Shown here: piece by piece, positions 1 through 64,000 of the stretch | Layout: each line of letters begins with the position of its first letter | Position numbering within the stretch: the stretch's first letter is position 1 | Assembly: GCA_030390025.1 (NCBI GenBank) | Contig: CM059432.1 | Coordinates: forward strand, 58,282,001 to 58,346,000 | Source of the DNA: Squalus acanthias | Lineage: Eukaryota | DNA: 64,000 nt | Direction: 5' to 3' | Translations under genes and position numbers: made by a program | Notes under the pieces: generated by a model | Told to the model about the DNA's origin: nothing | Seen by the model: only the letters and a program-made list of their open reading frames with translations | Database searches by the model: none

Positions 1-661
1 TGTTGGAAAGGAAAGGGCCTCGTAGTCGGTCCTTTACCTCTTCATTGAGATCCCTTGCTCCAAAAAAAATCTTCAGGGCTCTTCTGCCCCTTTAACTGTA
101 GCTACGCTGAATTTTGCTGCCTGGCAGAAGCAGGTTCTCTCTTGCTGGCGGAGATCCAACCGGGAGCCTGCCCTGCCCTGCATAGATAATCACCCCAACC
201 CAGGAAAATGGGTCACGGTCACAGTGGAGTCAGGGAAACGGATGAAAGTCCCGCTCCAATCCTCCTCTGGTGGCGAATCAGCCCAGTCCAGAGGAAATGC
301 CAGACCATCATGTCCACAAAGTCTTCTGACTAAGTTTGTAGCTGGGATCTTTGAGAATCATAGAATACCACAGCACAGGAGGCCATTCGGCCCATCGAGT
401 CTGTGCCGGGTCTTTCGAAGAGCAATCCATTTAGTCCCACTCTCCCGCTCTTTCCCCATATCGCTGCAATTTTTTCTCATTCAAGTATTTATCCAATTCC
501 TTTTGAAGGCTACTATTGAATCTGTATCCGCACCCTATCAGGCAGGGCATTCCAAATTCTAACCACTCCTTGCGTAAAAAAGCTTTTCCTCATGTTCTTT
601 TGCCAATCACATTAAATCTGTGCCCTCTTGTTATCGACCCTTCAGCCAGTGGAAACTATTT

Positions 662-1419
662 GGGAGAAAAATTGAGTCACGCCCCCTTTGGGGCGCTAAC
701 TTCGCCGGGTCGCTCTTTTTAGCGCCCCGAAAAAATTAGGGCCCCCGCGGCCAAAATTGAATGGTGGCGCCCCAAGAGGGAAGCGGGGCGCTACTGCAAG
801 CGCCCTGCCTCCCTCTTGGAGCGCTGCGAGGGAATATCGCGGCGCTACGTGCCGCAGCGGCATGTCACGCCACGGTACTGCAGGCCTTCTTCCCCTTCTT
901 AAAGGGGAGGGGCCTGGCGCAGCGCGTCCCGGCACCCAGCTGGGCCATCAGGGATCGGAGTGCCGGCAAAAGAGACTGGCACTGAAGAAAAGTGCTGGGC
1001 TGATGTAGCGCAGCCGGCATTCCGCGGGGGGGCTTCTCAGAAGGCCGGGGACGGCAACGGGGGCAGGTGCTGGCAGGCGGCCAGCAACAAAAATGGCTGC
1101 CCGGCACCTCGCCTTTAATTAGTGCTGCCCGGCCGCAGGTAGGCCCCCCTGACCTCGTTGGACATAGCGTCCGGCGGTAAGTCAGGGGGCGCTACCGAAG
1201 ATCGCGGCTGGGACACGAGCGGGGCGCTGTGCATGCCGATGATGTCATTGTTGGTGGCGCAGCACCGCTGGGCGCTAACAGTTACCGCCACCGCTAACCT
1301 CCCGCTGAATTTTGCGCGAGGCGTTGGCGGCGCCGCGCCCGGGCGCTAGTTGCTTTGTGCCCCATTAGCACCCTCTTCGGGTGCTAACGGGAGGCGCACA
1401 GCAACCAAATTTTTCCCCC
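662..1419. mobile_element. Non-autonomous PIF/Harbinger element (MITE-like), related to the 49623-56648 family
   Basis: TIRs GGGAGAAAAATTG / CCAAATTTTTCCCCC, 3-bp TSD TTT, removal restores the CR1; repeated GGGCGCTAA/TTAGCGCCC motifs; ends align with 49623-49730 and 56500-56648. Confidence 0.85.
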
Positions 1420-2066
1420 TTTCTCTTTATTTACTCTATCTAAACCCTTCATGATTTTAAACAGCACTATCAAATCTTCTCTTAGCCTTCTCTGCTCCAG
1501 CTTCTCTAGTCTATCTACGTAACTGTAATCCCTCATCCCTGGAACCATTCTAGTAAATCTCTTCGGTACCCTCGCCAAAGCCTTCACGTCCTTCCTAAAG
1601 TGTGGTGCCCGGAATTGGACACAATTCTCCAGCTGGGGCCAAACTAGCATTTTATCTAGGTTTAGCGTAACTTCCTGGCTTTTGTACTCTATGCCGCTAT
1701 TTATAAAGCCCAGGATCCCATCTGCTTTATTAACTGCTTTGTTAACCTGTCCTGTCACCTTCGAAGATTTGTGTACAAACACCCCCAGGTCTCTCTGTTC
1801 TTGTATCCTCTTGTACCATTTAGTGTGTGTGATCTCTCCTCATTCTTCCTACCAAAATGTATCACCTCACACTTCTCTGCATTAAATTTCATCTGCCATG
1901 TGTCTGCCCATTCCACCAGCCTGTCTATGTCTTCGTGAAGTCTATTACTATCTTCCTCATTGTTTACTACACTTTCAAATTTCGTGTAATCTGCAAATTT
2001 CAAAATTGTGCCCTGTACCCCAAATTCAAGTCATTAATGTACAGCAAAAACAGCAGTGGTCCTAGT

Positions 2067-2225
2067 CAGTGTTCCCTCAATTTTTTTTTGGCGCTGCATG
2101 GCCCCTTTAAGGCGCTGCGCGGGCCGTTCAAAATACCGCGTATGTGTGATTTTTACATTGAAGAGCCGACAAGCTGGCTGAGCGGGATCCCTGGAGCGTT
2201 GCGTGGCAGCTTACAGGAAATGTTG
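2067..2225. mobile_element. Short hAT-like MITE inside the CR1
   Basis: Starts CAGTGTTCCCTC, ends with degenerate GCTTACAGGAAATGTTG; degenerate ~8-bp flanks GTCCTAGT/ATCCATT; interrupts the CR1 segment 'gtcctagt|actgaacc'. Confidence 0.55.
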
Positions 2226-2677
2226 ATCCATTACTGAACCTTGGGGAACGCCACTGTATACCTCCCTCCAGTCTGAAAAACAGCCATGCACCACAATTTT
2301 CTGTTTTCTATCTCTTAGTCAATTTTGTAGCCATGCTGCTACTGCCCCTTCTATCCCATGGGCTTCAATTTTGCTAGCAAGCCTAGTATGTGGTACTTTA
2401 TCAAATGCCTTTTGAAAGTCCATAGACACAACATCAACTGCACTACCCTCATCCACACTCTGTTACCTCACCCAAAAACACAATCAAGTTAGTCAAACAC
2501 AATTTGCCCTTAACAAATCCATGCTGACTCTCCATGCTTGTCCAAGTGGCTGTTAATTTTCTCCCGGATTATTGTTTCTAAAAACTTCCCCAACACTGAC
2601 GTTAAACTGATTGGCCTGTAATTGCCAGGTTTATCCTTCTCCCCTTTTTTGAACAAGGGTGTAACATATGCAATCCT

Positions 2678-3459
2678 GTGCCGCACAAGTGCCAGGCAAT
2701 GACTATCTCCAACAAGCGAGCATCTAACCACCGCCCCTTGACAATCAACGGCATTACCATTGCCGAATCCCCCACCATCAATATCCTGGGGGGTCACCAT
2801 TGACCAGAAACTTAACTGGACCAGCCACATAAATACTGTGGCTATAAGAGCAGATCAGAGGCTGGGTATTCTGCGGCGAGTGACTCACCTCCTGACTCCC
2901 CAAAGCCTTTCAACCATCTACAAGGCACAAGTCAGGAGTGTGATGGAATACTCTCCACTTGTCTGGATGAGTGCAGCTCCAACAACACTCAAGAAGCTCG
3001 ACACCACCCAGGACAAAGCAGCCCGCTTGATTGGCACCCCATCCACCACCTTAAACATTCACTCCCTCCAACACCGGCATACCGTGGCTGCAGTGTGTAC
3101 CATCTACAAGATGCACTGCAGCAACTCACCAAGGTTTCTTCGGCAGCACCTCCCAAACTCGTGACCTCTACCACCTAGAAGGACAAGGGCAGCAGGCGCA
3201 TGGGAACACCATCACCTCCAAGTTCCCCGCCAAGTCACACACCATCCTGACTTGGAAGTATATCACCGATCCTTCATTGTCGCTGGGTCAAAATCCTGGA
3301 ACTCCCTCCCTAACAGCACTGTGGGAGTACCTTCACCACATGGACTGCAGCGGTTCAAGAAGGTGGCTCAGCACCACCTTCTCAAGGGCAATTAGGGATG
3401 GGCAATAAATGCTGGACTTGCCAGCGACACCCACATCCCAGGAACAAATTTTTTTTAAA
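2678..3459 (+). mobile_element. 5'-truncated CR1-clade (Zenon-like) LINE, 3' end, nested in the CR1
   Basis: ORF 2760-3164 'GVTIDQKLNWTSHI...IYKAQVRSVMEYSPLVW...QDKAARLIG'; same family as 10939-13680 and 25143-27016. Confidence 0.85.
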
Positions 3460-6400
3460 GTCCTTTGGCGCCACCCCTGTATCCGCAATTTCTACCCTTA
3501 CTTCCCTCAGTATCCTAGGATGCATCCCATCCAGACCGGGTGACTTATCCAGTTGAATTACTGCCAGCCTTTCCAGTACCTCCTCTTTATCTATTTTTAT
3601 CTCATCCAGTATCCCAGCAACCTCCTCGTTTATCAGAAAAAACTGAACCCCTTAAGAGTCAAGGTGGGCTCTGTCTTACCCGTGCTCCCTGGTACAGCAC
3701 ACGTATCACTGCGTCTGGGGGTGGAACACCCCAAACCAAAGCTGGATGAGGCTCTGCTCACATGCTGCAAAGATCTGAGGACAGATTTTTCTCTTCAGCT
3801 ACACCAGCAGCACCTCAGTGGGCGTGCGAGGCAAACTGAACAGGGAGCCAGTCTGCCAACTCCCCAACCTCCAACTTCTGCCACTTCTGTGATTTTCCAC
3901 CAGCAGAAATATTAAAACAAGGTGCAAATGATGGGATGAAGGCATACAATGTATTTCCCATCCTTTGTGCCTTAGCGACACTGGGCATGAGGAACGCTGA
4001 TGCATTCCTGCTATCCACCACCTCTATGGGCTACAGCAGGTGTGGAGGGTTACACTTTAAAGGGCTACAATGTGATTGATTGCATTCGTCAAAGTGACAA
4101 ATTCAAAATTGAAGATCATAATTTTTTTCGTCCTGTTCAGCCATCAAAGAGCCACAGCAGTTTCCCCCCTTGCCTCACCACCTGAGACGAGTACTCCAAT
4201 GACACCTTAAGTGGTACCTGCCCTCTCCCATATTATTTAACTTACCTGCCCCACCAAAGATCAGGCGCCATTGCGGCACAGATGAAAATTCCCCTCGGTT
4301 TAGAACTACATTTCAGGGGTGATGTAGGCAGTAAATTTAAAAAGTCAAATTGTGCATATACTTGCAAGTGCAAAACCACCCCCTCCCCCACTCTTCTCAA
4401 ATGCTCTGAATTAGTTGCACGTTGCTAAATGGGTTTTAAGCATCTGGCCCAGAAAATGCTGAATTTTACATTAAATGTGCATTCTTTTTACTTCACAGTT
4501 GGTAGATTTTTAATCTAAAAAAATTTCATTTGAGCCAATTTATGCGAGGTTGGCTAGTATAGTACGTTGAATCAGACATTTAGGGTTATATGGGTAGAGG
4601 GCACTTTGGCCAATAGTCAACAAATGAACAGAAACATGACTAATTAACATGAAAATCGAAGACTGAATATATTGCTAATTTATTTGAACAATTTAGTGTG
4701 ATAATACACCTGTTACTAAAAGTTTTATTTTTTCAAAAACCAAGTACTCAGGCTGTTTTTGAACTATCAGCGTCCCTAATCTATGATTCATATATCCTTA
4801 TCATTCACACACACTCATAGTTCTGTAATTTCACAACATTTTTTAAAACTGGTACAAAGGTTTGTTTCACTGCTGCACTGTGGACATCAAATCGGCCAGC
4901 CCATGGGTCGAAGCAGTTAAGCATGGTAAACACAATTCAAAAGCATCAATTCAAGTAGTGTCAAGCATGTTTCAACCTGACCTTCAGATTAATGACTTCA
5001 GGTTTTTTCCACAGGGTGTTCTCACCATAAGAAGTAAGTTTATCTTTATTTAATATTTTATTCGTTTAGACCTGGATGAAGTTATCAGATCCTGAGAAAT
5101 AGTCATGTATAATAACAAGCAGACTGGTCTTTTGCACACTCAAAATGGATGTTCAGTGATTTGATTTTAAGCATTGTTATTCAGAAGGTGAGAAAACATA
5201 TTACTAACCCAGCCTTTTAAGGGTAATCATGACTTTAGATGACCTATTTAATTTACTTGGAATTACTTTATTAAGATATTGATGGTATTTGAGCCATTGA
5301 ATCAATAAAGGTTATACCGTCAATGAAGTATCAACCCCCACTTATTTTAGAAGGCATTCTTAAATTATTGAGCATTTATAAAGTAACTTGTCTATGGTAA
5401 TGCCTGTTTAATTACGCTGCTCAAAATGTCTCTTACTGCCTGCTCATTCTTATGACTCACCACCATCTGCTATTACTTTAACCTCAGCTTCCCACCCCCA
5501 GCAGTGCTGTCCAATTAGGACAGCAAGCAGCAGGACACATGATTGCAATGACTAATTGGATTGCTGCAAAATAAAATCACAAGCTGGCAGCCTGGGAGAT
5601 GGGTAAATTGCCAGCTCACCCTGCTTATACTGCAGTAGTTGACTCATCACTCAAAAAGGAAAAATATATGGATTTGTGTGAAGTGCCTACACTGGCGAGT
5701 CTGTAACCAAGTCACTTGACTTATAGTGGTTGCTTTAGGAAAGAAATAAGTTGCTCCTCCTTATTATAATGATCCTTTTGTTCCAAATTCCCAAATAAGC
5801 AGTAATGACCAAAGTTTTCTGCGGTTAACTGTGAGCACAAGAAGCCTTAACTGGTACAAAAGCAAAATACTGCGGATGCTGGAAATCTGAAATAAAAACA
5901 GAAAATGCTGGAAATACTCAGCAGGTCAGGCAGCATCTGTAGAGAGAGAAACAGAGTTAACGGGCTCGATTTTACCAGGCCCGAGGAGGCGGGTTTGGAG
6001 GCGTGTGAGTTGTCAAAATCACAAAAAATGGTGGGTGGGTCCGATCCCGCCTCTGAGCAATTTTCCCACATTCGTGGTTTCAGACCCCATTTCCATCCTG
6101 CCTCTAAGAGGCGGGATAGGCCCTTAACAACCAGTTAATTGACTCTATAATCTCATTTTGAGAGGCCTTTCTGATTTTAACACATTTCCCCCATCCAGCA
6201 CGTCTCCTCTGGAACACGCCAGTTAATCCTGGCAGCCTCACAAGTGGAGTGCTTACTAACAGCTGCAGCTCCACCATTAAAAAGGAGTTTTCACCAATGA
6301 TCATTTGCAGGTGGCAGAACTTTGTTGTCTCAGGTCTGGGGGAACTTTTAGCAGGCCTACTCATTGTTGTGGAAGTTTGGAGCCTGACACCCATCTCCAG

Positions 6401-6471
6401 TGTGACCTCCTGGGAAACACCTCTCCCCACCTTGACTGAGCGCTTCCCCCACTGAGGTATATAGCAGAAGC

Positions 6472-6698
6472 ATGGGAACCATTTATTTCCTTTCCTCCTG
6501 GACATCATATTCGGACGATGACCAGCCGCGGCAGCAGCAGAACCCTGAACAACAGCACCACCAACTGCAGGAGGAACAACAGGAGCGCCAACCTGCTGCT
6601 CACCCACCTGAAGCTGCACAGGCCAGAAGGCACCAGCGCGCAACCACATTGCTGCCCGGGATGCAAGGGACGCACTCATGTTGGCCAGATTTGCTTAG
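6472..6698 (+). pseudogene. Harbinger transposase remnant (N-terminal ~57 codons joined to the last ~18 codons)
   Basis: '[12 protein letters not shown]...RRHQR' matches the copy C N-terminus; it runs straight into DNA matching C's end 'HIAGRNARDELILARFA*'. Confidence 0.85.
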
Positions 6699-6954
6699 CC
6701 TGCACAATCAAACACTTTTGCCTCGCACCTTCTTACCAGAGCATCGACAATGGACAAGAACCTGCGGATTCCTATCATTCTGACCACCATACTGACAATT
6801 GCAAGTCGCCCTAAGCCCTCAATGTGGAAGTCCCATTTGCGAAATGACACAGGCCACAACTTCAACAGTTTGCCATCAATATGCCATCATAACAATTCAA
6901 GGATGGCTTGTCAAAGTTCAATACAACAGAACACCCAAGTGTCTACCCTTGTGA

Positions 6955-8938
6955 CTACTTGTGCTTTATCTTCCTCTTACGCATGCTCCTACGTGGTGCT
7001 TCCCCTGTGGCTTCAGCAGATGTGGAGGCCCCTTGCTCACTTTCTTGCTGCTCCTGTCTCAACACCTTTGGCGGCCGTCCTCTGGGTTTGGGAACCTGTG
7101 AGGGCTCGGCAACAGTCTGCTGCTCCTGCGGCTGTGCAGGGGATGAGACGCCCATCTCAGTTGGGTGAGGACTCTGGTGGGGCTCTGACCGAGGGCTTTG
7201 CAGTGGCATGCTCATGTGAGCGCTTGGAGAGGAGCCCCCACTTCTTTGTTGTCAGCCACCAACATCCCTCTCATGGGTCAGCCCCACTTCAGAGCTAGCA
7301 AGTGGCTTGACAGCACTTTGCTGCACTTCAGGGGGGCCACGAGGACCCGTTTCTGCACTGGAAGCCCTACTCCAGAGGACTTCCATGAAGGTCTAGTTTC
7401 TATGCTCAATAGCTGACCATCGCTCCTTCAGAGATGTCAGTCTATTCTGAACAATGACCACGTTTTCAATACCCTGGCGACTAAGCTCCTCCATGGCCGT
7501 AGCCATCCTCTCCTCTACCGTAGCCATCCTCTCCTCTATGGTAGCCAGCCTTACCACTGAGGTAGCCATCCTTTCTATGGAGGTTGCCATCCTTTCCGTG
7601 GTGATGCGTTCATGTGCCAATGCCTCCACAAAGGCTCTGCTCATGTTCACGATGGACTCCTCCATTCACTCCACACTCACAGCGACCCTGGAGACAAAAC
7701 CTGCCAGAGTCTCCTGCACCTGTTCCTGGAGTTCCATCACCGCTCTCCTTCTGGATGGACCCGGAAGCATAGGGTTGACATGCAGCTGAGCCGAGCTGGC
7801 AGAGTCCTGCGCCCTCCAATGAGGACTTTCCACTGCTGTCCCTGTCTCCACCATCTGCTGATGCTCACTTGTGAGCTGTGATACACCAGGTGACAACACT
7901 ACCCTATCTCGCGAAGGTCCCACTGAGGTGTGAGTGTCTGCGCTGGTGCTGGGTGCACTGAATTCTGCTGACGCTGCGCCCTCAGAGGTTGGAGCTTCCT
8001 CTGAGGAGTCTTGAGGCTCAGGCTGTTCCTCCTGGACAGTGGGGACGGGGGCTCTCGATGGTCCTGTGGGGGAGTAAAGGAAAGAGTTAGAGATGTGAGG
8101 TAAAGGTTGCATGCACGTTGAATTGTGCAGATGATCATAAGTCAATCTGTTAGAGCATCAGAATCATTATCAGTCACTCATGCAATGTCAATGAGAGAGA
8201 TGCTAAACTATTCTGTCACCAGCTTGCTGTGATGCGCCCGTCTGTCCGTCCCCCACTTGTGAATCGTCCTCCACTCCGGCGTTCTCCAGGGCCGCCTCCT
8301 CTGAAGTGGTGAGCTGGGCTACTGAGGGTGGCCCATCTCCTGTCCTCGCTCTTTCCCTCTTATTGTGGGCTCTCTTTTCCTACAATGAGGGACACAAGTG
8401 GAGTTTGAGTGAGAATGAAGGAGTGAGTGTAGAGAATCCATAGCATAGATGCTTAGAAGGAGACAAAGGGCCCTCCCTGTGTGTTCTAAGTTGTTGTCAT
8501 TGCATCACAGTGATAGGGAGTGTGAGGGCTGCATGGTTGAATAGTTAAGTAAATGTGACCATAGAGAGAGAGGGAATGGGTAAGGGTGCAGGGATGTAAG
8601 TGTCAAGTGGGATGTGGAGGAAGAGGTTGGCAAAGCAGAGTGCTGGTGAGGAGAGGCAATGGGGATCAGATTGAGGCTGATGGGAAAGTCATACTCACTT
8701 TTCCTGTGCGGAGAAGGTCATGAAACCTCTTCCTGCACTGTTGCCAGGTTCTGCTGCACATAGAAATTGCGTTTACCTCTTGGGCCACTTGCAGCCACAC
8801 AGCTTTAGTCTGCTGGGGAGGCTGTTTCCTCCCTGAGGAAGGGAAGAGCACCTCCTTATTTGCTCTTGCTCCCTCCACCAGAGCTTAGAGGGAGGCCTCA
8901 TCGAATCTTGGAGCACACTTTGGTCTACTGGTGGACAT
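6955..8938 (-). pseudogene. Myb/SANT-like DNA-binding gene of copy A, exons 8938-8699, 8379-8220, 8063-6955
   Basis: 'PRFDEASL...KAVWLQVAQEVN...RTWQQCRKRFHDL' Myb/SANT motif; GT-AG introns; four in-frame stops consistent with C>T changes, no frameshift seen. Confidence 0.9.
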
Positions 8939-9218
8939 AGTTGCTGAAGGAAGCGCTCAGAACAATGGGCATAAAGTTTAAAGGCTGAAAAAGAAGCAAG
9001 GCTGATTGCAGGCCTTAAATCCAGCAGCATTGATGACGTCATCGGAGGCAACTTTCTGTATGAAAAAACTCATTGGGCCAGGGGTTTCCACACGCTGGAA
9101 ATCAAGTGCCCAATTAGGGCAAAATCGCACTTTTGTCCTACTTCACATCGGAGTCGGGATCCTGACACGACGACCACCTGACACGCCCCAGCCAGCCCCC
9201 AATGGCAAAATCAAGCCC

Positions 9219-9247
9219 AACGTTTCAGGTCAATGACCCTTCGTCAG
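9219..9247 (-). ncRNA. Minimal hammerhead ribozyme motif of a Penelope terminus (helix I disrupted)
   Basis: Minus strand CTGACGA-AGGGTC-ATT-GACCT-GAAAC-GTT = CUGANGA core, stem II, GAAA, palindromic ACGT. Confidence 0.65.
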
Positions 9248-10026
9248 GAACGTTCTGTTTCTCTCTCTACAGGTGCTGCCTGACCTGAGTATTCCCAGCA
9301 TTTTCTGTTTTTATTTAAGCCCTAACTGGTATTGGTTTAGAAAAATAGATAGAGGAACTGAAACAATACTCCTCTCCATTGTGTCTGCCAGTCAGGATGC
9401 CTGTGAATGTTATGCTCAATAGCTGACTTGACCCACTCTTGTAAAATGCTGGTTTTCTCACGATTGTGTGCTAACTTTTCACTAATAGATCATTGAGCTT
9501 CATAGATATGAATCTAAGCACTCCGCATTGGAAATAATCCTCCTTCAGCGACCTTTCCCATGGCTCATCTCTCTTCTTGAATGTTTTTAAACTCTCTTAA
9601 ATCAATTCTTCCTAATCATTTGGCCTCCCAGTTTCCCCTGGTTCTGTATATTATTTTCCTTGTGCTAACTCTCTGTTTCATTTCAATATTGTCATTGCTG
9701 CAGCTCCTCTCTTTCGTTCCTAATTTCTGAACTAGTCTGGGAACTCTGCTCCTCTGTTCTTCCTTTCCCAGAAATCTCCGAGCACAGAGAGTCTCTTCCA
9801 CTTGATTCCCTGGCTGCTTCACCTGTGAATTTGCACTTCTCTAGCCAATAGAGTTCTCACCTCACAAATCCCGCCCCCTGCCACCAGTCACCACTGTTTA
9901 TCAATGGTCACTGAGCAGCCAGGTCCAGCCTTGCCATTTGCTGCCTCTTCAGTTCAACCTCCTGACTGATAGTTGCAGGAACAAATTGAAGGTTTGCACA
10001 CTCTCCAAAGGCCACCCTAATCCTCG

Positions 10027-10125
10027 AAACAAAAACAGGAAATGCTGGAAACACTCAGCAGCTCAATATTTTCCACATCTATGGATAAAACAGACAAGTT
10101 AACATTTCAGGTGTAACCCTTCACT
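10027..10125 (-). repeat. Decayed Penelope terminal fragment
   Basis: Similar to 5890-5961 and 48990-49085 (aaatgctggaaacactcagcag...gttaacatttcagg). Confidence 0.6.
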
Positions 10126-10938
10126 GACCCAATCCCAGAAGTGTTGCCTATGACCTTCCTACACACTACTCCTGTTGATGCTGGTAAATCCACTTTATAT
10201 CTAAAAGAGCTGAGCATAATAGGGAACGGCATCTTTGGGAAGAGTGCCCAGATGAACTTTGGAAGCAGAATCTGCACCAAAGCCCTTAGCAACCATTGGG
10301 AGCTTACTGGTGTTTCTAATGAATGAGATACAGTGACAAACAAAATGTTAATCTGCAAAGCAAACTACAACCTTTTTAAGTAAGACTCACTTGTATAGAT
10401 GCAACATCTGAGAGAGAATTATGGTAATGACGGCTTTCTTACATAAGTGATAACTCTGTTTACAACAGAGGGAGAATACTGATTACCGCAATATGATTGT
10501 AATATGTAAGCAGCTTTCATTTCCCTGTGAGACTGATTCTATTACCTCCTGAGACCTCACTATAAAAAGGTTCCAATTATACAGCCTGAACAGGCTATTT
10601 TAGTTCCGTTATACAGAGGTGATATACAATGAATAAAAGTTACAGGTAAGTTGATGATACATTATATAGGGCACAGTGGCCTGCTAAATTACTATGGAAT
10701 TGGTTTGTAAATTATGGCTTAGGTAATAAAACCATCAGAAAAGTAGATATAAAGTAGATAATACAGAAATGCACACAGGTCTTACTACGGTGATGAATCA
10801 TCCTAATCGCGCCAACAACAAAGTGACATTGCTATATTCTGGCTAGAACCTAGAAAAGAAATCGAAGACCTAGAAATTCATCTACGTTTTTCAGGTGCGA
10901 AACAGCCTACTAAGCTCCCAATATGGCGGGAAGGAAGC

Positions 10939-13680
10939 GCACTAACATCTGGGGACTTGTGCCAAATTTGGGAGAGCTGTCCCACAGTCTAGTCAAGCAA
11001 CAGCCTGACATAGTCATACTCACAGAATCATACCTTTCAGCCAATGTCCCAGACTCCATCACCATCCCTGGGAATGTCCTGTCCCACCGGCAGGACAGAC
11101 CCACCAGGGGTGGCGGCACAGTGGTATACAGTCAGGGGGGAGTGGCCCTGGGAGTCCTCAACATTGACTCCGGACCCCATGAAGTCTCATGGTTTCAGGT
11201 CAAGCATAGGCAAGGAAACCTCCTGCTGATTACCACCTACCGTCCTACCTCAGCTGATGAATCAGTACTCCTCCGTGTTGGACACCACTTGGAAGAAGCA
11301 CTGGGGATAGCAAGGGCACAAAATGTCCATCACCAAGAGTGGCTCGCTAGTACCACTACTGACCGAGCTGGCCGAGTCCTGAAGGACATAGCTGCCAGAC
11401 TGGGCCTGTGGCAGGTGATGAGAGAATCAACACGAAGGAAAAACCTATTTGACCTCATCCTCACCAATCTACCTGTCGCAGATGCATCTATCAATGACTA
11501 TTTGTAGGAGTGACCACCACACAGTCCTTGTGAAGCCGAAGTCCCGTCTTCACACTGAGGACACCCTCCATCGTGCTGTGTGGCACTACCACTGTACTAA
11601 ATGGGATAGATTCAGAACAGACCTAGCAGCTCAAAACTGGGCATCCATGAGGCGCTGTGGGCCATCAGGATTGTATTCCACCACAATCTGTAACCTCCTG
11701 GCCCGGCATATCCCTCACTCTACCATTACCATCAAGTCAGGGAACCAACCCTGGTTCAATGAGGAGTGCAGAAGAGCATGCCAGGAGCAGCACCAGGCGT
11801 ACCTAAAAATTAGGTGCCAACCTGGGGATGCTGCAACACAGGACTACATGCATGCTAAAAAGCGGAAGCAGCATGCTATAGACAGAGCTAAGCGATTCTA
11901 CAACCAATGGATCAGATCAAAGCTCTGCAGTCCTGTCCCATCCAGTTGTGAATGGTGGTGGACAATTAAACAACTCATGAATATCCCCATCCTCAATGAT
12001 GGCAGAGCCCAGCATGCGAGTGCAAATGACAAGGCTGAAACGTTAGCAACCATCTTCAGCCAGAAGTGCCGAGTGGATGATCCATCTCGGCCTCCTTCTG
12101 AGGTCCCCACCATCACAGAAGCCAGTCTTAAGCCAATTCGATTCACTCCACGTGATATCAAGAAATGGCTGAGCACACTGGATACAACATAAACTATGGG
12201 CCCCAACAACATCCTGGCTATTGTGCTGAAGACTTGTGCTCCAGAACTAGCTGCGCCTCTATCCAAGCTACAACACTAGCATTGACCCGACAATATGGCA
12301 AACTGCCCAGGTATGTCCTATCCCCAAATAGCAGGACAAATCCAATCCAGCCAATTAATGCCCCATCAGTCTACTCTCCATCAGCAAAGTGGTAGCACTG
12401 TCGACGACACCTTCCATCAAGCGGCACTTGCTCACCGATGCTTAGTTCGGGTTCCGCCAAGACCACTTGGCTCCAGACCTCATTACAGCCTTGGTCCAAA
12501 TATGGACAAAGGAGCTGAATTCCAGAGCTGAGGTGAGAGTGACTGCCCTTGACATCAAGGCAGTATTTGACCCAGTGTGGCATCAAGGAACCCTAGTAAA
12601 ACTGAAGTCAATGGGAATCGGGGGGGAAAGCTCTCCACTGGCTGGAGTCATACCTAGCACAAAGGAAGATGGTTGTGGTTGTTGGAGGTCAATCATCTCA
12701 GCCCCAGGACATCGCTGCAGGAGTTCCCCAGGGCAGTGTCCTAGGCCCAACCATCTTCAACTGCTTCATCAATGACCTTCCCTCCATCATAAGGTCAGAA
12801 GTGGGGATGTTCGCTGATGACTGCACAGTGTTCAGTGCCATTAGCAACTCCTCAGATAATGAAGCAGTCCATGCCTGCATGCAGCAAGACCTGGACTGAT
12901 GTGAGACACGAATGTTGCTTGCCACTTAAGTGCTAGGCAGTGACTATTTCCAACAAGAGAGTCTAACCACCGCCCCTTGACATTAAACGGCATAAACATC
13001 ACCGAATTCCCCCACCATCAACATCCTGGGGGTCACCATTGATCAGAAACATAACTGGACCAGCCACATAAATACTGTGGCTGCAAGAGCAGGTCAGAGG
13101 TTGGGTATTCTGTGGCGAGTGTCTCACCTCCTGACTCCCCAAAGCCTTTCCACCATCTACAAGGCACAAGTAAGGAGTGTTATGGAATACTCTCCACTTG
13201 CCTGGATGAGTGTCGCTCCAACAACACTCAAGAAGCTCAACACCATCCAGGACAAAGCAGCCCGCTTGATTGGCACCCCATCCACCACCTTAAACATTCA
13301 CTCCCTCCACCACCGGCGTACCGTGGCTGCAGTGTGTACCATCTACAAGCTGCACTGCAGCAACTCACCAAAGGCTTCTTCAACAGCACCTCCCAAACCA
13401 GCAACCTAGAAGGACAAGGGCAGCAAAAGCATGGGAACACCATCACCTCCAAGTCACACACCATCGTGACTTGGAAGTATATCACTGTTTCTTCATCGTC
13501 GCTGGGTCAAAATCCTGGAACACCCTCCCTAACAGGTGGGAGTACCTTCACCACAAGGACTGCAGCGGTTCAAGAAGGCGGCTCACCACCACCTTCTCAA
13601 GGGCAATTAGGGACGGGGAATAAAGGCTGGCCTTGCCAGCGACGCCCACATCCCAGGAACGAATATTTTTTTTTAAAAAG
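10939..13680 (+). mobile_element. CR1-clade (Zenon-like) LINE, near-complete ORF2 (APE endonuclease + RT), frameshifted
   Basis: APE 'NIWGL...PDIVILTESYL', 'SDHHTV'; RT 'ALDIKAVFD', 'GVPQGSVLGP', 'FADDCT'; 3' tail ending in T/A runs. Confidence 0.92.
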
Positions 13681-13822
13681 GTGTGATGATGACCCTCATG
13701 ACGTTATTTCCAACTCCAGTATTTAAGGGGCCACTCCAATCATAACACTGGATCACCTACAAGTCTGTGCTCTAAAGCCCGCAAAAACTTTGTGGGCAGC
13801 TGTCAACGAGCTGAATGGTGAG

Positions 13823-14005
13823 AACATAAGAAATAGGTGCAGGAATAGGCCACTTGGCCCCTCGAGCCTGCTCCGCCATTCAATAAGATCATGTCTGATC
13901 TTGGGCTCAAAGCCACTTCCCTGCCTGCTCCCCATAACCCTTCACTCCCTTATCTTGCAAAAATGTGTCTATCTCCACCTTAAATATATTTAATGACCCA
14001 GCCCT
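13823..14005 (-). mobile_element. CR1 LINE 3' end fragment
   Basis: aacataagaaataggtgcaggaataggccacttggccc..., reverse complement of the CR1 3' UTR seen at 62975-63192. Confidence 0.8.
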
Positions 14006-14944
14006 GTTCCTTTGCTGCTGACCACAAACTCCAGGCCAATGACAATTTTTCCACATTTGGTTTATGTATTTCCACTTGTGCGCATCCAGCAGTTTCCTTA
14101 TGCATTGTACTGTAACATCATTTATTGTTTACTGTCATATTGCTACTGTTCACAGAGCATTTCCATCTTCTTTCTGCTGTTTGTTTCTTCTCTGACTTTT
14201 TTTTCTCTGCTATTTCTGTGTTTGTTTTTTGTCCCTTCTACTTTTTTTCTCCCATTTTACCTGTCGTTTCTCATGTTTACTCCTTTCCCTTTCACCTCAA
14301 ATGCTCTGATGAGGAGACTTTTTTTTCAGGCCAGGGGAGCAAAGATAGGCCGAGTGGGCTTTTCTCATCCATACTTATCTTACAATTTTATAATCTCTGC
14401 AACAAAATGAACATCAAGATTCTCGGAGAGTCACAATCTACGACTTTCAGTCACAACTGTGAATAATTACTTGGAAATGGGAATAATCATTGATTATAAA
14501 TGAGTGCTTTTGTATAATAGCTTCTACAGGAATTGTTGCAACGTAATTGTCAGTTTGAAACATTTTAACTTACCGTGTAATAAGGGATAGTGGCCTGCAT
14601 AACAAAAGTAATCAGCAAACCTTTTATTTGTTTGCAACTACAGAGGACGCTATAATACATTTTGTTTGGCTACGCTCCTGGCATGAAGCCTTGCTCAACA
14701 GAAGCACAGATTGAAGAATTGGACATGGGTGTCTAGGTGCCAGATTCGTGAGTTGAGCATGCTGACTTCCCCACCTGACTCTCCAATCTGTGTTCCCACT
14801 CAACAACATTGACTTCACACCAGGAATGGAGCCTTATAAAATTCGCCCTTCAAATTGCATCTAAACAGGTTATCTATTTATTTTCATATGGTTTTTATCA
14901 TAATGAAAATGTTACATAGCTCTTCCCCAAGGAGTTTTAAGCAC

Positions 14945-16115
14945 TCTGCTAGCTTAGTGAGTAAAGGCACAAACTGGTATGTCACTAAGACATGTAGACC
15001 AGGAGGTCCCAGCTTTGATTCCTGGTGTGGGCTGTATTTGCAAATCTCTGAAAGGCCAGCAATTGGATCTCTGAATCCCTGGAGCTTGGGAGTGGAAAAT
15101 TCAGCCAAGGTTGTTCTTGCTGGTTTTCAATTGCCCTTGCTGGAAAATGTGGATATCAATTGATGACAAGTTTGGGCTCAGTTGTAATGTCCTCCACAAT
15201 GTCATCCTTCTTCTTCGGCAGTCCCTCGGAACCGAGGATGACTTGCTTCCACACTAAAAAATGAGTTCTCAGGTGACTGATGAGTCCAATGCGGGACCTA
15301 GAGTCTCTGTCACTGGTGGGGCAGATGATGGTTGAAGGGGTGGGTGGGTGGGGTACTTGGGTTGACTTGCACTTGGCTTCCGCTTGCTCCCGGCGAAGAG
15401 ACTCGAGGTGTTCGGCGCCTTCCCGGATGCCTCTCCTCCACTTTGTGCAGTCTTGGGCCAGGGATTCCAAGGTGTCGGTGGGGATGTTGCACTTTTTCAA
15501 GGAGGCTTTGAGGGTGTCCTTGAAGCGTTTCCTCTGCCCACCTGGGGCTCTCTTGCCGTGTCGGAGCTCCGAGTAGAGTGCTTGTTTTGGTAGTCTCATA
15601 TCGGGCATGCGGACGATGTGGCCCGTCTATCGGAGCTGACTGAGCGTGGTCAAAGCTTCGATGCTGGGGATGTTGGGCTGAGCGAGAACACTGACGTTGG
15701 TGCGCCTATCCTGCCAATGAATTTGCAGGATTTTGCGGAGGCAGCGTTGGTGGTACCTCTCCAGTGCTTTGAGGTGCCTGCTGTACATGGTCCATGTCTC
15801 TGAAGCATACAGGAGGGCGAGTATCACTACTGCTGTGTAGACCATGAGCTTGGTGCTGGGTTTGAGGTCCTGGTCTTCAAACACTCTCTTCCTCAGGTGA
15901 CCGAAGGCTGCACTGGCACACTGAAGGCGGTGTTGGACTTCGTCATCGACATCTGCCCTTGCTGACAGTAGGCAATGTCATACAGCCTACCAACGCTAAC
16001 CATCTATGTTCACACATTAAGAATGGATTCTTTGCTGAGTTATTAACGGGCTACTGCTGCCTGTGAAACTATACTCCAGCAAGCATCCTCAGCAGAGGAG
16101 GACAGAAAAATTGAA
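14945..16115 (+). mobile_element. LF-SINE-like element split by an RTE insertion
   Basis: tRNA-like head near 14950-15030; body 'tgtaatgtcctccacaatgtcatacagcctaccaacgctaaccatctatgttcacacattaagaatgg' resembles the LF-SINE 3' region (recognised from memory). Confidence 0.55.
15206..15972 (-). mobile_element. 5'-truncated RTE-clade LINE
   Basis: 'STKLMVYTAVVILALLYASETWT', 'RLPKQALYSELRHGKRAPGGQRKRFKDTLK'; (GAA)n tail; 9-bp TSD CAATGTCAT at 15197 and 15973. Confidence 0.92.
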
Positions 16116-16339
16116 AATAAATACAAAAAGTTTATCGAACACACTTTCATGAAGACAGTTCCTCTATAATCCTATGTGAAGAATTCTGAAGTTTCAGTAA
16201 CTGTTCTACATGGTAGTGTTTATCTCCTATCCTCAGCACTCTGCGATTCTTTTGTGTCTTCCAGTTTTTACTGCAGCTGTTTTGTATTCTTTGCATCCTC
16301 TGAACAGACTGCTTCTCAGTGTTTTTTAATTGAGCACCG

Positions 16340-16517
16340 TGGGGTTGAATTTCCACAGGGCTTCTCCCAATTGTCCGCCATAACATCAGCGGATGATCCA
16401 CGGAAAGCCTAGAGAAATAGTGCGAATGGTGTTTGTGCCATTTCTCTGGGGTTTCCGTGGATCTTTCGCTGAAGTTACAATGGACAATCGGGAGAACTCC
16501 ACCGAAATTCAATACCG
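16340..16517. mobile_element. Short MITE with Harbinger-type TIRs
   Basis: GGGGTTGAATTTC ... GAAATTCAATACC inverted ends; internal TTCTCCC/GGGAGAA inverted pair. Confidence 0.55.
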
Positions 16518-16689
16518 AGGACCCCAATTTTGCCACTTTGTTATGTCATTAAATTCATTTAATCTGAACATATTTCATTTCACCTGAATCAGTGTAAAGT
16601 TAATTGCCTATTTGAACAGTAATTTCAACACACCCTATCTGGAGTTGCAGAAGTTTTCTTCCTTTATGCATGGTTGCAAAGAGTGTAAG

Positions 16690-17080
16690 GAACACCCATC
16701 AGGGAAAGTCCATCAAGCTAATTTGGTATATTTCTAGTGGGAGGGGTGTGTTGTGCATTTTACTCCACAAACTTGACTTGAGCTCCCTGATAGCTCTGGT
16801 GCCATGTTGCTTATGTAAACCTAGACTATGAGTGATGACAGCTACTTCTGCGGCTGTCACAGCTTTGCCTGGCCTGATCGTCACCCATTTACACTTCTAG
16901 CACCAGTCATTTAGATAGTGGCCAGGTATAGAAAAATTGGCTGATTTGCTTCCCTGTGACCTGGGGTTCAATTGCGGTCCCACCCCTGCTGCTCAAGTTG
17001 ATACGAGAAATCAAACCAGGGAACTTCCTGTTCTCTATGGCTCCATGATACACCATGCAATGCATCTACCCACTCATCAA
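16690..17080 (-). mobile_element. Decayed LF-SINE-like element
   Basis: Loose reverse-complement similarity to 14945-16115. Confidence 0.4.
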
Positions 17081-18274
17081 GCATGGGAGCTTTTTCTATA
17101 CTTATATTCGTAAGGCAGATACCACACTACCAGTAAACATGAAGGCTCCAAAGCCAGCAGACATGTTCAGCTTATCTCTACTTGGTCACCCTTTATTCTA
17201 ATTACAAAAGACCACATTTAATTTATTCATATGGAAAATTATTTAATACATCTAAAATACACACTTTCTCAATAAAGCTGATAGTTGACAGAGTTGTTTC
17301 TCCTCAAGACCTTTTGCTTCCTAATCTACAGCCTTTGTCATCAGAAGTCACCAATGTTGCAGCCACGTACCACTTGCTGATTGATTGATTGATTGGTGTC
17401 TGTTGGACATTACTGGCTGATGCCCAAGGTTGAATGGTGCCGGTAGTTAAAAGCTGAGTGAAGTAGTCACCTTCACTGACACTAATAAGCCATGATTGTC
17501 ATTCTCTGTAACTCATCAGACAAGTCAGTGTTTGCTAATTAAATCAAAATCCCTGAAAAGTGTGTGGGTCGGACAAATCAATAAAGCTGAAATAAAAACC
17601 TGCAAATGCTGGAAATGTCAAACCACCCCACAGAAAATGCTGGAATTACACATCCGATCTATTAGTATCTAATGAAGAGACAGGTCAACATGTCAGAATG
17701 AACAAAGTTAATAGAACCTCCTCAGCCACACTGTCATCCAGTTCCCCAGGCCTTGCCAGACTGCCCAAAAATTGGTTTTATGGAACTCTATTGGACAATT
17801 ATCGAAGCTGTGGAAAAGAGAATGGCTGTTTGCAGGCAAGAGTCATGAGACTGACTACGAAGACAATCTGATCAGCTAATTGAGCTTAGTTTTATTGCAA
17901 TCTCTAAACTGATGCAACCCGTAATTTTACAGGCCGCAATCTTCACACTTGCACCAGAACTGCAGCTGCTGGTGACCTTCAGGGCTGACCCAGCTGGAGT
18001 ATGCTAGATCAGGGGAGGGCAGCTAATTAGCATTGAACAGCAGGCACCTATGCCACTATGGGCACAGTGTGGGTGCAACATGCACCAGGCTGCAAGAAAA
18101 TCTGACTGCTAGGAAATACTTGAAGATTGGCACCCTTTGTAATGGGTGTAGAGATGTGAAGGAATAAGCCATATAACCTATTCAGAAAAATACACCATTC
18201 TATGAAAGAATTCTGGCCTTATTAAAACATGACAAACTGGGTTTGGAAATCTAGAAACCTAACTATGAAAAATC

Positions 18275-19083
18275 TGTGATAGCATTCTGGCTATTGAGAT
18301 AAGATAGTTGTTGACACTGAATCAATAACCTTATTGAAACAGAAGGTTAAAGGCTCCTGACAGGCTGACCTTTGGGAACAAGACAATGGTTCACCCTGGT
18401 TAAGGTGTTCTAATTTACACTTCGTAAAGAAGCACATAAAATTAAGAAACATCTGCCTTTGTAAAAATGACATCAAGTAAAATGCACCTGCTGTTACACT
18501 GTTTTTTATGGTAAACTTAGAACACCTAGAGAAGAGACATAATTCTGTAATGCTACCAGCTGAGGTGACTGTAAGAATTGCAGGGGTCAGCAGAAAAATG
18601 ACTAGAGATAATTAGCTTACATCAGCAGAAAACCTTAAAGGAAATACCACTGGAAAAAGGTATAAATATTGAACTCTCAAATGGGATAGTAGACTCGCTT
18701 TAAAGGGGCAAAGCAATTCTCGGCTTAAGAGGCGACTCTGTAAGTCTTCAACTCTTTGTACCTCAAGGATCAAAGGTATTTGATTTTGGTGGATATCCTG
18801 TAGAAAACCAAGAACTGTAAAACTGTAGTGAAGTTAAGATTTGAGTGTAGGTTCTCTGATAATAGAATTGTAAGCTTTCTCTTTTTGGAACTGTTAATGT
18901 TGCGATTGACTCACCAACTGTAAATTACATGTCGGTTCTTTAATAAATCTATATATTTTTAGAATTGTCTCACATAAGACTTCTGTATCAAACTCGCAAA
19001 CTCAATTTCTGTACACTCTTTGGTGAGGAGTTGCAGAATTCTGGGGGAGTTTTCCGGACCCTCATAATATCCGGAACGTTACA
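18275..19083 (+). mobile_element. Probable solo LTR
   Basis: TGT...ACA ends with imperfect inverted similarity (TGTGATAGCATTCTGG / CCGGAACGTTACA); TATAAA near 18661, AATAAA near 18942; TSD unclear. Confidence 0.5.
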
Positions 19084-19488
19084 GTCTAGCTAAACTTATT
19101 AAAAGTGCTATCTGGAGGATGGTAACATTTTTAGGTTGTTCCTTTCCTTTAGGGAGAGATAGTCCGGACCTTTAGACCCAATTAAGCATCTTTAGGATTC
19201 GGCTACCTCAAACTTTAGTTGAAAGTGAATGTCTGGGGAATACACTTGATCCGGGGTAGCCCTAAAGGGGCTAGGACTAGTAATTATCCCTTCAGAGAGA
19301 TTCTGCCCCTTTTAAGGCTCTGTGGATGCTAATAGCAAAAGTGAGGACATGGCTTCTGCAGATCTCAGTCTGTTTTCTGAATCTTCTGCTTCACTACCGC
19401 TGGAGTTGTAGTGGGAGTGTGCCAGAAGGACCATGGAATTTCAGATCCACAATGCCTTTGCACTAATTGTTGTGGGGCACACTTGTAG

Positions 19489-19916
19489 GGCCTGAAATTC
19501 CTGGACCTCCAACTCTCACAACTTTGCATGGGGGGGATGTGTCCCCACAACATTTAGGTATTGCTGAACCAGGAAATTCAGAGCGGCACCTAACCACTAT
19601 GTTTCGATTGATCACTCAGCAATTGATTGCCCTTAGGAAACCAGCATTTGATTCATTCATGGGTCCCATGTCTGCAAGGATCTTATCCTGGCATGCTAGC
19701 ATGCCTGAATCATGCAAGGGTATTTAGCACTGGGGGCAGTGGAGGTTGAATTGGTGGGACTTTTGGCGAATTATGTCATCCCTCCAGTCCTGCTTCTCCT
19801 GATGATGTCTGCATGGAAGGGGGTGCAGAACCAGGTCTCGCCCCAAATTCAGACTCCCTCCCCCAGTCATGCTGCTGCTGTGCCTCCCTCCCCCTAAGCC
19901 CAAGAATTTCAGAGCC
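19489..19916. mobile_element. Decayed MITE with Harbinger-type TIRs
   Basis: GGCCTGAAATTC ... GAATTTCAGAGCC; flanks TAG/CAG. Confidence 0.4.
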
Positions 19917-21309
19917 CAGGTTTTGTCAATGCCCACTCCCTGGACACCAACAAGACCTCTGGTCCTATTGTCCTTAAGATGTGTAGCTCCAAACCTGTTC
20001 AGTTTCTACTATTCCCAGACCACTTTCCTTCTTGTAAACTTTCTCACAGGCCCTCCATAAGAAGGATGCTCTCTCCTACCCTATCGCCCTGTTAAGAACT
20101 TTCTGTTATTTGTTTAAAACTCAAATGTTTATCCAACAAAGTGATGCCTTCTCATTGGATCCACCATCTGCATTTGAGGTAAGAGTGTTTACCAGTTTTT
20201 CATCAAGCATGAAGTGGCTCAAAAGCAAAATCCAGAATGCGTGCTACAGTTTGTGTGGTGAAGGAATCTGGATTGAAACCTGAATCATAATTTGAATATT
20301 CATCTGGCTGTGAGTATCAATACAGAAACATGTTAAAGCCTAAAACCACTTGATTAGATCATTTGTCGATTAATAACCAGATATCATCTATTGCTGGTTT
20401 TTACAGAAGTCCATCTATTTTGCATGCAATTCATGCATGGAATGACACAAGTAAATTGACGTCACAAAAGTAGGAAGATGTCAGTATCAGCCAAGCTATA
20501 GGTTAATGTTTTCAGAAAAAAGTATTTTTAGAAATATGAAATCTAGGCCTATGTCAATGGAAGGATTAAAAAGTAACCCCACAAAAGTCTCAATTTGACG
20601 TTGCCTGGTAATCCGTTTTCACAGTGCTAAAATATCTGAAGGCTGTTGGCATCAGGCTGTCATTCTCAGCCTTTTCAACATTCACTGCACAGTAGCTCGG
20701 GTTTATCAATCAACCACAAGGGCAACAAGGTGACACTGGCTCTCAGAATGTTTATACAAGTCTGAGAGCTTTTAGCTGCATTTTCAAGAATAGTTCTCAA
20801 CGTCAGGTCCATCTCCAATGATTCTGGTGCTGAACTACCAAATTTATTGATTTTTTTTCACTCCTCGCCTGCTTTGACAACCAGTTTAGTTGGATTGAAA
20901 TAGTTTAACGCTTCAGCTAATCTCTCTAAGATGCTGCAAGCAAAATGGTTAAAAAGACAAAAGCAAAATATTGCAGATGCTGGAAATCTGAACTAAAAAC
21001 AGAGGGCTAAAAATTCGATTAGGCCCAAAAGCAGGCGCGGGGATCGTGATGCACGATCAGCCTGTGCCTGTTGAAAGTAATTCAGGGAGCACGCGACCTT
21101 CATGCTGCCTGCTAATTATCATGATTGATGTGTTCAGCCCCGTGCTGAGTGCGCGGCTGAGTGACTGACCGCTCAGCAGGGGGCCGAAGATCGTGCGAGG
21201 CTAGCTCTATTTAAATCTAGCCTCCACTTTTAAAGGCAGTCTGCACCTCTTAGGTGAGGTGCATTCTGCAGCTGCTGGATGTGCTTGTCAAGGCAACTCT
21301 CACTCAGTA

Positions 21310-22590
21310 ATGGCTCAACAGGGCAGAGAAAGGTCACCAAGGTTCTCCAACACAACACAAGAGGCCTTAGTGCAGGGGACAGAACAGAAGAGACAGGTCC
21401 TGCACCCGGAGGGGACCAGTAGGCCCTCCAGATTCACAGTCAGAAGGCAGTGGGAGCAGATAGCCGAAGCGGTCACTACCAGCAGTCTTGCCCCAAGGAC
21501 ATGGATCCAGTGCAGGAAGAAGTTCATTGACCTCACACGAGTGATCATGGTCAGTGAATGCATCTTCAAAAACCGTCTCTCACCAACTGCACCACTAGCA
21601 TCACACACTACTCCATGCATCACTCACCTACCAACAATCTCTATCAATCACCACTCATACCTCACATTCATAGCTTCACCTCACCCTCACACACTTACCA
21701 CTGCTGCAAGCCTCACTCCCACATCTCACAGCTTGCACACACTGCCAGCTATTCAACCATGACCAGCACATCACCCAAACACATTGCACCACACTCACTG
21801 ATGCACTTCCCTTTCTCTTGCAGGTCAAAGTGACTAACAACCATAGGCAGCAGCAGGTAACCAGTGGGGGACGGGCAAGCCTGCATATTCTGACCCAGCT
21901 GAAGGAGACCGTACTGGACATTATTGGAAGGGTCCTCACTGAGGCCGTGGCGATCGTTGAGGCTGAAACCATTGAAGATGACAGTATGCTCATACCTAAT
22001 CCTCCTTCTCGTATCCCACTTCCCCCTCATACCACAATCTTTTACTTACAAGCTCCTGATGGTGTAAGCATGCACATCTTGCTTTCCGCCCCTTCCCTCA
22101 CCACAACCCTATGCTTGTGCCTTTCTCCTTTCAGAAACCCAAGAACTCCAACCTGGCCAGCCAGTGCAAGAAGAGCAAGAGTGATGCAGATGAAGAGACA
22201 ACGACACTTGATATCACACTCGCACACACCAGCTCCGAACCTCACAGCGCCCGTACTTTAGAGGATAGTATAAAGGCGGAATCTGCATGTGGTAAGTCAC
22301 TGGCATGAGTGGCCTGCAGTCAGTGCAGGGGGAAATCGTAGCACAGGTGCCAGCTCCTCGAGGGTGAGATCGCACACGAGTTCTGCTGCAGAGGACTCAT
22401 GAGGACTTCAATGAGATGGCATACAGAAGAAGGATGATGGGCATGTACACAGAAATGCTTGGTGCATTAGCAGGCCTGCTAGAGAGCCTGTTGTCACTGT
22501 CAAGGAGCATGGAGGAGTCCGGCACCAACCTTGCACAGGGCTTTGCGCAGAGCTTGGAGCCCATGATTTCCCAGATGGAAATGCAGGTCT
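21310..22590 (+). pseudogene. Myb/SANT-like gene of copy G, exons 21310-21549, 21824-21983, 22135 to truncation
   Basis: 'RERSPRFSNTTQEALV...QWEQIAEAV...RTWIQCRKKFIDL'; exon sizes 240 and 160 nt as in A, B and D. Confidence 0.85.
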
Positions 22591-22822
22591 GGTTCCAAGA
22601 GGTGGCAGAGTTCTGTAACCTCCTCCTTGGTGAAGTGGAGTTGCCGAACACACTGCTTAGGTGCAGGTAGGAGAAGTGCTCCCTGAAGACCCTAGGTGGG
22701 TAAGGCCTCCTGCTAAGAGACCTCCTCCTCCTCCCTCTGCGAGCAGGTTGTCTTCTTTGCTACCTCTGCTCCATCTCCCTGTCATGCTGCAGCGCAAGGG
22801 GGACTACAACTAGAGCCCCCAT
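22590..22822 (-). pseudogene. Harbinger transposase N-terminal remnant of copy G
   Basis: Minus strand 'MGALVVPLALQH...RRPYPPRVFREHFSYLHL...FTKEEVTELCHLL', homologous to the transposase at 50072. Confidence 0.8.
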
Positions 22823-24084
22823 GACTGGGAGCAGGTGGTGTAGTCAAAGGCCTTCCAGTAGCAGCCAACGCCTTCCCAACATTCAGCAGCACTCCCTGCA
22901 CATTTTAACAATGTTATAAATGTCTTCCAGCAAGCCAGTATTGATACAAACTCTGCAACAGCCAGTAGAAGAGAAAAAATCTACTTACCTGCAAGTTGTA
23001 AGTATCCCTTTAAGTAGCGCTGGTGGTGGTGGGGGGCCCTCGTGCAGCTGAATGCAAGTTCAGCTTTGCGTGTTTAGGAGAGGACGCTGAATGGAGCAGC
23101 GACATCGAAAATGGCTGGTTGTGCATCAATTCAGTGTTACACGCTGACTGACATCACAATCTGCCTACTCTGCATACTGCCGGCGCATGCACATACCTCC
23201 CATGCTATCGCCTTTACCAAGATGGCGGACAGCGCAGGCCATGCCAGTAGTGGGCAGAATTGAGGCGGGCGCCAATTTTTTTTAAAAACGGACAAAACTA
23301 CCGGTGCTACGGGGTTGAATTTCGCAGCCAGAAAATGCTGGAAACACTCAGCAGGTCAGACAATATTTGTGGAGAGAAAAGCAGAGTTAACATTTCAGTT
23401 TGATTAACTTTTATCTATGTCCTTGAATTTACTTATAATTTCTGATGAGTTTGGGACTTAAAACCACCATGCCATCCATTTTGTAGGTGGATTCTGGGGT
23501 GAGACTTGTTTCCGCTGTTTAACGGCAGCACTTAAAGATTCGTGTGTGTGTGTGTGCACTCACTGATGTTGCTAATTATAATATAGTAAAATGAGGATGA
23601 CTGGGGTTGGAGTGCCCAGAACCTGTGACTTGCGCACCCATTGCACTAAAGGTAATTAATGATGAATTAAAATAGGCATGCCTGTTGCAAGCATCAGTTG
23701 AGATTAGTGGAAGTGCTTTACTTTCAAGCCTGGAGCCTGAAGAAACTTTAAGAAATGTAACATTATGGGACATCAATATTAACCTGCATTTTTACCAGAG
23801 TTTACTACAACCTCTTGACTCTGAAAGCAGAGAGTATTTTAGCATTCCTAGATTAGCACAAATTACAGCCTCGTTCAAAGGCGGGGTGGGCTAATTCACT
23901 AAAACTAGACCGGGAAATTCCTCGGAGCTGCTCCTGCTCCACTACCGTAAGTTTGACGGACCGGTGGCAGGAGACTCATTTACGTGCATAAATAGGTGTT
24001 CCACCGTACTTCCAGCGACGTTCTAGCAGCTGAACGGATGCAGTGCTGAGGCAATTCCCGACTATAATGTCAGAGTGGAAAAAG

Positions 24085-24200
24085 AAGGAAAGAACTTGCA
24101 TTTATATAGCGCCTTTCACGACCCCAGGACATCCCAATGAGCTTTACAGCCAATGAAGTACTTAAGTGTAGTCACTGTTGTAAAGTAGGAAGAGCAAAAC
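24085..24200 (-). repeat. Deu-type SINE 3' tail fragment
   Basis: aaagaacttgcatttatatagcgcctttcacgacc..., reverse complement of 59200-59283. Confidence 0.7.
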
Positions 24201-24499
24201 ATTGTTTGTATTAAACCCATTAGATGCTCATTATAATTTGCTGCTCTGTAATTCCTGATATAGGATGTTATAAGTTTTGCTATGTAAAATAACCGGAGAT
24301 TAGGAATGTTGTGTAGCATAATGTTCTGCCGCAGTGTTGGGAATATTCAGAGAAGGCTTTGCTGTGTTGTGAGATAACCAAAAATAATTATCATGGTAAT
24401 TGCCATTTAAGATCATAGTTAAAATTAGAAATTTACTACATTTTGTTAAATCCAGATTATGTTGACTTTTATTTAACATTTTTGCTGTTCATGCTACAG

Positions 24500-24885
24500 C
24501 TTGGTCAGAAGGTTATGGATCAAACAGCAATTCAGCTCCATTCCAGAAATTCAGCACATAATCTCGGCCAACACTTCAGTGTCGTACTGAGGGAGTGCTG
24601 CATTGTTGGAAGTGTTGTCTTTCAAACGAGATGTTAAACTGAGGCTCTGTCTGCCTGTTCAGGTGGATGGAAAAGATCCCATGGTACTATCTGAAGAAGA
24701 GCAAGGGAAGTTTCCTGGTGTCATGGCCAATGTCCCTCAACCAGTAACACCAAAAACAGATTAACTGGGCATTTATCTCATTGCTATGTGCAAATTGGCT
24801 TATGACTCTGCCTACGGGACCAGTGACTACTCTTCAAAAGTGGATGTGAAGTGCTTTGGGACATCCTGAAAGAATGTAAATTCTA
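24500..24885 (+). mobile_element. Deu-domain SINE (SacSINE1/AmnSINE-like), decayed
   Basis: gtactgagggagtgctgcattg...aaagatcccatgg...gaagaagagc, homologous to 58919-59283. Confidence 0.75.
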
Positions 24886-25142
24886 TGTAGTTCCTTTCTT
24901 TGAATCTAACACAATTTCTGAAACGTTAAACCAGAATTTACTAGTCACTGTCTGTTGTCTGTTAAAGCTTTATCCATAAAAATGAAAAATTGGGTATTGT
25001 ATACGAATGAATATCTACATTGTTTTACCGGAGAGGAGCCTATAAATAGAAGAACATTTACTTCTTATTAATCATTGCTTTTACACATCGAAAGGAGATG
25101 ACACTTTATCTTACACAGGAACATCAATAAGATATTGATCTT

Positions 25143-27016
25143 TTAAAATTCATTCTCTGGATGTAGGCGTCGCTGGCAAGGCCAGCATTTATTCCAGATC
25201 ACTAGTTGCCCTTGAAGCTGGTGGTGAGCCGCCTTCTTGAACCATGGCAGTCCATGTGCTGAAGCTGTTCCCAAAATGCTGTTTGGTAGGGAGTTCAAGG
25301 ATTTTGACCCACGACAATATATGTCCAAGTCGGGATGGTGTGTGACTTGGAGGGGAACCATGCACCTGATGCCCTTGTCCTTTTTAGATGGTAGAGGTCA
25401 CAGGTTTGGGAGGTGCTGGCGAAGATGCCTTGATGAGTTGCTGCAATGCATCCTATAGATAGCAGCCACTGTGCGCGGGTGGTGGAGGGAGTGGATGTTT
25501 AAGGTGGTGGATGGGCTGCTTTGTCCTGAATGGTGTCAAACTTCTTGAGTGTTGTTGCAGCTGCACCCATCCATGCAAGTGGAGAATATTCCATCACACT
25601 CCTGAATTGTTCCTTGTCAGTGGTGGAGAGGCTTTGGGGAGTCAAGCGGTGAGCTACTTGCTGCATAATACCCAGCCTCTGACCTGCTCTAGTAGCCACA
25701 GTATTTATGTGGCTGGTCAAGTTGAGTTTCTGGTCAATGGCGACCCCCAGCATATTGATGGTGGGTGACTCGGCGATGGTAGTGCCATTAAATGCCATGG
25801 GGAAGTGGGCGGTTAGACTCTCTCTTGTTGGAGATGGTCATTGCCTGGCACTTGTATGGCGTTAATGCTACTTGCCACTTATCAGCCCAAGCTTGGATAT
25901 TTTCCAAGTCTTAATACATGAGGGCGTGGACTGCTGCATAATCTGAGGAATTGCGAATGGAGATGAACACTGTGCAATCATCAGCAAACAGCCCTAATTC
26001 TGACCTTATGATAGAGGGTAGGTAGGTCATTGAGGAAGCACCTGAAGATAGTAGGGCCTAGCCCTGAAGAACTCCTGCAGCAATGTCCTGGGGCTGAGAT
26101 GATTGGCCTCCAATAAACACAACTATCTTTCTTTGTGCTAGGTATGACTCCAGCCACTGGAGAGTGTTCCCCCTGATCCCATTTGACATCAGATTTACTA
26201 GGGCTCCTTGGTGCCACACTCTGTCCAATGCTGCCTTGATGTCAAGGGCAGTCACTCTCACCTCACCTCTAGAATCCAGCTCTTTTGTCCATGTTTCAGC
26301 CAAGGCTGTAATGAGGTCTGCAGCCAAGTGGTCATGGTGGAACCCAAACTGAGCATCGGTGAGCATGTTATTGGTGAGTCAGTGCCGTTTGATAGCACTC
26401 TTGTTGACTCCTTCCATCACTTTGCTGATGATTGGGAGTGGGCTGATAGAACAGTAATTGGCCAGGTTGGATTTGTCCTGCTTTTTGTTGACCTGGGCAA
26501 TTTTCTGCATTATCGGGTAGATACCAGTGTTGTAGCTGTACTGGAACAGCTTGGCTAGAGATGTAGCTAGTTCTGGAGCACAGGTTTTCAGCAGCACAGC
26601 TGGGATGTTGTTCGGACCCGTAGCTTTTGCTGTGTCCAGTGCGCACAGCCGTTGATATCATGTGGAGTGAATCGAATTGGCTGAAGACTGGCTTCTGTGA
26701 TAAGAAAATTATTAAGAGCAGGAGTAGATCATGGCTGATCTTCTACCTCAACTTCACTTTCCTGCACTATCCCCATATCCCTTGATTCCCTTAATATCCA
26801 AAATTCTATCGTGATGGTGCGGATCTCAGGAGGAGGCCGAGAAGGATAATCCACTCGACTGATGGTTGCGAACGCTTCATACTTGTCTTTTGCACTCGTG
26901 CTGGGCTCCACCATCGTTGAGGATAATCTTGTTCATGGACCCTCCCCCTCCCGTTAATTGCTTAATTGTCCACCACCATTCACGACTGGGTGTGGCAGGA
27001 TTTCAGAGCTTTGACC
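25143..27016 (-). mobile_element. CR1-clade (Zenon-like) LINE, 5'-truncated, with a small CR1 3'-end insertion at ~26701-26810
   Basis: 'ALDIKAALDRVWHQG', 'LKTCAPELA', 'RSVMEYSPLAW'; homologous to 10939-13680. Confidence 0.9.
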
Positions 27017-28669
27017 TGTTTGCAAATTTCATCTTTCATCTTATGGTAACAGTAAATAGACTTGAGTGTCAGTGCAAAGGTAATAACAGGGAAGCTTATT
27101 ACTTTCTTTGCATCAAAGGATAACACTAATTGTGAATTGAAAATTATTGATCCCCTTTAAAAGAAAATCACAGTAAATGCTTCATTTGTCATCATGATAG
27201 GTTTGAAGTTACTGGCCGGGAAATTCAACCCCATTTCACTTGTTTTTTGGGCTGTAAATGGGAGGCAAAATTATCAATTTTACCAGTTTTGTCCGGCTCC
27301 CCAAGGACGCCTGAAATATTGTATTGAATATGTTAATGAGGGGCCTGACGCCTGCTTCAGGCCCCCTCTCCTAAACTGGTCAGCTCCGGTTATCCTGCAT
27401 TTGCTGCAACTTAACCAATGGTTGCTAACAAAAAGGTAAGTTTTATTTGATATACACACCTTCATGCAGATCCAGAAGCGCGGGAGTGCTTCTCCCGGAT
27501 CCACAGCACTACTGCAGGCCGCTTTGGCCCAGGTAAGCCCCCACCTATTCTCCTCCACCTCTCCACCTCAGGACTTACCTGATGGCTGCTGCTGGCAAGG
27601 CAGCTGGCCCAAATTGGAGGCCAGTACACCAGTGAGCTACCTCAGGAGGCACGACAGGTGCCCGAGACCCAACTATGGGTGAGCCTTGGGCCTCTGCCTT
27701 CTGGTGCACTCCTAACGTGCCAACCATTTTGGGTCCAAAAATGTACTAAACTAGTTTCAAGGCTGATGTGTCAATATAAAGTTGGTACAGTAATACGTAT
27801 AACAAGTAAACAGGCTTGTGTTAGAAACAGGATAACATGGGTAGGAAGGCATTAGATATAGAAGATAATACATAGGAAGAGACGGAGTGACCTCTGGCTC
27901 ATGGGTAGTATTCCCACCTCTGGGGCAGAAGAGTTGGGGTTGGGCTCCATTCCAAACAGCCCCAGCAATTGGAGACCAAAGTGCTGGCTCTGAATACTGG
28001 GTTGATAGTCAGTGGGGGTACTTGTGTCCTGTAAGTGTGGATGTTCTTTCCATCATAAGTAGTTGGTGGGCTCCTTAGCATTGGTTGCAGCCCACCTAGG
28101 AGAAGGAACTTTGAAGATAAAAACCATGAGGAAGGCAATGGGAAACCACCTCAGCTACTCTTCCCTAGTAAGGGCTCAAGAATTTCATGTGTGAGAGTTG
28201 AGTTAGGACCTGTCCTGGGGCAGAACACAATGGATGGAGGGAAGGACGTAGGTAAGTCCTTGTTACATATCAGAAATACTCATTTTGTAGGAATGTAGGT
28301 TAATTATATAAGACTGTGTTACTAGGTTAATATATTGGCTGGAAGTGTTAGTATGTAGGATAACACATTGACCAACAATATATTATACATAGGATGGCAT
28401 ATACATCTATAGACCTGCATTTCCCTTTAAAAAATAAATGCCCATTTTCAGACAACGTAGAGATGGTCTGGCAAGTAAAATGAGGCAGAGTCTTTATGTC
28501 AAGACTCCCTTCCGAACACCATTGAGGGAGCATCTTCACCACACAAACTGCAGAACTTTAATTAGAAGGCCCACCACCACTTTTTCAAAGGCAACTACAG
28601 ATGGCCAATAAATGCCAGCCTTGGCAGAAATGCACACATCCCCAGAATTTTTTTTTTTTTTTTAAGAAT

Positions 28670-29830
28670 CCATGGATCCTGCTGCAGAGAATATCTGGGC
28701 CTGGCCCTCCATTCTGCTTGTTTCTGCTACTCTGCAACCATCTCCACTTGCTCCTCTTCACTTGCGTTGTGTGTTTCAACAGGATTTCTCCCCTGAGTAT
28801 CTCTGTCTGATTCACCCGAAGTGGGTGTGTCTGAGCTGGTGTCTGCGTGTTCAGGATTGTATTACAGATGCTGATGAGATGGCCCAACTTTCTACATGGG
28901 TCTGGTGGCAGGGACATCATCTTTGGAGGTCACCACACAAAGAGAAAGCAAACATGTGTTACCATGGTGCCTGCCTGAAATAATTGAGCATGCAGTCCCA
29001 ATGCTAATACACTGAGTGCTCTGCTGCTGCTGAGCGGGTGTGCCAGTGAGTGAGTTTGAAGTGTGAGTAAGAAGAAGTTAAAGAGGATAATTGCCTTGTG
29101 AGGCAGCCAGCAAGCTGCTAAGCTCCCTATAGCCTGCTCCCTCTATTGTTTTGACACCAATGATTTGAAGAGCTCTCCTCTTGTACTAATTCAGAGGTTG
29201 GCAGACCTAGCACCGTCTTTGTTTCTCTGTGGTTGTGTTCAGCCTTCTCCTTTCAAAAAGGACAAAACATACAGTGGGCATGTAGAAGGACATAGAGTTT
29301 CACCTCAGTACCCAGCCTACATTCCACTTTATGTCAATGGATGAATAATTGGCAAGCAAGTTTCAGATGGCATTTTGATTTGGTGGCACAACATGCAACA
29401 GTTATGTGTGACATTTGTAAGTACTAACCACAAATTGCAAGCTCAAATATGATGGATATGGAAGTGCAGATGTAAAAGATGTGGGAGGTTGTGCCAGTGC
29501 TTCCCATATTCTGTTGGTGATGCAGCACCATGCTTACAAAACGTGCTTGAGGCATGATACTATGGGCATTGACTTAATTTGTGGTATCAAAATGTGGGCA
29601 GTCTTACCTGAGCATTCTTCTTCAAGCCTCAGAATTTCTTTCTCATTTGCTCACATGACTTATGATGCCGGAGAGATAGCATTTAGTCGATCAACCTCTT
29701 CTAGCCATGCTTGCTGCAGATTGGGAAATAAGGCTCTCCTTTGGCGCCATGTATGACCACCCTCCTCTGTTGCATTTCTTCCAGAACACCCAAACTATCA
29801 TTATCAAAAAGAGCTCTTCTATGCAGGTGT
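28670..29830 (-). pseudogene. Ancient Harbinger Myb/SANT gene remnant
   Basis: Frameshifted minus-strand 'FDNDSLGVLEEMQQRR...LQQAWLEEVDRLNAIS...SCEQMRKKF*GLKKNAQ|gtaag', then 'ag|EKAEHNHRE' near 29250 and 'DTSSDTPTSG' near 28840. Confidence 0.6.
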
Positions 29831-30028
29831 CCTTGCTGACTTTCCATAGGTGTTCTTCAATGTAGTCAAAACAAACAGCTATTTTAAAATGGAACAGTAG
29901 CCATTTAAAAGCTGCTGCTCTCTTGATTCTCTGCACTTTCTATTCATTGCATTCCCTGTGCTTGTGGAAAAACATGAAAGAAGCACATTCAAAATTATGA
30001 CAATAAGCATACCTGCAGGAAAGATTGT

Positions 30029-33000
30029 GGGCTCGATTTTGCCATTGGGGGCGGGCTGGGGCGTGTCAGGTGGTTTTCGTGTCAGGACCCCGACTCCGAT
30101 GTGAAGTGGGAAAAAAGTGCGATTTTGCCCTAATTGGGCACTTGATTTCCAGCGTGTGGAAACCCCTGGCCCAATGAGTCTTTTCATACAGAAAGTCGCC
30201 TCTGATGACGTCATCAATGCTGCTGGATTTAAGGCCTGCAAGCAGCCTTGCTTCTTCTGGAGACTTTAAACTTTATGCCCATTATTGTGATCGCTTCATT
30301 CAGCAACTATGTCCAGCAGTAGGCCAAAGTGTGCTCCAAGGTTCGATGAGGCCTCCCTCCAAGCTCTGGTGGAGGGAGCAAGATCAAATAAGGAGGTGCT
30401 CTTCCCTTCCTCAGGGATGAAACAGCCTCCCCAGCAGACTAAAGCTGTGTGGCTGCAAGTGGCCCAGGAGGTCAACTCCATCTCTATGTGCTGCAGAACC
30501 TGGCTGCAATGCAGGAAGAGGTTTCATGACCTTCTCCGCACAGGAAAAGTGAGTATGACTTTCCCATCACCCTCAATCTGATCCCCATCGCCTCTCCTCA
30601 CCAGCACTCTGCTTTGCCAACCTCTTCCTCCACATCCCACTTGACACTGACATCCCTGCACCCTTACCCATTCCCTCTCTATGGTCACATTCACTTAACT
30701 ATTCGACCATGCAGCCCTCACACTCCCTATCACTGTGATGCAATGACAACAACTTACAACACACAGGGAGGGCCCTTTGTCTCCTAAGCATCTATGCTAT
30801 GGATTCTCTACACTCACTCCTTCATTCTCAATCAAAATCCACTTGTGTCCCTCATTGCAGGAAAAGAGAGCCCACAATAAGAGGGAAAGAGTGAGGACAG
30901 GAGGAGGGCCACCCTCAGTAGCCCAGTTCACCACCTCGGAGGAGGCGGCCCTGGAAATCTCCGGTGTCGAGGAAGATTCACAAGTGTGGGATGAACAGAC
31001 GGGCGCATCACAGCAAGCTAGTGACAGAATAGTTTGGCATCTCTCTCATTGACATTGCAGGAGTGACATAATGATTCTGATGCTCTAACAGATTGACTTA
31101 TGATCATCTGCATAATTCAATGTGCATACAACCTTTACCTCACATCTCTGACTCTTTCCTTTACTCCCCCACAGGACCATCGAGAGCCCCCGTCCAGCCT
31201 GAGCTTCAAGACTCCCCAGAGGAAGCTGCAACCTCTGAGGGCGTAGCGTCAGCAGAATGCTATGCACCCAGCACCAGCGCAGACAGTCACACCTCGGTGG
31301 GACCTTCGCGAGATAGAGTAGTGTTGTCACCTGGTGTATCTCAGCTCACAAGTGAGCATCAGCAGATGGTGGAGACAGGGACAGCAGTGGAGAGTCCTCG
31401 TCAGGAGGGCGCAGGACTCTGCCAGCTCGGCTCAGCTGCATGTCGACCCTGTGCTTCCGGGTCCATCCAGAAGGAGAGCGGTGCTGGAACTCCAGGAACA
31501 GGTGCAGGAGTCTCTGGCAGGTTTTGTCTCCAGGGTCGCTGCGAGTGTGGAGCGAATGGAGGAGTCCATCGCGAACATGAGCAGAGCCTTTGTGGAGGCA
31601 TTGGCGCATGAACACATCACCACGGAAAGGATGGAAACCTCTGTGGAAAGGATGACTACAGTAGAGGAGAGGATGGCTACGGCCATGGAGGAGCTAAGTC
31701 GCCAGAGTGTAGAAAACATGGTCATTGTTCAGAATAGACTGGCATCTCTTGAGGAGCGATGGCCAGCTATTGAGCATAGAAACCAGACCTTCATGGAAGT
31801 CCTCTGGAGTAGGACTTCCAGTGCAGAAACGGGTCCTCATGGCCCCCCTGAAGTGCAGCAAGGTGCTGTCAAGCCACTTGCTAGCTCTGAAGTGGGGCTG
31901 ACCCATGAGAGGAATGTTGGTGCCAGACAACAAGGAAGTGGGGGCTCCTCTCCAAGCGCTCACACGAGCATGCCACTGCAAAGCCCTCAGTCAGAGCCCC
32001 ACCAGAGTCCTCACCCAACTGAGATGGGCGTCTCATCCCCTGCACAGCCGCAGGAGCAGCAGACTGTTGCCGAGCCCCTCACAGGTTTGCAACCCCAAAG
32101 GATGGCCGCCAAAGGTGTCGAGACAGGAGCAGTAAGAAAGTGAGCAAGGGGCCTCCACATCTGCTGAAGCCACTGGGGAAGCACCACGTAGGAGCATGCG
32201 TAAGAGGAAGATAAAGCACAAGTAGCCACGAGGGTAGTCACTTGGGTGTTATGTTGTGTTTATTTTTGAAATGCCATCAGTTGCTTGTTGTGATAAAAAA
32301 TTCTGATGACAAACTGTTGAAGTTGTGTTATTTCGCAAATGGGACTTCCACGTTGAGGGCTTAGAGTGACTTGCAATTGGCAGTATGGTGGTCAGAGTGA
32401 TAGGAATCCGTAGATTCTTGTCCATTGTCGATGCTCTGGTAAGAAGGTGCAAGGCAAAAGTGATTGATTGTGCAGGCTAAGCAAATCTGGCCAACCTGAG
32501 TGCATCCCGGGCAGCAATGTGGTCGGCGCTGGCGCCTTCTGGCCTGTGCAGCTTCAGGTGGGTGAGCAGCAGCTTGGCGCTCCTGTTGTTGCTGCTGCTG
32601 TTGTTCATGGTTCTGCTGCTGCTACGGCTGGTCTTCGTCCGAATCTGATGTCCAGGAGGAAAGGAAATAAATGGTTCCCATGCTTCTGGTATATGCCTCA
32701 GTTGAGGAAACGCTTAGTCAAGGTGGGGAGAGGGGTTTCCCAGGAGGTCTCACTGGAGATGGGTGTCAGGCTCCAAACTTCCACAACAATGAGTATGCCT
32801 GCTAAAAGTTCCCCCAGACCTGAGACAACAAAGTTCTGCCATCTGCAAATGATCATTGGTGAAAACTCCTTTTTAATGGTGGAGCTGCAGCTGTTAGTAA
32901 GCAATCCACTTGTGAGGCCGCCAGGATTAACTGGCGTGTTCCAGAGGAGACTTGCAGGATGGGGGAAAAGTGTTAAAATCAGATAGGCCTCTCAAAATGG

Positions 33001-33213
33001 GATTATAGAGGCAATTAACTGCTTGTTAAGGGCCTATCCCGCATCTTGGAGGCGGGATGGAAACGGGGTCTGAAACCCTGATTCTTGGAAAATTGCTCGG
33101 AGGCAGCTGGAGGTGGTATCGGAGCTGCCCGCCATTTTTTGCGATTTTAACACCTCACACACCTTCAATCCCGCCTCCAATCCCGCCTCCTCGGGACTGG
33201 CAAAATCGAGCCC
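30029..33213. mobile_element. Harbinger copy B, non-autonomous (same family as A and D, opposite orientation), 3185 bp
   Basis: Perfect 16-bp TIR GGGCTCGATTTTGCCA; TSD TGT/TAT; transposase remnant on - at ~32478-32681. Confidence 0.95.
30309..32225 (+). pseudogene. Myb/SANT-like gene of copy B, exons 30309-30548, 30861-31020, 31175-32225
   Basis: Exons 1 and 2 open ('MSSSRPKCAPRFDEASL...CRKRFHDL'); exon 3 has frameshifts near 31400 and 32080 and a stop. Confidence 0.9.
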
Positions 33214-34469
33214 TATGGGAGTGCAAACATCTTGGCTCCAATTTTGCCAGGGTTTCTGAATTGGCCAGTAAGTTTCTTCATCACACATGGTTTTATTGAA
33301 CACTGTAGGAGAAATTTTCTACAGCACAACCCATGATTTTCCATCTTTGATTTCTCAGAATTTTTTTTTATTCGTTTATGGGATGTGGGCGTCGCTGGCA
33401 AGGCCAGCATTTATTGCCCATCCCTAGAATGTCGCTATAAACAGGTTCCACTTGCCTGTCAAGTACTTTGGGACATCCTGAGGTCAGGAATAATGCCAAA
33501 TTAATGCAAGTTCTTTCTTTCTTCTATTATGCCCAACAGCTTCAGGACACTGGCCACCTCACAAAAGATCTACAAAGTCTTAGCCCTAAAGTCATGTTAA
33601 CAGTTAAAATATTAAAAAATCATGCTTCTGGCATCTGACATTTATGCTTTCATTTTAAAATTTGAAACATTTGGAGCAGAATATTTTTTTCTTTCACTTC
33701 AGAGAAGCTTGGTCTGTCAGTTCATCCATCTCAAAGAACAATTGGAGCTCTATTTTACATTCTAACCTGTTATACGTTCTAGTAATTCCCAGGGCAGTAT
33801 ACAGAATTGCCTTATCGCAGGTACACTCCCATTTGTTTTTGAACAGAAGAGAATGTAATTGATGTCTTGTAAATGAGATTATACTAACACTGGATCATTT
33901 CTGAAAAGGCATTCAAAAGACGATAGATGAGCAAAGCAGCTCAAAAATGTCACGTGATTATGAATGGGAGAACCCGGAATGAAAATCGGAGTGTCGGCTG
34001 ATTTCCAGGGTTTCCATGGCTCTTTCGCCAAAGTCGCCCCCTGTGCAAATTCACCCCGATGTTCAGACCAGAAAGCATACAGAGCACCCAGGATGAAGAT
34101 ATGCTATTGTGCCAAAAGTTTGCTTTGAACTTAATTGAAGTACTGCAGGAAGACCAAGATAGGACTAAGAATGGGGGGGGGGGGGGAGAGTTAAAGTGAC
34201 AAAAAACCACAAGAGCATAAGACCTTATACAGTGAAAAAAGGCTCTTCAATGATTCAAGCCTGCTCCTTCCAGAGACCATGCAAAATATACCTTATCGTA
34301 GATTCTACTTCATCTATTTAATCTCTCAAAGGAAAAGTCTGCAAAATTGCTCCTTGTTCCCTGAAAGTAATCAAACAAAACTTCAGGATATCTATCTATG
34401 CTTACCCTTCCATTATTGAATTCTGCCTGTTGTGTTCATGACATACTCATGTTTGATAATACCATAGAT

Positions 34470-37400
34470 CTGGGAGGTGGTGGACATGCCCTTGGCAGTT
34501 GGCAGGAGGTCCAAACAATTTTGGTGGTCAGGCCTCCCATTCATGCAAGAGGCAAGCTGCCAGCACTAATCATGCTGGCTATAGGCAGCTTATCATTTGG
34601 GAGGGTGGGAAATCCAGTGGGCCTGCTGCCACTTAAAGGCAACCTGCAGCCCTAAAAGGGGAGGTGCACTTTTCAAAGGGAGGAAGTGGAGAGCACGTTA
34701 CTGAGGCATCAGGCAGCATTATGTTGTTCTGGGTTTACCCAATTCTCTGATGTATCCAAGGAGGTGCTTGCAGTGCAAGTGAGAAACAGGAAGGAGGCCG
34801 TCCTTCACTCCGATAGGCTATGGGTGCCCCATCAAATTAGCCAGCAGCAGTGGAAAAAATTGGTTGGGCAGGTCAATGCTAGAAGCATAGTTCCAGGGAC
34901 CTTGCTGTACTACAGACAGAACCTTACCAGAATTACTAAGCTAAGACTAATCTTCATATTTCTCTTGCTCTCTACACTGCCCTGCAACACCAGACTTGAG
35001 CCCCAGCACTAGCAACCCTTCCCTCCACCACTTCACAAGCCTTCCTTCCAATCACAAAAGGACACTTCATTGCCCCTCCTTTTTTCAGTCACTCACACAC
35101 TGCTATTGCCTTCACAACAACTTCCCCCTCTTGCCCACACTTGATGCTTCTTCCTCTCAGCATGCACACTTGCTAAGCTGCCTCACATATCTTCAAAACT
35201 CTTCTACAAGGCATACATTAACCCACTCCCATTCTTCTTGCAGGAAAAGCTGGCGCACAATCGAAGGGAGACCTCAAGAACAGGAGCAGGTTGTGCCACG
35301 TAGCAAAGTTTGACTCCAATGGAGGACTCCACCATCAACCTCATTGGCAGAGGGAGGATGTGCACCATTGGAGATGGCAAGACTGGAGGCCGTGCATGGC
35401 AGGGTGTTTGGGCATTTTGTCTTTTCACTTAACTCCTAAACTCTCTCACTTGCACACACAGAATGATAACCTGGTGCTGCATTGCGCTGCCACTCATCTG
35501 CCTCTGCTTATCCTTGACATTACATGCTTCTGCCCTTTTTCTAGGTCCTTCAGATGACTTCTGCCCTGTAGCCACGCAGATGGAGGGGGAGGACTCTCTT
35601 GAAGATGCAACGTTACTTGCTCTTACTATTGCAAGTACCAGCACAGAAATCGACTACCCGCATGGTACAGATAGTGAGTTAAAGGGGTCTACATAGATGA
35701 GCAGAAGCAGGTGCAGTTGGAAAGGAAACAGCTCACTGGAGGAGAAGCAAGTATCCTAGCTCTGCTGAAAAGGACAGAGGTGCAGACTTTAGGGGCCCAG
35801 TTGTTAAATGAAAATTGATTTCTGCATACCAGCAGTTGCTGAATGTAGTGGAATGCCTGCCAGAAAACTACTGCAACATGTTTGAGAGTGTGGAGGAGTC
35901 TATTACCAACTTGTCTGGGGATCTGATGTACTCTGCAGTGCATGGAACTTGTGGTCAACTCAATCAATGCTGCTGCTGGGCCCTCCTTGCAGGAGTCAGT
36001 GGCACCAGTGGCATTTCTCAGAGATGGTCATATTGGGGCCATGCAGGGTCTGGGCTCCACCATCTCCTCTGTCATGGACAGGCTGGAAGACTGAATGGAT
36101 AAGGATTTCAGCTGCATTACAGATCTGTTACAGTCATGGAGGTTTTGAGCCGGAGCAGGGGCAGTCATGCAATGGGAAGGGAACGTGTTGCTCTTTCCCA
36201 AGAGGATAGCTTGTTTGGATTGTCGCCGCCCCCCTCAACCAACGCCCGCCCTGGTGGCAGAAAGCCAGCATGGATCAGATTGCCTTGGCAGCCACCGAGT
36301 AGCTGCAGTTTGCAGCCGAGCCCTCTCAGTCCCAAGCTACTACAGGTTGACAACCAGAAGCATCTGAAGAACCCTTGACTGAGTCACAGCATTCTTCCAC
36401 CTCCCAAACTGAAGCTACTGAGGAAGCACCTTGTATAAGCGCCAGAGAAAGTAACAGATCACTTAACACAGGCGCCATGGGCTCGCACCTGGGTGATAAT
36501 TAATGAGTAGGCATTTGTATAAGACAGTAAAATGATTTAAAAAAAATGAAATCTTTGTGTGCAGAGTGTTCCTGTAGTAGCTGGGGCTCCTGCAATGTCA
36601 CGTGACATGAATATCAATGTTGGTCTTTGGGCAGATGCAGTTTATTTGAGGGTGGAAAGACTGGGAGAGATGACTTGATGCTGGGGAGCAGGGATTGTTC
36701 AGCTGAAGTGCTCTTCAAAGAACTCTGGCTGAAGGCAAGTGTTGGAGCCCTCCTGCTTCCTCGCTATCCTCTATGTCATCATTGCTTGAGGACTCCGATG
36801 GGCGGCCCAGTGAGGTCACTGGTTGATCCATGGATCTGATTGTAGCACAGTTCAGCTACCCAGCATAGCTTCCTGCGAGGAATCATGAGCCAAGTGAGCT
36901 AGCAACAGCCTTCGTACCCAAGCAGCCAGCCTCTCACCTTCTGTGCAGGGGAAAAGAGTGGGGGGAATGGAGGATTGATACAATATAAAAGCATCACGAT
37001 AGTTGCCAGGAAAGCAGGCACAGACCTGCATGATACACTGCTAATGATCACACACTAGCTCCGCTTTAGTACAGTGGAAGCCTTTGTGATTCATGAAGGC
37101 ACTGAACTCGTCTGAAGGAGTCCGCAGGGCGATGTAGGTGCAGTGAATGAGGCTGTGGACTTGAGGGTTGCCTACAATCTATGTGAACCCAGCAGCCCTA
37201 TCCTGCTGACCACTGGGGAAAGTGATGGAAGTGTTTGCTCTAGAAAACAACGGCATCAGTCACCTGCTTAATGTAAGAACGAAGTGCTGACTGACTGATG
37301 TTATAATATCCGCTGTGGCAGCCTGGAAACAGCTGGAGGCAAAGAGGTTCAGTGCTCTAGTGAGTTTGACTGCACCAGGCAATGCTGTGCTAGCTCTGGC

Positions 37401-37590
37401 AGTTGGTTGTAGATCTAATTGCATCTTCCTTATGCGCTACTCCTCAGAGAAGTGCACATATGTTGTCCTCAGCCTACAAGCTCTTTTGGGAGGGTAATAA
37501 TTCCTGCAAGGGTGCCTCCTTCTAATTGCTCTCTTTGCAGCTGCAGCTCTGCTCCTTCCTCCTATAGCAGTAATAATATATAGACAAAGG
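34470..37590. mobile_element. Old, degraded two-gene Harbinger copy F; termini not resolved
   Basis: Myb remnant on + ('QFSDVSKEVL...QQQWKKLVGQVNARS', 'ag|EKLAHNRRE' at ~35244) convergent with a transposase remnant on -. Confidence 0.8.
36690..37500 (-). pseudogene. HARBI1-like transposase pseudogene of copy F
   Basis: Minus-strand fragments 'NLFASSCFQAATADI', 'LIHCTYIALRTP', 'FPGNYRDAFIL', 'GWLLGYEGC' match motifs of the copy C transposase. Confidence 0.8.
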
Positions 37591-38131
37591 CTGTAGTACT
37601 GTGTCTACGTGCCAAGAATGAGTTTGAAACTTGGAGTCAAACACTTGCAGGTTTATTAAGGGTTAAATAAACAAACATACTTACAGCCAACACCGAGATT
37701 ACATAAGATGCTGCCGCAGAAGAATGCACGTTACAGCCAGTTGAGCTCAAATTCTCTCCTCTCCGCTGCCTTCTGATTTCTTTTAACTTATGGCTATGAT
37801 CTCACCTCGTTTATACTGTTTCTAGCTGCACCACTCCATAGGCATCTGTTTTCCATCAGCCTTTACACACATTCTCGGTATCAACTGGTACCACTCTCTA
37901 TCAAGATGATCCAGGCCTTCTAAACATTCATCTCACTATTCTGACGTTCTATAATCATGAAGGTAAACAAAAATGCCAGTGTTTAGGGTTAGCAAGGCTG
38001 TTTTAAAAGATTAGCAAGGCATAAAGGGGGCTATATTCCTATAGCATAGGTAACTGTGTCTCCAGACATAAAAACAGTGATAAAGTTCAATCTAAATGTA
38101 AGCATGCATGATCTGACTTCTGAAACAGACT

Positions 38132-39311
38132 GGCCTGGATTTCAACCCGGAAGCAAGTTCTGTGGGGGCTGTTGTGAGGTTGGAAACCTGGAAGAATGAG
38201 TATACCGAATGTCCTGCAGTTTTTAACTGCAGGGTTCCTATAATTTTCTTTCTGTCGGGTTCCTGTCCACAGACAGCCTGATTGACAGACTGGAGGCCTT
38301 TCGGGCGGGAAGCCTGCTTCACAAGGCCCCAGCCTACGAGAGCAGGCAGGTGTATTGGGGGAGTGAGAGAGATTGTGGGGGAGGTCCCGATTGCGGGGGG
38401 GTGGGGGTCTCGATCGCGGGGGAGTCACAATTGCAGGGGGGGTCCCGATTACGGTGAGGTTCGATGGTGATTGGGGGTTCCCGATCGCAGGGGGAGAGCA
38501 GATGGAGATCGGGGGTCCCGATCGCGGGGGGAGGAGCAGATGGTGAAGGAGAGGAGCAGATAGTAGTCGGGGGGCGGGGGGGGGGGGGGGGGGGTCCGAT
38601 AATGGATGGGCTGGGAGCAGATGGTGGTCGGTGTTCCGATAATGGGTGGGCTGGGAGCAGATGGTGGTCGGTGGTCCGATAATGGGTGGGCTGGGAGCAG
38701 ATGGTGGTCGGTGGTCCGATAATGGGTGGGCTGGGAGCAGATGGTGGTCGGTGGTCCGATAATGGGTGGGCTGGGAGCAGATGGTGGTCGGTGGTCCGAT
38801 AATGGGGGTGCTGGGAGCAGATGGTGGTCGGTGGTCCGATGGTTGGGTTGTAGGGTTCGATGGTGGTGGGGGCAAGCAGATGGTGGCCAGGCGTTCGATG
38901 GTGGAGGGGGAGTAGACAGATCGTGGAGCGGGGTTTACTGGGCAGCTTGTTGGGCCGGGAGGAAACACTCCTGCTCCTCCTGGCCCACAAGCAGTGCTGT
39001 AAAGGTACTTACCCCTTGGATTCATCCCTTCTCGCCTCCTTTCAGCTGTCGGGTTTCCTGAGGCCAGGGAAACCCGGTCGACGTGAGTTAAAAATAGAAT
39101 GACTATTAAAATGAAGGCAGGCAGCCTCATTATAATATGTAAATGACCAATCTGCTTCCCACGAGTGGATTGGTCGCCCGCCTCTCGTCCCGCCTCCGCT
39201 AAAGGAGAAGTGGGCTGGTTCAAGGCAAGTTGGGTTCCTCTTTCAGATTTTTTAAATTTTAACGTCTGACTCGACCTCAATCTCCCATTTTTGGGAGTTA
39301 AAGTTCAGCTC
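38132..39311. mobile_element. Non-autonomous Harbinger-type element carrying a minisatellite
   Basis: Imperfect TIRs GGCCTGGATTTCAAC / GTTAAAGTTCAGCTC (10/15); TSD ACT. Confidence 0.75.
38593..38840. repeat. 40-bp minisatellite, about 6 copies, after a poly-G tract
   Basis: Unit AATGGGTGGGCTGGGAGCAGATGGTGGTCGGTGGTCCGAT, period 40 from 38601 to 38840. Confidence 0.97.
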
Positions 39312-39624
39312 ACTGTTTCTAACCTCTATACAGACATGCAGGGGGCGATTTTCCCATTGGAGGCGGGTTGGGAGCGGTTTTCGGTTTGGGTCGGTTCCAA
39401 ACCCGCCTCCACTGTCAGGTGGGAAAAAGTTGGGATTTTCCCCAAATTGGCTAATTAATTCCAGGCGTGTGGGTTCCCCTGGGCCAATTAGTCTTTTGGG
39501 ACTGAAACTCGCCTCTGCTGACGTCACTTATCCAGCTTCATTTAAGGGCTGTTTGCTTCCTTGGCTCATTCCGCTGCTATTTGGTGAAAGCTACACAACC
39601 TGCTAACTTTGGAAGTCGAGAAAA

Positions 39625-41580
39625 ATGGCCAGCTCCAAGGCCAAGGCCTCCCCAAGTTCTCGGATGAGGCGCTGAGTATTCTGGTTGAGGGGGTGAGAGC
39701 TAGCAAGGAGGTGCTCTTCCCCTCATCTGGGAGGAAGAAGCCTCCCACACAAACCAAGGCTGTGTGGGTGCAGCTGGCACGGGATGTAACCTCCAGGTCT
39801 GTGTGCAGCAGAACATGGCTGCAGTGCCGCAAAAGGTTCAATGACCTTGTAAGATCAGCCAAAGTGAGTATACCATCAGCTTGACCCTCCTTCTGCTCCC
39901 CTTTCCTCTCATCACCAGCACTCTGCATTGTCAACCTCCTCCTACACATCCCACTTTACCCTTACAACCCTTGCACCCTTCACCATCCCTCTCACTCTAT
40001 GAACACAATCACTTCACTATTCAACTATGTTGCCCACACACTCCCTATCAATGTTATGCAATGACAACGACTAACAACACACAGGGAGGGCCCTTGGAAA
40101 TGGAACCTCACTCCATCTTTGTCTCCTTCTAAGCATCTATGCTCTGGACTCTCTACATTCACTCCATCATTCTCACTCAAACTCCACTTGTCTCCCTCAT
40201 TGCAGGAAAAGATAGCCCACAATAAAAGGGAAAGGGCGAAGACTGGAGGAGGGCCACCTTCCCTTGTCCATTTGACCAATGCTGAAGAGGCGGCCCTGGA
40301 AATCGTTGGCGCTGAGGTGGAGGTGGAAGTGGGGGACGGACAGATGGGCGCAGCAGAGCAAGCTGGTGACAGAATAGTTTTGCATCTCTCTTTTTTACAT
40401 TGCAGGAGTCACTAGTATGGCTGCGAATGTACATTTATAGAATGGCAATTGATCATCTGCGCTATTGCATGTGCATGCCACACTACCGTAACATCTCCAA
40501 CTCATTCCTTTACTCCTCCATAGGACCATCGACAGCCCCCCTCCCCAGTGTCCAGGAGGAAGAGCCTGAGGCGGAAGACTCCTCAGAGGAACCTGCAACC
40601 TCTGAGGACGCAGCGTCAGCAGATGTAAGCACACCCAGCACCAGCGCAGGTGCGCACACCTCGGTGGGACCTTCGGGACATAGAGTAGTGTTGTCACCTG
40701 GTGGATCACAGCTCACAAGTGAGCATCAGAGACAGGGACAGCAGTGGAGAGTCCTCGTCGGAGGTCGCAGGACTCTCCTAGCTCTGCTCAGCTGCATGTG
40801 GACCCTGTGCCTCCGGATCTATCCAGAAGGAGAGTGGTGCTGGAACTCCAGGACCAAGTGCAGGAGTCTCTGGCAGATTTTGTCTTCAGGGCCACTGCGT
40901 GTGTGGAGAGGATGGAGGAGTCCAACTCAAATATGAGCAGAGCCTTTGTGGAGTCATTGACGCATGAGTGCATCTCCTCGGAAAGGTTGGCTACCTCCGT
41001 GGTATCCATGGCTGCCTCTCTGCAGACGATGGCCAGGGCCATGGAGGAGCTAAGTCACCAGAGTGTTGAAAACATGTCCAATGTTCAGAATAGACTGACA
41101 TCTCTGGAGGAACGATGGTCAGCTATTGATCAGAGAAACCAGAGCTTCATGGAAGTCCTCAGCAGTAGGACTGCCAGTGCAGAGACGGGTCCTCATGGCC
41201 CCCCTGATGTGCAGCAAGGTGCTCTCAAGCCACTTGCTAGCGCTGAGGTGGGGCTGACCCATGAGAGCGATTTTGCTGGTAGAGAACAAGGAAGTGGGGG
41301 CTCCTTTCCAAGCGCTCACACTTCCATGCCACTGCGTTGCCCTCGGTCAAAGCCCCACCAGAGTCCGCATCCAACTGAGATGGGCATCTCAGCCCCTGCA
41401 CAGCTGCAGGAGGAGCAGACTGTTGGCGAGCCCTCACAGGCTCGCAAACCCAGAGGACGCCCGCCAAAGGTGTCCAAGCAGGAGCAGCATTAAAGTGAGG
41501 AAGGGGCCTCCACTTCTGCTGAAGCCAAAGAGGAAGCACCACGTAGGAGCACGCATAAGAGGAAGATAAAGCACAATTAG
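39625..41580 (+). pseudogene. Myb/SANT-like gene of copy C, exons 39625-39863, 40206-40365, 40524-41580
   Basis: 'KFSDEALSILVEGV...KAVWVQLA...RTWLQCRKRFNDL'; apparent 1-nt deletion near 39655, 10-nt deletion near 40729, premature TAA at 41491; AT-hook KPRGRPPK. Confidence 0.88.
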
Positions 41581-41826
41581 TCACACGGGCAGTCACTTGG
41601 GTTTTTTTTTGTCTTTAATAATTAAATGCCATCCCTTTGTGAATGTATTAAACTCTGGTGATGGCAAACTGTTGACGTTATGGCCTCTGTGATTTCGATT
41701 TTGGAAGTTACCACATTGCGGCCTCAGCGAGACTGGCTTGGTCAGAGTGAGAGGAAGCCAGAGAGTCAAGTCCATTGTGTATCTTGTTCTAAGAAGGAGC
41801 CAAGCACATGTGCTAGAATGGGCAAC

Positions 41827-43047
41827 CTAAGCAAATCTGGCCAAGATGAGTTCATCCCTTGCATTCCGGCCAGCAATGTGCTCGCGTGCTGCTGCTGCTG
41901 CTGGTTGATCCGCCTCTGCTCGGTCCTCCTCCTCCTCCTTTTCATCTGAGGAGGCTATGTACTGAGCCACTTGCTCCTCAGGAAGCTGCAAGCCACGATG
42001 CTGTGCGATGTTGTGCAGCGCATAGCAGACCATGACCATTCTGGAGACCTTGGCTGCTGAGTACTGCAGGGCTCCACCTGATCGATCAAGGCATCTGAAT
42101 CGCATCTTCAGCAAGCCGATGGTTTGTTCGATGATGGATCTGGTCGAAATGTGGCTGGCGTTTTAGCGCTCCTCAGCTTCATTCGCTGGCCTCCTGATTG
42201 GCGTCATTAGCCACGTCTTCGGGGGGTAGCCCTTGTCTCCAAGTAACCATCCGTTAAGTTGGTTTGGCGGTTGGAAGAGCGGAGGCACACTAGACTGCCG
42301 CAGGATGAATGAGTCATGGCAACTGCCACAGTACTTGGCGCAAACATGCAAAATCTCCTTCTTGTGGTTACACACTAGCTGTACATTGAGGGAGTGGAAG
42401 CCCTTGAGGTTGACAAAAATAGCTGGGTTGTGATGGGGTGCCCTAAGGGCCACATGTGTGCAGTCTATGACGCCCTGCACCATTGGCAAGCCTGCCATAT
42501 TTGAGAATCCAACCGCACGCGCGGTTATACTTGCTTGATCCGTTGAAAAGTTGATGTAATTGTGCGCCTTTGCGAAGAGGACATCGGTAAACTGCGTGAT
42601 GCAACTGTGGGCAGCCGACTGGAAGATGCCGCTGATGTCTGCTGATGATCCCTGGAAGAAGCCTGAAGCAAAAAAGTTGAGTGCGGTGGTGACTTTGACA
42701 GCCACTGGTAAGGGGTGTCCACCCGCTCCTCTGAGGTCCAGGTGTTGGTGCAGCATTGCGCAGATGTATCCGACAACCTCTCGCGAAAGTCTCAGCCTCC
42801 TTTGGCACTGCTGCTCACTCATGTTGAGGAAGCTCATCCACTGTCTGTAAACCCTGAGATGAGGGTATCTCCTGCGGTGACGTTCTGCCATGCGCTGGTG
42901 CCTTCTGTCCTGTGCACCATCAGGTGGGTGAGCAGGAGGTTGGCGCTCCTGCTGCTGTTGCTGCTGTTCTGCCTGGTTCTGCTGCTGCCGTGGCTTCTCC
43001 TCGTCCGAATTGGAGGTCCATGATGAAAGGAAATAAATGTTTCCCAT
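41827..43047 (-). pseudogene. HARBI1-like DDE transposase, 406 codons, single premature stop at 42163-42165
   Basis: 'GVIDCTHV', '[11 protein letters not shown]', 'GSCHDSFIL', 'LLGDKGYP', 'IEQTIGLLKMRFRCL'; ORFs 42163-43119 and 41827-42114 are in the same frame. Confidence 0.95.
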
Positions 43048-44200
43048 GCTGCTGGCAGATACCTCCGTTGGGGAAGCGCTCAGTCCAAGTGGGGAGAGGG
43101 TTCTCCCAGGAGGTCCCAAAGTAGATAGATCTCAGCTGCACCACCTCCGACTTCAGTAGGCCTGGAAAAAGTGCTCAAAGACCTGTGGGGAAAAGTTCTG
43201 CAACCTGCAACTCATCCCTGCTGAAAGCTCCGTTTTTATGGTGGAGCTGCAGCTGTGAGGAGGCCAGCCACTTGTCAACCCACCAGGATTAGCTGGCGTG
43301 GTTTAGGAGGGCCGTGCAACACGCTGAAAATGTGATAAAACAACAAAGGTCTGGCAAAATAGGATTAGAGAGGCCCTTAACCGCTTGTTAAGGGTCTTAA
43401 CCGCCTATCCTGACTCATGGAGGCGGGACCGAACTACATGAAGTCCGCCTCCGGCAAAATTGTGCGGAGGCAGGTTGGAGGCGCATTCCGAACCCACCCT
43501 CAATTTTTTTCGATTTTCCCAACTGTCCCGCCTCCAACCCTCCTCCTCAGGGCTGGGAAAATCGCCCCCGCACTGTCAGTTATATTTTCAGTCTTGTAAT
43601 TCTAAGCTTTTAACTATAGAACCAATATGAAATGGAATCTAATATAAATGGATTACTCTTGGACAAAATGGATTTGTTTACTATCTCCTGATCTTGATCT
43701 CTAACAAGTGGTATTGCCAGAAGCAACCCATGTAGAAAAAAGTGTATTGCCAGAAGACACTTAAGAGTTCACAAGGTTATACAGCCACTCAATGTGCCTG
43801 GCAGGAATGCCAGAACCTCGCACAGTTGCTGCTGACCTTCTATCATTCTCCTTTTCATTGATGGCCCCCCACGTTACATAGGATTACATAGGATGTACAG
43901 CACAGAAACAGGCCATTCGGCCCAACCAGTCCATGTTTATGTTCCACTCGAGCCTCTTCCTGTCTTTCCTCATCTAACTCTGTCAGCATAACCCTCTATT
44001 CCCTTCTCCCTCATATGCTTGTCTAGCCTCCCCTTAAATGCATCTATATTATTTGCCTCAACTACTCCCTGTGGTAGCGAGTTCCACATTCTCACCACTC
44101 TCTGGGTAAAGAAATTTCTACTGATTCTATTGGATTTCTTGGTGACTATCTTATATTGATGGCCTCTACTTATGCTCTTCCCCACAAGTGGAAACACTTT

Positions 44201-47200
44201 GGGCTCGATTTTGCCAGGCCCGAGGAGGCCGGATTGGAGGCGTGTGTGGTGTTAAAATAGCAAAAAATAGCGGGCGGCTCCGATCCCGCCTCCAGCCCGC
44301 CTCCGAGCAATTTTCCCAGAATCGGAGTTTCAGACCCCATTTACATCCCACCTCCAAGAGGTGGGATAGGCCCTTAAGGCCCTTAACAACCAGTTAATTG
44401 CCTCTATAATCCCAATTTGAGAGGCCTTTCTGATTTTTAACACATTTCCCCCATCTCCTCTGGAACACGCCAGTTAATCCTGGCGGCCTCACAAGTGGAT
44501 TGCTTACTAACAGCTGCAGCTCCACTATTGAAAAGGAGTTTTCACCAATGATCATTTGCAGGTGGCAGAACTTTGTTGTCTCAGGTCTGGGGAACTTTTA
44601 GCAGGCATACTCATTGTTGTGGAAGTTTGGAGCCTGACACCCATCTCCAGTGAGACCTCCTGGGAAACCCCTCTCCCCACCTTGAATGAGCGCTTCCTCA
44701 ACTGAGGCATATACCAGAAGCATGGGAGCCATTTATTTCCTTTCCTCCTGGACATCAGATTCGGACGACGATCAGCCGCGGCAGCAGCAGAACCATGAAC
44801 AACAGTAGCACCAACAGCAGCAGCAACAACAGGAGCGCCAAGCTGCTGCTCACCCACCTGAAGCTGCACAGGCCAGAAGGCGCCAGCGCCGACCACATTG
44901 CTGCCCGGGATGCACTCATGTTGGCCAGATTTGCTTAGCCTGCACAATCAATCACTTTTGCCTTGCACCTTCTTACCAGAGCATCGACAATGGACAAGAA
45001 TCTACAGATTCCTATCACTCTGACCACCATACTGACAATTGCAAGTCGCACTAAACCCTCAATGTGGAAGTCCCATTTGCGAAATGACAAAGGCCACAAC
45101 TTCAACAGTTTGTCATCAGAATTTTTTATCACAACAAGCAACTGATGGCATTTCAAAAATAAACACAACAGAACACCCAAGTGACTACCCTTGTGACTAC
45201 TTGTGCATTATCTTCCTCTTGCACGTGCTCCTACGTGGTGCTTCCCCTGTGGCTTCAGCAGATGTGGAGGCCCCTTGCTCACTTTCTTGCTGCTCCTGTC
45301 TCGACACTTCTGGTGGCCGTCCTCTGGGGTTGCGAACCTGTGAGGGCTCGGCAACAGTCTGCTGCTCCTGCGGCTGTGCAGGGGATGAGACGCCCATCTC
45401 GGTTGAGTGAGGATTCTGGTGGGGCTCTGACCAAGGGCTCTGCAGTGGCATGGTTGTGTGAGCACTTGGAGAGGAGCCCCCACTTCCTTGTTGACTGCCA
45501 CCAACATCCCTCTCATGGATCAGCCCCACTTCAGAGCTAGCAAATGGCTTGACAGCACCTTGCTGCACTTCAGGGGGGCCATGAGGACCCATTTCTACAC
45601 TGGAAGTCCTACTTCAGAGGACTTCCATGAAGGTCTGGTTTCTATGCTCAATAGCTGACCATCGCTCCTCAAGAGATGTCAGTCTATTCTGAACAATGAC
45701 CATGTTTTCAACACTCAAGCGACTTAGCTCCTCCATGGCCGTAGCCATCTTCTCCTCTACTGTAGCCATCCTTTCCACGGAGGTTGCCATCCTTTCCGTG
45801 GTAATGCGTACATGCACCATTGCCTCCACAAAGGCTCTGCTCATGTTCGCGATGGACTCCTCCATTCGCTCCACTCTCGCAGCAACCCTGGAGACAAAAC
45901 CTGCCAGAGACTCCTACACCTGTTCCTAGAGTTCCAGCACCGCTCTCCTGGATGGACCCGGAGGCAGAGGACTCTCCACTGCTGTCACTGTCTCCTCCAT
46001 CTGCTGATGCTCACTTGTGAGCTGTGATATACCAGGTGACAACGCTAATCTATCTCGCGAAGGTCCCACCGAGGTGTGAGTGTCTGTGCTGGTGCTGGGT
46101 GCGCTGAATTCTGCTGACGCTGCGCCCTCAGAGGTTGCAGCTTCCTCTGAGGAGTCTTGAGGCTCAGGCTGTTCCTCCTGGACATTGGGGACGGGGGCTG
46201 TCAATGGTCCTGTGGGGGAGTAAAGGAAAGAGTTAGAGATGTGAGGTCAAGGTTGCATGCACATTGAATTGTGCAGATGATCATAAGTCAATCTGTTAGA
46301 GCATCAGAACCATTATCAGTCACTCATGCAATGTCAGTGAGAGAGATGCTAAACTATTCTGTCACCAGCTTGCTGTGATGCGCCCGACTTTCCATCCCCC
46401 ACTTGCGAATCTTCCTCGACACCGGTGATTTCCAGGGCCGCCTCCTCCGAGGTGGTGAGCTGGGCTACTGAGGGTGGCCCATCTCCTGTCCTCGCTCTTT
46501 CCCTCTTATTGTGGGCTCTCTTTTCCTACAATGAGGGACACAAGTGGAGTTTGAGTGAGAATGAAGGAGTGAGTGTAGAGAACCCATAGCATAGATGCTT
46601 AGAAGGAGACAAAGGGCCCTCCCTGTGTGTTGTAAGTTGTTGTCATTGCATCACAGTGATAGGGAATGTGAGGGCTGCTTGGTCAAATAGTTAAGTGAAT
46701 GTGACCTTCGAGAGAGAGGGAATGGGTAAGGGTTCAGGGATGTCAGTGTCAAGTGGGATGTGGAGGAAGAGGTTGGCAAAGCAGAGTGCTGGTGAGGAGA
46801 GGCAATGGGGATCAGATTGAGGGTGATGGGAAAGTCACACTCACTTTTCCTGTGCGGAGAAGGTCATGAAACCTCTTCCTGCACTGCAGCCAGGTTCTGC
46901 GGCACATAGAGATGGAGTTGACCTCCTGGGACACTTGCAGCCACACAGCTTTAGTCTGCTGGGGAGGCTTTTTCCTCCCTGAGGAAGGGAAGAGCACCTC
47001 CTTATTTGCTCTTGCTCCCTCCACTTGAGCTTGGAGGGAGGCCTCATCGAACCTTGGAGCACACTTTGGCCTACTGGTGGACATAGTTGCTGAATGAAGC
47101 GATCACAACAATGGGCATAAAGTTTAAAGTCTCCAGAAGAAGCAAGGCTGCATGCAGGCCTTAAATCCAGCAGCATTGATGACGTCATCGGAGGTGACTT

Positions 47201-47364
47201 TCTGTATGAAAAGACTCATTGGGCCAGGGGTTTCCACACGCTGGAAATCAAGTGCCCAATTAGGGCAAAATCGCACTTTTTTCCCACTTCACATCGGAGT
47301 CAGGGTCCTGACACGAAAACCACCTGACACGCCCCAGCATGCCCCCAATGGCAAAATCGAGCCC
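44201..47364. mobile_element. Harbinger copy D, non-autonomous (family of A and B), 3164 bp
   Basis: Perfect TIR GGGCTCGATTTTGCCA; TSD TTT/TCT; transposase remnant on + at ~44722-44938. Confidence 0.95.
45197..47084 (-). pseudogene. Myb/SANT-like gene of copy D, exons 47084-46845, 46525-46366, 46209-45197
   Basis: Exons 1 and 2 open; exon 3 has a private deletion near 45965 and a stop at 45926. Confidence 0.9.
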
Positions 47365-48322
47365 TCTCTCTGTATCTACTCTATCAAAACCTTTCAGAAT
47401 TTTAAGGACCTCAATTAGGTCACCCCTCAGCCTTCTCTTTTCAAGCGAAAAGAGACCCAGCCTGTTCATCCTTTCCTGATAGGTATATCCTCGCATTTCT
47501 GGTATCATCCTTGTAAATATTCTCTGCACCCTCTCCAGTGCCTCTATAGCCTTTTTATAATATGGCAACCAGAATTGTATGTATTACTCCAAGTGTCGTC
47601 TAACCAAGGTTCGATCCAAGTTTAGCATAACTTCTCTACTTTTCAATTCAATCCCTCTAGAAATAAACCTTAGTGCTTGGTTTGCTTTTTTTATGGCCTT
47701 GTTAACCTGTGTCGCTACTTTCAGTGATTTGTGTATTTGTACTCCGAGATCCTTTTGCTCATCTACCCCACTTAGATTCGTATTTTCTAAGTAATATGTG
47801 ACCTCCCTATTTTTCTTACCAAAATGTAATACCTCACATTTATCTGTGTTGAAATTAATTTGCCAATGATATGCCCATTCTGCAAATTTATTCATGTCTT
47901 CTTGCAATTTGTTGCAGTCCTCTTCAGTTTTGACTATCCCCCCCAATTTGGTGTCATCTGCAAATTTAGAAATTGTGTTTTTGATTCCAAAGTCTAAATC
48001 ATTAATATAGATTGTGAACAACAGTAGTCCCAGCACTGATCCCTGTGGAACACCACTTCCCAACTTCTGCCACTCTGAATAGTTACCCTTTACCCCTACT
48101 CTCTGCTTTCTGTCTTGAAGCCAGCTAGTTATATATTCTGCTACTTGTCCCCTGACTCCTTATTCATTAGTCTATTATGTGGTACCTTATCGAAGGCCTT
48201 TTGAAAATCTAGATAAATTACATCTACTGCATTACCCTATAGTTACCTGGACATGTTCTATCTTCCTTCTTAAGTATAGGTATTACATTAGCTATCTGCC
48301 AGTCCTCTGGCACTATACCTTT

Positions 48323-48767
48323 ACATAGAAACATAGAAACATAGAAACTAGGAGCAGGAGTAGGCCATTCGGCCCGTCGAGCCTGCTCCACCATTCAATA
48401 CGATCATGGCTGATCATCCAAATCCAGTACCCTGTCCCTGCTTTCTCACACCGAATCCCCACATCGAGCCTGCACCTATCCCACCCTATCCCCGCGTATT
48501 TAATTCCCCCTAACATATCCCATCCTATCCCCATAACCCCACATATTTAATCCCCCCCTAACACTAAGGGTCAATTTATCATAGCCAAATCAACCTAACC
48601 CTCACATCTTTGGACTGTGGGAGGAAACCGGAGCACCCGGAGGAAACCCACGCAGACACGGGGAGAATGTGCAAACTCCACACAGACAGTCACCCGAGGT
48701 CAGATTCGAACCCGGGTCCCTGGCGCTGTGAAGCACCAGTGCTAATCACTATTCCACCGTGTTGCCC
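48323..48767 (-). mobile_element. HE1/V-SINE-type tRNA-derived SINE with CR1-derived tail
   Basis: Minus-strand head GGGCAACACGGTGGAATAGTG...GGTTCGAATC (A and B boxes); V-domain 'ggaggaaaccggagcacccggaggaaacccacgcagacacggggagaa'; (ACATAGAA)n tail. Confidence 0.88.
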
Positions 48768-48952
48768 CACACATAATTTATCTTACGAATTATTAAGTAT
48801 GTGTAGTAATGCCTCAACTATCTCTTCCCTAGATTCTGTTAAAATGCGTGGATGTAATCTGTCCGGACCAGGGGTTTTATCCTCTTTGAGGTTGATTAGT
48901 TTATTTAATATTTCTCCTCTTTTTATTTGAAATGCAGTTATCTCATTGCTGA

Positions 48953-49622
48953 TACAAAAGCAAATACTGCAGATGCTGGAAATCTGAAATAATAACAGAA
49001 AATGCTGGAAATACTCAGCAGGTCAGGCAGCATCTGTGGAGAGAGAAACAGAGTTAACATTTCAGGTCGATGACCCTTTGTCAGAACTGGAAAAAGCTGA
49101 AGATGGAACAGGTTTTTAAGCAAGCGCAGGGGCAGGGAAAGTGAGGTGGGGAGGAAAGAACAAAAGGGAAGGTCTGTGATAGGATGGAAGGCAGGAGAGA
49201 TTAAGAGACATTAATAGATGGTGCAAGGCAAAAGGAGATGGTAATGGGACAAGTTAAGAAACAAAAGATGGCTCTAGATGAAATGTAAATGGCACTAGCA
49301 GAAGGAGAGACAGCTTCCATGTGGGAGAGAGAAAAAAATATATAATAAATAAAATAAATGGAAAAAAAGGATAGGGGCAGAGGTTATGGTCTGAAATTGT
49401 TGAACTCTATGTTGAGTCCAGAAGGCTGTAAAGTGCCTAATCGAAAGATGAGGTGCTGTTCCTCGAGCTTATGTTGAGCTTCATTGGAACAGTGTAAGAG
49501 GCCGAGGACAGTGAGGTCTGAGTGGGAGTGGAGCGGAGAATTAAAGTGACAGGCGACCGGAAGCTCGGGGTCACCCTTATGGACTGAATGGAGGTGTTCC
49601 ACTACATTGGGGAGACCAAGCG
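48953..49622 (-). mobile_element. Penelope-like (Poseidon-type) retroelement 3' end with a short 5' inversion
   Basis: 'EHLHSV...PVACHFNS...EQHLIFRLGTLQPSGLNIEF*' GIY-YIG C-terminus; inverted 'YIGETKR' at ~49604-49624; mutated hammerhead at 49052-49088. Confidence 0.88.
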
Positions 49623-50071
49623 TGGGGCACTAACAGGGAGCAAATGGATTTGCAACCGGACACAGCAATATCAATGCCTCGCGCTAAATTCGGCGGGAGT
49701 ATTGCGGCGGCGGTAAAACGTTGCGCCCCGATCTCCTGCACCCGGAGATCGTGACGTCATTGCCATGCGCAGCACCCCAGTTGCGCTCTGGATTAAAATT
49801 CCTTCTTGCCCCCTGCTTGTGCGCCTGCCATTAACAACGGCAGGTAGAGGAGACGGCTTTCAGTCGGATGTCCCCTGGAGGAGCGCTATTTAAAGGCGTC
49901 CACTTCCGGTGTAGTTTTCATCGGCCAACAATGCTGCGTTATTAATTTCACAAACGCAAAGAGGCCTTTTGACCGATTTGCGCGTTTTGCATTTCAACTC
50001 GTGTTCTGGCACATAAAGATTATTGAGTTTCATTGAGGAGAGATTTGAAAGTGCAATATTTGTATCCTTTC

Positions 50072-51253
50072 ATGGGGGTTGTACTGGCACTGGACCTCGC
50101 CCTCCAGCATCAATGTCGGAGGCAACTGAGGCACAGAGAAAGAGTGCAAAATGTGGCCAGAGTTAGGAGGGCCAACAGGGCTCTCAACAGGAGGCCTTAC
50201 CCATACAGGGTATTCCGGCAGCAGTTCTCTGAATTTCATGAACTTCACTGAGGACCAGTGTATTAGGAGGCTCCGCTTCATCAAGGACGTGGTCACAGAG
50301 CTCTGTCACCTCCTGCAGCCAGACCTCGAGCCACAGATCAGGACCACCATGGCTCTCAGTGGCAGTCAAGGCCACTGTCGCCTTCAATTTCTTCGCCAGC
50401 GGATCATTCCAGTGTGCAACAGGCGACATCTCCGACATCTCCCAGTTTGCCGTCCATTGCTCCATTCACGAGCTCACAAATGCTCTGTACAGAAGGAGAA
50501 GGGACTACATTTCCTTCCCCATGAGCAGATAGAAACAGCGCGAGCGTGCATGTGGCTTTGCCAGGATAGCGGGCTTCCCCATGGTGCAGGGCGCCATTGA
50601 TTGAACCCACGCTGCTTTGCGGGCACCTCATAACAATCCTGAGGTATTCCGTAACCACAAAGGCTACCACTCACTTAATATGCAATTGGTGTGCAACCAC
50701 ACACGGCGAATCATGACCGCCAATGCCCGCTATCCTGGCAGCAGCCACGATGCCTTCATCCTGCACCAGACCGGTGAGCCAGATCTGTTCCAGCCACCAC
50801 ATGAAGCTTGCGGCTGGCTGCTGGGAGACAAGGGCTATCCGCTCTCCACTTGGCTCATGACCCCCTTCCACAACCCCAGCACTTGTGCCCAGCACTCATA
50901 TAATGAGAGCCATGCTGCCACCAGGAACATCATCAAGCAGACCATCGGAGTGCTCAAGCAATGGTTCCGCTGCCTTGACCGCTCAGGAGGAGCCCTCCAG
51001 TACTTGGCTGAGCGGGTGTCACATTTCATCGTCGTCTGCTGCATGCTGCACAACTTGGCCATTATGAGGGCGCAGCCATTGCCACCAGGCATTCTGCACC
51101 ACCTCAGGAGGAGGAGGACGAGGACAAGGAGGAGGAGGAAGAAGAGGAGCAGGAGGAAGAGAAGGACAAACAGCAGTGATGGAGGAGGCAGCCACTCAAT
51201 CGGCATTCTGCAAGGTCGCTCCGTGACCGCCTCATCAGACTTTGTTTCCAGTG
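50072..51253 (+). pseudogene. HARBI1-like transposase pseudogene of copy E
   Basis: 'RRPYPYRVFRQ', 'GAID*THAALRAP', 'KGYHSLNMQLVC', 'YPGSSHDAFIL', 'LLGDKGYP'; several frameshifts and stops. Confidence 0.92.
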
Positions 51254-52573
51254 ACTTCGAGTCCACGTTCCGGTTGCTGAGCACATCGCCATCATTCCAT
51301 CACTTTGTGATTCCATACCACACCCCAGAACTGAAATGAGACACAGCACCAAAGCTGCAACATTCCAGTAATAAATGTATCAAAAACCATTAACCACATA
51401 TATACAACAGCAATATTGACTAATCATCCTTGTGCAAACACTTACTTCCCCTCTTTACAGTCCCCTTTCCTAATCTAGTGCTCCTACGTCGTGTCTCCCC
51501 AGTGGCTGCAGCAGGGCTGGTGGAAGGCTGCTGAGTGTCAGTGCCAGAGACTACAGATGGTCTTGCAGGATGCCCTCGACCAGCTCTGGGCCTGGAAAGC
51601 CCGGCTGTACACTGTACCACCTCAGGCTGGGCGGCGGCAGTCTGGGCTGGCTGGATGACAGGCAGCGACAAGTGCAATGGCGGAGTGGCAGTGGTGGGAT
51701 CAGGAATGCTGGCATCCTGAGAGAGGACAGCAGGTTCCTGCTCCACTGACTCAATGCCAGTCCCCCGGGGCAGCACCACAGCATCCCTACCAATCTGCTG
51801 GAGCACAGATTTCTGGCCTGCTGCGACACTGTGAGATCCCCGGTGGACTGTGGTGGACCCAGCGACGATGGCAGCAATCAGATCTTTTGTGGCATCAAGC
51901 TGAGACTGCATGAGAGCAGTCTGAGACTCAATGGCAGCAACCATTGACTGCATTACAGCACTAAGATGTTGCGTCGCTTCCGCCTGTGCTGCAGTGGAAG
52001 CTGCCACATCGCCCATGACACGCATCATGAATTCTGGATCTGCACGATCTCTCCGGGAGTCCACTATCCTCTGCACAGTGGAAATGGTGTGCTCAGAGCT
52101 CTTTGCAAAGTTGGAGGCAGACTCCTCCACGCTCCTTACCATTGCAGAGAGGCTCTCGGGCACCCTTGCCATTGTACCTATCATGTCGGAGTTTGTGGCC
52201 ATCACCCTTCTTGTGAACGTCTCCCCATCGAGGTCCTCATCTGAGTCCTGTGCAACAGAACCCGTGCACGAACTCGCCCTCCAGGGAGCTGGCTCCCGAG
52301 CTACCCTTTCCCCTTGGCCTTGCTGCAGCCTGCTCGTCCCCGGTGCATCACCCAGTGCAGACCCCTCCACTAAACTTGCCACTAAATATCGCATAGTGCC
52401 AGTATCTGAGGTGGTGCCTGTGGGTGAGAGATGCAGTGATGCGGTGCTTTGCTCCTCCTCCTCTTCTCCTTCCTCACTCTCAGAGGGAGGCTCAGGGACA
52501 GGCTGGTCATCTGGTTGCTGATTATCTGAAAGCATAAAGGCACAAGACTCGCATTAAGGTGAGGGCAGAGGGG

Positions 52574-54102
52574 TGTAGAATTCGCAAAATTATCACGATT
52601 TTATAAAATAAGAAGGAGGCATATAGTTTCGTACAAACAGCTTTATTTCAGCAGAATGCTGTCAGGTTTTCAAAGTGGACACAAACAGCCTGTAAAATGG
52701 CCGCCACGCCTCATGGCAGAACGTTCTAGACTTTTCAATGAGCAGACAAGATGGCGTTCCAATAAACATTTATGCGAGATCGGACAAGACTCAGCACATT
52801 TGAGATAATTCACAAGACATAATGGGTTTGCATTTTATACATAAATACTGGAATCGGTCTCCCAGGTGCGAATAAGGGCTATTGTACCGAGCGATCAAGA
52901 ACCCATCCAAAGATATTAATATGCAAAATCCCCACGACTCTACGATGAGAGAGCCGTTTGCGGGTAGTTACAGAAAACATTTGGAAGCCCCAAAACCCCT
53001 CCAGGGAGAATACTGACCGGTTCCACAATGGGAGAAGTATTAACGGGTACTCAGACAGTTACAAGTATCACCGAAACCCATTAAAAACGCAGATCATCCT
53101 ATACAAGAAGTTTGAGCGCCAAAACCCTGTCAAAAGAAAGACATTAAGATTGGGCGGGAAAAGAGGAATTACAGCACTATAACTGTAAGGTACAACCGTC
53201 CATCTGTCTCTTGCCTCTTGACTCCTTGCCGCTTGCCTCGTGCCTCTGCCTCTTGCAGCTCTTGCTGTTTGACTTGCTGAAAGACTATTGAACTTTCTGA
53301 TCCGCCAGGATCAACCTCGTGGCTTGCCGCGAAGATCTGTGAAGAACTGGGCTGTGAGGCCTTGAAACGGGCACACCATCCGGAGAAGTCGGTAAACGGT
53401 GTTGGAACCGAAGGCCCGAGATGAGATGAGATGAGAGATGAGAAGAGAAGAAGACGACAATACGTATCGCCACGGTCAGTAAGCCCCGACCGCGCCTGCA
53501 AGTCGAATAAACACTTTTTCCTTGCCCAGGAAGACCATTCTTCGAATTTTATCGCATCGGTGTGAGGGCACAGGAAGACTCTTTTTTGAGTAGTGTCGGA
53601 ACTCCGAGGACAACACAGATCTTCATGACAGCAGACGGTCCAGCCTGCTAGCCGGAGCAGAGACGAGTAAACAAGTGGGGTACAGAGACCCCTGATCAAC
53701 ACGTGGATAGTCAGGTGCTGCGGTAAAAACATCCGAGCAGAGTTTCGGAATTCTCCGAGTTATCACGAGTGGTGAGCATGAGTCTCGATCCTACAAATCT
53801 AGTTTAGGACAGGTATTGATAGGGGAGGGTTTAAGTTTTAAGGATAATTGTAATGTGTGCCCCCTTTTACGATGTGTCGTGCGCTCCTCGTTTCCCTAAA
53901 ATTAGTTACATAACTGCGTGTAAGATTGTACTGTCATTAATCTGTGCTTATGACATGTATTTCGTAATCTTGAATAATATGCAATAAAGATTTTCCATTT
54001 CGCACTATTCAACCGGGTCTACCTGAGTTTTCTCTGCATTATTGCTCTCGCACCTAAGTCCAGTGTCAGAACCGTAAGGATGAGTGGGTCGAACCACTCA
54101 CA
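52574..54102 (+). mobile_element. Solo LTR (1529 bp) in intron 2 of the copy E Myb gene
   Basis: TGT...ACA, 4-bp flanks GGGG/GGTG, AATAAA near 53505 and 53983, no retroviral coding sequence. Confidence 0.7.
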
Positions 54103-54691
54103 GGTGTCTAGTGTTACCAGGCTGGCTGGAGACCAGAACAGGCAACAAGGCCTAACCTCGCACTAGCACCCAGGCTAAGCACAGAGCCACAGGTCTCACC
54201 CCTTACAGGGGCAGGAATGGAGCAAGGAATGCAGACATTCTCAGAAGGGGGAAAGTGAGAACGGGTTTGTGGTGTGAGGGGGAAGTGGGATGAGAGAAGA
54301 AGAGGGGCTGAAGATACTGTTTTTGCCCCCAAGGGGGTCGATGTTGCCGATGGCCACGGCGCCCACCACCTGCTGTCCAATGAGTCGCAGCACTCGCTCC
54401 TCCAGGTCTGAAAGCTGCTGGAGCTGCGCATCACCCCCGCCTATTCTCTGCTGCTCCCTCCTATTGTGGGCCTTCTTGGCCTGCAAGAGAAATGAATGTG
54501 TTTGAGTCAGACTCCAGCTATGTGTTTGGGAGATATGCCTGCCGTCATTGAATAGCTGTGATTGTAGGCAAGGCATGAGATGTGGATGTGAGTTTGAGTA
54601 GGTGAAGATGATTGGTGGGTGAGTGGTGGGGGTGTGGTGGTTTGTGCAGTGTGCACAGACTGAGGTTAAGGTGCTGGTATGTAGGACCTAG

Positions 54692-56056
54692 TGTAGGGTT
54701 CTCAAAATTACCACATTCCCCAGCGTTATTAATAAGGGGTACCCTAGACAAAGTGGCTTCTAGACCTCGTGGCAGAAGCCTGCGACATTGAACCGAAACC
54801 AGGGCCCTGCAAAAACAGCAGGCCAGGTGACATGCCTGGGTCTGTAAGAGAGTTGCAAAATTCCCAGACCCCCAAAAGACTCGGAGGAAAAGAGAGAGAC
54901 CCTAAGAAAAGGGGACTTTGGACATTTTAAAACCAATTGAGTGTATTGGACCAGGGACATTTTAAAACATGCAGACCTCAGTACAGGCTGCCAAAGGAGG
55001 CGGGGCTGGCCTCTACAGAGATAATGTTGTATATTACAGGTGGTCGACCTGTCTGGGGAGCCGGATGACCCCACTCCAGCCCCATCAAACTGCTTAGCAT
55101 TTATACAAAGAAGTAAAGGAATGGAGTCCTCAACACAAATGAACAACCATCAGACCAGCAATCATCCTCCACTTAACAAATATTTAATATCGTTAAAGGC
55201 CATCTCCTGCCATTAAAGTTAACAACCTTAACGAGCCCACCAGAATTAAACAAAGCACTGGGAAGATTTGGCGGGCAGATAAGGAACAATCCAACAGTAT
55301 AACTTTAGAAACAACAACAGAAAACGCTGGAAAAACTCAGCAGGCCAGACAACATCCGTGGAGAGAGAAACAGAGTTAACGTTTCAGGTCGAAACCCTTC
55401 ATCAGCATAACTTGAGACCTGTGCTGGAACAAGCCAGAGTTCTACAGAGACAAGACTGGCAGTTTTGCAGATGAGCAGTTTAAAACAAGCTGTTCAAGTC
55501 ACACAGACAGGCCACAAGCAGGACAGCTGAAGCACAGGAGTTCTCCAGTACACAGTTCAACAGAAAACAAGACCGTTCAACAAAGAAGGCCAGCAGCTCC
55601 AGAAACAGACTGACACGCAAGAAACCAGAGCAACGGTTCCAGTGACCATCAAACACCTCGAGGCACAAGGGCCTTATGAAACTTTTACTTAAAAGGACTT
55701 TAAACCATATCTCAACTGTCAAAGGATTCGTTTGGTGAGCATTATCCCTGGTCCTCAAGAGTCTAACTGAGCTAGTAAAGTGGGGTTGGGAGGGGTGAGG
55801 TATTGTTCTACTGTCATTTCCCTCATTTGTACCAAAGTTAAGATTGACATGTTATGTTTCATCTCTCTTAAATAAACATTGGTTTTCCTTGCACCAATCC
55901 ACGGGTCTGTTCGTTTGTCCTTATCGCCGCTTGATAAGTCCTGGGCTCAGAACTAGGAAGGGGATAGCGATTCGCAACCGCACAACGGGCAGGACAGTCC
56001 AGGAAAACATAACTGGCTGACCTACAAATAAGCCCCTGAGACAAAAACCCCTTACA
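54692..56056 (+). mobile_element. Solo LTR (1365 bp) in intron 1 of the copy E Myb gene, containing a Penelope terminal fragment at ~55308-55405
   Basis: TGTAGGGTT...AAACCCCTTACA inverted ends, 4-bp flanks CTAG/CTAT, AATAAA at 55871. Confidence 0.75.
55375..55405 (-). ncRNA. Minimal hammerhead ribozyme motif (Penelope-derived), intact core
   Basis: Minus strand CTGATGA-AGGGT-TTCG-ACCT-GAAAC-GTT-AAC. Confidence 0.65.
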
Positions 56057-56648
56057 CTATTGAAGCATGTACTCACCTTGACCACCCGACTGAGGTTGTT
56101 GAATTCCTTGCGGCACTGTGTCAGGCTACGTTCCACCACACTACTGGCCGAGACCTCCTGGGCCACTTCCCTCCACATTGCCCTGAACACCTGAGGTGAT
56201 GGCCTCCTTCCAGTGGCCGGGAAAGCATTGCCCTCCTTCGCTCCACTCCAGCCACCAATGTCACGTCTGTGAACTGATGAACTCTCTCCCTGGGAATGGG
56301 AACAGCCATAGCCATCAGGAGATTCACTTACTCGCAGGTCACCTCAAAACTAGCAATGATGAAAATGAGCATCTCCACAATGATGTAACCTCCCCTTTAA
56401 GAGCTGGAAGGAACCAGTGTGAAGGATCATTGCTGAATGCATTGCACCTGAAATTCATTAGCGCTGTGCTGGTAGTGCCCCTGTGGTGCCCCACTGAGGT
56501 CATTAGCGCTTGATTTAGCGCCCCACTTCCTTCCTGGGGCGCTAACACCCAATTTAGTAGAAGTTCAGAATCCTTTGTGCCTGGCGCTAAATTTTCCAAA
56601 TTTTCAAAAGTTAGCACCCCAAACGGGGCGATACCCAATTTCACCCCC

Positions 56649-57970
56649 AAAGAACCTGCAAAGGGATATAGACAGGTTAAGTGAGTGGGCAATAAGGTGG
56701 CAGATGGAGTATAATGTGGGGAAATGTGCAGTTATTCACTTTGGTAGGAAAAATAGAAAAACAGAATATTTTTTAAATGGTAAGAAACTATTAAATGTTG
56801 GTGTTCAGAGAGATTTAGGTGTCCTCGTACAGGACACACAGAAAGTTAGCATGCAGGTAGAGCAAGCAATTAGGAAGGCAAATGTATGAGATCCCAGAGG
56901 GACCCTGGTTCCAAATTATTCGAGGTTGACCCGTATTCGGGACAGTGATTTAACTTTATTCAGCACAAGCGAGACTTGATACATTACAGTATTCAAGCAG
57001 CAATTTACAGAGTATAATTGAGGCTTATATTACCACTTATACTCTGAGTAGAAGCCACAACTATGAGTGAGCTGCACCCGGTGTCTCTTGTCTCCTTTCA
57101 TCCCCTGGGTGTCTCCTTGATTCTTCCTGAAATCTTCTACTGTGTCTCTGAAATCTTCTACTCCTGAAATATTCTACAATTTGTGGCTTTTAAGACCCCC
57201 TTCTTACACCCTTACTCTCATTCAAAACCTACGGCATCCTCCTGGACCAATCACTGGCTGACACCCAAACCCAAAATCCAATGATAAAGATGCCACGCAG
57301 GTTTACGCAGGTTCTAGTCTTATGACATTCTTACATCATCTGTTTCTGACCATCAAGACTCATATTTGGGGTAGTTATGGTAATACAAAAGCAACATGTC
57401 TCCATAGGTTGAGATAGGGCCCTTGCTGTTGGCCTTTGGTTTTAATTCACTGCGGATGTTATAACATCCCAACACAGTGGTAGCTGCACCTAACCTTGGT
57501 TCCCAGGCTTGCTGTACTCTGTTTCATTCTTACTGTTGGCTAATATCCAACTTTCACCCACAGCTTCACTATTCGACCATAGCAATCCTCTTTCTCACCC
57601 CAGGTTGTCTGGTTACAGCTTACTCACAGACTTTTAAACATAATAAAAAAGGTTACATGTTATATTTAATTCAGGATACCATTGCAAACAGTTGATGATT
57701 ACAGACTTTTATATTTAATTTTTACACACGATTATAAATCCATTACTGATGATTATATGATACTGATGATTATAAGATAGTAAAGCAAGTATTCTAAAAA
57801 ACAACTAATCCATGATAATCTTACAAATGGCATGTTGGCCTTTATTGCAAAGGGGTTGGAGTACAAAAGTAAAGAAGTCTTACTACAATTATACAGGGCT
57901 TTGGTTAGACCACACCTGGAGTACTGTGCACAGTTTTGGTCTGCTTATCTGAGAAAGGACATACATGCCT
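56649..57970 (+). mobile_element. CR1 LINE RT fragment split by a solo LTR
   Basis: 'LQRDIDRLSEWA...QAIRKAN' rejoins 'GMLAFIAKGLEYKSKEVLLQLYRALVRPHLEYC'. Confidence 0.9.
56885..57825 (-). mobile_element. Solo LTR (941 bp)
   Basis: Exact 4-bp TSD AATG; ends TATGAGAT / ATCTTACA (one end mutated); TTTATT near 56955; excision restores the CR1 frame. Confidence 0.75.
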
Positions 57971-58552
57971 TATTGTCAGACTGTTTGTCCAACATCCAGT
58001 TCTGGATGAGCAGAAATTTTCTCTATTTAAATATTGGGAAGACCGAAGCCATTGTTTTTGGTCCCCACCACAAACTCCGTTCCCTAGTCACTGACTCCAT
58101 CCCTCTCCCTAACATCTGTCTGAGGCTGAATCACACTGTTCGCAACCTTGGTGTCATATTTGACCCTGAAATAAGCTTCCGACCACATATCCGCGGCATA
58201 ACTAAGACCGCCTATTTCCACCTCCGTAACATCGCCCGTCTCCGCCCCTGCCTCAGTTCATCTGCTGCTGAAACCCTCATCCTTGCCTTTGTTACCTCTA
58301 GACTTGACTATTCCAACACACGCCTGGCTGGCCCTCCCACGTTCTACCCTACGTAAACTTGAGGTCATCCAAAACTCGGCTGTCCGTGTCCTAACTCGCA
58401 CCAAGTCCCGTTCACCCATCACCCTCGTGCTCGCTGACCTACATTGGCTCCCAGTTAAGCAACGTCTCGATTTCAAAAGTCTCATCCTTGTTTTCAAATC
58501 CCTCCATAGCCTCACCCCTCCCTACCTTTGTAATCTCCTCCAGCCCCACAAT
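57971..58552 (+). mobile_element. L2-clade LINE ORF2 C-terminal fragment
   Basis: 'WMSRNFLYLNIGKTE', 'VRNLGVIFD', 'AFVTSRLDYSN', 'LHWLPVKQRLDFK'. Confidence 0.9.
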
Positions 58553-58918
58553 CTGCTACTTTGCTCACCTTTGCTGACCTGGTTCGGTCATTGAAACGCT
58601 TCCTGCATTGTATCCACGTCCGCACGATGACGCTTCTGCTGCTAACTTCTTGCACCACCTCCAACCATGCCTTCTTTGTAGTGGCTGCAGGTTTTTTTTC
58701 TCATTGCTGGGAAACGACCTCTTTCCTCACCCTTACAACACCCAGCAGTACGTCCGGGGATGCCTCATTGAATGCGCGAAATTCAGAAGTAAAATGATAA
58801 TGAGGTGTCCCTGTTGAAATCGGACATTCCTACATGTCCCACGATATTGTGCATTTGTCGCCCTCAATTGTCCCCCCCACCCCGGCTCCGATCCCGTCTC
58901 CACGTTAATATCGAGCCC
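58553..58918 (-). mobile_element. Terminal fragment of another Harbinger (one TIR plus Myb exon 1)
   Basis: TIR GGGCTCGATATT ending at 58918; minus strand 'FNEASPDVLLGVVRVRKEV...KKAWLEVVQEVSSRS...RTWIQCRKRFNDRTRSAK|gtgag'. Confidence 0.85.
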
Positions 58919-59283
58919 CAGAGACTTGAGCACAAAATCTAGGCTGACATTCCAGTGCAGTACTGAAGGAGTGCTGCTTTGTCGGAGGTGCCGTCTTTTG
59001 GATGAGACATTAAACCGAGGTGGACGTAAAAGATCCCATGGCACTAGTTTGAAGAAGAGCAGGGGAGTTCTCCCCAGTATCCTGGCCCTCAACCAACATC
59101 ACTAAAACAGATTATCTGGTCATTATCTCATTGCTGTTTGTGGGAGCTTGCTGTGCGCAAATTGGCTGCCACGTTTCCTACATTACAACAGTGACTACAC
59201 TTCAAAAGTACTTAATTGGCTGTAAAGTGCTTTGGGACGTCGCGAGGTTGTGATAGGCGCTATATAAATGCAAGTTCTTTCTT
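58919..59283 (+). mobile_element. Deu-domain SINE (SacSINE1-like), 5' end cut by the Harbinger fragment
   Basis: cagtgcagtactgaaggagtgctgc...gtaaaagatcccatggcact...ggcgctatataaatgcaagttcttt. Confidence 0.85.
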
Positions 59284-59400
59284 TAGGTTCACACATAAAG
59301 AATGGCCACTAGAATGAGGTACCAGAGATGGCCAGAGTCCTGAAATGGTACCCCCTCTAGATTTAGCACCTTCAGTAGAGAAGGGAGAACATTGATAAGA
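59284..59400 (+). repeat. LF-SINE-like 3' fragment
   Basis: ggttcacacataaagaatggccact...gaggtacc, similar to 16005-16110. Confidence 0.55.
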
Positions 59401-62400
59401 ACGCTTGAGACTTATATAATTCCATATTTAATTTTAATTTAAAACAAAAAACAAATCTTTAATATATTTAATAATGACCTTTATAATATCGAAAGCCTCT
59501 GGTTTCCCTGTTGGCTCTCCTGATGCAACCAGTCTTTTCCTTACATTGCAGCTCCTTTCTTGAATCAGAATGAAATAACAAGATTCAGCCTGTCGAGCCA
59601 CCATCTGACATTTCAATACATTCAGTGTTCCCATATCTACAGTGATTCTTGTATTTTCCTGGGAAGAAATGACCCCCTGTATACCAAGACAGCTCATTAA
59701 CTGCTAATGTCATTATTTCTATTATGCCCTAAAATAGATCCCTGTTGCAGCATTACAAAGATAGTACAGCAAGCAACATCACAGTGTACAACAGCAAGTA
59801 TTGTAACTACCAGGAAATAAAGGAGCAAAACAAGAGTCACTCAGGAACAACATCACAAGGAGATTAGCATTATACTGCAACTGATCCTGCAGAATAATTA
59901 CAGCTAGCCAATGGATGGATAATATCTGTACTTATATATAATTGTAATGTACTACCTGCATAACAAAAATATATAGTTTTTTTCCAAAATCAGGGCTTAC
60001 TCAGAACAATTTAAACACTGCTTTACTGTTACGTGCTGATTCACAGACTAGGCAGAACTGTCAAGCACTGGTTGATTATTTATAATTTTATCTGGTTTAC
60101 CACCTCCACATACTAACCAGTTTGACATAAGAAATATTGGTTGTCAAGACTTATTGGCCAAGTTCGTGCTGCATGGAGGAGCAACACAAAGCTGAGTTAA
60201 ACCGAGATCATAAATTCTCCAAATGTTGAATTGTTAAATGTGTCTCAATTCTGTGAGGAACCTCTGTTCTGAAGCAACAGGATTAAAGAAACTGCCAGGG
60301 AGTGCAAGAGCTTTGAAGCAGATATTTTATAGCTTTGACTGGTGTTGAACCAGAATTTAATTTTTAGAACATTTCCGTGCACAGGCATTCAGTTGACAGA
60401 GTAAGAAAGAAGGCATTGGAATGATCTTCACATGTACATGCATATTCCTACTATTTTCAATGGGCCAAGAAAGCACTTGCAGAGGCCCCTAGGATCGCTA
60501 CACTTGAGGAATTTGCACCTCCCAAAATATAATAAATAAATCATCTTGCTTTAGTATCATAAGCTAACCAGAGAAAATCTTGCTGTGCTGTGCCCATTTG
60601 CTTTTATGTTCGGTTTCTAATCTGTTTCTCAGTTCTTAATTTGTTATTATCTGTATTTATTTACAACCCTGGGGTTGTAACTTAAATACAAAGAGCACAA
60701 GTACAGCACAATAAAAAAATAAAATAACATTGTGCATTTGTACATGTCACTTCTCAAATGTCTCAAAGCACTTTGCAGGGTGAAGAGATAAGCACTGAGT
60801 GGGAAAACTGAGAAAGTTGAGGAGGCAAGGGGAGACCAAAGATACAATCAAAGCTACCAACTTACACCAAGCTATGAATAATAAAAGATTACAGGGGGTG
60901 AAATTGGTCTTTGGCAGTAACGCAAAGGCAAATCGGTAGACCCGTTTGACACCCCGCCTGATTTTCTTTTCTATTCTTTTACATTCTGCTTGACAGAAGT
61001 GCGGATCAGAGAATCGGACACGGAATTTCTAGTCATTAAACTTAATAGCCAGAAAATCGGGAGTGATGCAAATCAGTTGCACTGACCTTCGCACCCAATT
61101 CTCCGGTTCCCTCTCAAATTGAGCAAGAGTCTATGCCAGGAGAGGAGCACTCCAAAATTTGCACTGTAATGTCTTTAAATAAAAGCTGTAACAAATATCT
61201 GTAAATTTTTAGTTTTAATTCTACATTTTATTAAATACTTCCAAATCAGCAGTTGTGTTACTCATGGTGAGTCAGAGGTTTTATAAAAATAGGAATGTTA
61301 TGCCAAGCAGTATTATCAGGGGGACTGAGTTATCAGCATTGGGGTCAGCTCAGTGTCTAGCAGAAAATGGATGTGCTCTCAAGGTCCAGGAGTACTTTGG
61401 AGGGTTCCAAATTTCTGGGAGCACTGGGAGGATATTCCCTGGTTCTGGAAGTACTGCAGTGGCTTCTAATAAGACGTTCACACCCTAAACATCATAACCT
61501 GTCTATTCTCTTCATAGATGCTGACGGATCTACTGTGCATTTCCTCTATTTCACATTTTATTTCAGATTTCCACGGTTTGAGATTTTTCCTATCTTGTTA
61601 TAGGGTGTAGTTTTGGAAACAATAAGACAGGTCTTGGGATCACTGGGAGTGGGGCACCATAATCTGGGAAGAGGAAGGAGCATTGGAGTCCACCCTGGTA
61701 TCAGGAAGCACTGGCAATACTTTCTGATGATTTCTGAGCACTGAGAGGGAGTCCGGGGATCTAGAAGTGGTGGATGGAAGACCTACAGAAGCTCGACTAG
61801 GGAGTGGCATGGGAAGGGTTTTTTTGGGAGGCAGAGTCAGGGAGTTGTTTTTAGGGAGGCAGGTTGCTACGATCTGGCAATATTTGTAGGGGAGGGATCT
61901 AGCCACCCTGTGGAGGAGGGATGCCAGGAGAATGAGTCCCAAACTGCCCATGGCCCCATTCAGACCATTGGGCCACAACCATCCCATCACAGTCCTGTCT
62001 GTCAGCTTTCTCCCCAAACAATCTGCAGCCCCTTTTGCACCATCAGCCACCCTTACACCTCATTGTTTTCCCTGTCCTCAGCTGGATCTTGTCTTTATGT
62101 TCTGCCTTAAAACAATAAGGCCTCTATTAGAGAGTTTGCCAACTTATACAATCTTTCAATAAACATAAATTTCCATGAACAAAAAGTACTTCATAGTAAT
62201 CAGTGTATATGGAATTCCAGTTTTTAATTCAAAAAATCCATTAATTCTCAAAAATGGTTCAGAATAGAAAGATTTTTTAATTGAATTCTCAACCTTCTAA
62301 TTGAAGAAAAGAAATCCATTTTTAATAAACAATCTTGTTGATAGTTAGAAAGGGAAAAAATACAAGCAAGAATGGTGCTAATAGGTATGGGTTTATCTTG

Positions 62401-62821
62401 ACTGAACACTTCGTAATAGAAAAGTTAACATCTTAAATGACACCTGCTTGAAATACATTTTTGAAAATTCAATCTTCAGTTTGTATGCAAATATTATGGA
62501 AAAAGCAAAGAAACTCACGAATCCTCACAGGCTGAACGGACATACCCTTCTACTCCTCAACTCTTGTTCATTCACAAATTGCATTCTAGGAAATTCTACT
62601 AACTGCACATGCTCAAAATGCACAAATGTGGTTGGAAGCTCTGTGCAGCTTTTCTGAGGTAAAAATTTCTAGTCGAACCACAAGCTTTTGAGATTGGCTG
62701 AGGTCTTGAAGGAAAAGCTTTAAAGGCATTATAAGACACAAAACATAATTTAATGGGTTAATTTAATCATGCTATTGTGAAATATGTAAATTTGTGATTC
62801 TTTAATTTTGTTTAAAACTTT

Positions 62822-63885
62822 GGGCGCGATCTTGCCAGCTCTGGGGAGGCGGGTATGGAGGCGGGACTGCCGGGAAAATGGCAGAATTTGGGGGCGGGTG
62901 CCAAACCCACCCCCAACCCGCCTCCGTGCCATCTTGCCAGGAGGCGGATAGCCGTCCCGCGCCGGGTCCCGTCTACCACAGAAGGCAGTAGAGGCCAATT
63001 CATTAAATATATTCAAGAAGGAGTTAGATATATTTCTTAAAGCTAAAGGGATCAAGGGATATGGGGAGAAGGCAGGGACAGGGTACTGAATTTGGATGAT
63101 CAGCCATGATCTCATTGAATGGCGGAGCAGGCTCGAGGGGCTGAATGGCCTGCTCCTGCTCCTATCTTCTATGATTCTATGTTTCTATGTTTCCTTGGAG
63201 GCGGGAAGGGGATTAGTGCCACTTAACTGCCTGTTAACAGGTAGTTAACAGGCAGATAAGAGGATTATCCCCATTTTGAGCCCTGAAATACGGGCTTCCT
63301 GAAGGCTCCAAACCCCGCCAGGGTCACTGAGGCGAGTAGTGGGTCTGCAGGGGTCGGAGGGGTCTAAAAGTGTGCTGTGGAGGTAAGTGATGGTGCAAGA
63401 GTGGAGAGGTGAGTATCTGAGGTAAGTGGAAAGTGTTAGTAAAAGTGTACTTACCTTTGTTTCTTCCTGCAGGCTTCAATCAGTGGGTTTGCGGAGAGCC
63501 TCGCACCTCCACATTGGAGATGACAGATGGCCGTTGCATTCTCCAATGCAACAAACATCTCATTTCTGCAAAAGAAAGAGGTTTGATGAGGTCTTGAATT
63601 CAAGAACTCATCAAACTACATAGATTGTCACTGTTTGACAGCTTCACAGAGCTGTCAAACAATGACAATTCATCTGTCAAAACTTTTTGACAGATGAAAC
63701 ATCATTCGTTGACGTTCTCTGCAACCAGCTTTCCCTTAATTGGCCTGCTAAGCCCGCCGGGCGGGCTTAACATTGTCAATCAAGGGAAAATAGCGTGGGT
63801 TGGCCAGAAGTTGATGGAGGCGGGACTGAAACCCGACAAGTGGGAGTCCCGCCTCCAAAAGCTCCCCATTGGCAAAATCACCCCC
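62822..63885. mobile_element. Non-coding Harbinger-type element (GGAGGCGGG group) with a nested CR1 3' fragment
   Basis: TIRs GGGCGCGATCTTGCCA / TGGCAAAATCACCCCC (13/16), TSD TTT, multiple GGAGGCGGG motifs. Confidence 0.85.
62975..63192 (+). mobile_element. CR1 LINE 3' end fragment
   Basis: 'FKKELDIFL' end of ORF2, 3' UTR and short (TTCTATG)-type tandem tail. Confidence 0.85.
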
Positions 63886-64000
63886 TTTATTTCAGATATT
63901 ATGGCCGACTTTTTCCAATTGTATCATCACCAGTAAATCCCTAAAAATGAATGGGTTACTGCTAGCATTATATTTAGAAAAACTAGATCGATAAATTTCA

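Follow-up and report, generated by a model that had tools for sequence, protein, structure and literature searches.

RESULTS

Three transposase-deleted Harbinger copies and a two-gene copy lie in the window

The window analyzed here was a stretch of 64,000 nucleotides of Squalus acanthias DNA (contig CM059432.1). It contained three transposase-deleted Harbinger copies: copy A (positions 5962 to 9218, plus strand, subfamily dA), copy B (30029 to 33213, minus strand, subfamily dC2), and copy D (44201 to 47364, plus strand, subfamily dC2). The coordinates and TIRs given for these copies in an earlier note on this DNA were right. The copies were 89 to 91% identical to one another over their entire lengths, their likeness ended at the element borders, and each of the two TIRs of copy A had one mismatch. 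The claim that each copy has its own TSD held for copy A, which had a perfect TSD (AAC/AAC), and held less well for copies B and D, whose flanks (TGT/TAT and TTT/TCT, respectively) each had one mismatch.

In copy A, Myb exon 1 (SANT domain), exon 2, and exon 3 were located at 8699 to 8938, 8220 to 8379, and 6955 to 8063 on the minus strand. The corresponding exons of copy B were located at 30309 to 30548, 30861 to 31020, and 31175 to 32225 on the plus strand, and those of copy D at 46845 to 47084, 46366 to 46525, and 45197 to 46209 on the minus strand, with a 319-nt, GT..AG intron 1 at 46526 to 46844. As previously proposed, the three exons and their splice sites were kept in all three copies, with GT/AG ends and a consistent phase. 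A Pfam scan of exon 1 was restricted to copies B and D (exon 1 of copy A has a stop inside it), and Myb_DNA-bind_5 was above the cut-off in both (E values of 2e-10 and 1e-9, respectively). The Myb-disabling lesions were indeed private, as none was common to the three copies. Specifically, copy A had stops at codons 18 (exon 1), 266, 357, and 404 (exon 3); copy B had +1 frameshifts at 216 and 453 and a stop at 473, all in exon 3; and copy D had exon 3 stops at 246, 250, and 364, as well as in-frame deletions in this exon.

The fourth element, copy C (39341 to 43569, minus strand, TSD GCA/GCA), was a two-gene Harbinger from a more distant family and was used for reference only. It carried a DDE transposase gene (41827 to 43047, minus strand, Pfam DDE_Tnp_4) with a stop at 42163 to 42165 and a frameshifted three-exon Myb gene with one stop (39625 to 41580, plus strand). 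Copy C was ruled out as the parent of copies A, B, and D because it was 84% identical to the parent consensus described below and had a different TIR.

One deletion joins the transposase ends out of frame

The transposase remnants were located at 6472 to 6698 in copy A (plus strand, junction 6639/6640), 32477 to 32681 in copy B (minus strand, junction 32526/32525), and 44722 to 44938 in copy D (plus strand, junction 44889/44890). In copy A, the remnant consisted of the first ~56 codons and the last ~58 nt, which were out of frame. All three copies were broken at the same point, after ...CAGCGC, which bears out the idea of one common deletion. The size needed correction: relative to the true parent consensus, the deletion removed 1,018 nt at a single breakpoint, rather than the ~1007 nt measured on copy C. 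The breakpoint lay between short similar words (CAGC), and a diagnostic G-to-C base was found four letters on. Copies B and D shared additional 1-nt and 9-nt losses at the junction.

The N-terminal part was joined directly to the end of the transposase gene, as the note had described, but the join was out of frame and the last transposase codons were not read as such; an in-frame fusion was thereby ruled out. The residues RRHQR that were said to precede the join were present in copy A (and in copy C), but copies B and D read RRRQR. A spliced-out intron was also ruled out, since the deleted segment had AT..AT/AC ends rather than GT..AG ends.

The derivative and its two-gene parent are both abundant

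The Myb-only derivative was present in over 1,000 copies in the genome, and the copy number was probably a few thousand. Copies A, B, and D are decayed copies of this very abundant non-autonomous Harbinger derivative. In an anchored sample of 100 loci, the junction was present at 68, and the other 32 read through into transposase sequence belonging to a two-gene parent that had this TIR. Thus, the suggested search for an autonomous partner with this TIR yielded an abundant two-gene element. Both frames were open in the 4.3-kb parent consensus, whose transposase (~414 aa, 78% to copy C) had the motifs DCTH, GDKGY, and IEQ, and 12 of 51 full-length copies retained an open transposase frame. The derivative was 3.2 to 3.3 kb long and kept the whole Myb gene.

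The note had also raised the possibility of a split two-component system. In the version described for Caenorhabditis inopinata, elements with Myb alone supply what elements with transposase alone lack, and vice versa. The Myb-only half was present in large numbers. However, the same-TIR two-gene parents were common, accounting for 7 of 30 left-TIR loci in addition to the anchored loci above, their transposase frame was still open in some copies, and no jump from the transposase to the right end (i.e., no transposase-only form) was found in 30 right-TIR loci. The split system was therefore largely refuted, and we give it very little weight.

The remaining left-TIR loci included 16 to 17 deleted elements and 4 MITE-sized elements. 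If size were the sole driver of amplification, MITE-sized forms would be expected to dominate.

Relationship to known Harbinger systems

We used the PHIS superfamily features in the accessible part of PMC4482050 as a yardstick. A Harbinger-type DDE transposase was present in the autonomous form (Pfam DDE_Tnp_4 in copy C and an open frame in the parent consensus), as was a second gene with a Myb/SANT domain. An exact 3-nt target duplication flanked 54 of 78 complete copies; 18 had one mismatch and 6 had two. The commonest exact TSDs were ATA (9 of 54), TTT (7), AAT (6), TAT (6), and ATT (6). The TWA TSD of strict PIF/Harbinger elements (TTA/TAA) accounted for only 3 of the 54. The TIR did start with GGG, as in the NuwaI group, but the CAG/CTG (CWG) TSD of that group occurred in 0 of 54. 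The length and whole Myb gene of the derivative distinguished it from Tourist-like MITEs, which are short and non-coding. A domesticated Harbinger Myb gene of the NAIF1/MSANTD type did not fit multi-copy, TIR-flanked elements that were all disabled in the window.

Myb-only Harbinger families have already been published in a nematode (Sato et al. 2026, PMC13668399). According to the accessible part of that paper, Harbinger-1M_cIno and Harbinger-2M_cIno of C. inopinata are derivatives that kept Myb/MADF but no transposase and grew in number, and DDE-only forms did not expand to match; the reported figures were 19 to 25 MADF loci and a single intact DDE-only locus, and the system is currently active. 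The amplified Myb-only form was common to both systems. In contrast to a split system of the C. inopinata type, in which transposase would sit on separate Myb-less elements and the two-gene form would be dead or rare, the shark family had more than 1,000 derivative copies, abundant two-gene parents, and no young copy in our sample. As in zebrafish Harbinger3_DR (PMC9710019, accessible part), a DDE transposase was encoded together with a Myb-like protein within one TIR element, namely, the parent consensus and copy C. The difference lies in the shark derivative, which is 3.2 to 3.3 kb long and retains the spliced Myb gene whole. In rice mPing/Ping/Pong, a trans-mobilized deletion derivative also outnumbers its parent, and smaller elements transpose better in yeast, as described in the available text of PMC9921582; however, mPing keeps no gene, and the size gain here was only 1 kb of 4.3 kb.

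Myb frames are mostly open in the source elements, and broken forms have also spread

The spliced Myb consensus frame was 502 aa long and was open in seven of the nine deleted groups first defined, which supports the proposal that the elements at the source of this family multiplied while their Myb frame was open and their transposase was missing. The exceptions were dD3, in which the 3' half was deleted, and dH, which had a stop in exon 1. Lesion load was similar with and without the deletion, at 2.3 per copy in 74 deleted copies and 2.6 per copy in 35 full-length ones; the Myb frame was lesion free in only 6 and 3 of these, respectively.

Myb-broken derivatives, either truncated or with a SANT stop, spread too. 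We found 124 exact matches to a junction deleting the 3' half of exon 3, 58 exact matches to a junction deleting nearly all of exon 3, and the SANT stop in four of the six dH copies with cover. These offshoots were minorities (dD3 was found at 5 of 68 deleted anchored loci, and dH had fewer than 15 junction matches), and both exon 3 deletions retained the SANT exons.

KP is a deletion-derived repressor of P elements and is the model for a reading in which the derivative acts as a regulator or host-favored repressor, with its Myb protein occupying subterminal sites or titrating transposase and thus damping autonomous copies. A DNA-binding-only derivative at high copy number would fit this reading, as would the out-of-frame remnant of ~70 to 105 aa that was open in four subfamily consensuses. 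However, that remnant was without the transposase HTH region and had stops in copies B and D, and the similar fractions of lesion-free Myb frames noted above indicated neutral decay. In addition, Myb was a required activator in the Harbingers tested, according to the accessible part of PMC9710019. We consider a repressor improbable.

In the case of expression, the joined form of the copy D intron 1 was found on one contig each in two of eight runs, which were only guessed to be RNA, and it was not assignable to deleted copies. Among the joints listed, the intron 1 joint was absent from the other six runs and the intron 2 joint from all eight, and these absences are not evidence. None of the listed runs containing the family has RNA on record as its source.

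The deletion occurs on several subfamily backgrounds

We built trees from 14 deleted and 20 full-length rows, using either the junction patch or the Myb gene. The patch tree needed one change of state (deleted versus full length), and the starred branches of the Myb tree forced six. Deleted copies clustered on the patch and not on the Myb gene (AU test, P = 0.00014), although support for their monophyly on the patch was only 63. Eight dH loci illustrate a moved junction. They matched full-length subfamily FH throughout, with distances of 2.4 to 4.5% at the six loci with a printed distance, except in a ~200-nt patch holding the junction, across which about 26 sites in succession were of the dG type. 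Another locus, L282, was a single-crossover recombinant. These sequence comparisons indicate that the deletion arose once and came to lie on several backgrounds, a finding that appears to be new.

We considered whether the mosaics might be assembly or alignment artifacts and the deleted family a single clonal burst. A chimeric assembly could account for a lone recombinant such as L282, and our alignments are projections onto one consensus. However, eight dH loci on six contigs shared this patch and its borders, and subfamily divergence reached 20 to 30% at the ends versus 1.5 to 3% in the patch. An artifact is thus highly unlikely.

Movement of a deletion between backgrounds was not described for the C. 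inopinata families in the accessible part of PMC13668399, and our literature search, whose coverage stopped short of Repbase, subscription journals, and supplements, found no Harbinger deletion junction moving between subfamilies. In work by Fischer et al. in 2003, dispersed Tc1 copies in C. elegans reportedly exchanged sequence, giving mosaics. The shark family goes beyond such exchange, as a 1-kb inactivating deletion is exchanged and probably founds new amplifying subfamilies.

A purifying signal in Myb falls on alleles shared with full-length copies

The earlier note had called for dN/dS after the deletion. In our allele tests, CpG-type changes, codons 296 to 325 (a heptad repeat with ambiguous alignment), duplicate loci, and full-length copies whose distance to the parent consensus exceeded 14% (12 of 68) were left out. 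Within the Myb frame, 250 alleles were diagnostic for deleted subfamilies, and 202 of these were also present in at least 2 of 62 full-length copies. These shared alleles carried a purifying signal (N:S of 111:91 versus 804:248 for singletons; odds, 0.38). The private remainder was not distinguishable from neutral (18:9, odds of 0.62, CI of 0.26 to 1.58; 36:12, odds of 0.93, CI of 0.46 to 1.98), in a weak test whose wide interval included the odds of the shared alleles. Private alleles in SANT leaned toward constraint (4:4; odds, 0.27; P = 0.078). Among 27 to 48 private changes, singleton rates predicted 4.3 to 7.6 disabling lesions and 2 were seen (Poisson P of 0.20 to 0.019), a deficit that leaves some room for selection on Myb.

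Pairwise dN/dS between subfamily consensuses was 0.1 to 0.3 for exons 1 and 2 and about 0.5 to 1.6 for most exon 3 pairs. Because recombination with full-length elements confounds dN/dS after the deletion, these values were set aside as proof of post-deletion selection. Copy-versus-consensus ratios (0.53 to 0.85) were contaminated by mosaic alleles.

These results bear on whether the derivative was a selected Myb helper, that is, whether its own Myb protein, through DNA binding and nuclear import of transposase, raised transposition where the copy was active, so that intact-Myb forms out-replicated shorter ones. The scarcity of fixed disabling lesions, the SANT alleles, and the open consensus frames are in keeping with a helper, as are the excess of deleted over full-length (about 2:1) and MITE-like (about 4:1) elements at left-TIR loci and the missing transposase-only form. 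The nematode family with the same asymmetry and expressed MADF genes (PMC13668399, accessible part) points the same way. On the other hand, private alleles as a whole did not differ from neutral, truncated and stop-bearing offshoots spread, and most diagnostic alleles were common to full-length copies. Moreover, the substrate is nuclear DNA with no obvious cis-preference, according to the accessible part of PMC7070016. A selected helper therefore seems rather doubtful.

DISCUSSION

The reading that we favor, with a probability of roughly two in three, is that a deletion derivative was mobilized in trans by two-gene elements with the same ends, that its deletion recombined onto other backgrounds, and that Myb was preserved mainly by inheritance. 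The 1,018-nt deletion between CAGC words may have had a microhomology-mediated origin. Judging from what is known of the family, full-length copies would have supplied transposase, and Myb if needed, in trans. Deleted and full-length elements exchanged sequence in patches and by single crossovers, possibly through template switching in excision-gap repair. A full-length element that gained the junction patch could then give rise to a new Myb-only subfamily, one whose Myb gene is fresh and open, and amplify, perhaps aided by its 1 kb less length. After insertion, the copies decayed neutrally. Myb likely looks intact without selection of its own because it was inherited from complete elements via recombination.

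Thus, selection on a non-autonomous transposon does not follow from its carrying a gene that is open and looks conserved, and refreshing by recombination with autonomous copies can confound the usual dN/dS test. This point is relevant to interpreting the MADF-only families published for a nematode. The shark family is also a natural archive, and a large one, in which a deletion can be followed from one subfamily of a vertebrate-type DNA transposon to another and in which a purifying signal appears among subfamilies within one genome, a setting where neutral evolution of DNA transposons has been reported (PMC7070016, accessible part).

A more tentative idea is that the junction (~200 nt) behaves as a defective-interfering allele that has outlasted one autonomous wave after another by being grafted onto each new background, with carriers favored for making Myb and serving as a reservoir that feeds Myb alleles back. 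In the Myb tree, dA was basal to several full-length subfamilies, and the flow may thus have gone the other way as well, with alleles evolving in deleted elements and passing from them to full-length ones.

Deleted Harbinger copies in the window

Self-comparison of the window and a TIR scan agreed in placing three Harbinger elements of 3.2 to 3.3 kb, namely, A (5962-9218), B (30029-33213), and D (44201-47364), where an earlier note on this DNA had put them. The copies were 89 to 91% identical to each other and aligned with copy C (39341-43569), a two-gene Harbinger of a more distant family, in two blocks of 73 to 77% identity, with the gap between the blocks located within the transposase gene of C. 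This gene matched DDE_Tnp_4, and Myb exon 1 of B and D matched Myb_DNA-bind_5. The alignment placed a single breakpoint in A, B, and D, confirming that they have one transposase deletion in common; the transposase join at this junction was out of frame. As the note had claimed, Myb splice sites and phases were retained and the disabling Myb lesions differed among the three copies. Each copy had also been credited with its own TSD, which was perfect in A only. The stop at codon 266 of A was also carried by copies of several subfamilies (10 further deleted copies and 4 full-length ones), the pattern that a CpG hot spot would give.

The predicted intron 1 of the Myb gene (46526-46844 in D, GT..AG) was joined in one contig each of runs X1 and X4, which came from two studies and belonged to a set of four presumed RNA runs; the short sides of the joints were 28 and 20 nt. 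The joint was not among the matches listed in four further runs, one large, of unrecorded kind, and an intron-2 joint was absent from the matches listed in all eight runs. None of the listed runs is recorded as RNA. The intron-1 joints lend modest support to the family's gene model but do not show that deleted copies are expressed.

An abundant family with a two-gene parent

The deleted family is real and abundant. A 30-letter pattern immediately left of the junction had 1,561 exact matches in the 3.7-Gb genome. At the first 100 matches listed, all on contig C1, the junction was present in 68 and the transposase continued in 32, which sets a floor of about 1,060 deleted copies. Because just 5 of 17 deleted loci found with a left-TIR pattern were also among the listed matches, a few thousand copies, as a rough estimate, are likely. 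Junction-crossing contigs with the consensus extra G occurred in runs of three organisms, which suggests a deletion older than a single species. Among 155 copies none was young (the closest pair was 2.2% apart), and members were 1.6 to 3.9% from their own group consensus.

The consensus of 17 full-length loci, which we call the parent, spanned 4,322 bp; its transposase frame was open, as was its Myb frame of 502 codons. Relative to it, the deletion removed 1,018 nt and was flanked by CAGCGC and CAGCAT. A diagnostic C four letters past the junction in deleted copies was found in 1 of 32 full-length rows. Thirty loci anchored at the left TIR comprised 16 with the junction (two of these calls were taken from overlapping loci), 1 with an enlarged version, 7 full-length, 4 MITE-like, 1 with another deletion, and 1 fragment. 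The MITE-like loci L207, L218, L222, and L223 formed a group of 700 to 760 nt that shared the left TIR and was about 80% identical to the parent consensus. Independent transposase deletions that kept most or all of Myb were seen in L167 (parent positions 580-1641, on a background like that of the full-length subfamily FH) and L212 (362-2092).

Among 30 loci anchored at the right TIR, 27 were collinear into Myb, 3 had large internal deletions that kept exon 1, and none was a transposase-only element. The partner was thus an ordinary two-gene element, and the system is not split into two components as proposed earlier. By analogy, the parent may work like zebrafish Harbinger3_DR, in which, according to PMC9710019, both proteins are required and Myb binds subterminal motifs and carries the transposase into the nucleus. 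The headline idea is not new, since PMC13668399 reported amplified Myb-only Harbingers from C. inopinata in 2026. That system has a lone DDE-only partner, whereas none was seen among the 30 right-TIR loci of the present family. The passages of PMC9179366 and PMC5741667 on vertebrate Harbinger expansions mention no comparable derivative, and smaller PIF/Harbinger derivatives are better at transposing in yeast (PMC9921582).

TSDs in 78 complete copies were 3 nt, A/T-rich, and mostly not TWA, with no clean fit to the TSD-defined PHIS groups. By the scheme of PMC4482050, TWA in 3 of 54 TSDs did not fit strict PIF/Harbinger, and CWG in 0 of 54 did not fit NuwaI.

Sequence exchange between deleted and full-length elements

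The main point of interest is that the deletion moves, and less so that Myb is retained. Deleted and full-length copies were intermixed in the whole-element tree, and a Myb-allele pattern of the divergent deleted subfamilies dG and dH recovered 30 loci, 19 of them with transposase sequence. Trees of the Myb gene and of a 193-nt junction patch were built from 14 deleted rows and 20 full-length ones, with each group represented by two rows if possible. In the patch tree, deleted rows lay on one side of a branch with support of 63, and a putative single deleted clade was not rejected, rather than demonstrated, by these sequences. In the Myb tree, deleted rows needed 6 changes and were rejected as a clade (AU p=0.00014).

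Painting gave a clearer picture: dH copies agreed with FH at almost every informative site, the exception being a run of about 26 dG-type sites between parent positions ~657 and 1857, which amounts to roughly 200 nt spanning the junction. A check of 12 further loci that matched a junction pattern, together with one locus examined again, found the same patch in 6, dG in 4, another mosaic group in 2, and a dG/full-length crossover in 1 (L282); the dH patch was present in a total of 8 loci on 6 contigs. dG and dE, another deleted subfamily, were also multi-part mosaics. Deleted and full-length elements have thus exchanged sequence. Because the deleted subfamily dA was basal to several full-length groups in the Myb tree, alleles may have flowed both ways, a point that weighs against the reading favored below. 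The exchange could have proceeded by template switching while an excision gap was repaired; sequence exchange between dispersed Tc1 copies is reportedly a precedent. This route is also suggested by homologous repair of excision breaks (PMC2874221).

Selection on Myb after the deletion

The earlier note had asked whether dN/dS on Myb was below 1 after the deletion. At face value it was (0.1 to 0.3 between subfamily consensuses, exons 1 and 2), but alleles private to deleted copies could not be told from neutral ones, with wide intervals. The comparison covered 112 deleted copies and 62 full-length ones. Of 250 alleles that marked deleted subfamilies, 202 were also present in at least two full-length copies. 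These shared alleles had an N:S of 111:91 versus 804:248 for the singletons used as the baseline (odds 0.38; SANT domain alone, 21:39, odds 0.15). N:S was 18:9 for alleles absent from all full-length copies (odds 0.62, wide CI of 0.26-1.58, p=0.25) and 36:12 for alleles in at most one full-length copy (odds 0.93, wide CI of 0.46-1.98).

We favor, with a probability of about 65%, a deletion derivative that was mobilized in trans and whose Myb has been renewed through recombination with autonomous subfamilies. That the Myb of deleted elements is itself a selected helper seems unlikely, although the wide private-allele intervals leave room for this, as do the SANT private alleles (4:4, p=0.078) and the 2 disabling lesions observed among 27 to 48 private changes, where singleton rates predicted 4.3 to 7.6 (p 0.20-0.019). 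Myb-broken offshoots have amplified too: a second deletion that removed the 3' half of exon 3 had 124 exact junction matches, an independent derivative without nearly all of exon 3 had 58, and a stop at SANT codon 67 was common to 4 of 6 dH copies with cover. FH-type exon 1 had 165 matches, and the first 100 included 3 with this stop allele. That the Myb-broken offshoots are minorities would suit a helper role. Decay after insertion is neutral, and the Myb frame was lesion-free in 6 of 74 deleted versus 3 of 35 full-length copies.

Myb exon 3 contains a 21-nt heptad repeat (7490-7580 in A and equivalents) whose copy number differed from one subfamily to another without ever breaking the frame; the secondary deletion in exon 3 has its breakpoint there.

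Within this one genome, full-length subfamilies showed a purifying signal in both genes. Among loci L037-L195, transposase alleles in at least 4 full-length copies had an N:S of 50:38 versus 354:130 for singletons, and Myb alleles limited to full-length copies had 17:13 (p=0.018). This signal differs from the within-genome neutrality of DNA transposons reported in PMC7070016 and could be explained by either one-active-copy-per-cell dynamics or repeated horizontal entry.

Other repeats in the window

A second divergent two-gene Harbinger remnant (50130-52553) contained a DDE_Tnp_4 transposase on the + strand (50229-51105, 58% to the parent) and, facing it on the - strand, a 377-codon open frame (51420-52553) with a Myb exon 3-like make-up. 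Weak tblastn matches (34 to 48%) to the Myb or transposase consensus at 21334-21540, 35241-35390, 36785-37505, 54286-54477, 56059-56223, and 58569-58772 indicate several other putative Harbinger families in the window. A MITE-like element of about 1.06 kb (62822-63885) had related TIRs and apparently another repeat inside, and matched neither the transposase nor Myb. Repeated stretches were also found at 10914-13726, 25145-27018, 2679-3456, 47584-48159, and 57784-58356, the translations of which resemble what we take to be fragments of non-LTR retrotransposon endonuclease and reverse transcriptase.
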